64,000 bases of DNA from NCBI GenBank assembly GCA_963727505.1, contig CAVSGP010000004.1, positions 928,001-992,000 of the forward strand, in the 5' to 3' direction. Within the stretch, counting starts at the first letter, position 1; every line of letters begins with the position of its first letter. Shown piece after piece: positions 1 through 64,000 of the stretch. The translations under genes and the position numbers were made by a program. Under the pieces are notes generated by a model, which saw nothing but the letters and a program-made list of their open reading frames with translations, did no database searches and had not been told where the DNA came from. This stretch comes from an uncultured Trueperaceae bacterium. Lineage in GTDB: Bacteria; Deinococcota; Deinococci; Deinococcales; Trueperaceae.

Positions 1-191
1 AACGCGTGGGCGGCGGCCGTCGTTGTCGTGGCTCGACGGCTCCGCACGCGCCGCCACGGGCGTCGACCCGACCACGCCCCGCCGGAACGGCAATGCACCC
101 GTCTCCGAGAGGACATTCGCACCTTCCGGAGGCCGGCTCCTGCCGCGATACTGGACACGCCGTCGGGTGCACGAGAGCGAGGAGGCGGCGT

Positions 192-656
192 ATGGAGTTC
201 AGGCGCATCCTGGTGCCGGTCGACGGGAGCCCCTGCAGCGATCGTGCCACGGAAGAGGCGATCGAGCTCGGGCACGTGTTCGGCAGCACTCTTACGTTCC
301 TGTCGGTCATCGACAACCCCCTGCGGGGTCTGTACGGCTACTCGGAGGGGATCGGCTACTACACGGACGTCTTCGAGGCCCTCGAGCGCGCCGCCAACGC
401 CGCCCTGGAACGTGGTGCAACCGCCGCCCGTGACGCGGGCCTCGCGGCCGAGACCCGGCTGGTGCGCGAACGGCCCCCCATCGAAGCGATCCTCGAGGCC
501 GAACCGGAATTCGATCTGACGGTACTCGGCACCCACGGCCGGCACGGGGTCGACCGGGTCTTCCTCGGCTCGGTGACCGAAGGCGTACTGCGCCGTTCGA
601 GAAAACCCCACCTCGTGGTGCGCTGCATCGAAGAGCGGACTCAAGCGCAGGACTGA
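192..656 (+). CDS. Universal stress protein (UspA family)
   Basis: MEFRRILVPVDGS N-terminus and VLGTHGRHGVDRVFLGSVTEGVLR (G-x2-G-x9-GS) USP motif; GGAGG RBS at 181-185 before ATG 192. Confidence 0.93.
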   Translation: MEFRRILVPVDGSPCSDRATEEAIELGHVFGSTLTFLSVIDNPLRGLYGYSEGIGYYTDVFEALERAANAALERGATAARDAGLAAETRLVRERPPIEAILEAEPEFDLTVLGTHGRHGVDRVFLGSVTEGVLRRSRKPHLVVRCIEERTQAQD

Positions 657-680
657 AGCGTTGCCAAGGAGGTCGATTGC

Positions 681-1841
681 ATGATCGGCACGGATCGTAT
701 CCGCGCACTCCAGACGGAAGTCGCAACCCACCCGGCCCCTGTCCTGTCGCTCTATCTGAACGTCAACCCGGCGCGGCCGGAGAACGCCCGCAAGGCTTAC
801 GCCCTCAGGGCACGCGCTGCCATGGAGCACCTCGGCCTCGACAAGAACACCACCCGCCAGATCGTCGCCAAGCTCCGCCAGGACCACGGCATGCCGGACG
901 CGCGGACGCTGGTGGTCTTCGCCGGTGACGAACCGCGCACGTTCTTCGAGAGCTACGCCATCCGGCCCGAGATCGCACTCGTCGAGGCCGGCGACGGCGT
1001 GGTGGCGAGGTGGGGCGAGCCGTACGTGGCGCCTCTGCTGTTGACGGTGCAGGAACACCAACGCTACCTGGTCGTGCTGCTGGCCACCGACCACGTCCGC
1101 CTGTTCGAGCTCTACCTCGATGAGGTGGCCGAGCTCGACGCCTTGGTGCAACCGCTCGACGACAGCGGCTGGCGCCCGATGCGCGAACACGCCACCGGCG
1201 CTCCCGGCGTGCCCGCCCGCGGCGGATCGGGGAAGGACCTCTACGACAAGCGGGTGGCCGACTGGCGTCGACGCTTCCACCTCGAGGTGGGTCGGCACCT
1301 GGATCGCATCCTCGCGTCCTTAGGAGGCGACACACGACTCATCCTGATGGGGCAAGGGCAGGAGGTGAACGCCCTCGAGTCGGTGCTGCCTTCGGCGTTC
1401 CAGGCGCTGGTGGTGGAACGCCTCCCCGCCCCCGCCAACGGCGAGGCGCCGGCCGCCGAATTCGAACCGCTGTTCGCGTCGGCCATCCAGCGCATCGAGG
1501 ACGCCACGGAAGCCGCTTATCTCGACCGCATCCAGGAGAAGGGGGTCTGGGGTTTCGGTGCGACCCTCGAAGCGATCGGCGATGGGCGCATCCATCTCCT
1601 GGCGGTGCCGTGGCGCATGCACGCGACCGTGTTCACATGTCCGAACGGGGATCGGGTGGCTGCGACGCGTGCGGACGCGCAACGCCTCTGCCCCGGCGAG
1701 ACGTTGCAGGAGACACCGCTCGCCGACGTCCTCCCAACCCTCATCGCCCGCCACGGCATGCGATTCGCCGTCATGCACGGCGCCAACGAGGTCCGTCTCG
1801 CAGAGGACTTCGACGGGCTGGCGGGGCTCACCCGCTGGTAG
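681..1841 (+). CDS. aeRF1-like (baeRF/VLRF1-type, Balon-like) protein
   Basis: PVLSLYLNVNP N-terminal motif, RYLVVLLATDHVRLF middle domain, GGSG loop followed by RRFHLEV, C-terminal GLAGLTRW typical of eRF1 domain 3; AAGGAGG RBS. Confidence 0.75.
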   Translation: MIGTDRIRALQTEVATHPAPVLSLYLNVNPARPENARKAYALRARAAMEHLGLDKNTTRQIVAKLRQDHGMPDARTLVVFAGDEPRTFFESYAIRPEIALVEAGDGVVARWGEPYVAPLLLTVQEHQRYLVVLLATDHVRLFELYLDEVAELDALVQPLDDSGWRPMREHATGAPGVPARGGSGKDLYDKRVADWRRRFHLEVGRHLDRILASLGGDTRLILMGQGQEVNALESVLPSAFQALVVERLPAPANGEAPAAEFEPLFASAIQRIEDATEAAYLDRIQEKGVWGFGATLEAIGDGRIHLLAVPWRMHATVFTCPNGDRVAATRADAQRLCPGETLQETPLADVLPTLIARHGMRFAVMHGANEVRLAEDFDGLAGLTRW

Positions 1842-1845
1842 GGCC

Positions 1846-2196
1846 ATGGCCGACACGGGTCACGCGCAGCAGGTCGTTCGCCGGCTTCTCGATGCGGAGA
1901 AGGGCGCCACGGCGCGCCTCGCTGAGGCCGAGGAGCGCGCCCGGCAACAGCTCGCAAGCGCCCACGAGGAAGCCAACCGTACGCGTGCGGATGCTCAGGA
2001 ACGCGCTGCGAGAGAAGGGCATGCCACGCTCGCGTCGGCACGCAGCGAAGCGGAGGCGGAGGCGGCCGCTCTCATCGCCACGGAGCGGGAACGGTGGCAG
2101 CACATCACGGACGCGGCCCAGAGCCGCATCGGTGCCGCCGCCAACGACGTGGTCGCCTGGGTATGCGCCACCGACGATGCGGAGGAGCTCCCATGA
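1846..2196 (+). CDS. V/A-type ATPase peripheral stalk subunit G/H
   Basis: 116-aa Ala/Glu/Arg-rich coiled coil (LLDAEKGA...AEERA) as first gene of the V-ATPase operon. Confidence 0.75.
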   Translation: MADTGHAQQVVRRLLDAEKGATARLAEAEERARQQLASAHEEANRTRADAQERAAREGHATLASARSEAEAEAAALIATERERWQHITDAAQSRIGAAANDVVAWVCATDDAEELP

Positions 2197-3224
2197 TGGG
2201 CGTCTTCCGCCATGCGGCCGCGTATGCGCAGGTACGCGCACGCCTGCCCGGCCTGCTCTCCTCGTCGGAGTGGCGGTCGCTGCTGGAGGAGCAGGGGGTT
2301 GAAGGGATCGCCCGGCGGCTGGAGGGCGGCGCGTACGGCAGCGAGCTCCCCAGCCAACCCGCCGCCCTCGAGCTTCGACTCAAGGCGACGCTAGCGGAGG
2401 AAACGGGTGCCGTGGCGACGTTCCACTGGGGCGCCACCAGGGCGCTGCTCGACGCGTACGCCAGGCGCTTCGAGCTGGCCAACCTCAAGACGGTGTTGCG
2501 CGCCCGCCACCACGGCGTCCCCTGGGCGCGGAGCGTGGTCGTGATGACCCCCCTGAAGCGCTCTTCGCTCCCGTGGCGTCCGCTGCTCGAGGCCCCGTCC
2601 ATGGAGGCGGTCGCGCGGCTGCTGGCAGGAACGCCGTTCGCCCGACCGCTGCTCACCGTTCTCGAACAGCACGGGGATGCCGCTCCCTTCCGCTTCGAGG
2701 TCGCCCTCGACCTCGCCTACTTCCAGGAGCTCGTGCGGCGCATCGAGCGCTTGACAGGCCGCGACGGCGAACGCGCCCGCACCTTCCTCGGCGATTGGAT
2801 CGAGGTCGAGAACCTGGAGTGGGCCTTCCGCTACCGGCGGCTGGCCGGGCTCACGCCCGAGGAGACGGTCAACTACACCTTGCACAGGGCCTTCGGAGCG
2901 GGGCTCGACGCGGTGAGGCGGGTGGTGATGGGGAGCACCGTCGCCGAGGAGGCGGCCCGGCTCGGGTACGTGATCGACGGCGACGCGCCGGAGGACGAGG
3001 CGCTCGCGGCGTTGGAGCGGACCGCGGGACAGCAGCGCGCCGACGCGGCTCTCCACCTGTTCCTCGGGGCGCCCTTCGATGTGGGCGCTCCCCTGGCGCT
3101 GCTCACCCTGCGCGAGACCGAGGTGCTCGACCTGATCACGCTGATCGAGGGCGTCGCGGCGGGCCTGAGCAAGGGCGCGCTGGCCACCCGCTTCCTGGGA
3201 CCGTTGCGCCATGGAGAGGCCTGA
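2193..3224 (+). CDS. atpC: V/A-type ATPase subunit C (d)
   Basis: YAQVRAR...LLS, FELANLKTVLR, EVALDLAYF, IEVENLEW motifs; ATGA overlap with the upstream gene. Confidence 0.88.
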   Translation: MMGVFRHAAAYAQVRARLPGLLSSSEWRSLLEEQGVEGIARRLEGGAYGSELPSQPAALELRLKATLAEETGAVATFHWGATRALLDAYARRFELANLKTVLRARHHGVPWARSVVVMTPLKRSSLPWRPLLEAPSMEAVARLLAGTPFARPLLTVLEQHGDAAPFRFEVALDLAYFQELVRRIERLTGRDGERARTFLGDWIEVENLEWAFRYRRLAGLTPEETVNYTLHRAFGAGLDAVRRVVMGSTVAEEAARLGYVIDGDAPEDEALAALERTAGQQRADAALHLFLGAPFDVGAPLALLTLRETEVLDLITLIEGVAAGLSKGALATRFLGPLRHGEA

Positions 3225-5130
3225 CCCCGTGCTCGCGCCCGAACGGCTCCAGGAAGTGAGCATCTTCGTGCTCGAGCGCGATGTAGAAGTCAGCGCCAAC
3301 GTCCTGCTCCACTCCGAAACCCTCCACCTCGAGGACGTCGAAACCGAGTCCCTGGAGCCGAAGCGTCACTGGGCCGAGATCGCCGAGCGGGCGCTGGTGT
3401 TGGCGCGCCGCGCCGGACAGGTGCTCGAGCTCCTCGGCATCGAATCGCAGACCCAGGCACCGACCGAACCCGTGCGCCCCAGTGACGAGCTCGAACTGAT
3501 GGAAGCGCAACTGGCCGTGGCGGAGACGCGCGTCCGATCCTGGCGTTCCCGCGCCGACCGGAGCAGACGCGAGTTGGAATCGCTGGCGTTGGCCCGGTCC
3601 CAGCTCGAGTTACTCGAGCCGCTCGACGTCCCCGTCGAGGCGCTGGCTGAGCTCCGGCAGCACTACGTCGTCGTCGGAACCATGCCGGCCGAGAACCTCG
3701 CGCGCGTCGCAGCCGCGCTGTTCACCGTGTCGTTCGTGATCGCTCCGGTGCAGGTGCGCGCCGGGCGCGCTCTGGTGGTGGCGGCCAGCACGCATCAGGA
3801 CGCCGCCATCCTGGACCGGGCATTGCGCAGCGCCTTCTTCGAACCGATCCCACTCCCGGCCGACGCGCGCGGCCATCCGAAGGAGGCGCTGGCGGCGCTC
3901 GAACGGAGCACCGAGCAGGCGCGAGCGCGGCAGACGGAACTCCAGACCGAACGCGCCCGCCTCGCCGCTGCGCTGCGCGAGACCCTCGTTCCGCTCGAGG
4001 CACGCCTGCATGCCGCCGCGGTCGTGGCCGAGGCGATCCGGCGCTTCCCCAGCCGTGGCGAGGTCTACCTGATCGCGGGCTGGGTCCCGGCGCGTAGCGT
4101 CGAGGCTCTCGGCAACAAGCTCCGCGCCGCCGCCACCGCCCCCGTCGTGTTGCAGGCGGCACCGCCTGCCGACACGCGGCAGGGCGTGCCCACACTCCTC
4201 AACACACCGCCCTGGCTACGGCCCTTCCGGATCCTGGTCACCACCTTCGGCCTCTCGGGCTATCGCGAGATCGACCCCACGCTGCCGGCGGCCGCGACCT
4301 TCGTGCTCATGTACGGGATGATGTTCGGAGACATCGGACACGGACTGCTGCTGGCCGCAGCGGGAGCCTTGATGGGCAGGCGCGGCGGGCCGTTGGCGCG
4401 CATCATCACCGTGGCGGGCGTGAGCGGAGCGCTGTTCGGCGTGCTCTACGGGACCGTGCTCGGCGCCCCGCTGTTCGCTCCCCTGTGGCTCCGGCCCATG
4501 GACCGCATCCAGGACCTGCTCCTGGCGTCCCTCGTGGCCGGCGCGCTGGTCCTCAACCTCGGCTTCGCCCTCAACCTGCTCACGCGGGCCCGCACCCACG
4601 ACGTCTTGGGGCTCGTACTGGACAAGAAGGGCATCGTCGGGCTGCTCTTCTACTGGACGCTCGTCGGCGGCACCGTCCTGAGCCTCCTCGGAAGGCTCGA
4701 TGTCCGCATCATGCTCGTGGTGTTGGCCCCGCTGGCGCTGCTGCTGTGGCTCAAGGAGCCGATCGAGGAACGACTCAAGGGACGACCCGTGGGGCCCATC
4801 GGCGACATCGTCGTGACGGGCTTCTTCGAGCTCTTCGAGACGGTGCTCGGTTACGCCAGCAACAGCCTCTCGTTCGTCCGGCTGGGGGCCTTCGCGATCG
4901 CTCACGAGGGGCTCTCCACCATGGTGCTCCGCTACTCCGGCGGGCCCGCGGGCTGGGCCGTGCTGGTGTTGGGAACCGCACTGATCGTCGGCTTCGAGGG
5001 GCTGGTGGTGGGGATCCAGGCCTTGCGCCTGGAGTACTTCGAGTTCTTCGGTCGTTTCTTCAGGGGCGACGGTACCCCCTTCGTCCCACTGACGTTCCAG
5101 GGAGGTCGCGATGCTCGGATGCAAGCCTAG
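3211..5130 (+). CDS. atpI: V/A-type ATPase subunit I (a)
   Basis: GWVP, PTLL..P, YREIDPT, YGMMFGDIGHG, SNSLSFVRLGAFAIAH (essential Arg), LRLEYFEFFGRFF. Confidence 0.96.
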   Translation: MERPDPVLAPERLQEVSIFVLERDVEVSANVLLHSETLHLEDVETESLEPKRHWAEIAERALVLARRAGQVLELLGIESQTQAPTEPVRPSDELELMEAQLAVAETRVRSWRSRADRSRRELESLALARSQLELLEPLDVPVEALAELRQHYVVVGTMPAENLARVAAALFTVSFVIAPVQVRAGRALVVAASTHQDAAILDRALRSAFFEPIPLPADARGHPKEALAALERSTEQARARQTELQTERARLAAALRETLVPLEARLHAAAVVAEAIRRFPSRGEVYLIAGWVPARSVEALGNKLRAAATAPVVLQAAPPADTRQGVPTLLNTPPWLRPFRILVTTFGLSGYREIDPTLPAAATFVLMYGMMFGDIGHGLLLAAAGALMGRRGGPLARIITVAGVSGALFGVLYGTVLGAPLFAPLWLRPMDRIQDLLLASLVAGALVLNLGFALNLLTRARTHDVLGLVLDKKGIVGLLFYWTLVGGTVLSLLGRLDVRIMLVVLAPLALLLWLKEPIEERLKGRPVGPIGDIVVTGFFELFETVLGYASNSLSFVRLGAFAIAHEGLSTMVLRYSGGPAGWAVLVLGTALIVGFEGLVVGIQALRLEYFEFFGRFFRGDGTPFVPLTFQGGRDARMQA

Positions 5131-5449
5131 GTCCTTCACGCTTCGGATGCTCGTTGCGCTGGCGGTGTGGACATGGGCCGCACTGGCGGCGGCCCAGACA
5201 ACCCCACAGGGTCCTGACCAGGTGGTGCAGGCCGCCACCCAAGGGAATCCCTTCCTGGCCGCCGCCATCGCCACCGGTCTCGCCGCCATCGGAGCGGGCA
5301 TCGCGGTGGGGATCGCGGGGGCTGCAGCCATCGGCGCGATCGCCGAGAAGCCCGAGCTCCTTGGCCGGAGCCTGATCTTCGTCGGTCTGGCCGAAGGGAT
5401 CGTCATCTACGGGCTGATCATCTCCTTCATCATCCTGGGGACGGGTTGA
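5111..5449 (+). CDS. atpK: V/A-type ATPase proteolipid subunit K (c), single hairpin with N-terminal signal-like extension
   Basis: GAGIAVG...AIAEKPE...GLAEGIVIYG with the conserved Glu; exact start uncertain. Confidence 0.93.
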   Translation: MLGCKPRSFTLRMLVALAVWTWAALAAAQTTPQGPDQVVQAATQGNPFLAAAIATGLAAIGAGIAVGIAGAAAIGAIAEKPELLGRSLIFVGLAEGIVIYGLIISFIILGTG

Positions 5450-5775
5450 GCATCGTGGCCACGGCTCGCGGGCTCTTGGTCATCGGGGGCGCTGATGTCG
5501 TCTTGGGCCTCGGGCTGCTCGGCATCGAGGGCGTCGCCGTATCCGATGCGCCGCAGGCCCGCGCGGCGCTGGAGCAGGCCCTCGCCGATCCCGGCACCGC
5601 GCTGGTGTTGATGGATGAGGCCTGGGTCGAGGGCCTGCGCGACACCCTGGAGGCGGTCGCGCAGGAGTCCGCGCGTCCGCTGGTGGTCGAGATCCCCAGC
5701 GCGACCGGAGCCGACGCGGCGCAGGCGCTCCGCTCGAGGGTCGAGCGCGCGCTCGGCTTCCAGTTGAGGGAGTGA
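5446..5775 (+). CDS. atpF: V/A-type ATPase subunit F
   Basis: VIGGADVVLGLGLLGIEG and PLVVEIP motifs; TTG start overlapping the K stop. Confidence 0.9.
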   Translation: MSIVATARGLLVIGGADVVLGLGLLGIEGVAVSDAPQARAALEQALADPGTALVLMDEAWVEGLRDTLEAVAQESARPLVVEIPSATGADAAQALRSRVERALGFQLRE

Positions 5776-6410
5776 GCCCGGACATGTTGGATGTGCGCGG
5801 AGATCTGGAAGCACTGGTGGCGGAGGCCCATCGGCGGGTGGAACAGCGCGCCCTCGAGCAGGAGGCCAACGCCGAGCGACGCTCCGCAGAGACGCTGAAC
5901 GAAGCGCGCGACGCCGCCGCCGCGATCGTGGAGGACCACCGGCAGCGCACGGAGGCCGAAGCGGCCGAGGTTCGCGTGCGCGTGCTGGCGCTCGGTGAGA
6001 TGCGTGCGAAGCGCGTCGCACTGGAACAACGCGAGGCCCTGCTCGACATCGTCTGGGAACGTGCCAGGGCGCGACTCGAGGCGCTTCCCGACGATCGCCG
6101 ACGATACCTCGCCACGCTCCGAAGACTGGCCGCCCTGGCTGCTCAGAGCCTCGGAGTGGGCGAGGTGGAGCTCGCCTCGGAGGTACGCGGACACGACCTC
6201 CTCACACCAGCGCGGCTCGAGGCGTGGGGCACGGAGGACGGCGTGCGCTATCGCCGCGCGGCCGCTCCGGTGACGATGATGGGCGGTCTGGTGGCGAGCG
6301 CCGACCGGCTCCGGGTCGATGTCAGCTTCGACACGCGCCTCCGGATCGCCCAGGAAGAGCTGCGTGACGGCGCCGCCGCGCTGCTCCTGGAAGGCGATGG
6401 GAAGCCGTGA
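5772..6410 (+). CDS. atpE: V/A-type ATPase subunit E
   Basis: Coiled-coil N-terminus and C-terminal GGLVASADRLRVDVSFDTRL. Confidence 0.88.
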   Translation: MSPDMLDVRGDLEALVAEAHRRVEQRALEQEANAERRSAETLNEARDAAAAIVEDHRQRTEAEAAEVRVRVLALGEMRAKRVALEQREALLDIVWERARARLEALPDDRRRYLATLRRLAALAAQSLGVGEVELASEVRGHDLLTPARLEAWGTEDGVRYRRAAAPVTMMGGLVASADRLRVDVSFDTRLRIAQEELRDGAAALLLEGDGKP

Positions 6411-6426
6411 ACGGAAGGGTGAGGCC

Positions 6427-8235
6427 GTGAGGCAGGTCGGCACCGTGAGCTGGATCAGCGGACCGGTGGTCAAGGCGCGGTTGAGCGCTCCGGTCGGGCT
6501 GCTGGAGCAGGTGTTGGTCGGCGCCCTCGGGCTCACAGGCGAGGTCATCGCGCGAGACCACGATCTCGCGACGGTGCAGGTGTACGAGGAGACGGACGGC
6601 GTGCGGCCCGGTGAGCCTGTGCGGTCCGACGGGCACCCCCTGGAAGTGACTCTGGGGCCGGGCCTGTTGGGCCAGGTCTACGACGGCCTCCAACGCCCCC
6701 TGGAGAGGTTGCTCGAGAGCGGCCCCGGCATCGAGCGGGGGGCCCACGCCGATCCGCTTCCGGACCGGACGTGGCGGTTCGTCGCGCGCGCCGCCGAAGG
6801 CGCCGAGGCCCACCCCGGCTCCCTGGTCGGCACCGTGCAGGAGACGCCCCTGATCGAGCATCGGGTGCTCGTTCCCGCCGGCCTGGAGGGCACGTTCGAG
6901 TGGGTCGCCGACGACGGCGACCTTGCCCGCGACAGCGTGGTGGCCCGGATCCGCAGCGCAGCCGACGGCGAGACGCACGAGCTGACGATGGTGCAGCGCT
7001 GGCCCGTTCGCGTGGCACGCCCGTCGCTGAGGAGGCTCGACTCCGACCGCCCCCTGGTGACGGGGCAACGCGTGCTCGACACCTTCTACCCGGTCGCTCG
7101 CGGCGGTGCGGTGGCGCTCCCCGGGCCGTTCGGAGCCGGCAAGACCATCCTGCAGCACAGCCTGGCGAAGTGGTGCGACGCCGAGGTGATCGTCTACGTG
7201 GGGTGTGGCGAGCGCGGCAACGAGATCGCCCAGGTCCTCAGCGACTTCCCCACCCTGCTCGACCCCGCCTCGGGCCGGCCGCTGTTGGAGCGAACGATCC
7301 TGATCGCCAACACCTCGAACATGCCGGTGGCCGCACGCGAGGCCAGCATCTACACGGGGCTGGCGATGGCGGAGTACTACCGGGACATGGGTTACAGCGT
7401 CGCACTGATGGCCGACTCGACCAGCCGCTGGGCCGAGGCGCTGCGAGAGATCGCGGGGCGTCTGGAGGAGATGCCGGCCGAGGAGGGCTACCCTGCCTAC
7501 CTGCCCAGCCGCTTGGCCGCCTTCTACGAGCGCGCCGGGGTGGTCGAAACGCTCTCGGGCCAGGCCGGGTCGGTCACCATCATCGGAGCGGTCAGCCCCC
7601 CGGGCGGCGACTTCACCGAGCCCGTCACCCAGCATACGCAGCGCTTCACGAGGGCGCTCTGGGCCCTCAGCCGCGAGCTCGCCAGCGCCCGACACTACCC
7701 GGCCATCAGCTGGGAGAGCAGCTACAGCTTCTACGTCGACGAGGTCGCTGCCTGGTGGGAAGCGGAGGGAGGCGAGGGCTGGTCGCAGTTGCGGGGGCGT
7801 GCAGTGTCCATCCTGGAGCAGGACGCTCGCCTGGAGCAGGTCGTGAGGCTCGTCGGGAGCGAGGCGCTGCCCGACCGTCAACGCTGGGTGCTGGAAGCCG
7901 CCCGCTTGCTCAAGGAAGGATTCCTGCGGCAGAACGCCCTGCATCCGATCGACGCCATGTGCCCGCCCAAGAAGCAGGCGAGCCTGCTGGCCCTGTTCGT
8001 GCGGCTCTTCGAACGCGGCCGCGATCTCATCGACGCCGGCGTGCCCCTGGTGAGGGTACGCTCCGCGATCGACGCCGGACGCCTGCTTCGGCTCAAGGAG
8101 ACCGCACCAGGCGACGATCTCTCGCTCATCGAGGCGGCCGAGCGGGAGACCGATGCCGCCTTGGTGGCCCTGCGCGCCACCCCGACCTCGGCGAGTCCTG
8201 CCGAGGCCACGCGACCTGACGGGGACGCGCCATGA
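6427..8235 (+). CDS. atpA: V/A-type ATPase catalytic subunit A
   Basis: ISGPVV, GPFGAGKT Walker A, YVGCGERGNE, ANTSNMPVAAREASIYTG, DSTSRWAEALRE, PAEEGYPAYL; GTG 6427 (alternative ATG 6397). Confidence 0.97.
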   Translation: MRQVGTVSWISGPVVKARLSAPVGLLEQVLVGALGLTGEVIARDHDLATVQVYEETDGVRPGEPVRSDGHPLEVTLGPGLLGQVYDGLQRPLERLLESGPGIERGAHADPLPDRTWRFVARAAEGAEAHPGSLVGTVQETPLIEHRVLVPAGLEGTFEWVADDGDLARDSVVARIRSAADGETHELTMVQRWPVRVARPSLRRLDSDRPLVTGQRVLDTFYPVARGGAVALPGPFGAGKTILQHSLAKWCDAEVIVYVGCGERGNEIAQVLSDFPTLLDPASGRPLLERTILIANTSNMPVAAREASIYTGLAMAEYYRDMGYSVALMADSTSRWAEALREIAGRLEEMPAEEGYPAYLPSRLAAFYERAGVVETLSGQAGSVTIIGAVSPPGGDFTEPVTQHTQRFTRALWALSRELASARHYPAISWESSYSFYVDEVAAWWEAEGGEGWSQLRGRAVSILEQDARLEQVVRLVGSEALPDRQRWVLEAARLLKEGFLRQNALHPIDAMCPPKKQASLLALFVRLFERGRDLIDAGVPLVRVRSAIDAGRLLRLKETAPGDDLSLIEAAERETDAALVALRATPTSASPAEATRPDGDAP

Positions 8236-8268
8236 GATCCCCTCCAGCCGTCAGCACGGATCGAACTG

Positions 8269-9672
8269 GTGGGCGCCGACCGTATCGAGGGGCCGCTCCT
8301 CCTGCTCGAGGGGTTCGGGCGGGCGGCCTACGGCGAAGTGGTCGAGGTCCACGGCGCCGGGCCCGTCCGCCTGGGCGAAGTGCTGGCATCCTCGGAAGAC
8401 TCGGCCGTAATCGAGCTGTGGGGCGACACGGCTGGGATGGCTCCCGAGACGTTGAGCGTGCGCTTCCGAGGCCAGACGCTGCATGCCCCGGTCGCCGAAG
8501 AGATGCTCGGGCGGGTGTTCGACGGGCTCGGTCGACCGCGCGACGGTCTACCCCCTCCGATCGCGGAGCGCCGCGTCGACGTGCATGGGCGACCGATCAA
8601 TCCCGCCGCCCGCGCTTACCCACGGGATCCCATCGAGACCGGAGTGTCGGCGATCGACCTGATGAACACCCTGGTGCGCGGTCAGAAGCTTCCGCTGTTC
8701 TCGGGGTCGGGGCTGCCGCACAACGAGCTGGCGGCTCAGATCGCCCTGCAAGCCCGCATCGCCGGCGAAGGCGAGCGCTTCGCCGTCGTGTTCGTGGCCC
8801 TGGGAAGCTCGCACGACACGGCCGCGTTCTTCCGTGAGCAGTTCGAGGACTCCGGCCTGCTGGCACGCACCGCCCTGTTCCTCAACCTGGCGGACGACGC
8901 GCCGATGGAGCGCATCGTCACGCCCCGCGTGGCACTGTCGCTGGCCGAGCACCTGGCCTTCGAGCACGACTACCACGTCCTAGCACTCCTGACGGACATG
9001 ACCAACTACGCCGAGGCCCTGCGCGAGCTCTCCGCCCGCAAGAACGAGGTCCCCGGTCGCAAGGGCTACCCCGGTTACCTCTACACCGACCTGGCGTCGA
9101 TCTACGAGCGCTGCGGCCGCATCAAGGGCGCGAAGGGATCGCTCACCCAGATCCCCATCCTGACCATGCCGGGAGACGACATCACCCACCCGGTGCCCGA
9201 CCTCACCGGATACATCACGGAGGGCCAGGTGGTGCTCAGCCGGGCGCTCCACCGGGCCGAGGTCTACCCTCCCGTGGATGTGATGCTGTCGCTGTCGCGG
9301 CTGATGAAGGACGGCATCGGCAAGGGCGTCACGCGCGAGGACCACGCCGGACTGGCGGCACAGCTCTACGCGGCCTACGCTCGCGTCCAGGAGGTCCGAA
9401 ATCTGGCGACCGTGATCGGCGACGCGGCGCTCGCCTCGATCGACCGCATGGTCCTGGAGTTCGGAGAGCGTTTCGAGCACGACGTCCTCCGGCAGGGGTC
9501 GAGCGAGATCCGCAGCATCGAGGACAGCCTCGATCGGGGCTGGGCGGCGCTATCGGTGCTGCCCATGGACGAGTTGACACGCGTCGGCGCCGAAGACCTG
9601 CAGAAGCACTACCGTGGCCGGCTTCCGGCCACGGAGGCGGGCTCGCCCCCCGGTTCCGAGGAGCCCCCATGA
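8269..9672 (+). CDS. atpB: V/A-type ATPase subunit B
   Basis: IEGPL, RGQKLPLFSGSGLPHNELAAQI, TDMTNYAEALRE, GYPGYLYTDLA, THPVPDLTGYITEGQ; true start ambiguous (see finding). Confidence 0.96.
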   Translation: MGADRIEGPLLLLEGFGRAAYGEVVEVHGAGPVRLGEVLASSEDSAVIELWGDTAGMAPETLSVRFRGQTLHAPVAEEMLGRVFDGLGRPRDGLPPPIAERRVDVHGRPINPAARAYPRDPIETGVSAIDLMNTLVRGQKLPLFSGSGLPHNELAAQIALQARIAGEGERFAVVFVALGSSHDTAAFFREQFEDSGLLARTALFLNLADDAPMERIVTPRVALSLAEHLAFEHDYHVLALLTDMTNYAEALRELSARKNEVPGRKGYPGYLYTDLASIYERCGRIKGAKGSLTQIPILTMPGDDITHPVPDLTGYITEGQVVLSRALHRAEVYPPVDVMLSLSRLMKDGIGKGVTREDHAGLAAQLYAAYARVQEVRNLATVIGDAALASIDRMVLEFGERFEHDVLRQGSSEIRSIEDSLDRGWAALSVLPMDELTRVGAEDLQKHYRGRLPATEAGSPPGSEEPP

Positions 9673-10316
9673 GCCACGGCATCCAGGGCGCCGCGGGCGG
9701 GGCTCCGACCCGGGCCAGGCTCCTCGAGCTGCGCCGCAGGGTCGAGGAGGCGCGGGCGGGACATGCCATGCTCGAGCGCAAACGCGAGGTGCTCCTGCGC
9801 GAGGTCTGGGGACTGCTCCGCGAACTCGGTCACGTGGAACGGGACGTACGAAGCCGCTTCGGAGCCGCCTACGCCGCCTTGCGTGAGGCGCGGTTAGCCA
9901 TGGGCAGCGAGGGGCTGGCGTGGGCCGCGCTGGCGCCCGCCGCCCGCAGCACGTGCGTCACCGAAGCTCGCTCGGTGATGGGCGTGAGCCTGCCGCTGGT
10001 GCATGTGAGTGTCACGGCCCTGCCCCTCCCCTACAGCCCCTTCGGCACCAGCATCACCATGGACCGGGCACGCCAGCGCTGGCTCGAGGTCGGAGACGTG
10101 CTCGGCTCCTGGGCGGAGACCTACAGCTCCATCTGGCGTGTCAGCGCCGAGCTGGCGCGTACCCAGCGTCGGGTGAACGCACTCGAGAAGCTGCTCATCC
10201 CTGACTACGAGGCCGCCATCCACGCCATCGAAGAGGCCCTCGAGGAACAGGAGCGCGCCACGTTCCTTCGAGGGAAGCGCGTCAAGCAAGGGAAGGAGGG
10301 CGAGCGTGAGTGGTAG
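9669..10316 (+). CDS. atpD: V/A-type ATPase subunit D
   Basis: PTRARLL..GHAMLERKRE and RTQRRVNALE..LIP..LEEQER motifs. Confidence 0.94.
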   Translation: MSHGIQGAAGGAPTRARLLELRRRVEEARAGHAMLERKREVLLREVWGLLRELGHVERDVRSRFGAAYAALREARLAMGSEGLAWAALAPAARSTCVTEARSVMGVSLPLVHVSVTALPLPYSPFGTSITMDRARQRWLEVGDVLGSWAETYSSIWRVSAELARTQRRVNALEKLLIPDYEAAIHAIEEALEEQERATFLRGKRVKQGKEGEREW

Positions 10317-10797
10317 CGTGTTCCAACGTATCCTGGTCCCGACGGACGGCTCCGAGGGCTCGATCCACGCCGCGCAGCTCGCCGTCGACATGCTCCGCGG
10401 CAGCCCCGGCACCATGGCCCTGCTGTTCGTCGTGGACGCCGCCGTCCTGAAGGAGTTGCACCGCTTCGGCGAACGCACCGAGGAGGAGGTCGAGATCGAA
10501 CTCCACGACCACGGACGGCGCTACCTCGACATGCTGCAGGCCGAGGCCGCGGCCGCGGGAGTGGGGTCCGAGACCTTCCTCCGCGAGGGCGACCCCTTCG
10601 CCGAGATCGTGGCGTTGGCCCGCGACCTCGGGGCGGACCTCATCGTCATGGGGCACGTCGGCCAGCGTGGGACCCGCCGCGTCCTGCTCGGCTCCGTCAC
10701 GCAACGCGTTCTCGATTTCGCACACTGCCCGGTGCTGGTCGTGAAGGGCGGAACGGCGGACGGCCCGGGGTCGGCACCGGCCTCCCGGAGGGCGTGA
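10306..10797 (+). CDS. Universal stress protein (UspA family)
   Basis: FQRILVPTDGS, ADLIVMGHVGQRGTRRVLLGSVTQRVLDFAHCPVLVVK; overlaps the atpD stop. Confidence 0.94.
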   Translation: MSGSVFQRILVPTDGSEGSIHAAQLAVDMLRGSPGTMALLFVVDAAVLKELHRFGERTEEEVEIELHDHGRRYLDMLQAEAAAAGVGSETFLREGDPFAEIVALARDLGADLIVMGHVGQRGTRRVLLGSVTQRVLDFAHCPVLVVKGGTADGPGSAPASRRA

Positions 10798-11255
10798 GCG
10801 TGAACGATCGAACCGACCTCACCTTCGACAACGACGTCGATCTGAACGATCTGGTCGCCGCCTTCGAGCGGGGCGACACCCCCGCCGGAGGGTTCTCGCA
10901 CCAGGCCCACCTGGCGGTCGCGCTGACCTACCTGGACCGCTTCGGGCTGCAAGGCGCCACCGAACGCATGCGGGCGGCGCTGCTGCGGTTCCTGGAGCAC
11001 GTCCTCGGCGACCGTACCGCGGCGGAGGTGAAGTACCGCGAGACGGTCACGGTGTTCTGGCTCCGTCTGCTCGCCGCGGAGCTCGCCTCCACGGATCGCT
11101 CGCGCCCCCTCCACGAGCGTGTCAACCCTCTGCTAGCCCGCTACCGCGACGCCGCGACCATCCGCGAGTACTACACCCAGCGGCGCCTGGAGAGCGAAGA
11201 GGCCCGTCGGCACTTCGTCGAGCCCGACCGCAAGCCGTTGCCGCCCATGGTGTGA
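10794..11255 (+). CDS. Conserved hypothetical protein
   Basis: FSHQAHL..A..YL / KYRETVTVFW / EYYT..RL.S.EAR..FVEPD pattern of an uncharacterised family; GTGA overlap with the USP gene. Confidence 0.75.
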   Translation: MSVNDRTDLTFDNDVDLNDLVAAFERGDTPAGGFSHQAHLAVALTYLDRFGLQGATERMRAALLRFLEHVLGDRTAAEVKYRETVTVFWLRLLAAELASTDRSRPLHERVNPLLARYRDAATIREYYTQRRLESEEARRHFVEPDRKPLPPMV

Positions 11256-11311
11256 TGGGGCATCTCGCAAGAGCGCTCGCCCCGCCGGGGTCGGGCCGGG
11301 GAGAGGTCTGC

Positions 11312-12286
11312 ATGCACATCCTGATTCTCGGTGGCACACGCTTCGTTGGCCTCCACATCGCGCTGGAAGCGCTGGCGCGCGGTCATCGGGTCGACGCCTT
11401 CCACCGCGGCCGTAGCGTCACGCCGCAGGGCGCCACGCCGCTGCTGGGCGACCGCGACGGCGACCTGTCGGCGTTGGAAGCGGGCCACTGGGACGTCGTC
11501 GTCGACGTGAGCGGATACCTGCCGCGGCAGGTGCGGGACGCCGCGAGGACGTTGCGCGAGCGGGCCCAACGCTACCTGTTCATCTCGACCTGCGCGGTGT
11601 ACGCGAGCGTCGACGCGCCCGCCCGGGACGTCGGCTCGCCCCTGCGCACGCTCGACGACCCGACCACCGAGACCATCGACGCCGTCACCTACGGCGGCCT
11701 CAAGGTGCTGTGCGAGCGGGAGGCGGAAGCGGCGTTCGCGGACCGCAGCCTCGCCATCCGCCCCACCTACGTGGTGGGACCGGACGACACCACCGACCGC
11801 TTCACGTACTGGCTGCGGCGGGTCCGGAGCGGCGGCGCCTTCGCAGCGCCCATCGACCCCGCGCTCCCGCTGGCCTTCATCGACGTACGCGATCTGGCCC
11901 GCTTCACCATCGACCAGGCGGAGGGCGAGGCGCTGGGCGCGGTGAACGTGTCCGGGCCGGCCGAGCCGACGACCTGGGGAGCGGTGCTTCGGGAGGTGGC
12001 CGGCGTGACGGACAGCGACGCCCGCCCGGCGTGGGTGCCGCTCGAGCGCCTCGACGCCCTGGACCTGCCGCGGAGCAGCCTTCCGATGGTCACTCCCTTC
12101 CCCTTCCGGGGTGGCGAGCCCTACGCCACGGGGCGGGCGGTGGCCCTGGGTCTCCGGTTCACGCCGCTCGCCGACACGGTCCGGGACACACTCGCCTGGC
12201 ACGACGACCACGGCAGGGAGCATGCGGGGCTCCAGCCCCACGACGAGCGTCGCCTGCTGGCCGCCGGCCATTCTTCCCCCGGCTAG
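11312..12286 (+). CDS. NAD-dependent epimerase/dehydratase (atypical SDR, isoflavone reductase-like)
   Basis: ILILGGTRFVG Rossmann motif, YGGLK catalytic motif, IDVRDLA. Confidence 0.9.
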   Translation: MHILILGGTRFVGLHIALEALARGHRVDAFHRGRSVTPQGATPLLGDRDGDLSALEAGHWDVVVDVSGYLPRQVRDAARTLRERAQRYLFISTCAVYASVDAPARDVGSPLRTLDDPTTETIDAVTYGGLKVLCEREAEAAFADRSLAIRPTYVVGPDDTTDRFTYWLRRVRSGGAFAAPIDPALPLAFIDVRDLARFTIDQAEGEALGAVNVSGPAEPTTWGAVLREVAGVTDSDARPAWVPLERLDALDLPRSSLPMVTPFPFRGGEPYATGRAVALGLRFTPLADTVRDTLAWHDDHGREHAGLQPHDERRLLAAGHSSPG

Positions 12287-12307
12287 CGGCGGCGGCCGTC
12301 AGAGGAA

Positions 12308-12640
12308 CTACCTCGTCGGGGCCGCTTCGACCTCGAGGTCGGGCTCCTTGCTGTCCTGGATGACCTGGTGGACCTCCAGCCGGCTCTCGCCCGTCGGCGT
12401 GGCGCGGGCGTTGGCATGCGCCTTCTTGAACGAGTCCGAACGGGTCCATGCCTCGAACGCCTCGCGGCTCGCCCAGGTGGTCAGCACCACGTACGGGTCG
12501 CCCTCCCGGGTCGGCCGCAGGACCTGGTTGCGGATGAACCCCGGCGTCTCGTCGACGTGCCCCGCCCGTTGACGGAACGCGCGCTCGAACGCCTCGGCGT
12601 TCTCGGGCGCGACCTGGATGCGATTGGCAACAGTGATCAT
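12308..12640 (-). CDS. Antibiotic biosynthesis monooxygenase (IsdG/HmoA/MhuD-like)
   Basis: MITVANRIQV, FERAF, PGF, YVVLTTW.S.EAF.AW..S..F..AH; GGAGG RBS. Confidence 0.88.
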   Translation of the reverse strand: MITVANRIQVAPENAEAFERAFRQRAGHVDETPGFIRNQVLRPTREGDPYVVLTTWASREAFEAWTRSDSFKKAHANARATPTGESRLEVHQVIQDSKEPDLEVEAAPTR

Positions 12641-12757
12641 TCGAATGCCTTCCTCCCCGGCCGCGAGCGGCCGATCCTCCGGTTGTACCGTCACGACCTC
12701 GCCTTCGAACGTCGCCGAGACGTCGGCGATCCGCACCGGGATGTAGGTTGGGAAGCC

Positions 12758-13519
12758 ATGCGCACCCCCTTCGCGGTCCTGCTGGCCGAGTTCCTCGGCA
12801 CCGCCGTCCTGCTCGCGGTGGGGCTCTCCTGCGTGATCGTCGACTTCGGGAGCGGCAGCCCGGTCGTCCGCCTCCTCCCCGAACCGTGGCTGCGGCGGCT
12901 GGTGACGGGCCTACTGTTCGGCTCGACCGGAGGGCTGATCGCCGCCTCCTGGGTCGGGCGCGTCAGCGGCGCCCACATCAATCCCGTGGTGTCCCTGGCG
13001 TTCTGGTGGCGCGGCACCCTGAAGGGGCAGCACGTTCCGGGCTACCTCCTCGCGCAGCTGCTGGGGGGTGCGGCCGGCGCGGTCCCGCTGCTGCTGTGGG
13101 GTCGCCTCGGATCGAGCGTCGACTACGGCGCCACCGTCCCGGGCGCCTGGGGCCCCTGGGGTGCGGTAGCGGGCGAGACGCTGACCACCCTGGCCCTCGT
13201 CGCCGGCCTCTTCGTGTTCACGGGTCACCGCTCGCTGCGCCGCTTCACCCCCCTTCTCATGCCTGCCCTGTACGCGGTGATGGTCGCGTTGGAGGCCCCG
13301 ATCTCCGGGACCAGCACCAACCCCGCCCGCAGCCTGGGGCCCGCCCTCGTGGCAGGACAGTGGAGGGACTTCTGGGTCTACGTCGTCGGGCCTTCGATCG
13401 GTGCCGCGCTGGCCGTGCTGCTGTTCCGATTCCGCTTGCTGCGCCGCTTCGAGTCCGAAGTGGCCAAGCTCTACCACTTCGAGGTCGATCTGCACGGCAT
13501 CTTCGGGCGCATCCGGTGA
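12758..13519 (+). CDS. MIP/aquaporin family channel
   Basis: AEFLGT, SGAHINPVVS and GTSTNPARSLGPA motifs, six hydrophobic segments. Confidence 0.92.
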   Translation: MRTPFAVLLAEFLGTAVLLAVGLSCVIVDFGSGSPVVRLLPEPWLRRLVTGLLFGSTGGLIAASWVGRVSGAHINPVVSLAFWWRGTLKGQHVPGYLLAQLLGGAAGAVPLLLWGRLGSSVDYGATVPGAWGPWGAVAGETLTTLALVAGLFVFTGHRSLRRFTPLLMPALYAVMVALEAPISGTSTNPARSLGPALVAGQWRDFWVYVVGPSIGAALAVLLFRFRLLRRFESEVAKLYHFEVDLHGIFGRIR

Positions 13520-13849
13520 CGAGCCCGGCCCCACGCCGGGAACCTCGTCGCCTCCGCGCTGCACGCCCCGCCTTTCCTCCCCACGGCAACCTCCGCCGGG
13601 AGATCCGGCGCCCCTCGTTCTCCTGACAAGGCCCCGGGCGCGCAGCGCGGGGTTGCGGCCGAAGAACGCACCCCGGGGCCTTCCAGGACGACCTCCGCAA
13701 CTTCATGAACCGGCCCGGTCGCCGGGATTCGTAAGGTGAGGGCTTGCTGAGAGGGCTCCACACCCTTATGGTTGGCTCATAAGCCGAGTAAGCGAAAACC
13801 GCTTGCCCGACTTTCCCTGGCCGGGGGCCAAATCGAAGGGAGAGTGGCA

Positions 13850-14392
13850 ATGATGTCGTCCTATGCCAGAACGACGTCTGTAGGCATGCGTAAGGTTCGT
13901 CTCATCGCGTTGGCTGTGGTCTTCGCGGGCCTGTTCGTGGCAGGCTCGGCGGCGTTCGCTCAGAGCGGGAACGTCGAGAAGTACTCCATCGTGATGAAGG
14001 ATTACAGCTACACGCCCAACACCATGACGTGGCACGTCGGGGACACGGTCCAGATCACCCTCAAGAACGAGTCCACCGACAAGGATCACGAGCTGCTCAT
14101 GGGCAAGGACGTCAACTACAGCACCGACAGCTTCGGGAAGAAGTTCCCCGACGGCTGGAAGACTCCTCTATTCACCGATGCGAGTCAGATCAGCTTCGGT
14201 CAGGGCACCGGCGTCGCCGAATTGCGCGCCGACGGCCCCGAGACCGTGGCGCTCGAGCCCAAGGGCGGCACGGTGACGTACACCTTGGTGGTGCCCGACA
14301 AGGTGGGCACCTGGCAGTTCGGCTGCTTCGAAGAGAACGGCTCGCACTTCGGCGACCACAACATGAAGGGCACGATCAATATCGTGAATTGA
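13850..14392 (+). CDS. Secreted cupredoxin-domain (blue copper) protein
   Basis: Signal peptide (AFA-Q), DHE His ligand, C-terminal GCF...HFGDHNMKG (C/H/M ligands); start could be 13886. Confidence 0.82.
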   Translation: MMSSYARTTSVGMRKVRLIALAVVFAGLFVAGSAAFAQSGNVEKYSIVMKDYSYTPNTMTWHVGDTVQITLKNESTDKDHELLMGKDVNYSTDSFGKKFPDGWKTPLFTDASQISFGQGTGVAELRADGPETVALEPKGGTVTYTLVVPDKVGTWQFGCFEENGSHFGDHNMKGTINIVN

Positions 14393-14424
14393 TCCCACCG
14401 CCCTGTTCGGGCAACGGGAACCGC

Positions 14425-14452
14425 GCGCGCCGGGGCATCCGCCCCGGCGCGC
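14425..14452 (+). terminator. GC-rich stem-loop after the cupredoxin gene
   Basis: GCGCGCCGGGGC-ATCC-GCCCCGGCGCGC perfect 12-bp stem; weak U-tract. Confidence 0.55.
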
Positions 14453-14536
14453 GTTCGCTATGATGTGAGCCGTTCGCAAGGCTCATCCGCGGCCCACGCT
14501 CACGGGGCCGTTCCGCCTGAGAGGGTGCACGTGCCA

Positions 14537-15493
14537 ATGGGACGCATCGCTGTCTTCGGCAGCCTCAACGTGGACCTGGTTACGCGGCTCGAACGCTTCC
14601 CGGACCCGGGAGAGACGGTAGCGGCCCGCGACTTCGCCATGTACCCGGGGGGCAAGGGCGCCAACCAGGCCGTCGCATGCGGCAAGCTCGGGGCGGACGT
14701 CGCCATGTACGGGAAGCTCGGCGCCGATGCGCTCGCCGAGCGCCTCCACGCTTCGCTCGAGGGTGCCGGCGTCCTGACCCACGCCTTGCAGACGGTCGAG
14801 GACGCCGCCACCGGTACCGCCGACATCTGGGTGGAGGACTCCGGCGAGAACATGATCGCCATCGCAGCCGGCGCGAACGGTCGCGTCGATGCCGCTTACG
14901 TCGACCGGCACCTCGAGGCGCTGGCGGACGCCGACTACCTGCTGCTCCAACTCGAGGTCCCCATCGCCGGCCTGGCACACCTACTTGCGTGCCTGCCCCC
15001 TTCCGGCGGCCCGCGGGTCATCCTGGACCCGGCACCTGCTCGGCCGCTCGACGACCTCCCCAGGGGGAGCGTCTGGATGGTGACACCCAACGAGCACGAG
15101 CTGGCCAGGCTCACGGGCATGCCGACGACCGACGGTCCCGCGGTACGCGCCGCGGCGCACGCTCTCGGCGAGCACACCGGCGTCGAGGTCGTGGTGGTGA
15201 AGGCGGGCGCCCGCGGCGCCTTCGTCAGCGCCGCGGGGCGTTTCGAGGCCGTCCCGGGCTACCGCGTCGACGCGGTGGATACCACGGCGGCCGGGGACGC
15301 CTTCAACGGCGCGCTGGCGGCCGCGCTGGCCGGGGCGGTGGGCGAACGGAGCGGGCTCGACGAGGCCGTGCGCTTCGCGCATGCCGCAGCCGCCGTCGCC
15401 GTGACGCGCCCCGGGGCGCAGCCCGCCATGGCGTCGCGCGAGGACGTCGAGGCATTCTTGAGGCAACATCCGGCCGGCGCTTCCGGCCGCTGA
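14537..15493 (+). CDS. rbsK: Ribokinase
   Basis: GSLNVDL, PGGKGANQA, LLQLE, TPNEHE, DTTAAGDAFNG; adjacent to rbsD. Confidence 0.93.
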   Translation: MGRIAVFGSLNVDLVTRLERFPDPGETVAARDFAMYPGGKGANQAVACGKLGADVAMYGKLGADALAERLHASLEGAGVLTHALQTVEDAATGTADIWVEDSGENMIAIAAGANGRVDAAYVDRHLEALADADYLLLQLEVPIAGLAHLLACLPPSGGPRVILDPAPARPLDDLPRGSVWMVTPNEHELARLTGMPTTDGPAVRAAAHALGEHTGVEVVVVKAGARGAFVSAAGRFEAVPGYRVDAVDTTAAGDAFNGALAAALAGAVGERSGLDEAVRFAHAAAAVAVTRPGAQPAMASREDVEAFLRQHPAGASGR

Positions 15494-15504
15494 CGGGGGT
15501 GGGT

Positions 15505-15900
15505 ATGAAGAAGCGGGGCATCCTGAACGCGCAGTTGAGCGGGCTGCTGGCGACGCTGGGGCACACCGACCAGCTCGTGGTGGCCGATTGCGGGCTCCCG
15601 GTGCCGCCCGAGGTGCCCGTGGTGGACCTCGCGCTGGTGCAGGGCGTCCCACGCTTCGCGGAGGTCGTGGCGGCCCTCGCGGACGAGCTCGTGGTGCAGC
15701 GCCTGACGGTGGCGGAGGAAGCGGTGCAGCACAACCCCAGGGCCCTCGACGCGGTGCGTGCCGCGTTCCCGGACGTGCCACTCGACCGCGTGCCTCACGA
15801 GCAATTGAAGCACGAGCTGCCCGTCGTGAAGGCGGTGGTGCGCACGGGCGAGGCGACCCCTTACGCCAACGTCATCCTGGAGTGCGGCGTCGCCTTCTGA
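15505..15900 (+). CDS. rbsD: D-ribose pyranase
   Basis: MKKRGILN, LGHTD, DCGLP, HEQLK, VRTGEATPYANVIL..GV.F. Confidence 0.95.
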   Translation: MKKRGILNAQLSGLLATLGHTDQLVVADCGLPVPPEVPVVDLALVQGVPRFAEVVAALADELVVQRLTVAEEAVQHNPRALDAVRAAFPDVPLDRVPHEQLKHELPVVKAVVRTGEATPYANVILECGVAF

Positions 15901-16029
15901 GGCGCCCGCGGGCAGCGCCTTGCCGACGCCGCGCGCTGCTGCGAGGCGCGCTCCGATGAGCGCTCTCGCGGCCGTGTGCCGCGGACACGCTCCTGCCGGC
16001 AACTCCCGCTCATCCAGGTGCCGACACGT

Positions 16030-16086
16030 CTCAGCTAACGCTCATCTACTTCCGTGTGGAACGGTATTCAGCTTGGCTTCAGCTTG
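16030..16086 (+). promoter_or_regulatory. Two pairs of 11-bp-period direct repeats (putative OmpR/PhoB-type sites)
   Basis: CTCAGCT(16030)/CTCATCT(16041) and TTCAGCTTG(16067)/TTCAGCTTG(16078). Confidence 0.45.
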
Positions 16087-16114
16087 CGGGGGCATGCTTG
16101 CGCCGGTGATAGCC

Positions 16115-16789
16115 ATGAAAAGAACCCTTACCCTACTGTTCGCCCTCCTCGCCCTCGGCACCATCGCCCTCGCCGCCTCCCTGCCCAACAGCGGGACGGT
16201 CACCGTCACGAACGACTCCGGCACCCAGGTCGGGACCGGGACCATCAGCAACGGCCAGCTGTCGCTCTCGCTCGACAGCGGCACCAGCGGTTTCGTGACC
16301 ATCACGGTCACCGATGCCAACGGCAACACCCAGACGTTCGACGCCATGGTCAAGGCCGGCGGCAAGGTCACCGTCGTCGACGGCAAGCAGTTCAGCAATC
16401 TGCCGGACTTCGCCAAGAGCGGCGGCGTGGACAGCGTCGACGTCACCGAGAGCAGCGACAACCACGCCTCCACGACTGGCCAGCAAGCGAAGCAGGGCAA
16501 CGCTGCCGCCCCCAGCCAGGAGGAGCAGAGCTCCCAGGCCGGCGATCACAGCCAGGGCAACGGCCAGGTGAGCGGCAGCCAGCAACCCGGCAAGGACGAC
16601 AGCGCCGGGTCGAAGGACTCCAGTTCTGCAGACTCCAGTTCCGACACCAGCGCGTCCAACGAGACCGAGACCTCTGCCGGCGACGACCAGGTGAAGGTCG
16701 GCACGAACCTGACAACCGGCACCAAGACCGGCTCGGGCTCGACCTCCACGGACACCAGCGCCAGCGGAACGGCCTCCACCGACGACTGA
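16115..16789 (+). CDS. Secreted protein with beta-rich N-domain and Ser/Thr/Gln/Asp-rich disordered tail
   Basis: MKRTLTLLFALLALGTIALA signal peptide; strong codon bias; low-complexity C-terminus. Confidence 0.8.
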   Translation: MKRTLTLLFALLALGTIALAASLPNSGTVTVTNDSGTQVGTGTISNGQLSLSLDSGTSGFVTITVTDANGNTQTFDAMVKAGGKVTVVDGKQFSNLPDFAKSGGVDSVDVTESSDNHASTTGQQAKQGNAAAPSQEEQSSQAGDHSQGNGQVSGSQQPGKDDSAGSKDSSSADSSSDTSASNETETSAGDDQVKVGTNLTTGTKTGSGSTSTDTSASGTASTDD

Positions 16790-16804
16790 CCCATCCCCAG
16801 CGTA

Positions 16805-16826
16805 GGGGCCGCCTCCTTGCGGCCCC
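16805..16826. terminator. Stem-loop between convergent genes
   Basis: GGGGCCGC-CTCCTT-GCGGCCCC. Confidence 0.4.
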
Positions 16827-16940
16827 CCGGGAGCCGCACCTCCCGAGCCTGCGAGCGCCGCGTCCGCCTTCCGGACGCGGCGCTCGCCGTTGCGCGGAAA
16901 GGCGCCTTCGCGGGGCCGGGCTCACCGGCAGCGCTCGGGC

Positions 16941-18986
16941 TCAGCGGGCGCGGGCGGTCGGCGCCAGCCGTTCCAGCGCCTGACGTTCGATAGCGTCGTC
17001 GAGGGGCGCCAACGCCTCCCAGCCGAGCCGCTCGGCGATCCAGCCGAGCAGCAGGTCGGCAAGCCACGGGTTGCGTGCCAGCACGGGGCCGTGCAGGTAG
17101 GTGCCGATGGCGTGACCGTGTACCACGCCCTCGTCGGCCACGCCCTCGAAGGCGTTGCCGTGCCCCTGGACGACCCGGCCGAGCGGCGTACCGCCGTGCA
17201 GGCGCGTGTGTCCGCCGTGATTCTCGAAACCCACCAGCAGGTCGTTCACGAACGGGCTCTCGACCAGCATGCGGCCCACCAGCCGGGGAGAACCGCGCGA
17301 GGTGGTGACCGGAAGAAGCCCGAGGCCCTTGACCGGCCGGCCGTCCACCTCGAAGCTCTCGCCGAGCAACTGGTAGCCGCCGCACACCACCAGAGCCGCA
17401 GCGCCGTCGTCGAGCAGCGCGCCGATCTCCGCGGCGTGACGGCGGAGATCGCTCATGATCAGCCCCTGCGCCAGATCCTCCCCGCCACCCATCACGACGG
17501 CGTCGACGTCCTTGGGCCAGCGGTCGCCCACGTCGACGCGCAGCACCTCCGCACCGAGACTGCGCCACGCGAGCCGCCGGCGAAGCACCTCGAGGTTGCC
17601 GCCGTCACCGTAGGTGCCCATCTGGTCGGGGTAGAGCCAGGCGATGCGGGCCGGTCGGCCGGTGATGTGCGCACGGCGGGCCGCCGAGGCAGTCGACGCC
17701 TCCCCCTGTGGCAGCGCGATCCCGGCCGCCGGCGCTGCCGCCGGCGGCTTGTCCAGCAGCTGGTGGGCCTGCTTGAGGTTGGTGTAGGTGGACAGCACCA
17801 GCACCGAGCCACCGACCGGCGCCCCGCGAACGGCGACCGTGAGGGCCTCGTGCAACGTAGGGAACGCTGCGGCGTCCGGACGCGGGTCCAGGTAGCGCAT
17901 GCGGATCAGGAACTCCAGGGCCCGGGTCCCTCCGACCGCGACGCGCCCGAGCTCGACGGGGTAGCGGGCGTCCCACAGCCACGACACGTCGACGCCGTCG
18001 GCCGAGCCGTCGTTGATGAGGAACGCGTGCGCGTCGGCGCGTTCCTGTGCAAGGTTCCAGCTCATGCTGGCCGGGTTCTTGACCAGGGCGAGGCTGACCT
18101 GGCGGTCCAGGATCGTGCGCACCTCTCCCCTGCCGCCGACCGTGCCGGGCCAGGCCTCGAGCCGCGGTTCGACCCCCAGCGCCATCGCGGCAGCCAGGGC
18201 AGCCGTAGCGCTGTACGGATGCAGGTAGGGAGGGAGCGGGGGGTACGTTCTCCCGTCCATCGTCAGACCGGCGTCCCCTAGGGTGGCCTCGTAGGGCGTG
18301 GTCGGGTTGGTGAAGCCGCATGCGTCGCAGCGGTAGCGACCGAGGTGCGCGTAGTAGCGCTCGCTGTAGTTGAGCTCCCCACCGCATACCGGACAGGCAG
18401 GGATGTCACTGGGGACCTCCATCGGAGGCAGGGCCGCCCGGAAAGCGAGGCTCCGCCCCTCCACCGCCAGGCTGGCGACCAGCGGGTCGTCACCGTTCAG
18501 CAGCAGCCGGGCCTCGGGCAAGCTAGCGATCGCCCGCTCCAGGTGCCCGCGCGTCGTGCGCACCTCCCCGAAGCGGTCGAGCTGGTCGCGGAACAGCCCG
18601 GTGATGATCACCAGGTGGGGCGCCAGGGCCGGCGCGAGCTTGGGGAACGCCGCCTCGTCGACCTCCATCACCAGCGCGTCGCCGGGCCCCTCCAGGAGCG
18701 CCGCCGCGATGCCCTGGTGCAGGTTGGCGCCCTCCTCGTTGGCCACCACGGCGCGCCCGTCCCGCTCGAGCAGGTGACGTAGCAACGTCATCGTGGAGGT
18801 CTTGCCGTTCGTCCCGGTGATGACCACCCGCAACGGGTAGCGCGCCGCGGCGCGCTCCACGAAATCCGGGTCGAGCTTCACCGCCACCCAACCGGGCAGG
18901 GTGGTGCCGCCGCCCGGTCGCACGCGCCGGAGCACACTCTTCGCCACACGCCCCATCAGGGGCGCCAATGCTCGCCAAGCCGTCAA
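16941..18986 (-). CDS. MurT-GatD fusion (lipid II isoglutaminyl synthase-like)
   Basis: GGTTLPG, ITGTNGKTST, EVDEA, FRDQLDRFGE, CPVC..CDAC zinc finger, LVKNPA, DGVDVSWLWD (MurT), then in the same frame LYPDQMGTYGDGGN, VCGGYQLLG, GFENH, GTYLHGP (GatD); TTG 18986 with GGAGAGG RBS (alternative ATG 18956). Confidence 0.9.
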   Translation of the reverse strand: MTAWRALAPLMGRVAKSVLRRVRPGGGTTLPGWVAVKLDPDFVERAAARYPLRVVITGTNGKTSTMTLLRHLLERDGRAVVANEEGANLHQGIAAALLEGPGDALVMEVDEAAFPKLAPALAPHLVIITGLFRDQLDRFGEVRTTRGHLERAIASLPEARLLLNGDDPLVASLAVEGRSLAFRAALPPMEVPSDIPACPVCGGELNYSERYYAHLGRYRCDACGFTNPTTPYEATLGDAGLTMDGRTYPPLPPYLHPYSATAALAAAMALGVEPRLEAWPGTVGGRGEVRTILDRQVSLALVKNPASMSWNLAQERADAHAFLINDGSADGVDVSWLWDARYPVELGRVAVGGTRALEFLIRMRYLDPRPDAAAFPTLHEALTVAVRGAPVGGSVLVLSTYTNLKQAHQLLDKPPAAAPAAGIALPQGEASTASAARRAHITGRPARIAWLYPDQMGTYGDGGNLEVLRRRLAWRSLGAEVLRVDVGDRWPKDVDAVVMGGGEDLAQGLIMSDLRRHAAEIGALLDDGAAALVVCGGYQLLGESFEVDGRPVKGLGLLPVTTSRGSPRLVGRMLVESPFVNDLLVGFENHGGHTRLHGGTPLGRVVQGHGNAFEGVADEGVVHGHAIGTYLHGPVLARNPWLADLLLGWIAERLGWEALAPLDDAIERQALERLAPTARAR

Positions 18987-19235
18987 TCGACGTCCTCTCC
19001 CGCGACCCGTCGGCGCCCGACGTCGCAACGTGTCAGGGCCCCGGCGCACCGCACCGAGACCCCTGGGCGCCGCGACCCATGGGCGCGCGAGCCCGGATCC
19101 CGGGCGACGGCGCGCCCCTATGCTACGTCGGCGGGCGCCGCCGTGCCGCAGGACGCGCTGCGGCATGAGACGAGGCCCCGCCGATCGGTCGACGCGATTG
19201 CGGTCGGCAGGCGGTGCTGGTAGCCTGACGTGCAC

Positions 19236-19820
19236 ATGGGCAACAAGCCTCTTCTGGTCGCCGTCGACGTTCAGCGGCTCTACCGCGACTTCGCTCCGTG
19301 GGCGCTCGGCGGCGTGGAGGCCGTGGCGGCCACCATCGCCGGGCTGGCGGACGCGCTGCGGTGCCCGCTGCTGTGCACCCGCACCGTCCTGCCGAGCGCG
19401 CACGGCGTCCAGGACGGCCCCTGGCACGCCTACGAGGAGCGCTGGCAGACGCTGGCCGCGCGCGCCGCCGCCGAGCCGGAGATGCTCGACCCGATGCCCG
19501 CCCTGCGGCAGCGCTGCCAGGCGGTGTTCGACAAGCACACCTACTCGGCTTTCGAGGACGCCGCGTTCGACGCCCACGTGCGTGCCTTCGGCCCCTCGCC
19601 CTTGCTCCTCGCCGGCGTGGAGACCGACATCTGCGTCCTCGCCACCGTCTTCGGCGCGCTCGACCGGAACCTGCCAGTATGGCTGGTCACCGACGCCGTG
19701 GCCGGACCCGACGCGCACGCCCAGCGTGGCGTGCTGGCGACGCTGGCGCGCATGCCGGAGCAGGTGCGCCTGGTGAGCGCACGCGAGGCCGCCCTGGCGC
19801 TCGCCCCGGAGCCGTCATGA
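19236..19820 (+). CDS. Isochorismatase-family cysteine hydrolase
   Basis: VDVQ (Asp), DKHTYSAF (Lys), GVETDICV (Cys) catalytic triad. Confidence 0.88.
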   Translation: MGNKPLLVAVDVQRLYRDFAPWALGGVEAVAATIAGLADALRCPLLCTRTVLPSAHGVQDGPWHAYEERWQTLAARAAAEPEMLDPMPALRQRCQAVFDKHTYSAFEDAAFDAHVRAFGPSPLLLAGVETDICVLATVFGALDRNLPVWLVTDAVAGPDAHAQRGVLATLARMPEQVRLVSAREAALALAPEPS

Positions 19821-21049
19821 GCAGCGTCGCAGACGTCGCCGCGCATCTCGCGGCCCCGTCGGAGGCCGACGCCCGCTTCCTGGCGGCGTCGGGGGTGCAC
19901 CACGCCTTCGACGGCGCCCCCGTCCTCACCGACGTCGACCTGGCCCTGCCGCGCGGCTCGCTGGCCTGCCTGATCGGGCCCACCGGCTGCGGAAAGACCA
20001 CGCTGCTGCGGGTCCTGGCTGGGTTCCTCCGGCCCGACGCCGGGCGCGTGCACGTCGGCGGCCGCGACGTCACCGACCTTGACCCCGCGCGCCGCGGCAT
20101 CGGCTTCGTCTACCAGGACCTGGCGCTGTTCGACCACATGTCGGTTCGCGGCAACGTCGGCTTCGGCCTGCGCGCGCGGGGCGTGCGGAGCGGGGAGCTG
20201 GAGCGCCGCGTGCACGAGATGCTCGAGCGTGTGGGGCTGGCCGGCTTCGCTAGCCGGCGGCCGACCACGCTCTCCGGGGGCCAGCGCCAGCGCGTGGCGC
20301 TGGCCCGTGCGTTGGTCTTCGAGCCCGACATCCTGCTGCTCGACGAGCCCTTCGCGGCGCTCGACAAGAACGTGCGGGCCCAGATGCAACAGGAGGTGCG
20401 GCGCCTCCAGAAGGAGCTCGGCGTCACCACCATCCTGGTGACGCACGACCAACAGGAAGCCATGCGCCTGGCCGACGTACTGGTGATGCTGCGCGACGGC
20501 GGCATCGAGCAGAGTGGCCCTCCGCGGGAGCTGTACACGCGGCCGGGCAGCGTGTTCGCAGCACGCTTCCTCGGGGAAGCCAACCTGTTCGAGGGTCGCT
20601 TCCGCACCTCCCCGGCCCGGCTCGAGGGCGCCGTGGAGCTCCGCCTCTCCGACGATCCGACCGCGTCGGGCACGGACGTGCCCGACGGAGCGCTCGTCAC
20701 GGCCATGATCCGTCCCGAGGACGTCGTCATCGGCGCGGCCGCGCCGGCCGCCCCACGCGGCGCCGCCGGCGCGGGAGTCGCCGCCGGAGCCGACCCACTC
20801 GGGCCCGCGGCAGCCGAAGGCACCGACATCGAAGGCACCGACATCGAAGGCACCGTCGTAGAAGGCACCGTCGAGGACGCCGCCTTCACCGGCGCGAACA
20901 CGGAGTACACCGTACGGGCCCGGCCCGGGAACGCCGTCGTGCGGGTGCTGGCCTCCGGCACCGAGACCGAGGCCCATGCGCGCGGCGCCGCGGTCTGGCT
21001 AACATTCCCCCGGGAGCGCGTGAGCCTGATCCCCGAGGAGCGCCCATGA
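19817..21049 (+). CDS. ABC transporter ATP-binding protein (PotA/FbpC type)
   Basis: GPTGCGKT, LSGGQRQRVALARAL, LLLDEP, VTHDQQEA, C-terminal TOBE domain. Confidence 0.93.
   Translation: MSSVADVAAHLAAPSEADARFLAASGVHHAFDGAPVLTDVDLALPRGSLACLIGPTGCGKTTLLRVLAGFLRPDAGRVHVGGRDVTDLDPARRGIGFVYQDLALFDHMSVRGNVGFGLRARGVRSGELERRVHEMLERVGLAGFASRRPTTLSGGQRQRVALARALVFEPDILLLDEPFAALDKNVRAQMQQEVRRLQKELGVTTILVTHDQQEAMRLADVLVMLRDGGIEQSGPPRELYTRPGSVFAARFLGEANLFEGRFRTSPARLEGAVELRLSDDPTASGTDVPDGALVTAMIRPEDVVIGAAAPAAPRGAAGAGVAAGADPLGPAAAEGTDIEGTDIEGTVVEGTVEDAAFTGANTEYTVRARPGNAVVRVLASGTETEAHARGAAVWLTFPRERVSLIPEERP
20816..20875 (+). repeat. 15-bp in-frame tandem repeat x4 (EGTDI/EGTVV)
   Basis: GAAGGCACCGACATC x2 then GAAGGCACCGTCGTA, GAAGGCACCGTCGAG. 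Confidence 0.9.
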
Positions 21050-23382
21050 GCCTGCGTGAGATCGCCCCCCGCTACCAGCTCAACACCTGGCTGTCTGACA
21101 CGCCCGCTGCCGTGCTGGATGCGGTCTCGGGGCTGTTCGTGATGCCCGTGTTGTACAGCGCGTCGGCCAACGCCACCTCCCGGCTCGATGCTCCCGAGCG
21201 CACGCGCTTCGGCGCCCGCCGCCTCGACGGCTCGCGGCTCGAGCTCGAGGCCGAGCATGCCGGCTCGGTCTTCCGCCTCCGCTACGCCAAGGACGGCCCC
21301 TACCGTCTCACGGGGGAGCTGCGGGCGGTCGAGCTGGCCGAGTGGGGCCTTCGAACCTGGGTCAACCTGCTCGTCGCCTTCCAACCCGGCTCGGAGGGTG
21401 CCGACGCGACCGTCCGACCGCAAGCGCGGGCCGACGGCACGCTCACCGCAGACGCCCCGGGCCGGGGCCTGGCGCTCGCCGTCGCCCAGGCCCCCGTATT
21501 CGTGACCCTTCACGACACGATCGGGGCCTTCGAGGCCGAGCTCACCGAGGGCGGCTACTACGCCGACGAGCGCGCTCTTCGCGAAGACGACCCGCCGACC
21601 GCCGCGCCGGTGATCGCGCTCCGCTTCAACCTGGAGGCCACGCCTGTGGTGCGCTTCACCCTGGCCATCGGCGCCGACGTCGAGCGGGCGCTCGCGCGTG
21701 CCAGGAGGCCGAGCGCCACTGCGGACGCTCCTGCCGGGGACGCTCCCGCCGGGGACGCTCCCGCGCTGGGCGCTGCAGCGCCCGACCCCCACCCGGAGAC
21801 CGACGTGGACGAGGCGCTCGCCGCCGTGGACACCGTGCTGGGGTGGAACTCCGTCATCGACCCGGCGAACGGTCGCTGGTACACCGCGCCCACCCGCACC
21901 TGGATCACCCGGAAGTTCGGGGGCTGGTTCACCTGGCTCGACGACACCTTCTTCCACGCCCACATGGCCGCGGCACTGGACGCGGAGGCCGCCCGGCGCA
22001 ACCTGGAGGTGGCCCTCGCGAGCGCCACGCCCGAGGGCAACCTGGCGTGCCTGCTGAGCCCACGCACGAAGTGGCTCGACCGTTCGCAGAGCCCTGTCGG
22101 CGGTCTGGTGGCGTGGTCCACCTACCTGCGCACGGGCGACCTCGGCGTGCTGGATCGGGCGCTCCCCACCCTCACGGCCGCCTTCGACTGGTGGCAGCGC
22201 GAGCGGCGGGACGCACGCACGGGCCTGTTCGCCTTCGGCACCTCCCGCTACGGTCACGGTGCGTTCAAGGGAACGGCGCTGGCCGCCCGCGACGAGTCGT
22301 TCATGGACAACAGCCCGATGCACGACGGCGTCGAGCTCGACCCCGCCAGCCGACGTCTCCGGCAGCTCGACGTGGGGCTCTCCAGCTTGCTGGCGCTCGA
22401 GGCGGAGATGCTGGCCCGCATCGCCCGGCGCCTCGGTGACCGCGCCGCAGCGGCGCGGCTCGAGGAGGCGGCCAGCGCCATCGTCCAGGCCATCGACACC
22501 GTGCTGTGGGACGAGGAGGCGGGCATCTACGTCAACGTCGCCCTGGACGGCACGCCCTCGAAGCGGGTCGGCCCCACCAGTTTCTACCCGCTGCTGGCCG
22601 GGGTACCGTCCCGCGAACGCGCCGAGCGCATGGTGCGCGGCCAGCTGCTGAACGAGAGCGCTTTCTGGGGACCGCACGTGCTGCCCACCATCCGACGCGA
22701 CGACCCCGCCTTCGGCGACAACGTTTACTGGCGCGGACGGATCTGGCCGCCCACCAACTACCTGGTGGTCCTGGGGCTGCGGCGCTACGCTCTGCACGAG
22801 GTAGCGCGAGACGTCACCGAACGCTCGTACGCCATGTTCGCCCGCGAGTGGCGTGAGCACGGCCACTGCCACGAGAACTACCAGGCCGTCACCGGCGAGG
22901 GCCACGACTCGAAGGACTCCGACACGTTCTACAGCTGGGGCGCGCTGTTGCCGCTGATGCGCGTGGAGGACGCGCTCTTCCCGTCGCCCTGGGAAGGGCT
23001 GTGCGTGGCGACCGATCGCGGCCCTTGCCACCGCGGCACGCTCTGGTCGGGGCGCACGCTCCGACTGGAGGGCGACGTGGGCGGGCGCGAGGATGGCTGG
23101 CAGCTCACGCTCGACGGCCGGCCGGAGCTCGCCGGGGACGCGCGCTGCCGCCTGAGCGGACTGCGGCTCGAAGCGGGCGGACTCGAACTCACGGTCGAGA
23201 GCCCAGGGGCCGTGACGCTGAGCGTGCCGCGCCTGGCCGCCGAGCAGGTACTCCACGCGGCGCTCCCGGAAGGAGTCGAGCTCGCGTTCGACCCGCACGG
23301 CGCCCGCCTGGCCCTGGCCGCGGGCCGGCACGACGTCCGGCTCGCGCTGTCACGCGGCCGGAACACGGGGGACGGCGGGTAG
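21046..23382 (+). CDS. GH63/MGH1-like (alpha/alpha)6 glycoside hydrolase
   Basis: W.DDTFF, RSQSP, ESFMDNSP, LWDEE.G.Y, FYPL, YWRGRIWPPTNY, HENY...TGEG, YSWG motifs. Confidence 0.85.
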   Translation: MSLREIAPRYQLNTWLSDTPAAVLDAVSGLFVMPVLYSASANATSRLDAPERTRFGARRLDGSRLELEAEHAGSVFRLRYAKDGPYRLTGELRAVELAEWGLRTWVNLLVAFQPGSEGADATVRPQARADGTLTADAPGRGLALAVAQAPVFVTLHDTIGAFEAELTEGGYYADERALREDDPPTAAPVIALRFNLEATPVVRFTLAIGADVERALARARRPSATADAPAGDAPAGDAPALGAAAPDPHPETDVDEALAAVDTVLGWNSVIDPANGRWYTAPTRTWITRKFGGWFTWLDDTFFHAHMAAALDAEAARRNLEVALASATPEGNLACLLSPRTKWLDRSQSPVGGLVAWSTYLRTGDLGVLDRALPTLTAAFDWWQRERRDARTGLFAFGTSRYGHGAFKGTALAARDESFMDNSPMHDGVELDPASRRLRQLDVGLSSLLALEAEMLARIARRLGDRAAAARLEEAASAIVQAIDTVLWDEEAGIYVNVALDGTPSKRVGPTSFYPLLAGVPSRERAERMVRGQLLNESAFWGPHVLPTIRRDDPAFGDNVYWRGRIWPPTNYLVVLGLRRYALHEVARDVTERSYAMFAREWREHGHCHENYQAVTGEGHDSKDSDTFYSWGALLPLMRVEDALFPSPWEGLCVATDRGPCHRGTLWSGRTLRLEGDVGGREDGWQLTLDGRPELAGDARCRLSGLRLEAGGLELTVESPGAVTLSVPRLAAEQVLHAALPEGVELAFDPHGARLALAAGRHDVRLALSRGRNTGDGG
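21724..21765 (+). repeat. 15-bp in-frame tandem repeat x2.8 (DAPAG)
   Basis: GACGCTCC(T/C)GCCGGG repeated. Confidence 0.85.
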
Positions 23383-23450
23383 GATCGCAAGCAGGGGGAC
23401 CGACGGCGACGCGCGCGGGGTCCCCGCGCAGTAGCATGGAGGGAGGGACT

Positions 23451-24509
23451 ATGAAGAACCGAAGCACGTACGTGTGGCACCTCTTGCTGGTGCTCATCGG
23501 TACCGCCCTGCTGGCCACGGCGTGGGCGCAGAAGCCGACCCTGTTGGTGGCCAACTGGCAGGGCTACGGCAGCGACCTGCCATGGGTTGTCCAGGCCTTC
23601 GAGCAAGAGTGCGGCTGCACCGTCAAGCAGGTCGACTTCAGCTCCGAGCAACAGCTGCTCAACATGCTGAAGCAGGGGGGCGTGGGCCAGATCGACGTGG
23701 CGCTCCCGAACTCGACGTACATCCGCTACGCCGTCGATGACGGCCTCGTCCAGCCCATCGACGCGTCCCGGCTCACCAACTACCACGAGCTCATCCCCGG
23801 CCTGACGCAACTCGCGGCGCTCAGGTCAGGCGGCCAGCTGTACGGCGTGCCGTGGCTGTGGGGCACCGTCGGTGTCGGCTACAACCCCGACCTGGTCAGC
23901 GCCCCGGTCGAAGGCTACGCTGCGTTGTGGGACAAGCAGTACGCCGGCAGGACCACCTTCAACGACGACCCCGTCATCGCCGTCATGACGGCGGCCGTGT
24001 ACCTGGGCGAGGACCCCTACCACCCCGACCTCGCCAAGGTGAAGCAGGCCCTACTGGAACAGAAGCGCCTCGACGTGACCTACTGGGCCACCACCGACGA
24101 CTTCACCAAGCTGTACGCCGCCAAGCAGGTGGTCATCGGCAACGTGTGGTCGGGCCTGGCCACCCAGATCCAGGCCAACGGCTACCCCATCCGCTACGTC
24201 ACGCCCAAGGACGTCATCACCTGGGTCGACAACTGGGTGATCGTCAAGGACGCGCCGCACCCCGCTCTGGCGTACCAGTGGATCGACTTCATGATCTCCC
24301 AGAAGTTCCAGGACCGCTACGCGCGGGACCTCCAGCAGCAGCCACCGTCGCCCGCCAATCAGATCGTGGCCGAGAGCCTGCCGGCCGACCAACGTCAGAC
24401 CTTCCAACCGAACGCCGTGCTGGAGACCAACATCCCGCAAGACACCTACAACGCCTGGTCGCAGCTCTGGACGGACGTGAAGACGACGCCGGTGAAGCCG
24501 CTGCCATGA
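23451..24509 (+). CDS. ABC substrate-binding protein (PotD/PotF family)
   Basis: Signal peptide, NWQGY, YGVPWLWGTVGVGYN, WVDNWVI, AYQWIDFM. Confidence 0.9.
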   Translation: MKNRSTYVWHLLLVLIGTALLATAWAQKPTLLVANWQGYGSDLPWVVQAFEQECGCTVKQVDFSSEQQLLNMLKQGGVGQIDVALPNSTYIRYAVDDGLVQPIDASRLTNYHELIPGLTQLAALRSGGQLYGVPWLWGTVGVGYNPDLVSAPVEGYAALWDKQYAGRTTFNDDPVIAVMTAAVYLGEDPYHPDLAKVKQALLEQKRLDVTYWATTDDFTKLYAAKQVVIGNVWSGLATQIQANGYPIRYVTPKDVITWVDNWVIVKDAPHPALAYQWIDFMISQKFQDRYARDLQQQPPSPANQIVAESLPADQRQTFQPNAVLETNIPQDTYNAWSQLWTDVKTTPVKPLP

Positions 24510-24558
24510 CGCACGCGGGCCCCGTACCGGCCCGCCGTCGCCCAGACGGGGTCGGGCG

Positions 24559-25422
24559 TTGAGAGAACGGCGGAGTCGCTGGGCGGGCGCGGGCCTCCTC
24601 GCGCCCGCCTACGGCCTCATCCTGGTGCTGGTCCTGGTTCCGCTGGCGGCGCTGGTCGTCACCAGCCTCACGCCGGTACGCGTAACGGGGGCCTCGACGG
24701 TGGGCCTGCTGTTCGACAACTACCTGCGCTTCTTCCGTGACGCCCCTTCCCGCATCGTTCTGGCCAACTCGTTGACGATCCCCGCGCTCGCCACGCTCCT
24801 GAGCCTGGGGATCGGCTGGCCACTCGCCTACGCCCTGGCCAAGGTGCACCGACGTCGCGGCAACGCCCTGCTGGCCGTGCTCATGGCCCCCTTCTTCGTC
24901 TCCTACCTGCTGATCATCTACGCCTTCCAGGGACTGCTCCAGGTCGGCGGGCCCCTGCAGGCTGCCCTGCACGCGCTCGGGCTGGTGCCGGCCACCACCT
25001 CCCTGCTCTACTCGCGTGCCGCCGTGACGCTGGCGCTCGTGTACGAGTACCTGCCGTTCATGGTGCTGTCGGTCTACGGCTCGCTGGAGCGCATCGAGGA
25101 CAGCGTGCTGGAGGCTGCCGTCGGGCTGGGCGCCGGCCCCTGGCGGGTGTTCGCCGAGATCCTCTGGCCGCGCAGCGTGCCCGGGGTGATCGCCGGTTGC
25201 GCCCTGGTGTTCATCCCGGCCACCGGTTCCTTCGTCGAGCCGCAGATCCTGGGCGGCACGCGCATCAGCATGCTCGGCGAGGTGATCAACGCGCAGATCA
25301 ACCAGACGTTCGACCTCACGCGAGCGGCCACCGTCTCGCTGACGCTGACGGTTGCGGCGGTGCTGGGCTTCGGCGTCCTGGCGGCGCTGGCGCAGGCGAG
25401 CCGCCGAGCGCTGAGGCGGTGA
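24559..25422 (+). CDS. ABC permease (PotB type)
   Basis: NYLRFF, YLPFMVLSVYGSLERI..SVLEAAVGLGA EAA motif; start uncertain. Confidence 0.9.
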   Translation: MRERRSRWAGAGLLAPAYGLILVLVLVPLAALVVTSLTPVRVTGASTVGLLFDNYLRFFRDAPSRIVLANSLTIPALATLLSLGIGWPLAYALAKVHRRRGNALLAVLMAPFFVSYLLIIYAFQGLLQVGGPLQAALHALGLVPATTSLLYSRAAVTLALVYEYLPFMVLSVYGSLERIEDSVLEAAVGLGAGPWRVFAEILWPRSVPGVIAGCALVFIPATGSFVEPQILGGTRISMLGEVINAQINQTFDLTRAATVSLTLTVAAVLGFGVLAALAQASRRALRR

Positions 25423-26240
25423 GCGGGACGGGCGGCGGCGCGCGCGCCGCACTGTGGACGGCGTTCACCGCGCTGGTCTATACGGCCATGTTCGTGCCGA
25501 TCGGCTACCTGGTGCTGATGTCGTTCAACACCTCGCCCTACGGCACGTTGCCCCTGCACTTCACCACGCAGTGGTACGTCCGCCTCTTCCACGAGCCTGC
25601 GCTCGCGCAGACCACCCTGCACACGCTGCTGATGAGTCTCGTCGTGGCTGGCGCCTGCGCCGTTGCGGGCAGCATGGCGGCGCTGGGGATGGCCCGGGGG
25701 CGCCTGCCCCGCGCCCTGGTGGACGCGCTCCAGGCGGTGAACCTGGTCCCGGTCACGGTGCCCTGGCTGGTGCTGGGCGTGACCATGTTGCTGTTCCTGC
25801 TGCTCGTGGGCTCGGGCCGCAGCGTGCTCAACCTCTACCTGGGCAACACGGTGGTGGTTGTCCCGTACGTCACGCTGCTGGTCTTCACCCGGCTGCGGGG
25901 GGAGCGCTTCGAGGAGGAGGAGGCGGGAGCCCAGCTCGGCGCCTCTCCGCCGCGCATCTTCCTGGCCATCACCCTGCCCAAGCTCGCGCCCTCGATCCTG
26001 GCGGGCTCGATCATGGCGTTCATGGTGTCGTTCAACAACTTCCTCATCCAGTACTACCTGGCGCCCTTCGGGTTCAACACCCTGCCCATGGAGATCTACG
26101 GGCTGGTGCGCAGTGGTGTCCGGCCCGACATCAACGCCCTGTCCACGTTCCTGGTCCTCGCTTCGATCGCGCTCGTGATGATCCTCGACCGCCTGGTCGG
26201 GATCGGCTCGAGCTTCGGCGCCGGTCGCCGCGGCGGCTGA
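25419..26240 (+). CDS. ABC permease (PotC type)
   Basis: MSFN...FTTQWY, EEAGAQLGA, SFNNF, TLPMEIY, PDINALS. Confidence 0.9.
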   Translation: MSGTGGGARAALWTAFTALVYTAMFVPIGYLVLMSFNTSPYGTLPLHFTTQWYVRLFHEPALAQTTLHTLLMSLVVAGACAVAGSMAALGMARGRLPRALVDALQAVNLVPVTVPWLVLGVTMLLFLLLVGSGRSVLNLYLGNTVVVVPYVTLLVFTRLRGERFEEEEAGAQLGASPPRIFLAITLPKLAPSILAGSIMAFMVSFNNFLIQYYLAPFGFNTLPMEIYGLVRSGVRPDINALSTFLVLASIALVMILDRLVGIGSSFGAGRRGG

Positions 26241-26262
26241 AGAGCCCAGCGGCTGAAGAGCC
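26233..26262 (+). repeat. Direct duplication spanning the stop codon (14-bp unit, 16-bp period)
   Basis: GCGGCTGAAGAGCC at 26233 and 26249. Confidence 0.8.
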
Positions 26263-26400
26263 GGGGCGGCCGTGCTGCGTCCGGCGACGCATCCACTCCC
26301 ATCCCCGGCGCGTAAGGAGGGGTGAAGGGCTGCCGCGCCGCGCGACCGTCGCCGTGACGGCTCCGCGCGTGGACGCAGCACCCGGAGGGAGAGGGTACCG

Positions 26401-26940
26401 ATGCGTCGCACGCACAACTTCCTCGCCGCCGTCCTGCTGGTTTCCGTCATGGCGGGTCCCGGACCGGTCACAGGCTCCGGGCCCTGGGCCGCGGCGCAAT
26501 CGACGGGCACGGCGAGCGGCACAGCAACCGTGCGGGTTGCGCACGACGCCAATTACGGCGCCTACCTGACCAACGGCGCGGGACTGGCGCTGTACGTCGC
26601 CGCCCAGCCCGAGCACGTCGCCCGGATCAACGGCTCCGGCGTCCCGCCGATCGCCGCTTGCAACGGCACCTGCCTGCAGGTGTGGCCCCCTCAAACGACC
26701 GACGGCGCGCCCGTCGCCGGTGACGGGGTGAAGGCGGACCTTCTGAGCACGACGGAGGGACCGAACGGCGGCACGCAGGTCACCTATGCGGGCTGGCCGC
26801 TGTACACCTTCGCCGCCGACACGAGTGCAGGGACCACGTTCGGTCAGGCCGTGGTGCCGCCTCAGGGCGCAGCCACGGGCGCGGCCTGGTACCTGATGGC
26901 GCCCGACGGCACGGTCATCCTGATGAAGCCGACCGAGTAG
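26401..26940 (+). CDS. Secreted protein with COG4315-type Yx(FWY)xxD repeats
   Basis: YLTNGAGLALY, CNGTCLQVWPP, QVTYAGWPLYTFAAD, WYLMAPDG. Confidence 0.85.
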   Translation: MRRTHNFLAAVLLVSVMAGPGPVTGSGPWAAAQSTGTASGTATVRVAHDANYGAYLTNGAGLALYVAAQPEHVARINGSGVPPIAACNGTCLQVWPPQTTDGAPVAGDGVKADLLSTTEGPNGGTQVTYAGWPLYTFAADTSAGTTFGQAVVPPQGAATGAAWYLMAPDGTVILMKPTE

Positions 26941-26974
26941 GCGCCCTGCGCGGCCGGACGCTGGTCGCTGCCGA

Positions 26975-27904
26975 TCAGCGGAAGAGGGGGGCCATCGAGG
27001 TCGCGCCGGAGGCCTGGCCCAGCAGCGGCAACCCCCAGGCCTCCTCCAGCGTGCGCAGCAGCGCGTAGTGGTCGGTCGGCGTGTGGAGCGTGAACCCGCG
27101 CGGGCCTTCGCGGCTGATCACGATGGTGGCGATGTGGTTCGCCCCGAGCCCGAGCACGGACGCAACCCCCTGGGGCGCCTCGTCGAACGTCACCACGATG
27201 GCGCTATTGCCCGTCCACGCGCTCGAGGCCAGGATCGCCTGCACCCAGTGCTGCACGAAGGCGTCCCCCGCCCGGTCGAGGGCGTGCGCATCCTGGCAGT
27301 GCGAGGTGCCGTGCATGTCGTGGCACTGGTCGGGGACGATGAAGGCGAAGGCGGGCGCGTGGCCCGTCTCGAGGTCCGCTCCGAGTTGCTGGAGGGGCAC
27401 CACCCGAGCGGCCCTCGCCGGCGCGTCCGCGATGCTCGGGAAGAGCAGGAAGGGGTCGTGCTTCTTGGCGTACAGGCCGCCGGACCCGGCGAACGCGCCC
27501 TGGAATCCTGCCGACGGCAACGCCTGCATGTACGCCTTCCAGCCGAGCCCCGCGCCCTCCAGCTGCCCCGCCAGGGTGGGTTCGTTGAATGTCTGCGAGG
27601 GGTCGTCCGACTGGCTCCCCCACGTCCCCCCCGAGATCAGCGCCACGTAGTTGGGGAGGCTGGGGTGGCCCACCCCGTGGTGATCGGCGGCGAGCGCGTA
27701 GCGCCCGGCCAGGGCATTGAGGTTGGGCATGTCGGGATTGCCGATCACCTGGTCGTAGCCCCGGTTCTCCAGGACGATCAGGAACAGGTGGTCGAAGGGC
27801 GGCACGGGGGCGTCTGGGGGCGCGCTCCCCCCACCCTGCGCACCTGCCACGGCGAGCATCAGCATCGCCATCAACGTCGTCCACACGCGGGTCACCTGGA
27901 GCAT
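26975..27904 (-). CDS. Secreted phosphoesterase (acid phosphatase/SapM-like)
   Basis: Signal peptide, IVLENRGYD, HPSLPNYVAL, YAKKHDPF, HDMH, VTFDE, DHYALLRTLE. Confidence 0.88.
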   Translation of the reverse strand: MLQVTRVWTTLMAMLMLAVAGAQGGGSAPPDAPVPPFDHLFLIVLENRGYDQVIGNPDMPNLNALAGRYALAADHHGVGHPSLPNYVALISGGTWGSQSDDPSQTFNEPTLAGQLEGAGLGWKAYMQALPSAGFQGAFAGSGGLYAKKHDPFLLFPSIADAPARAARVVPLQQLGADLETGHAPAFAFIVPDQCHDMHGTSHCQDAHALDRAGDAFVQHWVQAILASSAWTGNSAIVVTFDEAPQGVASVLGLGANHIATIVISREGPRGFTLHTPTDHYALLRTLEEAWGLPLLGQASGATSMAPLFR

Positions 27905-28075
27905 CGCGTCCCCTTCCGCCTCACGGCCTTCGAAAGGCTACCCCGCCCGTCCGCGCCGGTGATGAACGCACCGTGTACCCGGCGTCGCGGACCGGCGTGC
28001 ACCGTGTGCACGTCCCCCGTGGTTGGATGGGTCCGGATCGACGATCGCCCCCTACGGGGCAGGAAAGGGAACGTC

Positions 28076-28924
28076 ATGCGCTACGCCACCGTCCTCAGCG
28101 AGAAGGGGCCCGCGCCCGCCATCGTGGTCCGCGACCGGCTGCTCACCTTCGACCGCCTGGCGCGCGAGACCGGCCGGGAGCTCCCTGCCAGCCTGCTCGC
28201 GACCGTGCTCGATGGCGACGTCGGCGTCCGGCGGGCCTACGCGGCCTGGCTCGAGCGCTTCGACCCCGATCGCCTCGCCGCCGCCTCGAGCGCACGCTTC
28301 ACGATGCCGTTCCGTCCGCCCGGCAAGATCTGGGGGATCGGCCTCAACTACCGCGACCACGCGCACGACCTCGACGAGGAGGTGCCACCGGCTCCCGCCA
28401 GCTTCATGCGGCCCCCCTCCAGCGCGATCGGCGACGGCGACACCATCCAGCTGCCGTCGGTCTCGAACCGGGTCACCGCCGAGGCCGAGCTGGCCGTGAT
28501 CTTCGGGCGCCGCACCCGCAACGTCGAGGCCGACGCCGCGTTCGGTGCGGTGTTCGGCTACACGACGGTGCTCGACATGACGGCTGAGGACATCCTCCGC
28601 GTGAATCCCCGTTTCCTGACGCGCGCCAAGAGCTTCGACGGCTTCTTCAGCTTCGGCCCCGTCATCGTGACGCCCGACGAGATCGCCGATGTGAGCGCCC
28701 TGACGGTGCGCATCGAAGTGAACGGCGCCGCCGGACCCGCCAACCAGGTCCGCAACATGACCTACGGCCCAGCCGAGCTCATCGCCTTCCACTCCAAGGG
28801 GATGACATGGGAACCCGGGGACATCCTCTCCACCGGCACGCCGGGTGCGGTCCCCATCGCTGTCGGGGACGAGATCGCCTGCCGCATCGAGGGCGTCGGC
28901 ACGCTGCGCAACACCGTGGCGTGA
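28076..28924 (+). CDS. Fumarylacetoacetate hydrolase family protein
   Basis: KIWGIGLNYRDH, EAELAVI, GYT..LDMT, KSFD, PGDILSTGTPG. Confidence 0.92.
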   Translation: MRYATVLSEKGPAPAIVVRDRLLTFDRLARETGRELPASLLATVLDGDVGVRRAYAAWLERFDPDRLAAASSARFTMPFRPPGKIWGIGLNYRDHAHDLDEEVPPAPASFMRPPSSAIGDGDTIQLPSVSNRVTAEAELAVIFGRRTRNVEADAAFGAVFGYTTVLDMTAEDILRVNPRFLTRAKSFDGFFSFGPVIVTPDEIADVSALTVRIEVNGAAGPANQVRNMTYGPAELIAFHSKGMTWEPGDILSTGTPGAVPIAVGDEIACRIEGVGTLRNTVA

Positions 28925-28970
28925 TGACTGTGGCGTGATGACTGTGGCGTGAGGACTGTGGCGTGAGGAC
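28916..28970 (+). repeat. 14-bp tandem repeat x4 beginning at the FAH stop codon
   Basis: GTGGCGTGA(T/G)GACT x4. Confidence 0.92.
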
Positions 28971-29001
28971 CCAGCGGTGAGGATCGGGGCGTGAGTCCGG
29001 G

Positions 29002-29601
29002 CTAGAGGCGCAGCAGCCCGACCCCGAACAGTGCCAGCGAGGGGACGTAGACCGTCCATGCGAAGTGGGTCGGCGTGCTCACCAGGAACGCGCCGACCAG
29101 AACGACACCGCCTGTCACGCCCATCGCTACCGCCCACGCGCCGGAGCCGGCTTCGTCGGTACGCAGCAGGCGGACGCCCCCAACCACCAGCAGCACCGCG
29201 ATCAGTGCCGGCGCAAGGACCGGCCCCCACCAGGGCGCGGGGATCAGGAACAGCAGGTCCCCATCGAACGCGCCGCGGGGCCAACCCACCAGCGCGGCGA
29301 GCGCCAGGTAGTAAGCAAGGTCCCAGATCCCGAAGACGAAGGCGAAGGCGCCGAGCCGTTGCCGCCAGCTTCGAGCGGCCAGCAGGGCCACGGCCAGGAT
29401 CATCACCAGCGTGGCGAGCTCCCGAGCGAGCTCCATGCCGCGGACGGAGGCCCACACAGCCCCGTGCGGAGGCGCCACCACGTCGTGCACCCCCACGCCC
29501 AGCAGGCGCCGCAGGTAGATCACCACGACGGCCTCGAGCAGGCCCATCGCCGCGGCGTAGGCGAGCAGCGTCGCGATGCGCGCCCAGCTCCTCGGCCGCA
29601 A
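29002..29601 (-). CDS. Conserved integral membrane protein
   Basis: AMGLLEAVVVIYLR, ELARELATLVM, FGIWDLAYY, DLLFLIPAPWWGPVLAP; several TM helices. Confidence 0.8.
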   Translation of the reverse strand: MRPRSWARIATLLAYAAAMGLLEAVVVIYLRRLLGVGVHDVVAPPHGAVWASVRGMELARELATLVMILAVALLAARSWRQRLGAFAFVFGIWDLAYYLALAALVGWPRGAFDGDLLFLIPAPWWGPVLAPALIAVLLVVGGVRLLRTDEAGSGAWAVAMGVTGGVVLVGAFLVSTPTHFAWTVYVPSLALFGVGLLRL

Positions 29602-29606
29602 CCGGC

Positions 29607-30536
29607 TCAGCCCAACCCCTCGACCACCCGCCGCACGCCGTGGAGCAGGCGTGCGGGCGTGTCCGGCGGTACGGTGCAGCCAGGCCCGATGATCAAGCCC
29701 GCGCGCCCCGCCTCGGCGACCGCTCGGCGGATGCCCAGCTCCGCCTCGCCGAGCGTCTGCGTAGCGAAGGCGAGCTCGTCGATGCCGCCGATCAGGGCGC
29801 GGTCCGTGAGCTCGCGCGCCTGCGCGAGCGACGGTTCGGCATGGCGGTGCGACCAGCTGAACGCCTCCACCGGGTAGTCCTCCACGCGCTCGAAGGCGAG
29901 GGCGAAACCGTGGACGTGCCCGATCCGCACCATCCCGTGCGCGGCCTCCAGCACCGCGCGGTCGAAGGGGGCGCAGAGCTCGTCGAACTCGCGCCGCTCG
30001 AGCCCGCCATGCTCCACCGGGACCGCGCCGTTGATCGAGTAGAAGACCCCGTCGGCCCCGGCCTCGCGGACGGCGCCGACGTAGCCCACCAGCGTCTCCT
30101 GCACCGCCCGGAGCGCGCTACGAGCGGCGCGCGGCTCGCTCCGCACCAGCGCCAGGACACTCTGGCCGGCCGATCGAATCAGCGTCTGCAACGGATCGAA
30201 CAGTGTCTCGACAACCGGCACGTCAGGACCGACCGCGTCGCGGATGCGGCGCACGACCTCCAGCTGCCCGGACAGCGGCGGGGCGTCCGGCGCCAGCGGC
30301 TTCACCGCGTGCAGCGCGTCGGCCGACGCCAGGTCTGCATCGTCCACGAGCGGGAGGCGGTAGTCGTTCATCACCTTGACGAAATCCCAGTCGTAGGCGC
30401 TCTGATAGCGAACGTGCAGCTCCGCGACCTCGGTCGGCGTCAGGTGCTCACTGGCGAAGTGCAGCCACACGCTGACGGGCGGCCGGTCGGTGTGCGCGCC
30501 GCGCAGCGCAGCCTCGAAGCGCTCTCGCTTGTTCAT
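29607..30536 (-). CDS. Uroporphyrinogen decarboxylase-like (URO-D/CIMS superfamily) protein
   Basis: MNKRERF..AL.G...DRPPVS.W.HF, AGADGVFY, IIGPGCTVPPDTP; lacks the HemE MRQAGR motif. Confidence 0.8.
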   Translation of the reverse strand: MNKRERFEAALRGAHTDRPPVSVWLHFASEHLTPTEVAELHVRYQSAYDWDFVKVMNDYRLPLVDDADLASADALHAVKPLAPDAPPLSGQLEVVRRIRDAVGPDVPVVETLFDPLQTLIRSAGQSVLALVRSEPRAARSALRAVQETLVGYVGAVREAGADGVFYSINGAVPVEHGGLERREFDELCAPFDRAVLEAAHGMVRIGHVHGFALAFERVEDYPVEAFSWSHRHAEPSLAQARELTDRALIGGIDELAFATQTLGEAELGIRRAVAEAGRAGLIIGPGCTVPPDTPARLLHGVRRVVEGLG

Positions 30537-30549
30537 GGACACCACCCCT

Positions 30550-31761
30550 TCACACCGGTCCGCAGCACGGGTCGGGACAGCCTTCCGGGAAGCTCCGGCC
30601 GTCGGCCAGCGCCGCACCGAGCTCGGCCCGGGCCCGCGGCCGGCCGGGCAGCGGGGCCCTCAGGTACACCGCCCCGACCGGCCGCGGCCCGACCGGGATG
30701 AGCTTGCGGATCTGGAAGCCGGGCACGTCGATCGCGGCGACCGCGTCGCGCCCGGGCAACGGGACGAACATGGTCGAGCCCGCGTCGCCGCCGTAGAGGA
30801 ACGTGCCGGCCACCGGGCGGCTCCCCGGGGGGAACGGCACCTTCGCCACCACCTTCAGCGCCTGCGTGTCGATCACCGAGACCTCGTCGGACTCACGGCA
30901 GATCACCATGCCATAGCCGCCGTCGGGCGTGATCTCGCTGGTGAGTGGCATCCGCCCGAGCCCGTCGGACGTCGATAGCCGCGCCACCTCTTGCGGGTGC
31001 GCCGGATCGGCGAGATCGAAGATCGACTCACTCCCGGTCGGCGACCCTCCCGACACCACCGCGTTCTCCACGAAGAGAACGTTCCCCGTCGGACTCACGG
31101 TCGCCATGTAGGGCTCCAGCGGACCACCGCCCGCCTTGCGCGCAAGCTGCAAGCGCGAGGCGACCCGGAGGGCGCCGACGTCGACGGTGGTGAGGGTGTC
31201 CCGTCCACGGTCCGGAAGGTAGGCGTAGTCGCCAATGGCGCGAACGGTCACGTCGCACGGCTGCGAGCCCGAGGGCTGGTCGAGGCTGGCGAGAACGGTT
31301 CCGAACGTCGGGCTGGTAGGCTCCGCGTCGACCCGGAGCAGGCGGTCGCGGTCGCGCGCTGCCACCAACAACGCGGCGCCGTCGGGCGTCAACTCGGTGT
31401 AGTTCTGGCTCGAGCCGGTCGCCACGTGCGCCACCCGGCGCCCGCTCGACAGCTGGAAAGCGTCGACCGAGCCGCTCTCGGCGAAACCGCTCCAGATGAG
31501 GTCGCGTTCGGGATCCCAGCGCGTGGCGGGGAAGCTGAAGGCGCCGGCCAGCGGGAGCGTGGCGAGCACCTCGAGGGAGGCCGGGTCGATCAGGGTGACG
31601 CTGGCGCCGCCGTTGTTGGAGACCACGATGAGATCGCGCTTCGGCGCACCCTGCGCGGTTGCGAAGCGCCAGGATCCCAGCGCGAGCAGGGCGGCACTCC
31701 CGACGGCGCCCTTGAGGAACGTCCGTCGCGACGGATCGCGTTCGTCCTTGGAGCTCGCCAT
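30550..31761 (-). CDS. Tat-exported YncE/YVTN beta-propeller protein with C-terminal Cys cluster
   Basis: SRRTFLK twin-arginine signal, TPDG/SPTG repeats, IPVGPRP, terminal CPDPCCGPV. Confidence 0.78.
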   Translation of the reverse strand: MASSKDERDPSRRTFLKGAVGSAALLALGSWRFATAQGAPKRDLIVVSNNGGASVTLIDPASLEVLATLPLAGAFSFPATRWDPERDLIWSGFAESGSVDAFQLSSGRRVAHVATGSSQNYTELTPDGAALLVAARDRDRLLRVDAEPTSPTFGTVLASLDQPSGSQPCDVTVRAIGDYAYLPDRGRDTLTTVDVGALRVASRLQLARKAGGGPLEPYMATVSPTGNVLFVENAVVSGGSPTGSESIFDLADPAHPQEVARLSTSDGLGRMPLTSEITPDGGYGMVICRESDEVSVIDTQALKVVAKVPFPPGSRPVAGTFLYGGDAGSTMFVPLPGRDAVAAIDVPGFQIRKLIPVGPRPVGAVYLRAPLPGRPRARAELGAALADGRSFPEGCPDPCCGPV

Positions 31762-31955
31762 GCCGCCTCTCCCTTCACGCAGCCGCGCGGGCCTCGGCCA
31801 CCGGTCTTGTCAGCATAGGCCACCGCCAGAGCGTCTGCCGTCATGGCGCGCGCGTGGCACGCGGGCCGGCTCGACCGCGGCACGCAGCACGGCGGACCCA
31901 GGCAACGCAGGGCCGAGCCGGTCCGACCATGACCGCTCCGGCGTGGCTCGCAGCC

Positions 31956-32375
31956 TCAGCCCACGTCTCGAAGAGCGTCGCGCCAGTCGTCGAGCGGCCG
32001 GTCGGGAAGCTCCCGGTAGTCCGCTTCCGGCGTGGCCGAGGAGAAGAAGCAGTAGAGCCTCAGCACCTCCGGCCCGGGGTTGACGGTGGCGTGGCGGGCG
32101 CCGGCGGGGACGATCCAGGCGTCCCCCTCTCCCACGCGCGTCCACCTGCCCTCCACCCACAGCGCGCCGCGCCCCCGCGCCACCACGATGACCTCCTCCA
32201 TCGTGTCGTGCACGTGCGGCACGCGGGGGCTGGCATCGTCCTGCGGCTCGACATCGACCGTGCGGAACGAACAGGAGGCGGCGGAACCGGTCCGGGCCGA
32301 GAACACCTCGCGCACCGAGCGGTTGGGGAGCCGGTACGCCTCCACCTCGTCGATGGTGCGCACGCTCGCCTTCAT
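31956..32375 (-). CDS. Cupin domain protein
   Basis: PHVHDTMEEVIVVARG and GDAWIVPAGARH metal-binding cupin motifs. Confidence 0.88.
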   Translation of the reverse strand: MKASVRTIDEVEAYRLPNRSVREVFSARTGSAASCSFRTVDVEPQDDASPRVPHVHDTMEEVIVVARGRGALWVEGRWTRVGEGDAWIVPAGARHATVNPGPEVLRLYCFFSSATPEADYRELPDRPLDDWRDALRDVG

Positions 32376-32454
32376 GCGTTCCTCGTCGCCATACGAGATC
32401 GCTGCCGCCGCGCATCCGCCGCCCGTCGCAGACCGGACGTCCGGCGCCGCCGGC

Positions 32455-33234
32455 TCATGCTGATCCGTCCGGCAGCTCGGCCATGGCGGCGCTCGCCTCG
32501 CGCACGTCGGCGGCGATGCGGTCGGCCACGCCCGCGACGACGCGGGCCGCCTTCTCCGCCGTCGCCTGTTCCGGCGCGCCGTACCAGCCTGTCGCAGCAA
32601 TCTGACGGACGTCGTGGAGCACCGGCCGCACGTTGGGGTTGCGGCGCACCGCGTCGATGCGCCGGCCGCGGCCGGGAGGCGAAGGGTTGGTGGCACGCTC
32701 CACGTGGACCAGGGCGGGGTCGAAGGCCAGCACCGGCAGGACCTCCAGCTCGCCGCCGTGGGTGAGCCCGCCGGTCTCGTCGCCGAAGAGGTCGCGCGCC
32801 ACGTAGCAGGCCTCGACCTTGAGGACCTCCATCCCCAGCTCGTGGTGGATGCGGCTGGCCGCGACGCCGATGGCGTCGCTGTTGCCCTCGTGCCAGTTGA
32901 GGATGACGACGCGCTCGGCGCCATGCTGGGCCACGCTGCCCGCGAGATCGAGCATGACCGCCACGAAGGTCTCGGGGCGGAGCGTCACCGTGCCGGCGAA
33001 CCCCATATGGAAGGGCGTGATGCCCATCGGCGCGAACGGGACCACCAGGGCCCCGAGCCGCTCGGCGACCGCCCGCGCGAACACCAGCGCCGCGATCCAG
33101 TCGGTCCCGCACGGCAGGTGAGGGCCGTGTTGCTCCACCGAGCCGGTCGGGATGATCACCGTCTTGCTGGCCTCCAGCAGCGCCTCGGCCTCGGGCTGCG
33201 TGATGTCCATCAGGTCGTTGGGGTGGGTCGTCAC
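32455..33234 (-). CDS. Creatininase-family amidohydrolase
   Basis: PTGSVEQHGPHLPCGTD, NWHEGN, HGGELE, A.AEKA; GTG start with AGGAGG RBS. Confidence 0.9.
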   Translation of the reverse strand: MTTHPNDLMDITQPEAEALLEASKTVIIPTGSVEQHGPHLPCGTDWIAALVFARAVAERLGALVVPFAPMGITPFHMGFAGTVTLRPETFVAVMLDLAGSVAQHGAERVVILNWHEGNSDAIGVAASRIHHELGMEVLKVEACYVARDLFGDETGGLTHGGELEVLPVLAFDPALVHVERATNPSPPGRGRRIDAVRRNPNVRPVLHDVRQIAATGWYGAPEQATAEKAARVVAGVADRIAADVREASAAMAELPDGSA

Positions 33235-33242
33235 GTTCCTCC

Positions 33243-33551
33243 TCAGCCTTCCGCCGAAGCGGTGTCCGCCGGGTCCACCCTGCCCAGCAGCGTCACCACG
33301 TCGGTGGTGTTGTGCAGGATCTCGTCGGGGAACACGATGGTGATGGCGTTCGTCGGGCACACGGACTCGCAGTGACCGCAGTACCAGCACTCGTCCGGGA
33401 ACGCCACCACCGGCAAGGTCTCCCGGTCGCCCTCCTCCTTGTAGATGATGTCGCCGGGGCACACCCAGTCGCACAGCGTGCACCGGATGCAGGTGTTGGG
33501 ATCGATCTGGATGGGATTGTGCGCGCTCGCCGCGCCGTCGCCATGTTCCAT
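33243..33551 (-). CDS. 2x[4Fe-4S] ferredoxin (AprB-like)
   Basis: CIRCTLCDWVCPGD and ECWYCGHCESVCP. Confidence 0.9.
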   Translation of the reverse strand: MEHGDGAASAHNPIQIDPNTCIRCTLCDWVCPGDIIYKEEGDRETLPVVAFPDECWYCGHCESVCPTNAITIVFPDEILHNTTDVVTLLGRVDPADTASAEG

Positions 33552-33558
33552 GCTCGTC

Positions 33559-35283
33559 CTAGCCTCCCTTTCCTGGTTGCCGTCGCGGGAACGCCGAGGC
33601 GAGCGGCATCTGCGCCGACAGCGTGGTCACGCTCGGTCCCTCGGCCGTGCGGTCGACCAACACGAAGGAACGCCAATGGGCGTTGTCGGTCTCGGGATAG
33701 TCGATGCGCCAGTGCGCCGATCCGGTCCGCGTTTCCTGGCGCTCCAGCGCCGCCTCGGCGAGCAGCTCCGCGTTCAGGCGGATGTTGCGCGCCTCGTGCA
33801 CACGCATCAGGCCGTGCGTGTGTGTCGCACCCAGCGCTGCCCCCTCGCGCCGCAACGCCCGCAAGGTGTCGAGCGCGTGGCGCAGTCCGCGCTCGGTGCG
33901 CCGTACGCCGGCGAAGTCGGTGACCGTGTGCCGGATGCGATCCTCGAAGGCCTGCCAGGAGGGACCGCCTGGCTGCCGGAGATGGACGGTCGCCTCGCCG
34001 ATCAGCCGTTCCAACTCGCCGGGGTCCACCTCGGGCAGCGTGCCCCCCTCCTTGACGTACTGCACGATGCCCTCCCCGGCGATGTGGCCCAGCGTCGCCG
34101 CTCCGGCGATACCGCCGCTGACCGTAGCGCTGTCGCCTGCCGAGAACAGGCCGCGGACGGACGACTCGGCGTTGGCGTCGACAGCGATGCCGCTGCCGCG
34201 GAAGTAGAGCCCGCTTCGGCGGATGCTGAGCTCGGAGATCGACACCTCGACGGGGTCGGTGCGGAAATCCACGCCCTTCTGCCGGTAGAACGCCGGCAGG
34301 GTGTGCCGGTCGATCTGCAATGTCTCCTCCATGTGGTCGAGAACGTCGGTGGGGAGGTGGCGGCAGTCGAGGTAGATGGGACCGTTACCCTCCAGATACT
34401 CCTTGATGACGCCGTCGGCAAGCACGGCCCGGCGCGCGTTCTCCCCCTTGGGATCGTAGCGGAACATGAAACGCTCGCCCTGGCGATTGAGGAAGTAGGC
34501 GCCCAGGCTGACGAGCGCGTTGAGCCCCTGGGTCGAGAAACCCTTGGGGGTCAGCGTCGTCTCCGTGAACTCCATGTTGGCCAGGGTGGCGCCGGCGCGG
34601 TAGCCCATCGCCTGGGCGTCCCCGGTGTTGTACGGGCAGTGCCAGCTATCGAAGGCGAGCCCCGAAGCGTTCATGGACAGGCGGTTGACGTCCCCCGTCG
34701 AAAGCACCACGGCGCGCGCCCGCACGTAGTACCAGGCGCCAGAACGGATATCGAAGGCCAGCACGCCGTAGGCGCGGCCGTCCTCCACCAGCACCTGGAC
34801 CCCCATGGTGCGAGCCAGCACGGTGGCCTTGCCCCGCCGCACGCGTTGACCGATGTGGTGCTTGAAGCGGGTGCCGTCGAAGTTGATGTGGTAGGCGCCG
34901 GGAAGCCCGAACGAGCGGTGGCGGTCGTAGGTCCCGGTACGCGGGTCCTTGAAGTCGACGCCCAGCGCCTCGAGCTTGCGCAGCACGCGCGGCATCTCGC
35001 GGACCACCCGGTCGGTGACTTCCATGTCGACGATGCCGTCGGTCAGGTCGGGGATGTGCTTGAGGAGGAACTCCGGGGTGTCCCATTCGGGCCCCGTCTC
35101 CATGATCGTCAGATAGTGGTCGACGCCGCCGCCGACCGAGCCGCTGCGTTCGAGCAGCTTGCCCTTGTCACAGATCACGACCTCCAGCCCGGCCTCCAGC
35201 GCCGGGATCGCTGCCATGCAGCCGGCGACCCCACCGCCGACCACGGCAACGTCGGTCTCGAGCCGGATCACGTCGTCGTTCAC
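33559..35283 (-). CDS. FAD-dependent oxidoreductase, AprA-like (SdhA/FrdA/AprA superfamily)
   Basis: VVGGGVAG, RSGSVGGGVDH, NTGDAQAMGYRAGA..ANMEF, GLFSAGD, RQETR..HWRIDYPETD. Confidence 0.85.
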   Translation of the reverse strand: MNDDVIRLETDVAVVGGGVAGCMAAIPALEAGLEVVICDKGKLLERSGSVGGGVDHYLTIMETGPEWDTPEFLLKHIPDLTDGIVDMEVTDRVVREMPRVLRKLEALGVDFKDPRTGTYDRHRSFGLPGAYHINFDGTRFKHHIGQRVRRGKATVLARTMGVQVLVEDGRAYGVLAFDIRSGAWYYVRARAVVLSTGDVNRLSMNASGLAFDSWHCPYNTGDAQAMGYRAGATLANMEFTETTLTPKGFSTQGLNALVSLGAYFLNRQGERFMFRYDPKGENARRAVLADGVIKEYLEGNGPIYLDCRHLPTDVLDHMEETLQIDRHTLPAFYRQKGVDFRTDPVEVSISELSIRRSGLYFRGSGIAVDANAESSVRGLFSAGDSATVSGGIAGAATLGHIAGEGIVQYVKEGGTLPEVDPGELERLIGEATVHLRQPGGPSWQAFEDRIRHTVTDFAGVRRTERGLRHALDTLRALRREGAALGATHTHGLMRVHEARNIRLNAELLAEAALERQETRTGSAHWRIDYPETDNAHWRSFVLVDRTAEGPSVTTLSAQMPLASAFPRRQPGKGG

Positions 35284-35311
35284 GGCAAGCCTCCTTCACG
35301 GCAGGGCACCC

Positions 35312-36433
35312 TCATCCGTCGTACCGCAGGATCTCGATGCCTGCACCCCCCCGATCACTGGTGAACGCCAGACCATCCGCCTGGACGAACACGTCGTTGG
35401 TCTGCGGGTGGACGTCCCCCTTCGACGGCGGGACATGGCTGGCCACCTCGACCGGGGCGCGGGGGTCGGAGCAGTCGTACGCTCGTAGCCCCCCACTGAA
35501 GTAGGTCACGAAGATCAGCGTTTCACTCGAGAACGCACCAGGGCGGTTCTCGTGCAGGTTGTGGGGCCCGAAGCGGGGTCCGTGCGTGCGCACGGGCCCC
35601 TCGGGCTCCGGGAACGTCGAGAGCTCCTTGGGGTGGCTCTCGTCCTGGATGTCGAAGACCCGAACGAGCCGAGGCGTGGCGTCGTGCTCGGGCGTGGCCT
35701 TGGCCTCGTCGGTCACCACCAGCAGCCCGCGGCCGGGTAGCGGCATGGTGGTGTGGGTGTGTCCCCCGTGCTCGGGCGCCCAGGCAGCCGAGCCGACCAC
35801 CGTAGGCCGGCTCGGGTCGTGGATGTCGAGGATGCGCAGGCCACCGTCCCACACACCTGCATAGGCGCGATCACCGTGGCGAATGGCATGGTGGAGCTTG
35901 GGGTTGATGGTGTCCGGCCAGGCAGGCACCTCGCCGCCGGCCTCCCATTGGCCTGGCATCCACCAGCGGCCGGTCTCGCGGGGGCGCGCCGGATCCGAGA
36001 CGTCCACGATCAGCAGCATGCGATCGCGGAAACCCGGGGCGACGGCCGATAGGTAGACGGTGGGCTCGAGCTCGTCACACCACATGCGGTGCACGCCCCG
36101 GCCGCCGGTGTCGTAGAACGACACCTGGCGCGGATGCGCGGGATCGCTCAGGTCGAAGATCCCGAAGCCGGTACGCTCGGCCCGTTCCCCGGCGCGCCAC
36201 TCGTAGTTGACGAAGAGCAGGTCTTGGACGATCTGCACTTTGGGTGACATGGTGTTGGCGTAGCCGGGTAGGAAGCCCGCGAGGACGGGTTCGCGCGGAT
36301 CGGACACGTCCAAGACCGCGGTCCCGACACCGGGTTCCATGTTGCCGACGTAGAGGTGCCGGCCGTGCGACATGAGCTGCATGGTGCTGCCCTTGCTGCC
36401 GAGATCATGATGACCGAGAAGTTCGAAGCCCAT
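35312..36433 (-). CDS. LVIVD-repeat beta-propeller protein
   Basis: Repeated VLDVSDP/IFDLSDP/IVDVSDP/ILDIHDP and His motifs (GVHRMW, HTHT, GPHNLHE). Confidence 0.85.
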   Translation of the reverse strand: MGFELLGHHDLGSKGSTMQLMSHGRHLYVGNMEPGVGTAVLDVSDPREPVLAGFLPGYANTMSPKVQIVQDLLFVNYEWRAGERAERTGFGIFDLSDPAHPRQVSFYDTGGRGVHRMWCDELEPTVYLSAVAPGFRDRMLLIVDVSDPARPRETGRWWMPGQWEAGGEVPAWPDTINPKLHHAIRHGDRAYAGVWDGGLRILDIHDPSRPTVVGSAAWAPEHGGHTHTTMPLPGRGLLVVTDEAKATPEHDATPRLVRVFDIQDESHPKELSTFPEPEGPVRTHGPRFGPHNLHENRPGAFSSETLIFVTYFSGGLRAYDCSDPRAPVEVASHVPPSKGDVHPQTNDVFVQADGLAFTSDRGGAGIEILRYDG

Positions 36434-36445
36434 CGTCGTCCTTAT

Positions 36446-37477
36446 CTACTGGATTTTGGCGACCGCCTGCTTGAGGATCGGCACGATGCTCTGACCGGCC
36501 GCGGCGATCTGTCCGACCTTCGGTTGCTCTTCCGCGCCCTGCATCGGCACGATGATGAGCCCCTGCTTCTTGGCGTCGGCCAGCAGGCCGGGATCGTGCA
36601 GCGCCGCCCAGACGGCCGAGCGCATGGCGCTCACAGCGGCATCGGGCATGCCGGGAGGGCCGAAGAAGCTGCGGTGCATGGTGATCATGTTGACGATCGC
36701 CTGAACGAGCTCCTTGCCCTGGCCCTGGGTGACCTCGAGGGCCGTAGGCACGTCGGGGTAGCCCGACTCGCGCGCGTCGCCGATGGTCAGGATCGGCCGC
36801 AGATCGCCAGCCTGGATGCCCGACAGCGAGGAGTGCCAGGCGGTGATGTGTCCGTCTCCCTCACCCTTGATGACGGCCAGGGTGGTGTCGGCGTTGCCCT
36901 GGTAGCCGGTGACGGCCTTGAGCTCGAAGTTCAAGGCGTAGGCCAGCACCGCCATGGTGTAGAAGTCCTCGTCGGTGCCCTGCGTCGGGAAGATGAAGGG
37001 GCGACCGAGGTTCTGGACGTCCTGCATGGTCTGGATCTTCGACTTACCGCCCACCACCAGCACGCGCGCCTCGGTGGCGGCGCGCCCCAGGTAGACGAAC
37101 TTGGTGGCGTCGAACTCGACGCCCTGGCTGCCGGAGAGCTGTGCCAGCACCAGGGCCGGCACGCTCGTGAAAGCGATCGTCATGCCGTCGGGCTTGGCGT
37201 GCCAGAGGTAGTTGGCACCCACCACGCCGCCCGCGCCCTGCATGTTCTTGACGCGCACGTCGGCCGCGCCGAGGTGCTTGGCGATGTAGGGGGCGATCAT
37301 GCGGGCGTACTGCGTCATCTGGCCGCTCGGGCTGTTGGGCAGGATCAGGGTGACCGTCTTGCCCTTGTAGTAGTCCGAGCCGCTCTGGGCCATCGCCATC
37401 CCGCCTACGAGCGCGAGCGCGGCGATCAGCCCTACCATGATGTTGAAGCGTGCCTTCCGTCCCACAGTTGCCTCCAT
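36446..37477 (-). CDS. tctC: Tripartite tricarboxylate transporter substrate-binding protein
   Basis: DYYKGKTVTLI, NMQGAGG..GAN...AKPDG.TI, YPDVPT. Confidence 0.85.
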   Translation of the reverse strand: MEATVGRKARFNIMVGLIAALALVGGMAMAQSGSDYYKGKTVTLILPNSPSGQMTQYARMIAPYIAKHLGAADVRVKNMQGAGGVVGANYLWHAKPDGMTIAFTSVPALVLAQLSGSQGVEFDATKFVYLGRAATEARVLVVGGKSKIQTMQDVQNLGRPFIFPTQGTDEDFYTMAVLAYALNFELKAVTGYQGNADTTLAVIKGEGDGHITAWHSSLSGIQAGDLRPILTIGDARESGYPDVPTALEVTQGQGKELVQAIVNMITMHRSFFGPPGMPDAAVSAMRSAVWAALHDPGLLADAKKQGLIIVPMQGAEEQPKVGQIAAAGQSIVPILKQAVAKIQ

Positions 37478-37543
37478 GTTCCGGTCGTGTCTGGCGTGAG
37501 GTCGTCGATCGTGGTTCCTTCGCCTCCACTCCTTCCCGACCGC

Positions 37544-38077
37544 TCAGAGCGGTCCCGGCAAGATGCCGTGATACATCTGGGTGTTCAGCAGCACGACGAA
37601 GAGCAGGTACAACGCCCCGCTCACGCCGATGGAAAGGGCCAGCGCGCTGTACCAGCGCAAGCGCCCGATGGCGGCCGCGTCGCCGAGCACGAACAGGAAG
37701 ATGCCCACGATGGGGCCGAGAAGCAGCACCAGGCCAAGAAGCACCGCCAGCAACACGAACGCGATGACCTCGCGGCGCGCGTGCGTGCCGGGCGGGTGGA
37801 CCGTGGCGGCTTTCGTGCGTGACGCCCGCGCCTTGTCCTGCACACCCTCGCGCGCGCTTCGCCGCGTCAGCACCTCCAGGACATCGACATGCAGGTCGTC
37901 CGGCGAGCCGGTGTTCTGCACCACCAGCTGAGCGATCACCAACACCAGCGAGAACACCGCAACCGGCACGGGCACCAAACGCGAGCGTGGTCCGTAGCCC
38001 ATGCTGATGATGATCACGGCGACCAAGATGCCGACCAGCACCACGCCGAGGATGTTCTCCTGGGCACGGCGGCTCAT
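37544..38077 (-). CDS. tctB: TTT small membrane subunit
   Basis: Hydrophobic 177-aa protein between tctA and tctC. Confidence 0.8.
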   Translation of the reverse strand: MSRRAQENILGVVLVGILVAVIIISMGYGPRSRLVPVPVAVFSLVLVIAQLVVQNTGSPDDLHVDVLEVLTRRSAREGVQDKARASRTKAATVHPPGTHARREVIAFVLLAVLLGLVLLLGPIVGIFLFVLGDAAAIGRLRWYSALALSIGVSGALYLLFVVLLNTQMYHGILPGPL

Positions 38078-39576
38078 GGTTCCCTCGCGTCTGCGGCCGC
38101 CCGCCGGCGCGCCATTCGCCGGCGCACGATCGGAAATGCCGTGGTGAACAGGATGAACAGGAACATGGCTAGCGTGACGGGACGCGTGAAGATGAAGGTG
38201 CTTCCGTAGAGGGTCAGCGAGATGTGCAGATCGCGCTCGATCATGGTGGCCAGCACCATGCCGATCACGAAGTCGGCGCGGGAGAAGTTGTACTTGTCCA
38301 TCGCGTATCCGACGACGCCGAAGACAGCGGCCACGATCACGTCACCGACGCGCCCGTTGGTCGCGTATGCGCCCATGAAGCACACTGCAAGCACCACGGG
38401 CACCAGGTAGCGGGCCGGCAGGGTGGCCGAGCGCGCCAGCGTCTTGGCACTGAGAAGCCCGATCACCGTGGTGAGGATGTTGGCGATCACGATGATCCAC
38501 ACCATGGTGAACACCAGGCTCAGGTTGGTGGTCAGCATCTGGCGCCCTGGCGTGATGCCCATGTTGATGAAGGCGGCCAGCAGGATCGCCATGCTCTCGC
38601 CGCCAGGGATGCCGAAGGCCAGCGTGGGGAGCAGGCCGCCGCCTTCGGTGGCGGCCAGGGTGGCGTCCGGCCCGATGACGCCCTCGACCGCGCCGTGACC
38701 GAAGCGCTCGGGGTGTTTCGAGGTCTGGGCGGCCTGCGCATAGGCGGCGATGCCGCCGACACTGGCGCCGACCCCCGGCAGCACCCCGATCCAGAGGCCG
38801 AGCACGCTGGAGCGCAACACCAGCCACCAGTGGCGGAAGGTGTCCTGGACCCCGTCCCACACGGTGCTCGACTCGGCATCGACCTGCGCCTCCACCACCG
38901 AGCCGCCCTTGACGAAGAGCTTCAGCATCTGCGACACCGCGAACAGTCCGATCATGGCGACCGGGAACGAGATGCCGTCGAGGAGGAAGAGGCTGCCGAA
39001 GGTGTAGCGGGCGGTGCCGGTGATGGGGTCCATGCCGATGAAGGCGACCAGGATGCCAAGGCCGGCGGCGATGAGCCCCTTGAGCACCGAGCCTTCGCTG
39101 AAGGTCGCGATGATGGTCAGGCCCCAGAGCGCCATCATGAAGTACTCGCTGGGTCCGAGCGCCAGCATCAGCGGTCGGACGACGGGGATGGTGGCCACCA
39201 GGAAGACCGCACCGATGATGCCCCCGAGCAGCGCGGCCATGGCCGAAGCTCCGAGAGCCCGCGCGCCTTCGCCGCGCTGCGTCATGGGATAGCCGTCGAA
39301 GACGCTGGTGATGGTCTTGGCGGCGCCCGGCACGTTGAACAGGATGCCGGTGATGGAGCCGCCCCAGACGGTGGCGGCATGAGCTCCGAGAAGGAGGGCC
39401 AACGCGGCAGCCGGTTGGAACCCGAAGGTGAAAGGCAGGACGAGCGCCATGGCGACGATCCCGCCCAGGCCGGGCAGGACGCCGATGATGAGCCCGTAGA
39501 TCACCCCGACGACCATGAAGAGCATCGACTGTGGCGTGAACAGTGCCAGCAAGCCAGTCACCGCTGCGGCGATCAC
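38074..39576 (-). CDS. tctA: TTT large permease
   Basis: GVLPGLG, GGSITGILFNVPG, FDGYPM, GMDPITG..RYTFG, PTLAFGIPG. Confidence 0.92.
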   Translation of the reverse strand: MIAAAVTGLLALFTPQSMLFMVVGVIYGLIIGVLPGLGGIVAMALVLPFTFGFQPAAALALLLGAHAATVWGGSITGILFNVPGAAKTITSVFDGYPMTQRGEGARALGASAMAALLGGIIGAVFLVATIPVVRPLMLALGPSEYFMMALWGLTIIATFSEGSVLKGLIAAGLGILVAFIGMDPITGTARYTFGSLFLLDGISFPVAMIGLFAVSQMLKLFVKGGSVVEAQVDAESSTVWDGVQDTFRHWWLVLRSSVLGLWIGVLPGVGASVGGIAAYAQAAQTSKHPERFGHGAVEGVIGPDATLAATEGGGLLPTLAFGIPGGESMAILLAAFINMGITPGRQMLTTNLSLVFTMVWIIVIANILTTVIGLLSAKTLARSATLPARYLVPVVLAVCFMGAYATNGRVGDVIVAAVFGVVGYAMDKYNFSRADFVIGMVLATMIERDLHISLTLYGSTFIFTRPVTLAMFLFILFTTAFPIVRRRMARRRAAADAREP

Positions 39577-39591
39577 TCCCAGCCCTCCTTC

Positions 39592-40653
39592 CTAGCCCAG
39601 CAGCTCGGCAACGTCGACGATCCTGCCTTCGCGGCTCGAGCGCACCGCTGCCAGCATCACCGCGACGTTGCGGGTCGCGACCTCGGCATCGACCTCGGCC
39701 GCAACCTCGCCGCGCACCGCCCGGGCGAACTCCTCGACCTCTTCGCGCAGGTGATCGACGCCAGGGATCTCAACCTCGGCGTCACGGAGCTCGAAGTCGT
39801 CGGGGTCGTCGGTTGCTCGCGCGAAGGCGCGCTTGGTGAGGCTCGAGTGCGCGTCGGTCACGTCCGAGTTGCTCCACCAGCTGAAATCGAGCTGGTAGAA
39901 CAGGTCGGCCGTGGTCCCGTAGACGTTGATGGTGAAGACGCCGGGACAGGCCCAGTTCGTCCCCAGGTAGGCCATGGGGCCGCTCTCGAACTCGAGCACC
40001 GTGACGTTCACCGTGTCGTTCTCGACGCGCGTGTACATGGGCTTCCCGAAGGTGGCGACGCGCTTCACGGGGCCGAGCAGGTACTGCAGGTTGTCGATCT
40101 GGTGGATGCCCAGTTGCGTCAACGGGCCCCCCGGGGCCTTCTCGGGATCGCCGCGCCAGTTCCCGGGCGTGATCTGCAGGCCGCGTTCGTTGGCGAACAC
40201 CGCCTCGATGACCGAGACCTCGCCGATCTCGCCCGACGCCATCATCGCCTTGATCTTGCGCAGTCCTCCGAGGCGCCGCGCCGAGTGCCCGCAGGTGAAC
40301 ACCACGCCAGAGTCGGCCACCGCACGCTCGATGCGGCGCGCGTCGGCCAGCGTGACGGCGATGGGCTTCTCCACGAAGGCGTGTTTGCCCGCCGCCGCCG
40401 CCTGCTCGATGACGACAGCGTGCTGGTCGTTGGGCACCGTCACGATGACGCCATCGACGTCGTCACGCGCCAGTAGGGCCTCGAGGCTGGTGTCCTGCCC
40501 GCAGCCGTAGCGCTCTGCGAAGGCGTCGCGCTTGCCCGGGGAGCGGCTGAAGCAGCTGACCAGCTCGACCTCGCTGCTGCGGGTGTAGGCGTCTGCCAGC
40601 ACGTTGGCCCAGCGCCCCAGCCCCACCGCGGCCACACGCACGGGCCGGCTCAT
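39592..40653 (-). CDS. Gfo/Idh/MocA-family oxidoreductase
   Basis: VGLGRWA, H......AAAAGKHAFVEKP, GGPLTQLGIHQID. Confidence 0.92.
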   Translation of the reverse strand: MSRPVRVAAVGLGRWANVLADAYTRSSEVELVSCFSRSPGKRDAFAERYGCGQDTSLEALLARDDVDGVIVTVPNDQHAVVIEQAAAAGKHAFVEKPIAVTLADARRIERAVADSGVVFTCGHSARRLGGLRKIKAMMASGEIGEVSVIEAVFANERGLQITPGNWRGDPEKAPGGPLTQLGIHQIDNLQYLLGPVKRVATFGKPMYTRVENDTVNVTVLEFESGPMAYLGTNWACPGVFTINVYGTTADLFYQLDFSWWSNSDVTDAHSSLTKRAFARATDDPDDFELRDAEVEIPGVDHLREEVEEFARAVRGEVAAEVDAEVATRNVAVMLAAVRSSREGRIVDVAELLG

Positions 40654-40693
40654 CGCGTCTCCCCGCCGTCGGGGGTCGATGCCCCTGGCACGC

Positions 40694-41848
40694 TCACGCG
40701 CTCCGGTACAGCTTGGTGAGCACGAACTCGCGGTGCCCGAGCGCCTCGGCGCAGCTGCGGCGACCGCGGACGGTACGCTCCACCACCGTCATGAGCTGCT
40801 CGCCCGCGCCTGCCACGTCGATCTCGCGCCGGAGGAGCCCACTGACGTCGAGGTCGATGTGCTCGCTCATGGTCCCGGCGGTGATGGGGTTGCCCGTCAG
40901 CTTGACCACCGGCTCGATGGGGTGGCCCACGATGTTGCCCTGCCCGGTCGGGAACAGGTGGATCACGGCGCCGGCGGCGGCCATGAGGGTGATGCACTCG
41001 GCGGCCGCCGAGGAGGTGTCCATGAAGTTCAGACCCTTCTTGCTCGGCGCCACGGCCGGCCCCAGCACGTCGACCACCGGCTTGGTGCCGGTCTTCTCGA
41101 TGTTGCCGAGCGCCTTCTCCTCGATGGTGCTGAGGCCCCCACGGATGTTGCCCTGGGTGGGCTGCGAGCCCATCAGGTCGGCGTCCTGCTCCTCGATCAT
41201 GCGGATGTAATCGTCGTAGGTCTCCTGGAAGCGCCGGCGCACATCGTCGTCGATGCAGCGTTCGGCGATGAGATGCTCGCCACCGGTGAGCTCGGAGGTC
41301 TCGCCGAAGAGCACGGTGCCGCCCGCCTCGATGACCTTGTCGACGACTTGCGCCACCGTGGGGCACGACGCCAGACCGGTGGTGGTATCGCTCTCGCCGC
41401 ACTTGATGCTGAGCGTGATCTCGCCCAGTTCGATCGGCACACGGGGGATCTCACCGGCCTCCTGGACGAAGCGCTGCGCGGCGCGCGCCGCGACCTTGAT
41501 GGTCTCGAGGTCACCGTGGCGTTCGATGGAGAAGCCGTGCACCGGGGTGCCCTGCGCACGGATCCCCTCGACGACGAGCTCGGTCCAGTTGGGCTCGATG
41601 CCGATCACGATGGCCGCGGCCACGTTGGGGTTGGAGCCGGTGCCGATCAGGGTCCGGAAGTGGAGTTCCAGATCCTCTCCGAACTGCAGCCGGCCGTAGG
41701 GGTGCGGGATGGCCAGCGCTTCGGGAACGAGCCGCGCTACCCCCTCGGCGGCGGCGTTGGAGATGTCGTCGACAGGGATGACGACCACGTGGTTGCGGAT
41801 GCCGACGCGGCCGTTGGCCCGCCTATAGCCGGTGAGTTCCGATGCCAT
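40694..41848 (-). CDS. suyB: (2R)-sulfolactate sulfo-lyase beta subunit (UxaA family)
   Basis: GYRRANGRVGIRNHV, PVDDISNAA, PHPYGRLQFGEDLELHFRTLIGTGSNPNVAA, KCGESDTTTG, QPTQGNIRGGLSTIEEKALGN, MDTSSAAAE: SuyB-type signatures. Confidence 0.88.
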   Translation of the reverse strand: MASELTGYRRANGRVGIRNHVVVIPVDDISNAAAEGVARLVPEALAIPHPYGRLQFGEDLELHFRTLIGTGSNPNVAAAIVIGIEPNWTELVVEGIRAQGTPVHGFSIERHGDLETIKVAARAAQRFVQEAGEIPRVPIELGEITLSIKCGESDTTTGLASCPTVAQVVDKVIEAGGTVLFGETSELTGGEHLIAERCIDDDVRRRFQETYDDYIRMIEEQDADLMGSQPTQGNIRGGLSTIEEKALGNIEKTGTKPVVDVLGPAVAPSKKGLNFMDTSSAAAECITLMAAAGAVIHLFPTGQGNIVGHPIEPVVKLTGNPITAGTMSEHIDLDVSGLLRREIDVAGAGEQLMTVVERTVRGRRSCAEALGHREFVLTKLYRSA

Positions 41849-41861
41849 GGTGCTCCCTCTC

Positions 41862-42140
41862 CTACCAGCGCGCCGAACGGATGTTGTGGGTGTGGACGTA
41901 GTCGCCGACCTCGATGTCGCTCGTGGCGATGCCGACGCGCGTACCGTACTCGGTGACCTCGTCGCCGCGCTTCAACGCGCGAACGGCGATCTTGTGGCTG
42001 AGCGGAACCGCGCCGCGCGCGGTGATACGAGCCTCGCCGCCGGTATCCATGAAGATGCCGACGATCGCGTCACCGACGTCGATGTCTTCGGTTGCGACCC
42101 CGACATCGTCGCCTTCGTTATGGACCAGGAACTTGTGTAT
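41862..42140 (-). CDS. suyA: Sulfolactate sulfo-lyase alpha subunit (SAF domain); probable ATA start
   Basis: HKFLVHNEGDDVGVA, VPLSHKIA, EYG..VG.A..DI..GDYVHTHNIRSARW; directly upstream of suyB. Confidence 0.85.
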   Translation of the reverse strand: MHKFLVHNEGDDVGVATEDIDVGDAIVGIFMDTGGEARITARGAVPLSHKIAVRALKRGDEVTEYGTRVGIATSDIEVGDYVHTHNIRSARW

Positions 42141-42225
42141 GGCGAACCACCTCCCCTGCGGGCGCCCGGAGGCCCCACATGGTCCGGGCGCCCTTGGCGC
42201 CCGGTCGCTTGGTTGCGATGGCGCC

Positions 42226-42266
42226 ATTCTAGGGGGCAGCCAGCAACGATGTCAATTTTCAATTTT
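42226..42266 (-). promoter_or_regulatory. Sigma70 promoter TTGACA-N18-TAGAAT with overlapping AAAATTGAAAATTGACA motif
   Basis: -35 at 42255-42250 and -10 at 42231-42226 on the minus strand; AT-rich island in GC-rich DNA. Confidence 0.8.
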
Positions 42267-42364
42267 GTGTCGAAAATTACGGCCTGCCGCGGCCCTGCCC
42301 CGAGGCCGTCCACGCGGGGGCAGGCACACAGCAGCGAGGCCGCGCCCGCAAGATCACGTCTGCG

Positions 42365-42428
42365 GCGTCACTGCAGTCGCGTCACTGCAGTCGCGTCACT
42401 GCGGCCGCGTCACTGCGGCCGCGTCACT
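42365..42428. repeat. 14-bp tandem repeat x4.5 at the stop codon of the small ORF
   Basis: GCGTCACTGCAGTC x2, GCGTCACTGCGGCC x2, partial copy. Confidence 0.9.
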
Positions 42429-42645
42429 CCAGCAAGGCCGCGTCGGACGCCGGCGTGACGCCGGCCAGGTCCCGCCCACACCACGGGCAGTAGCGGACAT
42501 TCACGCGTTGCTGGCGGGCGCGCCCGCCGGGCGGAACGGTGGTCAGCACCCACGACCGACTGCGTGAGCTGTAGAAGACGATGCCTTCGATCTGTCCGGT
42601 CTCGGGCCGGCAGAGGTGGTTCGAGGGGTGTGTTTCCTCACGCAT
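42424..42645 (-). CDS. Small putative zinc-binding protein (73 aa)
   Basis: HLC...YCPWCG motif; ATG 3 nt after the dehydrogenase stop, with GGGAG/GAGG upstream. Confidence 0.6.
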   Translation of the reverse strand: MREETHPSNHLCRPETGQIEGIVFYSSRSRSWVLTTVPPGGRARQQRVNVRYCPWCGRDLAGVTPASDAALLE

Positions 42646-42648
42646 GCC

Positions 42649-43638
42649 TCAACTCCCGACCGCGCTGCGAACCGGGTTGAGCGGGGCTTCGCCGCGCAGG
42701 CAACGCGCGACCTCCTCGGCGGCGAGCCGGCGCATGCGCGCCTGCGCCTGCTCCGAGTACCAGGCCATGTGGGGCGTCAGCAGCACGGACGGATGGCTGC
42801 GTAGCGGGTCGTCGGCCGACGGCGGCTCCCCCTCGGCCACGTCCAGTCCGGCGCCCGCCAACCGGCCCTCGTCGAGGGCGCGCAGCAGCGCGGGCTCGTC
42901 GATGAGGCCACCGCGGCTGACGTTGACGACGAACGCCCCGTCGGGCAGGAGCGCCAGCTCGCGCTCGCCCAGCAGGTGTCGCGTGGAGTCGCTGAGCGGC
43001 AGGTGAAGGCTGACCACCTGCGCATCACGAAGTACGTCCTCCAGCGACGAGCGCAACTCGAGCGCGCCACCGGTGGGGTCGGAGGTCACGAACGGGTCGA
43101 AGCCGGTGAGCCGGAAGCCCAAGCCCTTCAGGAACTCCGCCGCGCGCCGGCCGATTCGTCCGAGGCCGAGCACGGCCACGGTGGTCGCCTCGGGCGCGGC
43201 GATGGGCCGCACCTCGGCCACCCCCCAGCCACCCGCCCGGACGTGTCCGGCCGCCGTCATGATCTTGCGGGTCAGCGACAGGATCAACGTCACGGCGTGG
43301 AGCGCCACCTCGTCGGTGCAGTAGTCCAGTACGTTGCATACCTGCACGCCGACCTCTGCGGCCGCATCCACGTCGATGCGGTCCACGCCGATGCCGTAGC
43401 GCACCAGCGCCTCCACACCACGCATCTCGGCCAGGACCGCGCGCGTGAAGCGTGGCGCCGACCCGGCAAGGACGGCGGCAGCGCCACGGCAACTGTCGAC
43501 AAGCGCCGCCCCTTCGTCGCCCTGGGCCCGCACGACCTCTACGCCAAGCGGGGCCAGCACGGCCTCCTCGATATCGAGCGGATCGAAGCGCGCGCCACAC
43601 ACGACGACGCGCCGCGGGCCCGCGGCGGCGCCCGTCAT
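42649..43638 (-). CDS. D-isomer-specific 2-hydroxyacid dehydrogenase (CtBP/SerA-like)
   Basis: RYGIGVD, DYCTDEVALH, GLGRIG, SLHLPL, NVSRGGLIDE, GAGLDV..EP, TPHMAWYS. Confidence 0.93.
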   Translation of the reverse strand: MTGAAAGPRRVVVCGARFDPLDIEEAVLAPLGVEVVRAQGDEGAALVDSCRGAAAVLAGSAPRFTRAVLAEMRGVEALVRYGIGVDRIDVDAAAEVGVQVCNVLDYCTDEVALHAVTLILSLTRKIMTAAGHVRAGGWGVAEVRPIAAPEATTVAVLGLGRIGRRAAEFLKGLGFRLTGFDPFVTSDPTGGALELRSSLEDVLRDAQVVSLHLPLSDSTRHLLGERELALLPDGAFVVNVSRGGLIDEPALLRALDEGRLAGAGLDVAEGEPPSADDPLRSHPSVLLTPHMAWYSEQAQARMRRLAAEEVARCLRGEAPLNPVRSAVGS

Positions 43639-43708
43639 CGCTCGCTCGCGTTCGAACACGCCACGCGACGCGGCGAACGGGGACGGTGCTGCCTGAGGTG
43701 CGGCGTGT

Positions 43709-44428
43709 TCACGAGGATACCTCCGCCTTGCCATGGGTCACAGGAAGCTCGAGCTCGGAGCCGAGGTGCGTCAGAAGGGCAGCGCCGGCATTGCGCACGT
43801 GCTCCCGCATGGAGGCCTCCGCCGACCTCGCTTCACCCCGCGCTACGTGTTCCAGGATGCGGTCGTGCTCCGCCATCGAGGAGGGCAGGCGCCCTTCGAC
43901 CTCTGCGGAGGTGCCGATCAGCAGGCGGACCTGCCCCATCAACATCTCGGACATCCTCAGCAGCCGGTCGTTGCCCGACGCCTCCCACACCGTGCGGTGG
44001 AAGGCGACGTCGAGGTCGGCGTAGCGCGCCAGGTCGCGGTCGTCGCAGCACTCGACCTGCTCTTCGTGCAACGAGCGCAGCGAGCTCGCCAGGGCCTTGG
44101 GGTCCGTCTCAACGGCAAGCCGCATCGCGAGCCCTTCCAGGACCTCCCGCAGGGTGTAGATGTCGACGATGTCCGGGGGCTCGAGGGTGATGACGGAGTA
44201 GCCGCGATGCGGCCTGGACTCCACCAGGCCCTCGCGCTCCAGCGCCGCCAGCGCCTGATTGATCGGCGTCGGCGAGAGCTCCAGTTGCTCGACCAGGTCC
44301 CGCATGACCAGCTTGCTCCCGGCCGGCAGGGTCCGTGTCAGGATCCCCTCCCGCAACGCGTCGTAGGCCTGGCGGGACAGGACATCCCGTTCTGGAGCGT
44401 GCAGTTTGCCGATCGTCGGCTTCCCCAT
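43709..44428 (-). CDS. GntR/FadR-family transcriptional regulator
   Basis: wHTH (AYDALREGI..LSPTPINQAL..LEREGLV) plus FCD domain (DVAFH, EHDRIL..H). Confidence 0.93.
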   Translation of the reverse strand: MGKPTIGKLHAPERDVLSRQAYDALREGILTRTLPAGSKLVMRDLVEQLELSPTPINQALAALEREGLVESRPHRGYSVITLEPPDIVDIYTLREVLEGLAMRLAVETDPKALASSLRSLHEEQVECCDDRDLARYADLDVAFHRTVWEASGNDRLLRMSEMLMGQVRLLIGTSAEVEGRLPSSMAEHDRILEHVARGEARSAEASMREHVRNAGAALLTHLGSELELPVTHGKAEVSS

Positions 44429-44435
44429 GCTCAGG

Positions 44436-44487
44436 AGTCTATAACAAAAAATTGAAAATTGACAATTGACCCCTCACGACCTAGAAT
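44436..44487. promoter_or_regulatory. Divergent promoters: TTGACA-N17-TAGAAT (plus) and TAGACT -10 for leaderless gntR (minus), with shared 17-bp motif
   Basis: TTGACA 44459-64, TAGAAT 44482-87; AAAATTGAAAATTGACA 44448-64; TAGACT at 44441-44436 lies 7 nt before the gntR ATG. Confidence 0.82.
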
Positions 44488-44642
44488 TGCCGAATCGACA
44501 ATCTCGTTGCCTAGCACGCGCACGTGCGCCGCCACCGTTGCGGACGTGGGTGCCGATGCGCCGGGAGGTGGCTCATCCACGGGTTCCTCGTTCTTACCAG
44601 CTTCGCACGCAACAGGGGTCACGCCCGGGCATGCGTTCGACC

Positions 44643-45428
44643 ATGACGGTCTCCACTCAGCCGCGGCAGGCGAAGGCCACCGCCACCAACATCTCGAAGT
44701 GGTACGGCGACCTCGAGGTGCTGCACAACGTCAGTCTCGAGATCCACCAGCACGAGTTCCTGTGCCTGCTCGGACCGAGCGGCTGCGGGAAGACGACCCT
44801 GCTGAGGATCCTCGACGGGCTCATCCGCCCCGACGAAGGCAACGTGCGCCTCGACGACGAGATCATCACCGGGCCGCCCCGACAGGCGGCCGTGGTGTTC
44901 CAGCAGTTCGGGCTCTTCCCCTGGAAGACCGTCAGTCAGAACGTGGCCTTCCCGCTGGTCCTCGCCAACGTCCCCAAGGCGCAGATCGAGGAGAAGGTGC
45001 AATGGGCGGTCGACCTCGTCGGGTTGAAGGGCTTCGAGGCCTCCTTCCCCGACAATCTCTCCGGCGGGATGCGGCAGCGCGTCGGCATCGCACGGGCCCT
45101 CGCCCTCGGACCCGAGCTCCTGCTCATGGACGAGCCGTTCGCCTCGGTCGACGCCTACACCCGGGAGCTGCTCCAGGGCGAGCTGCTGTCGATCTGGGAG
45201 CGCTTCCGCCAGACGGTGGTCTTCGTGACCCACAGCATCGACGAGGCCATCACGCTGGCCGATCGCATCGTGGTCATGAAGACCAAGCCGGGTGAGGTCT
45301 ATCACGTGTTCGACGTGCCGATCGAACGTCCGCGCACCGTCGACACGGTCCGCAAGCACCCCGCCTACGAGCCGCTGCGCGAGACCATCTGGCAGGACAT
45401 GCTCAAGGGCAGCGGAAGGGAAGTGTGA
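44643..45428 (+). CDS. ABC ATP-binding protein (TauB/SsuB/NitT type)
   Basis: GPSGCGKT, VFQQFGLFPW, LSGGMRQRV, LLMDEPF, VTHSIDEA. Confidence 0.93.
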   Translation: MTVSTQPRQAKATATNISKWYGDLEVLHNVSLEIHQHEFLCLLGPSGCGKTTLLRILDGLIRPDEGNVRLDDEIITGPPRQAAVVFQQFGLFPWKTVSQNVAFPLVLANVPKAQIEEKVQWAVDLVGLKGFEASFPDNLSGGMRQRVGIARALALGPELLLMDEPFASVDAYTRELLQGELLSIWERFRQTVVFVTHSIDEAITLADRIVVMKTKPGEVYHVFDVPIERPRTVDTVRKHPAYEPLRETIWQDMLKGSGREV

Positions 45429-46270
45429 TGGACGTGCAGGAGCGCCATCCCGACGCACGAGGCGCGCTGCGCGAACGGGTCCAGCAGCGCAGGCGGCAGG
45501 CCGTGCGCCGCAGCCGGAACCGCTTCTTGCTCATCCGGGTGTTGTCGTTCGTGGTGGTGCTGGGCGCCTGGCAGATCTACGGCGCCAACACCCTGGAGAT
45601 CATCTTCACGCCGTTCACCACGGTCATCGCTCACCTCTTCGAGCTGCTCGTCTCGGGGCCGCTGGCCGGCGCCATCCTCTACAGCGTGTCGATGTTCCTG
45701 GGCGGGCTGGTGATCGGCAGCCTCATCGGGATCACCCTCGGCGTCGCCATGGGCCGCTTCGCGGTGTTCGAAGCCGCGGTAGGGATGTACGTCTACGCCA
45801 TCTACTCCACACCGCTGGTCGCCCTGATCCCGCTCATCTCGCTGTGGTTCGGCTTCGGCGTGCAGGCGCAGCTCATCATCATCTCCATGTTCGTCCTCTT
45901 CCCCGTCACGATTGCCGTGTACAACGGTGTGCGTAGCGTGGATGCCTCGCTGATCGAGGTCGCGCGTTCGTTCCGCGCCAACGAGATGGCGATGTGGCGC
46001 CACGTCATCATCCCGAGCGTCGTGCCCTACATCGTCACGGGGCTCAGCCAGGGCGTGGCCATGGGTCTGGTGGGGATGTTCATCTCCGAGATCTACACGG
46101 CGCTGTCGGGCATGGGGCAGATCCTCGCCTTCTCGGCAAACGCCTACAAGACGGCGGACATGCTGGCGGTCCTGCTCACCGTGATGATCCTGGGGGTCTT
46201 CTTCCGGACGGTCATCGAGGAGCTCAGGAAGCGCCTCGCGCCGTGGTTCAGCAAGGACTCCGGCCGGTGA
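45425..46270 (+). CDS. ABC permease (TauC/SsuC type)
   Basis: PLVALIPL..WFGFG, LIEVARSF.A, IIPSVVPYIVTG. Confidence 0.92.
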   Translation: MMDVQERHPDARGALRERVQQRRRQAVRRSRNRFLLIRVLSFVVVLGAWQIYGANTLEIIFTPFTTVIAHLFELLVSGPLAGAILYSVSMFLGGLVIGSLIGITLGVAMGRFAVFEAAVGMYVYAIYSTPLVALIPLISLWFGFGVQAQLIIISMFVLFPVTIAVYNGVRSVDASLIEVARSFRANEMAMWRHVIIPSVVPYIVTGLSQGVAMGLVGMFISEIYTALSGMGQILAFSANAYKTADMLAVLLTVMILGVFFRTVIEELRKRLAPWFSKDSGR

Positions 46271-46355
46271 GCGCCGCTCCCGCCGAGGGTAGAAGTGCAT
46301 CGGTGTTCCCGGGACGGAATGCGTCCGTTCCCGAGCACGTCAAGGGAGGCAGCAG

Positions 46356-47435
46356 ATGAGCAGGTCCAACGAAGGATGGTTCAAGAGCAAGCCGCTGGGC
46401 GCATGGGTCGCGGCCGGGTTCGTGGTCGTGGCCCTGCTGGCCGGGTCCGCGAGCGCGCAGTCCTCGAACGACTGGGCGAACGTGACCGACGCGACCCCCT
46501 GGGGAACGATCGGAGCGACGGTGGCGGTGTCGCCACCCAAGGCCGTCTTCCTCGTGCCCTTCATCGCACAGGCCGAAGGGTTCTTCGACAAGGAGCACCT
46601 GCACGTCAAGCTGGTCCCCGAGACCAGCGGCGTCCCGGCCTTCCTGAGCACCGTTTCCGGCTCCACCAAGTTCTCCTTCACCTCCGCCACGGACCCCATC
46701 ATCGCCGCCTCCCACGGCAAGGCCGCCCACGTCATCTGGTCGTATGGCCTCAAGCTCGACACCGTATGCATCGGCGGTGACGGCGTCAAGTCCGCCAAGG
46801 ACCTGGTGGGCAAGAACGTGGGGGTCACCGACACCGGCGGCTTCGCCCAGACCCTGCTCCAGGCCTGCCTCGACCCCGCGGGCGTGTCGCTCGACAGCGT
46901 CCACATGATCCATATGCAGCGCTCCGGCTTCGTTCCCGCCATGGTCAGCCACCGCATCTCGGCCGCCGTCTTCCACGCCGACGGCGCCTACGTCGTCCTG
47001 CAGAAGGACCCCGGCGTGACCACGCTCGCCTACGAGTACAAGGCCATCCCCGACTGGTGGTACGGCGCGCTGGCGGCCAACGACGCCTACGCCGACAGCC
47101 ACCCCGCCGAAGTGAAGCGGTTCCTGCGCGCCCTGGTGCTCGCCAGCCGCTGGATGTACGACCCGGCCAACAAGGCCAAGGTCATCGCCGACGGGGCCAA
47201 GGCCAGCGGCGAGGATCCCGCCGCCATCGAGTACGCCTACAACTTGATGATCGACGGCAAGATCTGGCCGCTGAACGAGGGCCTGCCCACCCAGAAGTCG
47301 TTCCAGTACACCGCGCAGAAGCTCAAGGACTTCGGCGAGATCGATACCATCCCCACCTACAGCCACACCATCGACGCCTCCTTCGTCGACGCCGTGCTGC
47401 AGAACATCGGGAAGGTCGATCCCTCGAAGTACTAG
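46356..47435 (+). CDS. ABC substrate-binding protein (SsuA/THI5/NMT1-like)
   Basis: Signal peptide, IAQAEGFFDKEHL.V, DLVGKNVGV, P..VKRFLRAL. Confidence 0.88.
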   Translation: MSRSNEGWFKSKPLGAWVAAGFVVVALLAGSASAQSSNDWANVTDATPWGTIGATVAVSPPKAVFLVPFIAQAEGFFDKEHLHVKLVPETSGVPAFLSTVSGSTKFSFTSATDPIIAASHGKAAHVIWSYGLKLDTVCIGGDGVKSAKDLVGKNVGVTDTGGFAQTLLQACLDPAGVSLDSVHMIHMQRSGFVPAMVSHRISAAVFHADGAYVVLQKDPGVTTLAYEYKAIPDWWYGALAANDAYADSHPAEVKRFLRALVLASRWMYDPANKAKVIADGAKASGEDPAAIEYAYNLMIDGKIWPLNEGLPTQKSFQYTAQKLKDFGEIDTIPTYSHTIDASFVDAVLQNIGKVDPSKY

Positions 47436-47487
47436 CGCCACCGACCACCGAATCCCACCCTTGGAGCGCCCCGCGGGCCCCGAGGAA

Positions 47488-47526
47488 CGCCGGCCGCCAG
47501 CCCCCTTCGGGCTCGGCGGCCGGCGG
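47488..47526 (+). terminator. Stem-loop after the ABC operon
   Basis: GCCGGCCGCC-AGCCC-CCTTC-GGGCT-C-GGCGGCCGGC. Confidence 0.55.
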
Positions 47527-47640
47527 CCGTTGGGGCAAGGGGTCACGGCCGCTGCGACGCCTTCGCCCGCACCCTTCTGTAGCCTCTCTGTGGCCTCGTC
47601 CGGTGTCCTCGGGCGCCGACGCCCCTAGACTGGCCGCAGC

Positions 47641-48021
47641 ATGGATACCGCTCCGGACGCCGGGACCGCCTGCATCGCCAACATCAGCCTCTCCGAGCGC
47701 CGACGGCGCCTCGCCTTCGGGATCGCCGCGCTCGTGCTGGGCGCCGCGGCCTTCGCTGCGCTGCTCCTCGGCGGCGCCGACCGCTGGTGGCGCCTGCCGC
47801 TGGTCCTGCTCTTCTACCCGGCGGCGATCGGCTACTTCCAGTGGCGCGACCAGACCTGCGTGGCGCTGGCGGCGCGCAGCGAGCGCAAGCTCGGCGAGCG
47901 CGCCGAACGCATCGACGATGCCGACGAGCTCGCAGCAGTGCGGGCGCAGGCGACCCGTGTCCAGCGCAAGGCGCTGGCGGCTGCGGCGGTGCTGGTGGTC
48001 GTATCGTTGCTCGTTCCCTAG
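47641..48021 (+). CDS. Small membrane protein (DUF2892/YgaP-like)
   Basis: CIANIS..ERRRR followed by 2 TM helices, FQ....TCV; TAGACT -10 9 nt upstream. Confidence 0.7.
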   Translation: MDTAPDAGTACIANISLSERRRRLAFGIAALVLGAAAFAALLLGGADRWWRLPLVLLFYPAAIGYFQWRDQTCVALAARSERKLGERAERIDDADELAAVRAQATRVQRKALAAAAVLVVVSLLVP

Positions 48022-48050
48022 CGTTCCGCCGACCTTCCACGCGCCCCGCT

Positions 48051-48083
48051 GTAAGAACGCGGTGACGGCCCACTCCCTACCGT
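48051..48083 (+). promoter_or_regulatory. GTAAGA-N5-GTGACG-N10-TACCGT promoter/operator
   Basis: Same spacing as the element at 49138-49170. Confidence 0.45.
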
Positions 48084-48128
48084 AGGTACCTCGTGGGGAC
48101 CTTTGGGGGAGCGAGGACGGCAGGAATC

Positions 48129-49070
48129 GTGCCGACGAAAGAGAATGGCGTCGACCTTCCGACCGGGTTGCATTGGCTCCCGGCGGGCGACGCGATCGAG
48201 AGCGCAGGATCCAAGGCGGGAACCGCACGCCTGCTGGCGAACGGACGCGGCACGGAGATCGTGCACGGCGAGCTCGCCAGCGGCGAACACCTGACGCTCG
48301 TACCGGGCGAAGACGGGCACCCGTCGGCAGAGACCTACTACATCCTGTCGGGTGCCGCCGCATGGCCTTCGCCGGGAGGCACCACGACCTTCCGGCAGGG
48401 CGACTGCTTGAGCGTCGAGGACCTGCGCGAGCCCATCATCCTGACCGTCGTCGAACACCTGCGCTTCCTCTACATCACGTCCAGCCCGACCTTCCACCAG
48501 ATCAGCGGCAGCTTGCGCGACCTGATGCGCCTTGCGGAGCAGGTCGAGGTCGCCGACGGCTACACGGCGCATCACTGCCGGCGCCTGCAACGGCTCGCCT
48601 ATGCCACCGGTCAGGCGCTCGGGCTCGGCGCGGCGTGCTTGCGGGCCCTGGACCACGGCGCCTACCTCCACGATCTCGGTAAGGTCCGGGTCCCCGCGGC
48701 GGTCCTGCAGAAGCCCGGCCCGCTCACGGCCGAGGAGTGGGCGCTCGTCAAACAGCACCCGATCTTCGGACGCGAGCTGCTCGAGCCCACCAGTTTGCGA
48801 CACGCCGCTCCCATCGTGGAGCAACACCACGAACGGATCGACGGAAGCGGGTACCCCTACGGCCTGCGCGGCGACGAGGTGCTCGTGGAAGCCAGCATCG
48901 TCGCGGTGGCCGACACCTTCGACGCCATGACGACCGACCGTGTCTATCGACGGGCGCTCGGGCGCAACGCTGCGCTCGAGGAGATCCGACGGCTTGCCGG
49001 CACGCAGCTGCCACGCGACGTCGTGCGGGCCTTCGAGTCCTCCGTGGCCGAGGTCGAGCCGGATGCGTGA
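48129..49070 (+). CDS. Cupin + HD-GYP domain protein (putative cyclic dinucleotide phosphodiesterase)
   Basis: ETYYILSG cupin-like N-domain; YTAHH, YLHDLGK, HHERIDGSGYPYGL, VADTFDAMT..R.YR; start uncertain. Confidence 0.88.
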   Translation: MPTKENGVDLPTGLHWLPAGDAIESAGSKAGTARLLANGRGTEIVHGELASGEHLTLVPGEDGHPSAETYYILSGAAAWPSPGGTTTFRQGDCLSVEDLREPIILTVVEHLRFLYITSSPTFHQISGSLRDLMRLAEQVEVADGYTAHHCRRLQRLAYATGQALGLGAACLRALDHGAYLHDLGKVRVPAAVLQKPGPLTAEEWALVKQHPIFGRELLEPTSLRHAAPIVEQHHERIDGSGYPYGLRGDEVLVEASIVAVADTFDAMTTDRVYRRALGRNAALEEIRRLAGTQLPRDVVRAFESSVAEVEPDA

Positions 49071-49137
49071 CGGTAGACCGGTCGCTGGAGATGTTGGCCT
49101 GCCGAAGCTGGCGAACGTGCACCGGGTCCAACATGAC

Positions 49138-49170
49138 GTAAGGATCCCGTCATGGCGGGACCGCTACGGT
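49138..49170 (+). promoter_or_regulatory. GTAAGG-N5-GTCATG-N10-TACGGT promoter/operator
   Basis: Same spacing as the element at 48051-48083. Confidence 0.45.
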
Positions 49171-49206
49171 GACCCGGGCCCGAAGGCCCGGAAGGAGGTG
49201 ACCGAT

Positions 49207-49503
49207 GTGCCTCGGTCGATGATCAAGCTCGCCGTCGTGACGGTCCTCGGTGTGGGCCTCTCGTTCGCGTTCGCGGACCGCAACCCCAGCCGTGACGTCC
49301 ACGTCAACGTGGACACCGGACCGGCCAAGGCCGTGACCCACGCGCTGCCGATCGACGCCGTGGGCTCGACTCTGTACAAGGTGCAGCAGGGCGTGCACCA
49401 TACTGTCAAGCAGACCACCGGGACCTCGGTCGACCACCACTACGTCTGGATCGGCGTGGACGGACAGTCCGTCCCCGTCGACCCGTTCGAGTTCAGTCGC
49501 TGA
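49207..49503 (+). CDS. Small secreted hypothetical protein
   Basis: AAGGAGG RBS, signal peptide (IKLAVVTVLGVGLSFAFA), good codon bias. Confidence 0.7.
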   Translation: MPRSMIKLAVVTVLGVGLSFAFADRNPSRDVHVNVDTGPAKAVTHALPIDAVGSTLYKVQQGVHHTVKQTTGTSVDHHYVWIGVDGQSVPVDPFEFSR

Positions 49504-49704
49504 GCCGAACGGACCAGATCGTCGCGGCCGCCCGCACCTTGCGGGTGGCCGCGATCACGTGGGGGCCACGCGGCCGGTGGCACAGAAGGCCGGGACCGCC
49601 ACCTGCCGGCGCACACCCGTAGACCGGAGCGCATCCGACCGACGACGGGCTCCCCCTCCGTTCACCCCTCGCGCCACGCAGCACCCGCTCACCGTTCTCA
49701 CCCC

Positions 49705-49758
49705 TTGACGCTCCCACCGCCGCGGCCGTAGACTTCTGACACCTGAATCAGTCGTCAG
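49705..49758 (+). promoter_or_regulatory. TTGACG-N18-TAGACT promoter followed by a 23-bp palindrome (putative TetR operator)
   Basis: CTGAC-AC-CTGA-A-TCAG-TC-GTCAG at 49736-49758, covering the predicted +1. Confidence 0.72.
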
Positions 49759-49820
49759 GTCCGACGAGCGTTGCGACTCCGTCCCGCGCCCGTCCGACCC
49801 GGGATTCCCGAAGGGGCGTC

Positions 49821-50414
49821 GTGTCAGACCTACCCAGACCCAGCACCGCTCGCGGCGAGGCCACCCGAAGCCGGCTGCTGGAGGCGGCCGAAGCCGAGAT
49901 CGCCGAGAAGGGCTTCAGCCGCGCCTCCATCTCCTCCATCACGCGGCGCGCCGGCGTCGGGCAGGGCACTTTCTACCTGTACTTCCCCAGCAAGGAGGAC
50001 GCGCTCCGCGAGCTGGTAAGGCACATGGGGCGCGAGCTGCGCCGAGCGCTCAGCCTCGCCACGCGCGGGGTGGAGGGCCGGCTCGAGATCGAGCGCAAGG
50101 GCTTCGACGCCTTCCTAAGCTTCTCGCTCTCGCACCAGGACCTCTACCGGGTGGTCATGGAGTCGCAGTTCGTCGACGAGACCATCTACCGCGAGTACTA
50201 CCAGACGCTGGCCGACGCCTACGCCCGCGGCCTGGAGCGGGCCCAGGCGGCCGGCGAGATCCGCGCCGGTCACGCCGAGACCCAGGCCTGGGCGCTGATG
50301 GGCATCGCGCACTTCCTGGGGCTGCGCTACACCATCTGGGAGCAGCGCGACCCGCCCCCCGAGGCGATGGCGAGCGCCCTCGACATGATCGCGCGCGGGC
50401 TGGAGCCGGCGTGA
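49821..50414 (+). CDS. TetR/AcrR-family regulator
   Basis: TRSRLLEAA...KGF...SISSITRRAGVGQGTFYLYFPSKE. Confidence 0.94.
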   Translation: MSDLPRPSTARGEATRSRLLEAAEAEIAEKGFSRASISSITRRAGVGQGTFYLYFPSKEDALRELVRHMGRELRRALSLATRGVEGRLEIERKGFDAFLSFSLSHQDLYRVVMESQFVDETIYREYYQTLADAYARGLERAQAAGEIRAGHAETQAWALMGIAHFLGLRYTIWEQRDPPPEAMASALDMIARGLEPA

Positions 50415-51535
50415 GCGGCGACGCCCCGCGCGATCGCGCGACGGTCGGCATCACCGGCCTGGCCGCCTACGTGCCGGCCGGGCGCCTGGGAGCGGCGGAC
50501 ATCGCGGCCGCCAGCGGCCTGCCGGAGTGGGTGGTGCGAGAGAAGCTCGGCATCCTGGAGAAAGTGGCTCCCGGCGCCGACGAGCACCCCGCCGCCATGG
50601 GGGCCTTCGCCGCCGAGGAGGCGCTGGCCCGCGCCGGGGTCGACGCGGGCGACGTCGATGTCGTCATCTCCATCACCGAGGAGTTCAAGGAGTATCCGGT
50701 ATGGACGGCGGGCATCAAGCTCGCCTACGACATCGGCGCGCGGGGCGCCTACGCCTACGACATCGGCCAGAAGTGCGGCACCAGCGTGCTCGGCCTCAAG
50801 CAGGCGAAGGACCTGCTGCTGGCCGACCCCGAGGTGAACACCGTGCTGGTGGCCGGCGGCTACCGCAACGGCGACCTCATCGCCTTCAGTGACCCCAACG
50901 TGCGCTTCATGTACAACCTCGCCGCCGGGGCCGGCGCCGCCGTGGTGCAGCGCGGTCGCGGCCACGCCCTCCTCGGCTCGCACATCGTGACCGACGGCAG
51001 CTTCTCGCTCGACGTGATGGTCCCGGTCGGCGGCACCGTAGCGCCGCTCACGCCCGAGCGCGTGGGCGACTACCGGCTGCAGGTCACCGACCCGGCGGGC
51101 ATGAAGGAGCGGCTCGAGCCCAAGAGCCTCGACAACTTCGTCGAGGTGGTGCGCCGCGCCGTCGCGAAGTCCGGCGCGACCGTGCAGGACGTCGCCTACC
51201 TCGCCATGCTCCACGTCAAGCGCAGCGCCCACCTGGGCCTGCTCGAGCGTCTCGGCATCGACCCCGCGCGCTCGATCTACCTCGAGCACTACGGCCACCT
51301 CGGTCAGATCGACCAGATCCTCAGCCTGAAACTCGCCGAGGAGCAGGGCCTGCTGAAGCCCGGCGACCTGGTGGTGCTGGTCGCAGCGGGCGTCGGTTAC
51401 GTGTGGAACGCGATCTGTCTTCGCTGGGGGGAGACCGGGCCGGGCCTGGCCTACGCCGGCGACGGCCTGCGCGGCGTCCGGCCGCCGCCGGATGGTCGCG
51501 GCGAGCCGATCGAACCGCGAGGAGGCACGCCATGA
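50411..51535 (+). CDS. FabH-like 3-oxoacyl-ACP synthase III family protein
   Basis: AYDIGQKCGT (catalytic Cys), AAGAGAA, MLH, YGHLG (H in place of N), LKPGDLVVLVAAGVG. Confidence 0.85.
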   Translation: MSGDAPRDRATVGITGLAAYVPAGRLGAADIAAASGLPEWVVREKLGILEKVAPGADEHPAAMGAFAAEEALARAGVDAGDVDVVISITEEFKEYPVWTAGIKLAYDIGARGAYAYDIGQKCGTSVLGLKQAKDLLLADPEVNTVLVAGGYRNGDLIAFSDPNVRFMYNLAAGAGAAVVQRGRGHALLGSHIVTDGSFSLDVMVPVGGTVAPLTPERVGDYRLQVTDPAGMKERLEPKSLDNFVEVVRRAVAKSGATVQDVAYLAMLHVKRSAHLGLLERLGIDPARSIYLEHYGHLGQIDQILSLKLAEEQGLLKPGDLVVLVAAGVGYVWNAICLRWGETGPGLAYAGDGLRGVRPPPDGRGEPIEPRGGTP

Positions 51536-53043
51536 TCCTCGACCCGATCCTGGACATCGCCCGCCGCCGCGCCGAGCTCACGCCCGATCGCCCCGCCGTG
51601 TACTGGCAGGGTCGGTGGCACAGCTACGCCGAGATGAACCACCGCGCCGAGCGGCTGGCCGGGCTGCTGGTGCGCCGCGGCCTCCAGAAGGGCGACCGGG
51701 TCGGCATCCTGGCGTTCAACCACATCGCCCACCTCGACCTGGTTCTCGCGACCGCCAAGACGGGCATCATCTACACCCCGTTCAACTACCGGCTGTCGCC
51801 GGCCGAGACCCGTTCCATCGCCGACTACGTGCGCCCGGGCCTCATGCTCGCCGACGCGGAGAACCTCGACGTCGCGACCTCGCTCGGCGTGCCCACGCTG
51901 GCGCTCGACGACTACGAGGGTCTGCTCGACAGCGCGCTGCCCCCGCCCACGCCGCCGGCGCTCACCCCCGAGGACATCCAGATGATCCTCTTCACCGGCG
52001 GCACCACCGGGCTTCCCAAGGGCGCCATGCAGCCCTACCGACAGGGCTTCTACAACGCCGTCAACACCATTCAGTCGTGGGGGATCCGCGAGGACGACTG
52101 CGTGGTGCAGGCGACCCCCTGCTTCCACGCGGCGCTGAACGCCTTCACGGTGCCACTCTTCCACATGGGAGCCAGGATCGCGCTCGAGCGCGCCTTCGAG
52201 CCGGCCGACTACCTGCGGCTGGTGCGGGAGGCCGGCGCCACCGTGCTCTTTCTGGTGCCCACCATGTACAAGATGGTGACCGACCACGAGGCTTTCGATG
52301 CCGCCGACCTGAGCACCGTGCGCTGGGCCATCTCGGGCGGCGCGCCCTGCCCGGAACCGGTGCAACGCGCCTTCCGCGAGCGCGGTGTGCGCTTCAAGCA
52401 GGGCTACGGCCTGACCGAGGCCGGCGTGAACTGCTTCGCCATGTCCCTGGACGAGGCCGAGGCGCATCCGGCCTCGGTCGGCAAACCCGTCCTCCACGCC
52501 CGCGCCGCGGTCCGCCGAGAGGACGGCAGCGTGTGTGATCCGGGCGAGGTGGGCGAGCTCACCCTCGCCGGCCCGCACGTCTTCGCCGGCTACTTCGAGC
52601 GCCCCCGGGAGACCGACGAGGTCCTCCGGGAGGGCTGGCTGTGGACCGGCGATCTCGCCACCATGGACGCGGAGGGCTTCGTCACGATCGCGGGGCGCCG
52701 CAAGGAGATGTTCATCTCCGGCGGCGAGAACGTCTTCCCCGCCGAGATCGAGAACGCCCTGTACGACCATCCGGGCGTGTCGGAGTGCGCCGTGCTGGGC
52801 GTAGCCGACGCGCGCTGGGGTGAGGTGGGGCTGGCCGCGGTGGTGCCGCGCGGCGGGCACGAGCTCGATGCCGAGCGCGTGCGCACGTTCCTTTCCGAGC
52901 GGCTGGCACGTTACAAGATCCCGAAGCACGTGCGCGTCGTCGACCGGCTCCCCAAGAGCGGCGCCGGCAAGATCCTCAAGAGCGAGCTCAGGAGCGCTTT
53001 CGAGCAAGCGCAGCCCCCTGAAGGGCGCGATAGCCGTGGCTGA
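51532..53043 (+). CDS. Acyl-CoA synthetase (AMP-forming)
   Basis: FTGGTTGLPKG, QGYGLTE, WLWTGD, ISGGENVFPAEIE, LPKSGAGK. Confidence 0.94.
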   Translation: MILDPILDIARRRAELTPDRPAVYWQGRWHSYAEMNHRAERLAGLLVRRGLQKGDRVGILAFNHIAHLDLVLATAKTGIIYTPFNYRLSPAETRSIADYVRPGLMLADAENLDVATSLGVPTLALDDYEGLLDSALPPPTPPALTPEDIQMILFTGGTTGLPKGAMQPYRQGFYNAVNTIQSWGIREDDCVVQATPCFHAALNAFTVPLFHMGARIALERAFEPADYLRLVREAGATVLFLVPTMYKMVTDHEAFDAADLSTVRWAISGGAPCPEPVQRAFRERGVRFKQGYGLTEAGVNCFAMSLDEAEAHPASVGKPVLHARAAVRREDGSVCDPGEVGELTLAGPHVFAGYFERPRETDEVLREGWLWTGDLATMDAEGFVTIAGRRKEMFISGGENVFPAEIENALYDHPGVSECAVLGVADARWGEVGLAAVVPRGGHELDAERVRTFLSERLARYKIPKHVRVVDRLPKSGAGKILKSELRSAFEQAQPPEGRDSRG

Positions 53044-53893
53044 TGCACCGTCCAGGAGCGCGATCGACGATCTCGATCTTGCCAGCGGCATCCGCATGCA
53101 CGTGGTGCAGAGCGGCAGTCCCGAGGGCGAGCCGGTGGTGCTGATCAACGGCATCTTCATGAATACCGCCAGCTGGGAGGGGCTCGAGCGCGCGCTAGCC
53201 CCCGACTACCGGGTGGTGCGCTTCGACGGCCGCGGTCAGGGCGAATCCTCCAAACCGGAAGGACCCTACACGGTCGAGCAGCACGTGAACGACCTGGAGG
53301 CGTTGCTCGACGCCCTCGCGCTCGGTCCGGTGCATCTGGTCGGCCTCTCCAACGGTGCCCTGGCCGCGCTCGAGCTGGCGGGCCGGCGCCCCGAGCAGCT
53401 GCGCTCGCTCGCCGTCCTCGACGGCTTCGGCCGCGTCGACGCGCTCATGCGCGCGGTTCTGCGCTCCTGGCGCGCCGCCCTGGCGCTGGGCGGTACCGGC
53501 GGGCGCTTCGACGTGGCGACACCCTGGGTGTGGGGCCACACCTTCCTCGCCGAGAACGAGAACTGGCTGCTGGGGCTGCGGGACGAGGCCGCGAAGGCCG
53601 ACCCGCGTCCCGTGCTGGCGCTCGTCGAGGGTGCGCTCGCCTACGGCGAGCAGGAACGCGACGCGGCCGGAGCCCTGCGCAGCTACCTGGGCCCGCTTCT
53701 GACGCTGGTAGGCGAGGACGATATCCTCAGCCCCCCGCGCTACAGCCTCGAGCTTCTGCGCGCCGCCGGCCACGGCAGCCTGGCGGTCGTGCCGCGCGCC
53801 GGCCACGCCGCTCCCATCGAGCGGCCCGACGCCGTCGCGCGCGAGCTCGTCGCCTTCTTCGGGCGCGTGCGCGACGAGGGGAGCACCGCATGA
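53036..53893 (+). CDS. Alpha/beta hydrolase (PcaD-like)
   Basis: FDGRGQGES, GLSNG nucleophile elbow, GEDD, AGH...IERP. Confidence 0.9.
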   Translation: MADAPSRSAIDDLDLASGIRMHVVQSGSPEGEPVVLINGIFMNTASWEGLERALAPDYRVVRFDGRGQGESSKPEGPYTVEQHVNDLEALLDALALGPVHLVGLSNGALAALELAGRRPEQLRSLAVLDGFGRVDALMRAVLRSWRAALALGGTGGRFDVATPWVWGHTFLAENENWLLGLRDEAAKADPRPVLALVEGALAYGEQERDAAGALRSYLGPLLTLVGEDDILSPPRYSLELLRAAGHGSLAVVPRAGHAAPIERPDAVARELVAFFGRVRDEGSTA

Positions 53894-54723
53894 GCGAGTC
53901 CCCTACCCTCCGGACCCTGTCGGTGGCCGGCACCACCCTTGCCTACGTGCGCGCCGGGGCCGGCGCGCCGGTGGTGCTGGTCCACGGCAACCTGGCGAGC
54001 CACCGCTACTGGCAGGAGCTGCTGGCTGCCCCACCGGCCGGGCTCGAGCTCTTCGCCCCCGACCTGCCCAACTTCGGCGCCTCCGGCCCGCTGACCGGCG
54101 AGATCACCATGGCCGCTTACGGTGCGGCGCTGGCCGCGTTCCTGGAGGCCCTCGAGCTGCGCGGCGTCACGCTGGTGGGCCACAGCCTCGGCGGCGCCGT
54201 GGCGCAGGCGTGCGCCGGCTATGCGCCGGAACGCATCGCTCGCCTCCTGCTGGTGGACTCCCCGGCCCCCGGTCCCTTCCACGCCCCCGAGGCGAGCCTT
54301 CGAGGTGCCGAGGTCCTGGCCGGGGAGAGCGACGCGGCCGCGCGCCGCGCCATGATCGCCCAGGCCCTCCCGGCCGTGATGCCCACCCGCACGCCGCCCT
54401 ACTTCGATGAGCTCGTCTCGGAAGCCGCACGTATCCCACCCGAGGCCATCATGCCGAACGCCTACGCCCTCGAGACGATGGACCTGTTCGATCTCGTCGC
54501 CGCCTACCGCGGTCCCGTCGTTGTGCTGCGCGGCGACAAGGACGCCCTCGTGAGCGACGACCTCGCCCGGGCGACGGTCGACGCCTACGGCGCCGACCGC
54601 TGCCGGCACCTCACCTGGACCGGCGTGGGGCACTCCCCACAGATCGAGGCGCCCGAGCGCTTCACTCGGCTCCTGGCCGACGTCGCGCTGGGCCGAGACC
54701 CTGGGGGACCCGCCATGACCTGA
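53890..54723 (+). CDS. Alpha/beta hydrolase
   Basis: LVHGN, PDLPNFG.S, GHSLG, GDKD, VGHSPQIEAPE. Confidence 0.9.
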   Translation: MSESPTLRTLSVAGTTLAYVRAGAGAPVVLVHGNLASHRYWQELLAAPPAGLELFAPDLPNFGASGPLTGEITMAAYGAALAAFLEALELRGVTLVGHSLGGAVAQACAGYAPERIARLLLVDSPAPGPFHAPEASLRGAEVLAGESDAAARRAMIAQALPAVMPTRTPPYFDELVSEAARIPPEAIMPNAYALETMDLFDLVAAYRGPVVVLRGDKDALVSDDLARATVDAYGADRCRHLTWTGVGHSPQIEAPERFTRLLADVALGRDPGGPAMT

Positions 54724-54810
54724 CACCCCGAACCCCACGAGAGGAAGCCACCCGTCGTCCACCGTTCGCCGCGCGGCCGTTCCACGGCCGTCCCATCCCC
54801 AGGAGGCAGC

Positions 54811-56010
54811 ATGAAGCGAATCGCACTCATCCTCGTCGCCGTCCTCGCGTCGCTGGCCCTCGCCCAGCCCGTGACCATCGGCATCCTCAGCCCGCTCACC
54901 GGCGGCGCCGCCGGTACCGGCCAGGCCCAGAAGGAGGGCTTCGATCTGGCCCTCAAGGAGATCAACGCCGCGGGCGGCGTGCTCGGTCAGCCCCTCAAGG
55001 TCATCTACGCCGATACCCAGGCCAACGGCAAGGTCGCGGTGGCGGCCTTCGAGAAGCTCATGACCGAGGACAACGTCCAGTTCATCGGCGGCGGCTACAG
55101 CTCCGGCGTGACGCTGGCGCTGGCCGAGTCGTTCAAGACCTTCCAGCCCGTCGTGAGCTGGATCGGCGGGGCCGTTTCGGGCGTCGGCATCGACAACTTC
55201 GACGGTATCGAGGAGATCCTCGGCAACGAGCCCTGGTTCTTCCACGTGCACCCCTGGGACTACCAGAACACCGAGGCCTCCACCAACTTCATCGCCGACA
55301 GCGGCGTGAAGTCCGTGGCGCTGCTGCACGAAGACTCCGCCTTCGGCGGACCCGGCTCCCAGGAGGCCCAGAAGCTGCTCGAAGCCGCGGGCCTGAAGGT
55401 CACCATCAACGAGGCCTTCAAGTCGACGCTGTTCGGCGGCACCGGCGACTTCCGCGCCGCCATCAGCAAGGCAGCGGCCACGAAGGCCGACATGCTCTAC
55501 TGGATCGGCTACGACTCCGACGTGGTGCCGATGATCAGCCAGACCCGCGAGCTCAACTACACGCCCCAGCAGATCTTCGGGGCCCCTCCGGGATGGCCGA
55601 GCGACTTCGCCAAGGCTCCCGAGGCCCAGTGCGTCACCGGCCTGATCGGCTTCATGCCGAACCTGCCCACGCCCGAGGCTGCGGCCTTCACCAAGAGCTT
55701 CGAGGCGATGTACAACAAGGCGCCCGACAACTACATGTCGGCCCTGGCCTACGCCCAGCTGTGGTCGTACGCCGACAGCATCAACAAGGCGGGAACCACG
55801 GACCAGCAGGCCGTCATCAAGACCATGGAGAGCCTCACCTTCAAGTCGCCCATGGGCCCCTGGAAGTTCCACGACTCCCAGATCACCCATCACCAGGGCT
55901 TCGGCGCCGACATGTGGCTGGTCTTCCAGTATCAGAACGGCGAACGTCAGATCGTGTGGCCGACGAGCAAGGCCACCGCGCCGCTGCAGAGCTGTCAGGC
56001 GGGCAACTGA
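54811..56010 (+). CDS. livK: HAAT/Liv-type ABC substrate-binding protein
   Basis: IGILSPLTG, EINAAGGVLG, GGYSSGV, signal peptide. Confidence 0.88.
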   Translation: MKRIALILVAVLASLALAQPVTIGILSPLTGGAAGTGQAQKEGFDLALKEINAAGGVLGQPLKVIYADTQANGKVAVAAFEKLMTEDNVQFIGGGYSSGVTLALAESFKTFQPVVSWIGGAVSGVGIDNFDGIEEILGNEPWFFHVHPWDYQNTEASTNFIADSGVKSVALLHEDSAFGGPGSQEAQKLLEAAGLKVTINEAFKSTLFGGTGDFRAAISKAAATKADMLYWIGYDSDVVPMISQTRELNYTPQQIFGAPPGWPSDFAKAPEAQCVTGLIGFMPNLPTPEAAAFTKSFEAMYNKAPDNYMSALAYAQLWSYADSINKAGTTDQQAVIKTMESLTFKSPMGPWKFHDSQITHHQGFGADMWLVFQYQNGERQIVWPTSKATAPLQSCQAGN

Positions 56011-56027
56011 CGTCCTGTCCGGTCCGA

Positions 56028-56057
56028 GCGGTGGGTCGGCCCCGGCCGACCTACCGC
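56028..56057 (+). other. Intercistronic stem-loop after the SBP gene (mRNA stabilising or partial terminator)
   Basis: GCGGTGGGTCGGC-CCCG-GCCGACCTACCGC. Confidence 0.55.
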
Positions 56058-56113
56058 CACCGGGCGGACACGTCCACGAATCTGATGCCGCCCTCTTCCC
56101 CCTCTCCCCGCCC

Positions 56114-56980
56114 GTGGATCTGACCCTCCTCGCCCAGGGACTCGTGTCCGGCGTGCTCGCCGCCGGGCTCTACGCCCTCGTGTCGGTGGGGCTGGCGCTG
56201 GCCATCGGCGTCATCGGCGTGATCAACTTCGCGCACGGCGAGTTCTTCATGATCGGGGCGTTCCTCGCCTACCAGCTCTTCGTGAGCTTCGGGATCGACC
56301 CCCTGCTATCGCTTATCTTCGTGGCGCCCGCGCTCTTCATCATCGGCGCCGTGATCTATCAAACGACCATCCGCTACGTGCTGGAGGCCCCCGAGCTCAA
56401 CCAGATGCTCCTCACCTTCGGCCTTTCGATCGTGTTGCAGAACCTGGCGCTGGTGATCTGGGGCGGCGACCCGCGCTCCATCAGCGGCGTGCCCTACCGC
56501 TCGGTGGGCTACCAGATCGGGGGCGTCAGCATCGGGTTGGTACCGCTCGGCAGCTTCCTCATATCGCTGGTGCTGGTGCTCGCGCTCTATGCCGTGCTGG
56601 CGCGCTCCAAGCTCGGCCGCGCGATGCGGGCGGTGGCCCAGAACCGCATCGGCGCCAGCCTGGTGGGGCTCGAGGTCAACCGCATCTACCTGGTGGCGTT
56701 CGCGCTCTCCGCGCTGCTGGCCGGCATCGGCGGAGTGATGATCGCCGTCATCCAGTCGCCCACCCCCACGGTCGGCTTCGCCTTCACGCTCAAGGCGTTC
56801 GCCATCGTGGTGCTGGCGGGGCTGGGCAACATCCGCGGCATCCTGTGGGCGTCGTTGGCGGTCGCCGTCTCCGAGTCGCTGGTGGCGACCCTCGTCCCCA
56901 ACGGCGACGCGCTGCGCAACGCGGTGTTCTTCGCCATCATCTTCATCGTGCTGGTGGTCCGCGCACGGAGGACGGCATGA
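56114..56980 (+). CDS. livH: Liv-type ABC permease
   Basis: YALVSVGL..GVINFAHGEF, GRAMRAVAQN, KAFAIVVLAGLG. Confidence 0.92.
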   Translation: MDLTLLAQGLVSGVLAAGLYALVSVGLALAIGVIGVINFAHGEFFMIGAFLAYQLFVSFGIDPLLSLIFVAPALFIIGAVIYQTTIRYVLEAPELNQMLLTFGLSIVLQNLALVIWGGDPRSISGVPYRSVGYQIGGVSIGLVPLGSFLISLVLVLALYAVLARSKLGRAMRAVAQNRIGASLVGLEVNRIYLVAFALSALLAGIGGVMIAVIQSPTPTVGFAFTLKAFAIVVLAGLGNIRGILWASLAVAVSESLVATLVPNGDALRNAVFFAIIFIVLVVRARRTA

Positions 56981-57998
56981 GACGTGCGCTGCCCGACCTG
57001 CTGTGGACGCTGCTGCTCGCCGCCGCCGTGGCGCTGGCACCGACCGTCCTCAGGGCCCTGTTCGCACAGGCGTCGGTGAGCTACCTCTCCATCGCCGCCA
57101 ACGCCATCAGCCTCGCCATCCTGGCCCTGTCGTGGGACCTGCTGGCCCGCACCGGTCAGCTCTCGCTCGCCCACGCCGCCTTCTACGGCGCCGGCGCCTA
57201 CACCGCAGCCATCCTCGCGAAGGCGGGCGGCCTCCCCCTGGCGCTGGGGCTCCCGCTCGCCGCAGTCGTGGCCGCGCTATTGGCCCTCGGTCTCGGGTCG
57301 GTCACCCTGCGACTCAAGGGCATCTACTTCGCGATCGCCACCCTGGCCTTCACCGAGGTGCTGAAGGCCGTCGTCCAGGAACTGCCCACCGGTCTGGCGG
57401 GGGGAGCGGCCGGCCTCAACGTGCCCCCGCTGTTCCGCCCTCACTTCGTCCCCGGCGTGATGCAACGCTGGGAGATCGCCTTCCAACGCAACGAGGCCTA
57501 CTTCTACGTCTATGGAGGCCTGCTGATCCTGACGATCCTCGTCTCGACGGTGGCGCAGCGCACCCGGCTCCGGGCTGCCTTCACGGCGGTGCGCACCAAC
57601 GAGGAGGTCGCCGCCGTGATGGGCGTGCGCCCCGCCCGGGCCAAGCTGCTGGCGTTCGTGCTCTCGAGCGCGCTGGTCGGCATGCTCGGCGCTCTCGAAG
57701 CGATGCGGCTGGGGAGCGTCATCCCGGACGGCACCTTCGCCATCTCGACCACGGTGTTCGCCTTGGTGACGCCCATCTTCGGTGGGCTCTACACCACGCT
57801 GGGCCCGATCCTGGGCGCCGGTGTGCTCTCCGCGGTCGAGGAGACGCTGCGACGCACCTTCGCTGAGGGCTACCTGATCGGCTACGGCATCGTGCTGGTG
57901 GCGTCGATCCTGTTCATGCCGCGCGGGATCGTGGGGCTCTTCACGCGGCTGACCCGGCGTCGCGCGGCTGCGCCCGGCGTCGACGCAGAGGAGACGGA

Positions 57999-58002
<4 letters not shown>
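56977..58002 (+). CDS. livM: Liv-type ABC permease
   Basis: [47 protein letters not shown]. Confidence 0.92.
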
Positions 58003-59536
<1,534 letters not shown>

Positions 59537-59588
59537 GGGAGGCGCGGCCCGCCGGGTCCCGGTCGATCGCGTGTGCGCGCAGCTCCCC

Positions 59589-60425
59589 TCAAGCTTCCGA
59601 GGGACGGCGCCCCAGCGTCACCAGGTATTCGGCGTTCGGGCGCTCGCGTTCCTGGTGCGCCAGGAAGTCCGCCAGCTCGCCTCGCAGGTCCGGCCAGCGG
59701 CCGTCGGCCTCCGTCAGGCGCCGCGCGACGATCAACGGGCCGAAGGTGCTCGTGTAGAACGCGACGCCGTCGTCGATCGACGGGAAGTCGTAGCTGCTCG
59801 GCACGCTCTGCCGCTCGAACTTCAACACCATGCCCGTGCCCGCGAACAGGTCGCGCACGTGCTCCTCCGTCCCCCACCGGAGCGGGGCCGGGGCGTCGGG
59901 GAAAGGCTGCGGCAGGTAGCGCGCGAGGATGGCGAAGAACGGCCGCATCGCCCCGGTCGGGATCCACGCGCACAGCCCCATGCGTCCTCCGGGTCGCAGG
60001 ACGCGCGCGATCTCCCGGGCAGCGGCGCGATGGCCGGGCGCGAACATGCACCCGAACGTCGACAGCACCACGTCGAAGCTGGCGTCGGCCACCGGCATGG
60101 CCTCGGCGTCCCCCTCGAGCCAGGTGACCTCCACGCCCGCCTCCGCGGCGAGCGCGCGCCCGGTCGCGAACAGTTCCGGGGTCAGGTCGATCCCGACAAC
60201 GCGGGCGCCCGCGGTCGCCGCGCGAAGGGCCGCGTTCCCGGTCCCGCACGCGACGTCCAGCACGTCCTCCCCTGGACGCACGTCGAGCCGTCGCACGAGG
60301 CGCTCCCCCGTCTGCCAGAATTCGCGGCGGGCGATCGCGCCGTAGTCGCCGGTGGCCCACGTCGCACGGATCTGCCGTTTCGCGGGATCGGGCACCGGGT
60401 TCGTACTGGACGCTGTCGTGGTCAT
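59589..60425 (-). CDS. Class I SAM-dependent methyltransferase
   Basis: W..GDY, VLDVACGTG, GDAE.MP..D.SFDVVLS.FG.MF, RVLRPGG; AAGGAGG RBS. Confidence 0.92.
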   Translation of the reverse strand: MTTTASSTNPVPDPAKRQIRATWATGDYGAIARREFWQTGERLVRRLDVRPGEDVLDVACGTGNAALRAATAGARVVGIDLTPELFATGRALAAEAGVEVTWLEGDAEAMPVADASFDVVLSTFGCMFAPGHRAAAREIARVLRPGGRMGLCAWIPTGAMRPFFAILARYLPQPFPDAPAPLRWGTEEHVRDLFAGTGMVLKFERQSVPSSYDFPSIDDGVAFYTSTFGPLIVARRLTEADGRWPDLRGELADFLAHQERERPNAEYLVTLGRRPSEA

Positions 60426-60519
60426 GGCGGGCCTCCTTCGTGAGAGGACGGTCGGCTCCAACGGCCGAATCTGGTCCAGCCTGCCACGCCGCAGCGTCGC
60501 GGAGCATCGGTGAGATCGC

Positions 60520-62205
60520 CTAGTCGCGGCTAGGTAAGCGGCCGCGCGCGACCAGGGCGGCCTCGGTCCGGTTCCTCACCCCGAGCTTGGACAACACGCT
60601 CTGGACGTGATGTTCGACCGTCCGGCGGGAGATGGACAGGCGCTCGGCGATGGCGGGATTCGACAGGCCCTGCTCGAGGAGCTCCAGCACCTCGCGCTCG
60701 CGCTTCGTCAGCATGCCGAGGCCCTTGGGCCCGCGGCGCGACGCCCGCACCCCCAGCGTCCGAAGGACGGCGGCCGCCCGGTCGGCATCGCCCCCCGCGC
60801 CGAGGTCCTCGAACGAGGCCAGGGCGCTCCGGAGCCACGGTGCGGCCAGGTCGGGCGTTCGCCGGGCCAGCTGCTCGCCGAGAAGGAGCCGGCAGCGCGC
60901 CGCCTCCAGCGGCATCTGCAGGCGCTCGAAGCGCGTCAGCGCCTGCCGCCCGGACCGTATCGCGCCTTCGGGGTCGCGTGCGGCCGCCAACGCACGTGCG
61001 CGCGCCAGATCGGCCTGCGCGACGATCGGTTGGCAGCCGGTCTCCTCGCCGAGACCGACGAGTCGATCGGCAACGGCGAGCGCCTCCCGGCCCCGGCCCG
61101 CCGCCGCCAGCGCCGCGGCCTGCACCGACAGTGCGGCCGCCCGCTCCAGACCCGCCGCGGCCCCGGCGGTGTAGGCGAGCAGCCGATCGTCCTCCCCGCC
61201 CTCTTCGGCGCCCTCCATCGCGGCGGCCGCCGCAGCGCTCTGGCCCCGCGCCAGCAGGAGCGCCGCGCGGACGCGCCCACCCACCGCCTGCCCCGCCAAC
61301 CCCTGCACCAGCTCCTCGGCCTCCTCCAGCCTTCCCTGGGCGAGGCGCAGCTCCGCCAACCCCGCGAGCGCCATCCCGTGCAGCGCCGGCTCGGCGTCCC
61401 GACCGGTCCGGAGCGCGGCCAGGTAGTGCTCGTCCGCGCTCCGCCAGTCGCCGGTGACGAACATCAGGCGGGCGTGGTGGACGCGGCACAACGTGAAGAC
61501 GTGCGGGCAACCGAAGCGCTCGGCGAAGGCGTGGCCCGCGCGGATCCACTGCAGGGCCCGACCCACCTCCGCCACCCGGCTGCAGGCCGTGACCGTGTTG
61601 CAGCTCGCATACACGACCGTCTGCAGACGCTCGCCCTGGCCCGCCAGCGCACCGGCCATCGTCTCGTCGAGGAGGTCGACACCGTCGGCGATCCGACCCA
61701 TGCCGACGAGGCACGCACCGAGCTGGCTGCGCGCGCACAGCTCGAGGTCCGGGTCGCCGGTCCGCACGGCGATGTCGACGGCGGACCTCGCCGCCCGCTC
61801 GGCCGCCGCGACGTCGTCCGACGCATGGGCGGTGAGCAGCAGGATCCAGCCGTCGAGGGGCTCGAGCCGGTGCTCCTCGACCAGGCGCGCCGCGCGCCGC
61901 AGCCAACCGTTCGCGACGGCCCGCCGCCCCAGGCTGATGCGCGCCACGAAGTACAGCTGGAACGCCGCCATCACCGCCTCGGCCGGCTCGCCGTCGCGCA
62001 GGTAGGCCGCGTGGGCACGCTCGAAGTGCGCCACCGCGGCCGCCGTGTCGCCGAGCCACCATGCCGCCTCCGCGAACCCGGCCAGGGCCGGCGCCGTGGG
62101 CTCCTGCTCGAGGGCGCGGGCGAAGACCGCCTCGGCCTGCCGCCAACGACCGTCGGCAAGCGCCCGCCTCCCCTCGGCGAGCCACCCCTCCTGTGGCTGC
62201 TCCAT
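60520..62205 (-). CDS. TPR-containing LuxR-family transcriptional regulator
   Basis: C-terminal LTKREREVLELLEQGLSNPAIAERLSISRRTVEHHVQSVLSKLG; TACCGT -10 6 nt before the ATG. Confidence 0.92.
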   Translation of the reverse strand: MEQPQEGWLAEGRRALADGRWRQAEAVFARALEQEPTAPALAGFAEAAWWLGDTAAAVAHFERAHAAYLRDGEPAEAVMAAFQLYFVARISLGRRAVANGWLRRAARLVEEHRLEPLDGWILLLTAHASDDVAAAERAARSAVDIAVRTGDPDLELCARSQLGACLVGMGRIADGVDLLDETMAGALAGQGERLQTVVYASCNTVTACSRVAEVGRALQWIRAGHAFAERFGCPHVFTLCRVHHARLMFVTGDWRSADEHYLAALRTGRDAEPALHGMALAGLAELRLAQGRLEEAEELVQGLAGQAVGGRVRAALLLARGQSAAAAAAMEGAEEGGEDDRLLAYTAGAAAGLERAAALSVQAAALAAAGRGREALAVADRLVGLGEETGCQPIVAQADLARARALAAARDPEGAIRSGRQALTRFERLQMPLEAARCRLLLGEQLARRTPDLAAPWLRSALASFEDLGAGGDADRAAAVLRTLGVRASRRGPKGLGMLTKREREVLELLEQGLSNPAIAERLSISRRTVEHHVQSVLSKLGVRNRTEAALVARGRLPSRD

Positions 62206-62289
62206 GGCGCCACGGTAGCGCACCCGCAGCGCGCGGCGCACCCCCGCCCGCCACGCGCGTCGCACCCGGAGTCGGGCCTGCGCCGTGGA

Positions 62290-63144
62290 TCAGCGCCGCG
62301 TGCGACCGCGCGGGTCGAGCACGTCGCGCAGGCCGTCGCCGAGCAGGTTGAACGCCAGCACCGTGAGCAGGATGGCGATGGCCGGCGCCGACGACGCCCA
62401 GGGCGCCTCGTTGATGAAGTTGCGCGTCTCCGAGACGATGGCCCCCCACTCGGGGGTGGGCGGCTGCGCCCCGAAGCCGATGAACCCGAGGCCCGCTGCG
62501 GTCAGGATGGCGCTGCCGATGTCGAAGCTCGCCTGCACCAGCAGCGGCGTCAACGTGTTGGGCAGCACGTGCAGGAAGGCCTGCCGGAGTCTCGCCGCGC
62601 CCAGCGCGCGCGACGCCTCTACGTAGTCGAGCGTACGCACCGCCAGCACCTGCGCCCGCAGCAGGCGGGCGTAGTTGGGCCACGAAACCGCCGCCACCGC
62701 GATCATCACGTTGGTCAGACTAGGACCCAGCGCGGCGGAGATCGCCATCGCCAGGATCAGCGCCGGGAATGCCAGGAAGATGTCGGTGACGCGCATGAGC
62801 AGCTCGTCCCAGAAGCCTCCCAGCATGCCCGCGGCGAGGCCCACCACGCCGCCCACGAACAGCGACACAGCGACCACCACGAACCCGATGCGAAGCGAGA
62901 TACGCGAGCCCCACACCACCCGCGACCACACGTCGCGGCCGAGCTGGTCGGTGCCGAACCAGTGCTGGGCGCTCGGGCCCTGCAGCCGCTCCGACAGGTT
63001 CTGGTGGAGGGGGTCGCCGGCGAGGAAAGGCGCCATCAGCGCCAGCACGATCAGCGCGACCGACAGACCCGTGCCGATCAACGTCCCCGGATTGCGGAGG
63101 AAACGCCGGGCCGGCTTGCTACGGAGGAAGGCCGGGGCGGTCAC
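62290..63144 (-). CDS. dppC: Peptide/nickel ABC permease (DppC/OppC)
   Basis: PSAQHWFGTDQLGRD, YVEASRALGA, HVLPN, PTPEWG, NLLGDGLRD. Confidence 0.92.
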   Translation of the reverse strand: MTAPAFLRSKPARRFLRNPGTLIGTGLSVALIVLALMAPFLAGDPLHQNLSERLQGPSAQHWFGTDQLGRDVWSRVVWGSRISLRIGFVVVAVSLFVGGVVGLAAGMLGGFWDELLMRVTDIFLAFPALILAMAISAALGPSLTNVMIAVAAVSWPNYARLLRAQVLAVRTLDYVEASRALGAARLRQAFLHVLPNTLTPLLVQASFDIGSAILTAAGLGFIGFGAQPPTPEWGAIVSETRNFINEAPWASSAPAIAILLTVLAFNLLGDGLRDVLDPRGRTRR

Positions 63145-64000
63145 GCGTAGGTGATGCGCGGGTCGAAGACCGCGTAGGAGATGTCGACGAGGAGGTTGAT
63201 GACACTGTAGGCGAGGCCCGCCACCAGCGTCACGCCCATGACCGCAGGGAAGTCCAGCCCGATGGCGCTGGAGGTGGCGTAGGAGCCCAGGCCCGGCCAC
63301 GAGAAGATGGTCTCGGTGAGCACCGCGCCGGTGAGCAGGCTGCCGAGCAGGCTCCCCATCACCGTGAGCACCGGCAGCGCGGCGTTGCGCAGCGCGTGCT
63401 TGAACGTCACCACCCGGCTCGCCAGCCCCTTGGCGCGGGCGGTGCGGACGTAGTCCTGGGACAGCACCTCGAGCATGGCGCTGCGCACCATCCGGGCCAG
63501 CAGCGCCGTGGAGAACGCACCCAGCACGGCGGCGGGGAGGATGAGGTGGCGCACCGCGCTCACGAACGCCGGCCAATCGCCGGCGATCGCCGCGTCGACC
63601 ACCAGCATGCCGGTGACGCGGTGGGGCTCGATCAGATAGGCGTTGAGCTCACCGGGTCCCGGCAACCAGCCGAGGCGGGAGTGGAACAGCTCGAGCGCGA
63701 GGATGGCCAGCCAGTACACCGGCGTGGCACCCCCCACCAGCGCCAGCGTGCGCACGCCCAGGTCGACGGGCCGGTCCTGGTAGAGCGCGGCGATCACCCC
63801 TGCCGGCAGGCCGAAGAGGATGGCGAACACCATGGCGCCGAGCGTGAGCTCGAGCGTGGCGGGGAAGAAATCCCGCAGGTCGGACAAGATAGGGCGCTGC
63901 GTGCGAAGCGAGTTGCCGAGGTCACCCCGGAAGAGGTCCACCATGTAGCGCAGGTACTGCCGGTAGGCCGGCAGGTCGAGCCCGTACTTCTGCCGGTAGG
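63141..64000 (-). CDS. dppB: Peptide/nickel ABC permease (DppB/OppB), 5'-partial
   Basis: GDLGNS, PATLEL, HLILPA, DYVRTARAKGL, HALRNA, ETIFSWPGLG; frame open to the window edge. Confidence 0.92.
   Translation of the reverse strand, partial: YRQKYGLDLPAYRQYLRYMVDLFRGDLGNSLRTQRPILSDLRDFFPATLELTLGAMVFAILFGLPAGVIAALYQDRPVDLGVRTLALVGGATPVYWLAILALELFHSRLGWLPGPGELNAYLIEPHRVTGMLVVDAAIAGDWPAFVSAVRHLILPAAVLGAFSTALLARMVRSAMLEVLSQDYVRTARAKGLASRVVTFKHALRNAALPVLTVMGSLLGSLLTGAVLTETIFSWPGLGSYATSSAIGLDFPAVMGVTLVAGLAYSVINLLVDISYAVFDPRITYA

Follow-up and report, generated by a model that had tools for sequence, protein, structure and literature searches.

The sulfolactate route is compared here with the SlcC/ComC-SuyAB scheme, as set out in the accessible part of PMC12421959. 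Accessible parts of two further papers describe SlcHFG, a precedent for sulfolactate import by a tripartite tricarboxylate transporter (TTT; PMC5812351), and a heteromeric L-fuconate dehydratase that was inferred from gene context (PMC6336799), which indicates that not all split enzymes of the UxaA family are SuyAB. We analysed a stretch of 64,000 nucleotides (the window) from a Trueperaceae-like bacterium, a salt-loving relative of Deinococcus whose genome comprises 3.26 Mb and is 97.4% complete. Open reading frames were chosen by third-position GC (GC3), the window having 70% GC, and domains were assigned with Pfam and NCBIfam. Every gene named in the first-pass annotation was found, in the same order and on the strands it had implied. 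The parts of the island are as follows:

29607-30536, minus strand: URO-D/MtaA-like protein, lineage-specific tail of the unit (Pfam, NCBIfam)
30550-31761, minus strand: YVTN beta-propeller with TAT signal, lineage-specific tail of the unit (Pfam, NCBIfam)
31956-32375, minus strand: small single-domain metal cupin of 139 aa (Cupin_2, 58.4 bits)
32455-33210, minus strand: creatininase-family metal hydrolase (Pfam Creatininase, 202.3 bits)
33243-33551, minus strand: 2x[4Fe-4S] ferredoxin (Fer4)
33559-35283, minus strand: FAD flavoprotein (FAD_binding_2, 129.7 bits; Succ_DH_flav_C, 52.6 bits)
35312-36433, minus strand: LVIVD-repeat beta-propeller, no signal peptide (Pfam LVIVD, 62.7 bits)
36446-39576, minus strand: tripartite tricarboxylate transporter tctA-tctB-tctC
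36446-37477, minus strand: TctC (Pfam, 67.8 bits)
37544-38077, minus strand: TctB (Pfam, 36.1 bits)
38074-39576, minus strand: TctA (Pfam, 437.7 bits)
39592-40653, minus strand: Gfo/Idh/MocA NAD(P) oxidoreductase (Pfam; 518 bits to PDB 3db2)
40694-41848, minus strand: SuyB, predicted catalytic subunit of (2R)-sulfolactate sulfo-lyase (GD_AH_C, 270.7 bits; GD_AH_second, 112.8 bits)
41862-42227 (maximal ORF), minus strand: SuyA, predicted small SAF-domain subunit of the sulfo-lyase (Pfam SAF, 23.4 bits)
42226-42266, minus strand: predicted suyA promoter TTGACA-18-TAGAAT (11/12), the 17-nt element AAAATTGAAAATTGACA overlapping its -35 box
42365-42433, no strand: tandem array of 4.9 copies of a 14-nt unit, lying between the suyA promoter and the 73-aa ORF (Tandem Repeats Finder, score 103 at 92% matches)
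42424-42645, minus strand: 73-aa ORF with a CPWC motif (no Pfam match; GC3 0.84)
42649-43734, minus strand: D-isomer-specific 2-hydroxyacid dehydrogenase of the cassette clade (Pfam 2-Hacid_dh_C, 176 bits)
43709-44428, minus strand: GntR/FCD-family regulator (Pfam FCD, 89.4 bits; GntR, 56.2 bits)
44448-44487, plus strand: predicted ABC-operon promoter TTGACA-17-TAGAAT (11/12), with the same 17-nt element and a third degenerate 7-mer
44466-45428, likely start 44631, plus strand: ABC ATPase (Pfam ABC_tran)
45425-46270, plus strand: ABC permease (Pfam BPD_transp_1)
46356-47435, plus strand: NMT1/SsuA-type binding protein (Pfam NMT1)

From suyA to the creatininase gene, the intergenic gaps on the minus strand do not exceed 40 bases, except for 66 bases between tctB and tctC; tctA and tctB overlap, and 79 bases separate the creatininase gene from the cupin gene. 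The transcription unit probably extends past 31956 into the two tail genes. Among relatives whose contigs extend far enough, the TAT beta-propeller gene is syntenic in L001, L083, L084, L086 and L088-L092, and in L083, L089, L091 and L092 the URO-D-like gene is syntenic too; G163, a genome from the phylum of the Bacillota MAG G001, lacks both. A FAH gene adjoins the unit at 28.0-28.9 kb on the plus strand, and also does so in relatives. Since the annotated ATG of suyA falls within the predicted -10 box, its real start probably lies some 27-33 codons inside the maximal ORF. The GntR/FCD gene looks leaderless, a weak -35/-10 match (44465->44436) ending 8 bases before its ATG. The 73-aa ORF had been labelled a small Zn protein, a label that its mere three cysteines and lack of a Pfam match do not support; it is kept only in close relatives, with copies 67-83% identical in L006, L083 and L092 only. 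The 17-nt element occurs at the suyA and ABC promoters and nowhere else in the whole 3.26-Mb genome, and is kept in L006, L083, L090 and L092, which supports in silico the proposed co-regulation of the two operons. The 14-nt tandem array is possibly an operator.

With regard to the UxaA-type pair, the split SAF and GD_AH proteins are, judged by sequence, a true orthologue of SuyAB, as had been claimed. The identity gap, the locus neighbours and the place in the tree all argue for this. SuyB is 59.4% identical to its counterpart in an hpsN-hpsO-MFS-ADH-suyAB locus and 59.1% to that of a GntR(suyR)-suyAB-'sulfate exporter' locus; the top 13 plasmid matches lie at 57-71%, after which identity drops to 41.2% or less. 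The SuyB clade, spanning 57-96% identity, takes in both hpsN-linked and suyR/exporter-linked loci, and tblastn matches to SuyA (30-92%) adjoin SuyB in most loci. The commonest neighbours in the 83 SuyB-clade loci are 2-hydroxyacid dehydrogenases, Ldh_2 (41), GntR (39), the Cons_hypoth698 exporter (20), aldehyde dehydrogenase (19) and sulfo-ED-like or sulfo-EMP-like sets. In the tree, the protein is placed among canonical SuyB, and the cassette loci described below are scattered among canonical ones (8 changes needed).

The genes for the Gfo/Idh/MocA protein (Gfo), the creatininase-family protein, the cupin and the 2-hydroxyacid dehydrogenase form a cassette that adjoins SuyAB in 13 of the 83 SuyB loci, from several phyla. 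The neighbourhood check suggested in the first-pass annotation thus shows a recurrent enzyme set, tied to SuyAB across phyla and not a chance neighbourhood; no description of the cassette-SuyAB unit was found in the searchable literature. Gfo is present in 13/83 and the creatininase gene in 12/83 loci, the latter always together with Gfo but in shuffled gene orders, and most cassette loci have the cupin gene after the creatininase gene. The cassette replaces the ComC gene (Ldh_2) of other SuyAB loci: Ldh_2 was found in 1/13 cassette loci compared with 40/70 others (p = 0.0016, or p = 0.011 when only the 50 loci with full flanks are counted), the loci in all our counts being related to one another and hence non-independent. 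A search of genomes G000, G003 and G005 found no Ldh_2. Ldh_2 genes lie elsewhere in the genome in G002, G004 and G472, and a weak LarA-like match is present in G000, which may leave room for other racemisation routes.

The 2-hydroxyacid dehydrogenase, which among solved structures is closest to phosphoglycerate dehydrogenase and CtBP, shares a superfamily with SlcC but belongs to a separate clade; a branch (SH-aLRT 92) sets the 11 cassette copies apart from 35 SlcC-like copies. The earlier statement that ComC and SlcC are lacking therefore stands for ComC, absent from the window and not found in the 97.4% complete genome, and needs this qualification for SlcC; HpsN and sulfo-ED/EMP genes are absent from the window, as stated. 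The 2-hydroxyacid dehydrogenase may act as an oxidoreductase of sulfolactate/sulfopyruvate or of another 2-oxo acid. Gfo, whose relative 3db2 is an uncharacterised structural-genomics entry, is a candidate second dehydrogenase in the position held by ComC elsewhere. The creatininase-family protein scores under each NCBIfam cut-off (MftE 97.9, creatininase 91.8, IolN 52.5 bits), and the cupin has DddK and KdgF as weak solved relatives. The LVIVD protein, with a haloalkylphosphorus hydrolase as its sole solved relative (30.6 bits), is a candidate metal hydrolase of the esterase or lactonase type. The same protein is found with the cassette in the window, L001, L038, L042, L053, L065, L083, L089, L090 and L091, and in G163, G412, G497, G643 and G472.

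The two uptake systems that had been proposed, TTT and an NMT1-type ABC importer, were both recognised with Pfam and NCBIfam. TTT, which may import sulfolactate or a related acid, is missing from some close relatives. The cassette is often accompanied by its own NMT1-type ABC importer; orthologues of the ABC binding protein (39-79%), which reaches 79 bits for SsuA_fam against a cut-off of 163.5, are confined to cassette loci. TTT, the LVIVD protein and the flavoprotein-ferredoxin pair are again found with the cassette in two further phyla. G163 carries Gfo (61%), flavoprotein (40%), ferredoxin (53%), creatininase (53%), cupin (45%), 2-hydroxyacid dehydrogenase (38%), TctA (66%), TctB (33%), TctC (52%) and LVIVD (53%), all of them neighbours of SAF+GD_AH pairs, an Ldh_2 gene and a Cons_hypoth698 exporter. 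G472 has the flavoprotein (59%) and the ferredoxin (64%) next to its cassette and SuyAB.

We favour, with roughly even confidence for and against, a single co-regulated catabolic island built on a genuine (2R)-sulfolactate sulfo-lyase. The best-surviving alternative, possible although we lean against it, is that two modules lie side by side: SuyAB and TTT would degrade imported sulfolactate alone, and the cassette and ABC importer would degrade an unrelated non-sulfonated compound (a lactone, cyclic amide or hydroxy/keto acid ending in acylpyruvate-type cleavage), linked only by the pyruvate end or the GntR regulator. The TTT precedent fits this, as does a survey of 401 genomes from one phylum, where four of the seven cassette genomes (G412, G497, G514, G643) lack SuyB at E <= 1e-30; there both an NMT1-type ABC importer and LVIVD accompany the cassette. 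A Haloarcula plasmid likewise has a Gfo-cupin pair without a SuyB-clade gene. No desulfonating enzyme was seen among the neighbours of SuyAB-less cassettes, which include Amidohydro_2, a CrtI-like flavoprotein, FrsA-like esterases, FAH, an F420-type LLM enzyme and a threonine-synthase-like enzyme. The usual companions, M24 among them, are generic catabolic enzymes, and FAH, also found beside the present unit, best matches 2,4-didehydro-3-deoxy-L-rhamnonate hydrolase (214.6 bits, under cut-off). In the same survey, SuyB occurs in 3/7 cassette genomes compared with 9/394 others, adjacent in 3/3, an association that loses significance (p = 0.12) once G002, the centre genome, and G644, which is unpublished, are left out. 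However, adjacency of SuyAB and cassette in the window, in 12/82 further SuyB loci and again in G163 and G472, in shuffled orders, is poorly explained by chance or a common end product. The cassette genes and suyAB are moreover intermixed in a single, closely spaced operon, in which Gfo starts 40 bases after suyB; both operons share a promoter element absent from the rest of the genome; and cassette loci lack ComC.

The flavoprotein and ferredoxin have the two-subunit architecture of AprAB and PAPS reductase. The best solved relative of the flavoprotein is the APS-reductase-like PAPS reductase alpha (8a8o, 180.8 bits, compared with 96 for AprA and 100 for SdhA), which agrees with the earlier label 'AprA-like'. 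The pair could be a reverse-acting APS-reductase-type enzyme that oxidises SuyAB-released sulfite for detoxification and energy, the sulfur-handling arm of the island and not a substrate dehydrogenase; we find this doubtful. The same two-subunit make-up (accessible part of PMC10322725), the sharing of a gene cluster with the SAF+GD_AH pair in three phyla (window, G163, G472) and the lack of a SuyZ-type exporter in the window speak for it, as does the presence of the flavoprotein at E <= 1e-80 in only 1/401 genomes, G472, where SuyAB also occurs and one of two copies adjoins SuyAB and the cassette. The second G472 copy, however, immediately follows an NMT1-type ABC importer and is accompanied by RidA, a Rieske oxygenase and M24, which fits an enzyme for an imported substrate, and the G163 pair adjoins an aldehyde:ferredoxin oxidoreductase. 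The pair scores under every NCBIfam cut-off (aprA 99.4 vs 641.75 and 213.1 vs 557). In the 97.4% complete genome, neither an ATP sulfurylase (PF01747) nor a gene of the PAPS_reduct family was found, which would leave APS with no onward route, and the characterised PAPS reductase would not run in reverse, according to the accessible part of PMC10322725. That the SAF and GD_AH pair is instead a sugar-acid dehydratase, in a non-phosphorylative sugar-acid pathway without desulfonation, is very improbable: despite the L-fuconate dehydratase precedent, the likeness of Gfo, the lactonase-like proteins, FAH and 2-hydroxyacid dehydrogenase to oxidative sugar-acid routes, and a sole NCBIfam match to galactarate dehydratase (139 bits vs a cut-off of 730.85, NCBIfam having no SuyB model), the protein falls within the SuyB clade, from which other UxaA-family proteins are set off at 41% or less, the nearest neighbours of cassette-linked SuyB in the tree are linked to Ldh_2, exporters or sulfo-ED sets, and cassettes without SuyAB carry no UxaA-family gene, so that a dehydratase is not part of the cassette chemistry.

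In the favoured single island, a small anionic substrate would enter by the cassette's own ABC importer, and sulfolactate or a close acid by TTT, by analogy with SlcHFG. The hydrolase and cupin may first release or rearrange a C3 unit from a precursor. The two dehydrogenases would convert 2-hydroxy into 2-oxo forms and back, with the D-type enzyme acting on (S)-sulfolactate and Gfo reducing sulfopyruvate to the (R)-form; such a racemase role accounts for only two of the four cassette enzymes. The flavoprotein-ferredoxin pair most likely oxidises an imported substrate and makes no APS. SuyAB would split (R)-sulfolactate into pyruvate, the gain, and sulfite. Since the host genome yielded no sulfite reductase, no CysH/CysD and no ATP sulfurylase, sulfite is not assimilable; it would have to be oxidised, by two molybdenum oxidoreductases, or exported, by the TauE family.

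Because the cassette is present in genomes without SuyB, it need not make sulfolactate and is not a dedicated sulfonate pathway. The first-pass annotation is thus partly supported: its gene run, SuyAB and two importers hold, the accompanying enzymes form a recurrent unit, and its upper pathway funnelling a sulfonate to sulfolactate becomes one reading only, nothing in the present results pointing to nitrogen or a cyclic amide in the substrate. SuyAB itself was already known; the rest of the island is partly new. The accompanying enzymes probably prepare an imported compound for SuyAB and are not themselves tied to sulfur compounds, and the cassette is presumably a general module that in other genomes also acts without SuyAB, on a non-sulfonated analogue.

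As the G+C content of the window is about 70%, genes were picked by third-position GC, and their domains were assigned with Pfam and NCBIfam. All genes named in the first-pass annotation were found in this way, and the island is laid out as follows.

44466-47435, plus strand: divergent ABC ATPase, permease and NMT1/SsuA-type binding protein
43709-44428, minus strand: GntR/FCD regulator
42649-43734, minus strand: D-2-hydroxyacid dehydrogenase (2-HADH)
42424-42645, minus strand: 73-aa ORF
41862-42227, minus strand: SAF subunit, suyA (SAF, 23.4 bits)
40694-41848, minus strand: GD_AH subunit, suyB (GD_AH_second, 112.8 bits; GD_AH_C, 270.7 bits)
39592-40653, minus strand: Gfo/Idh/MocA protein
36446-39576, minus strand: TctA, TctB and TctC (Pfam, 437.7, 36.1 and 67.8 bits)
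35312-36433, minus strand: LVIVD propeller
33559-35283, minus strand: FAD flavoprotein (FAD_binding_2, Succ_DH_flav_C)
33243-33551, minus strand: 2x[4Fe-4S] ferredoxin of 102 aa (Fer4)
32455-33210, minus strand: creatininase-family protein (PF02633, 202.3 bits)
31956-32375, minus strand: cupin

Further downstream, genes for a TAT-signal beta-propeller and a URO-D-like protein lie in the same syntenic block in close relatives. The start of suyA is unusual, as its sole canonical start codon falls within the predicted -10 hexamer. Some 27-33 codons further in, ATA and CTG codons follow a GGGAGG stretch, and a start in that region would yield about 90 aa, matching reference SuyA genes; a non-canonical start codon is likely used. 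Elsewhere in the window, a V/A-type ATPase operon (C/AC39, I, F, A, B, D; 2094-10316), with a gene for a universal stress protein next to follow, agrees with a Deinococcota host. Without any relation to the island, an MGH1-like (GH63-type) glycoside hydrolase is encoded at 21046-26240 together with an ABC importer for sugars, perhaps for a solute of the glycosyl-glycerate type.

The suyA and suyB genes, 13 bases apart, encode a small SAF protein and a UxaA C-terminal-type GD_AH protein, the two-subunit make-up of SuyAB, (2R)-sulfolactate sulfo-lyase (EC 4.4.1.24). NCBIfam holds no SuyB model, the sole match being galactarate dehydratase, far under its cut-off, and a split pair of UxaA-family proteins is not always SuyAB, a heteromeric L-fuconate dehydratase having been inferred in section 8 of PMC6336799; orthology was therefore tested. 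Among 72,556 plasmids, SuyB matched 461 records, the best 13 listed having 57-71% identity and the next 41.2%. It is 59.4% identical to the Cupriavidus pinatubonensis plasmid copy, which lies in the order hpsN-hpsO-MFS-dehydrogenase-SAF-SuyB (H6/L081), and 59.1% identical to the Paracoccus versutus pTAV3 copy, in the order GntR-SAF-SuyB-'putative sulfate exporter' (H11/L082), both alignments covering 98-99% of the length. A scan of one genome per species gave 548 stretches encoding relatives, of which 80 from many phyla, at 60-96% identity, were kept; the nearest are from Trueperaceae or Deinococcales. These 80, the two plasmid loci and the window constitute a set of 83 SuyB loci, in which all ORFs were clustered and representatives named with Pfam. 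In a clade tree of 82 sequences, the window SuyB and both reference loci fall inside the clade. Short of an assay, we take the pair as established to be SuyAB on the basis of this orthology, which bears out the first-pass assignment; the plasmid identities and the SuyB tree led us to reject a sugar-acid dehydratase, the reading that had been named as its refutation. Section 8 of PMC6336799 also describes four cysteines that are conserved in other UxaA/GarD enzymes and lost in SuyAB. In a HMMER alignment of SuyB with GarD (6u7l), two cysteines of GarD, not necessarily among those four, correspond to cysteine and two to isoleucine or alanine.

The commonest SuyB neighbours across the 83 loci are a 2-hydroxyacid dehydrogenase, Ldh_2, the ComC family (41/83), GntR (39/83), a Cons_hypoth698 exporter (20/83) and an aldehyde dehydrogenase (19/83). 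Sulfo-ED-like sets (SDR, SGL lactonase, IlvD/EDD, DHDPS), GH31 and sulfo-EMP-type sets (isomerase-like, PfkB, DeoC/LacD) also occur. The neighbourhood survey proposed by the first-pass annotation thus recovered the SlcC/ComC-SuyAB picture, in agreement with the scheme in PMC12421959. The window itself contains no Ldh_2, exporter, aldehyde dehydrogenase or sulfo-ED- or sulfo-EMP-like set, only a 2-HADH of another clade. About 19-27 kb past its right end, a candidate sulfosugar cluster is located on the minus strand of the same contig (G000:C4:1011253-1018947, L111), comprising two ABC permeases, a 467-aa isomerase-like protein, a PfkB kinase, a DeoC/LacD aldolase and a Gfo/Idh/MocA protein. The isomerase-like protein is 25.6% identical to that of freshwater-actinobacterial SuyAB operons; the similarity is weak, and the cluster may be a sulfosugar route feeding SuyAB. 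A SlcC-like 2-HADH is encoded at 1003613-1004734.

With regard to the genes beside SuyAB, tblastn of the window proteins against the 80 loci and the cluster analysis of the 83 loci identified a recurrent unit. It consists of four proteins, with the following identities outside close relatives: Gfo (36-58%), creatininase-type protein (42-53%), cupin (33-42%) and 2-HADH (33-42%). LVIVD, GntR and the ABC importer are frequent companions of this cassette. The Gfo cluster is present in 13 of the 83 SuyB loci and the creatininase cluster in 12, never without Gfo; the thirteenth Gfo locus, L005, is a 2.4-kb contig. Cassette loci come from Acidobacteriota, Actinomycetota, Gemmatimonadota, Xanthobacteraceae and Trueperaceae, with varying gene order. 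They are scattered over the SuyB tree (8 changes), often as sisters to Ldh_2, exporter or sulfo-ED loci, which indicates that SuyB is ordinary and that the cassette is the movable part. A FAH (fumarylacetoacetate-hydrolase-family) gene at about 28000-28924 on the plus strand is convergent on the end of the unit and syntenic in the loci L083, L086, L091 and L092 (67-90%); the cassette is joined by FAH genes as well in three SuyB loci (L038, L053, L068), two sampled genomes (G472, G497) and a Haloarcula plasmid.

Close relatives vary between Gfo and the creatininase gene, which either follow each other directly, enclose LVIVD, or enclose the full TctABC-LVIVD-flavoprotein-ferredoxin block; a metagenome scan with the creatininase protein gave 13 loci, 10 of them from relatives at 84-96% identity, which were informative for such lineage variants only. 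This lineage-specific insert is not random, judging from the recurrence of the block in the distant genomes G163 and G472. G163 was the only match among 401 genomes of the phylum sampled around a Bacillota MAG (G001), and it carries a wide set on one contig: first a Cons_hypoth698 exporter, a SAF+GD_AH pair (35% to SuyB), Ldh_2, an IS110 transposase and GntR; then a second SAF+GD_AH pair (31%), Gfo (61%), flavoprotein (40%), ferredoxin (53%), TctA (66%), TctB and TctC (52%); and finally an aldehyde:ferredoxin oxidoreductase, an MFS protein, LVIVD (53%), GntR, creatininase-type protein (53%), cupin (45%) and 2-HADH (38%). In G472, from the phylum of G002 (the centre genome of the other sample), the flavoprotein (58-59%) and ferredoxin (64%) adjoin 2-HADH-creatininase-Gfo in a neighbourhood that also includes FAH, LVIVD, SuyAB (63%) and an ABC importer. 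The two different SAF+GD_AH pairs of the G163 contig (C48, L100; 5382-6981 and 11500-12971) lie in one cluster at 31-35% to the window SuyB, and the first, flanked by the exporter and Ldh_2, could represent a SuyAB of an anaerobe type that falls outside the 57%+ clade.

The creatininase-type protein belongs to its Pfam family but to no defined NCBIfam subfamily (MftE, 97.9 against 172 bits; creatininase, 91.8 against 235; IolN, 52.5 against 245), and the ESM Atlas placed it in generic creatininase clusters only. In the myo-inositol route of Thermotoga maritima, a Gfo-type dehydrogenase is likewise paired with a creatininase-family hydrolase, the C-C hydrolase IolN, which shows that amides are not the only substrates of this family and that a diketone can be hydrolysed as well. 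Unlike that route, the island scores far below the IolN model (NF041098) and has no IolM, IolO or sugar-type transporter, carrying a cupin and a 2-HADH instead.

The cassette and ComC are complementary. Ldh_2 is present in 1 of the 13 cassette loci and in 40 of the 70 others (Fisher p = 0.0016), and in 1/10 against 23/40 (p = 0.011) when only the 50 loci with at least 5 kb on both sides are counted; both p-values are generous, given that the loci are related to each other. Ldh_2 (PF02615) was not found in the window or in its 97.4% complete genome, and tblastn with an Ldh_2 protein of SuyB locus L051 gave no match. The sampled genomes G003 and G005 have no Ldh_2 gene either; in G002, G004 and G472 there is one away from the cassette. 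A branch with SH-aLRT 92 separates the cassette 2-HADHs (11 rows) from the 35 copies linked to Ldh_2/SuyAB, although the cassette copies match the SlcC superfamily in Pfam. The claim that the island has neither ComC nor SlcC consequently holds for ComC and must be qualified for SlcC, whose superfamily is represented by the adjoining 2-HADH of another clade. LarA-family genes, of the nickel-pincer racemase type, lie 0-4.3 kb from SuyB in five loci (L009, L015, L016, L022, L055), none of which has the cassette.

The island can be compared with two known arrangements. The SlcC/ComC-SuyAB 'biomineralisation' module with its SlcHFG importer is described, in PMC12421959 and PMC5812351, for Chromohalobacter salexigens, Roseovarius nubinhibens and Paracoccus species. 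Features common to the module and the island are an orthologous two-subunit SuyAB, a GntR-type regulator, a D-2-hydroxyacid dehydrogenase alongside, and a tripartite tricarboxylate transporter (TTT) in the operon with tctB downstream of tctA. In contrast to the module, the island has no ComC, a 2-HADH outside the SlcC-like clade, no SuyZ or TauE exporter, four to eight extra enzymes (Gfo, creatininase-type, cupin, LVIVD, flavoprotein-ferredoxin) and a second, ABC-type importer. The hpsRNOUP-suyAB cluster for DHPS degradation in C. pinatubonensis (L081) resembles it in SuyAB, in the TctC gene adjoining SuyB and in having an upstream dehydrogenase set that delivers sulfolactate, whereas its regulator and transporter are of other types and its upstream enzymes come from unrelated families. 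No HpsN, HpsO or HpsP homologues occur in the island, as had been noted for HpsN.

The cassette also occurs without SuyAB. Of 401 genomes sampled from the phylum of G002, 7 matched the creatininase-type protein, on which the search was anchored, at E <= 1e-40, and 12 matched SuyB at E <= 1e-100. Both were found in G002, G472 and G644 (unpublished), less than 10 kb apart in each, so that SuyB is enriched in cassette genomes (3/7 against 9/394, p = 7e-4; p = 0.0097 when the centre genome G002 is left out, and p = 0.12 when G644 is dropped as well). The other four cassette genomes have no SuyB at E <= 1e-30: G412, G497 and G514 carry 2-HADH-creatininase-cupin-Gfo, as does G643 except that no 2-HADH match was seen. 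SuyB is not obligatory to the cassette. LVIVD is present in all three of these loci that are long enough for neighbours (G412, G497, G643), and at least one of the three has, in each case, an NMT1-type or other ABC importer, FAH, Amidohydro_2, a CrtI-like flavoprotein or FrsA-like esterases. The idea of an alternative desulfonating enzyme beside such cassettes was dropped, as the PLP, LLM and TPP enzymes encoded nearby do not score as CuyA, SsuD or Xsc: the PLP enzyme beside the G412 cassette is threonine-synthase-like (531 bits), the LLM enzyme beside that of G643 is of the F420 type, and the TPP enzyme of G472 is acetolactate-synthase-like, with Xsc absent among its best 25 models. A plasmid search with Gfo matched one record. 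On a Haloarcula ordinaria plasmid, the order cupin-Gfo(61%)-cupin is found next to an ABC importer, and at a distance of 32 kb a creatininase homologue (47%) adjoins an M24 peptidase. This plasmid is absent from the best 60 of the 461 SuyB plasmid matches, where the haloarchaeal plasmids listed reach at most 39%. The proposal of an upper pathway to sulfolactate is therefore favoured by the enrichment of SuyB and weakened by the four genomes without it, and the latter are a warning against naming the cassette a sulfonate pathway from its neighbourhood alone. We regard a single pathway running through the whole island as an evenly balanced possibility, and a division of the island into two modules as a tentative alternative.

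With regard to uptake, both systems proposed in the first-pass annotation are present: TctA, TctB and TctC occur together, all over their Pfam cut-offs, beside an NMT1-type ABC importer. The window TctC has no orthologue among the TctC genes of other SuyB loci (25-26% at best). The description of the ABC importer as Tau/Ssu-type holds only for the broader NMT1 family, as the binding protein is outside the SsuA/TauA subfamily (TIGR01728 SsuA_fam, 79 against 163.5; TauA, 31.4 against 304.25). Among solved structures, the best match is the pyrimidine-binding ThiY (31 bits), and orthologues of the binding protein (39-79%) are confined to cassette loci. The name SaoA/SaoP was discarded, as it belongs to an unrelated selenoprotein-linked ABC system.

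The flavoprotein and ferredoxin, with genes 7 bases apart, have the make-up of AprAB, namely an FAD alpha subunit of the fumarate-reductase family and a small beta subunit with two [4Fe-4S] clusters. The best solved relative of the flavoprotein is the alpha subunit of PAPS reductase (8a8o_A, 180.8 bits; AprA 96, SdhA 100). That enzyme, an APS-reductase-like PAPS reductase from Methanothermococcus thermolithotrophicus, has the same alpha/beta make-up according to section 9 of PMC10322725, and the first-pass label 'AprA-like' is therefore fair, even though every NCBIfam cut-off is missed (TIGR02061 aprA, 99.4 against 641.75; PRK06854, 213.1 against 557; PRK08275, the best, 335.1 against 587). 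The similarity to AprAB and PAPS reductase is limited to those 180.8 bits, and the pair sits in a transporter-rich catabolic operon, in a context that lacks ATP sulfurylase, an APS kinase partner and sulfite reductase. The 97.4% complete genome contains no ATP sulfurylase (PF01747), PAPS_reduct (PF01507) or NIR_SIR sulfite reductase (PF01077). The second copy of the flavoprotein in G472 follows an NMT1-type ABC importer, with RidA, Rieske and M24 genes adjoining. The missed cut-offs, the missing APS and sulfite genes and this second copy lead us to favour a dehydrogenase acting on an imported substrate. Oxidation of sulfite to APS, to which the AprAB-type make-up would lend itself, is retained only as a rival, since the ATP sulfurylase and PAPS_reduct genes are absent. 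Two Oxidored_molyb proteins and six TauE matches elsewhere in the genome could dispose of sulfite. An SdhA-like flavoprotein, 25-29% identical to that of the window, is encoded beside SuyAB in ten loci (L007, L014, L018, L020, L021, L031, L041, L071, L073, L074), accompanied by a class-I-fumarase-like subunit (Fumerase_C) in six of them and by an ABC importer of the NMT1 type in five; such loci would fit a conversion of 3-sulfopropanoate via sulfoacrylate to sulfolactate.

A promoter consensus scan of 19.7 kb gave three promoter-like sites, against a mean of 1.1 in shuffles. Two of them, before suyA and before the ABC operon, have 11 of 12 matches (TTGACA/TAGAAT), and AAAATTGAAAATTGACA lies over the -35 box at both. 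This shared 17-mer occurs exactly twice in the window, where none is expected, and its 16-nt core, with up to two mismatches, is found nowhere else in the 3.26-Mb genome except for a third repeat that overlaps it before the ABC operon. The element is conserved at both sites in the loci L006 and L092, and before suyA in L083 and L090. The shared element gives in-silico support to co-regulation of the suy and ABC operons, a point on which the original proposal had been made to depend. Some 100 bases upstream of the suyA promoter, a 14-nt unit is repeated in tandem (4.9 copies, 92% matches; 42365-42433), and this array overlaps the terminal part of the 73-aa ORF.

As a working scheme, the TTT would import sulfolactate or a similar acid, by analogy with SlcHFG, the sulfolactate importer in PMC5812351. 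The creatininase-type hydrolase, the cupin and LVIVD would release or rearrange a C3 unit from a precursor imported by the ABC system, and the D-type 2-HADH and the Gfo enzyme could supply (R)-sulfolactate via the 2-oxo acid. On stereochemical grounds, D-type enzymes would take (S)-sulfolactate. Racemisation would account for just two of the four cassette enzymes. A bolder version, which we consider improbable, is that the cassette, together with the NMT1-type importer, the LVIVD hydrolase and the AprAB-like pair, constitutes an undescribed pathway opening and oxidising an N-containing or cyclic C3 sulfonate (e.g. cysteate, cysteinolate or an amino-hydroxypropanesulfonate derivative) to sulfopyruvate and (R)-sulfolactate; an APS-reductase-type flavoenzyme would then have been recruited for a carbon-bound sulfonate, and SuyAB-less copies would apply this chemistry to analogues of the carboxylate or phosphonate type.

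In the organosulfur cycle, sulfoquinovose, DHPS and cysteate all drain into sulfolactate as a hub, and known routes pass it to SuyAB via SlcC/ComC. SuyAB, TTT uptake and the racemisation problem were already known; no description of the cassette, its SuyAB link or the APS-reductase-like recruitment was found in the literature searched, which covers few subscription journals. On the basis of 401 + 401 genomes and 83 SuyB loci, we describe a third, widespread SuyAB arrangement (13/83 sampled SuyB loci, several phyla) in which ComC is replaced by four candidate enzymes and a dedicated importer, with an additional APS-reductase-like enzyme in three phyla. The shared promoter element offers a direct handle on induction. 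If the cassette feeds SuyAB, it would represent either a new way of delivering (R)-sulfolactate or the catabolic route of a sulfonate without known degradation. Given that the host seems unable to assimilate sulfate or sulfite, the pathway would serve carbon and energy rather than sulfur supply.
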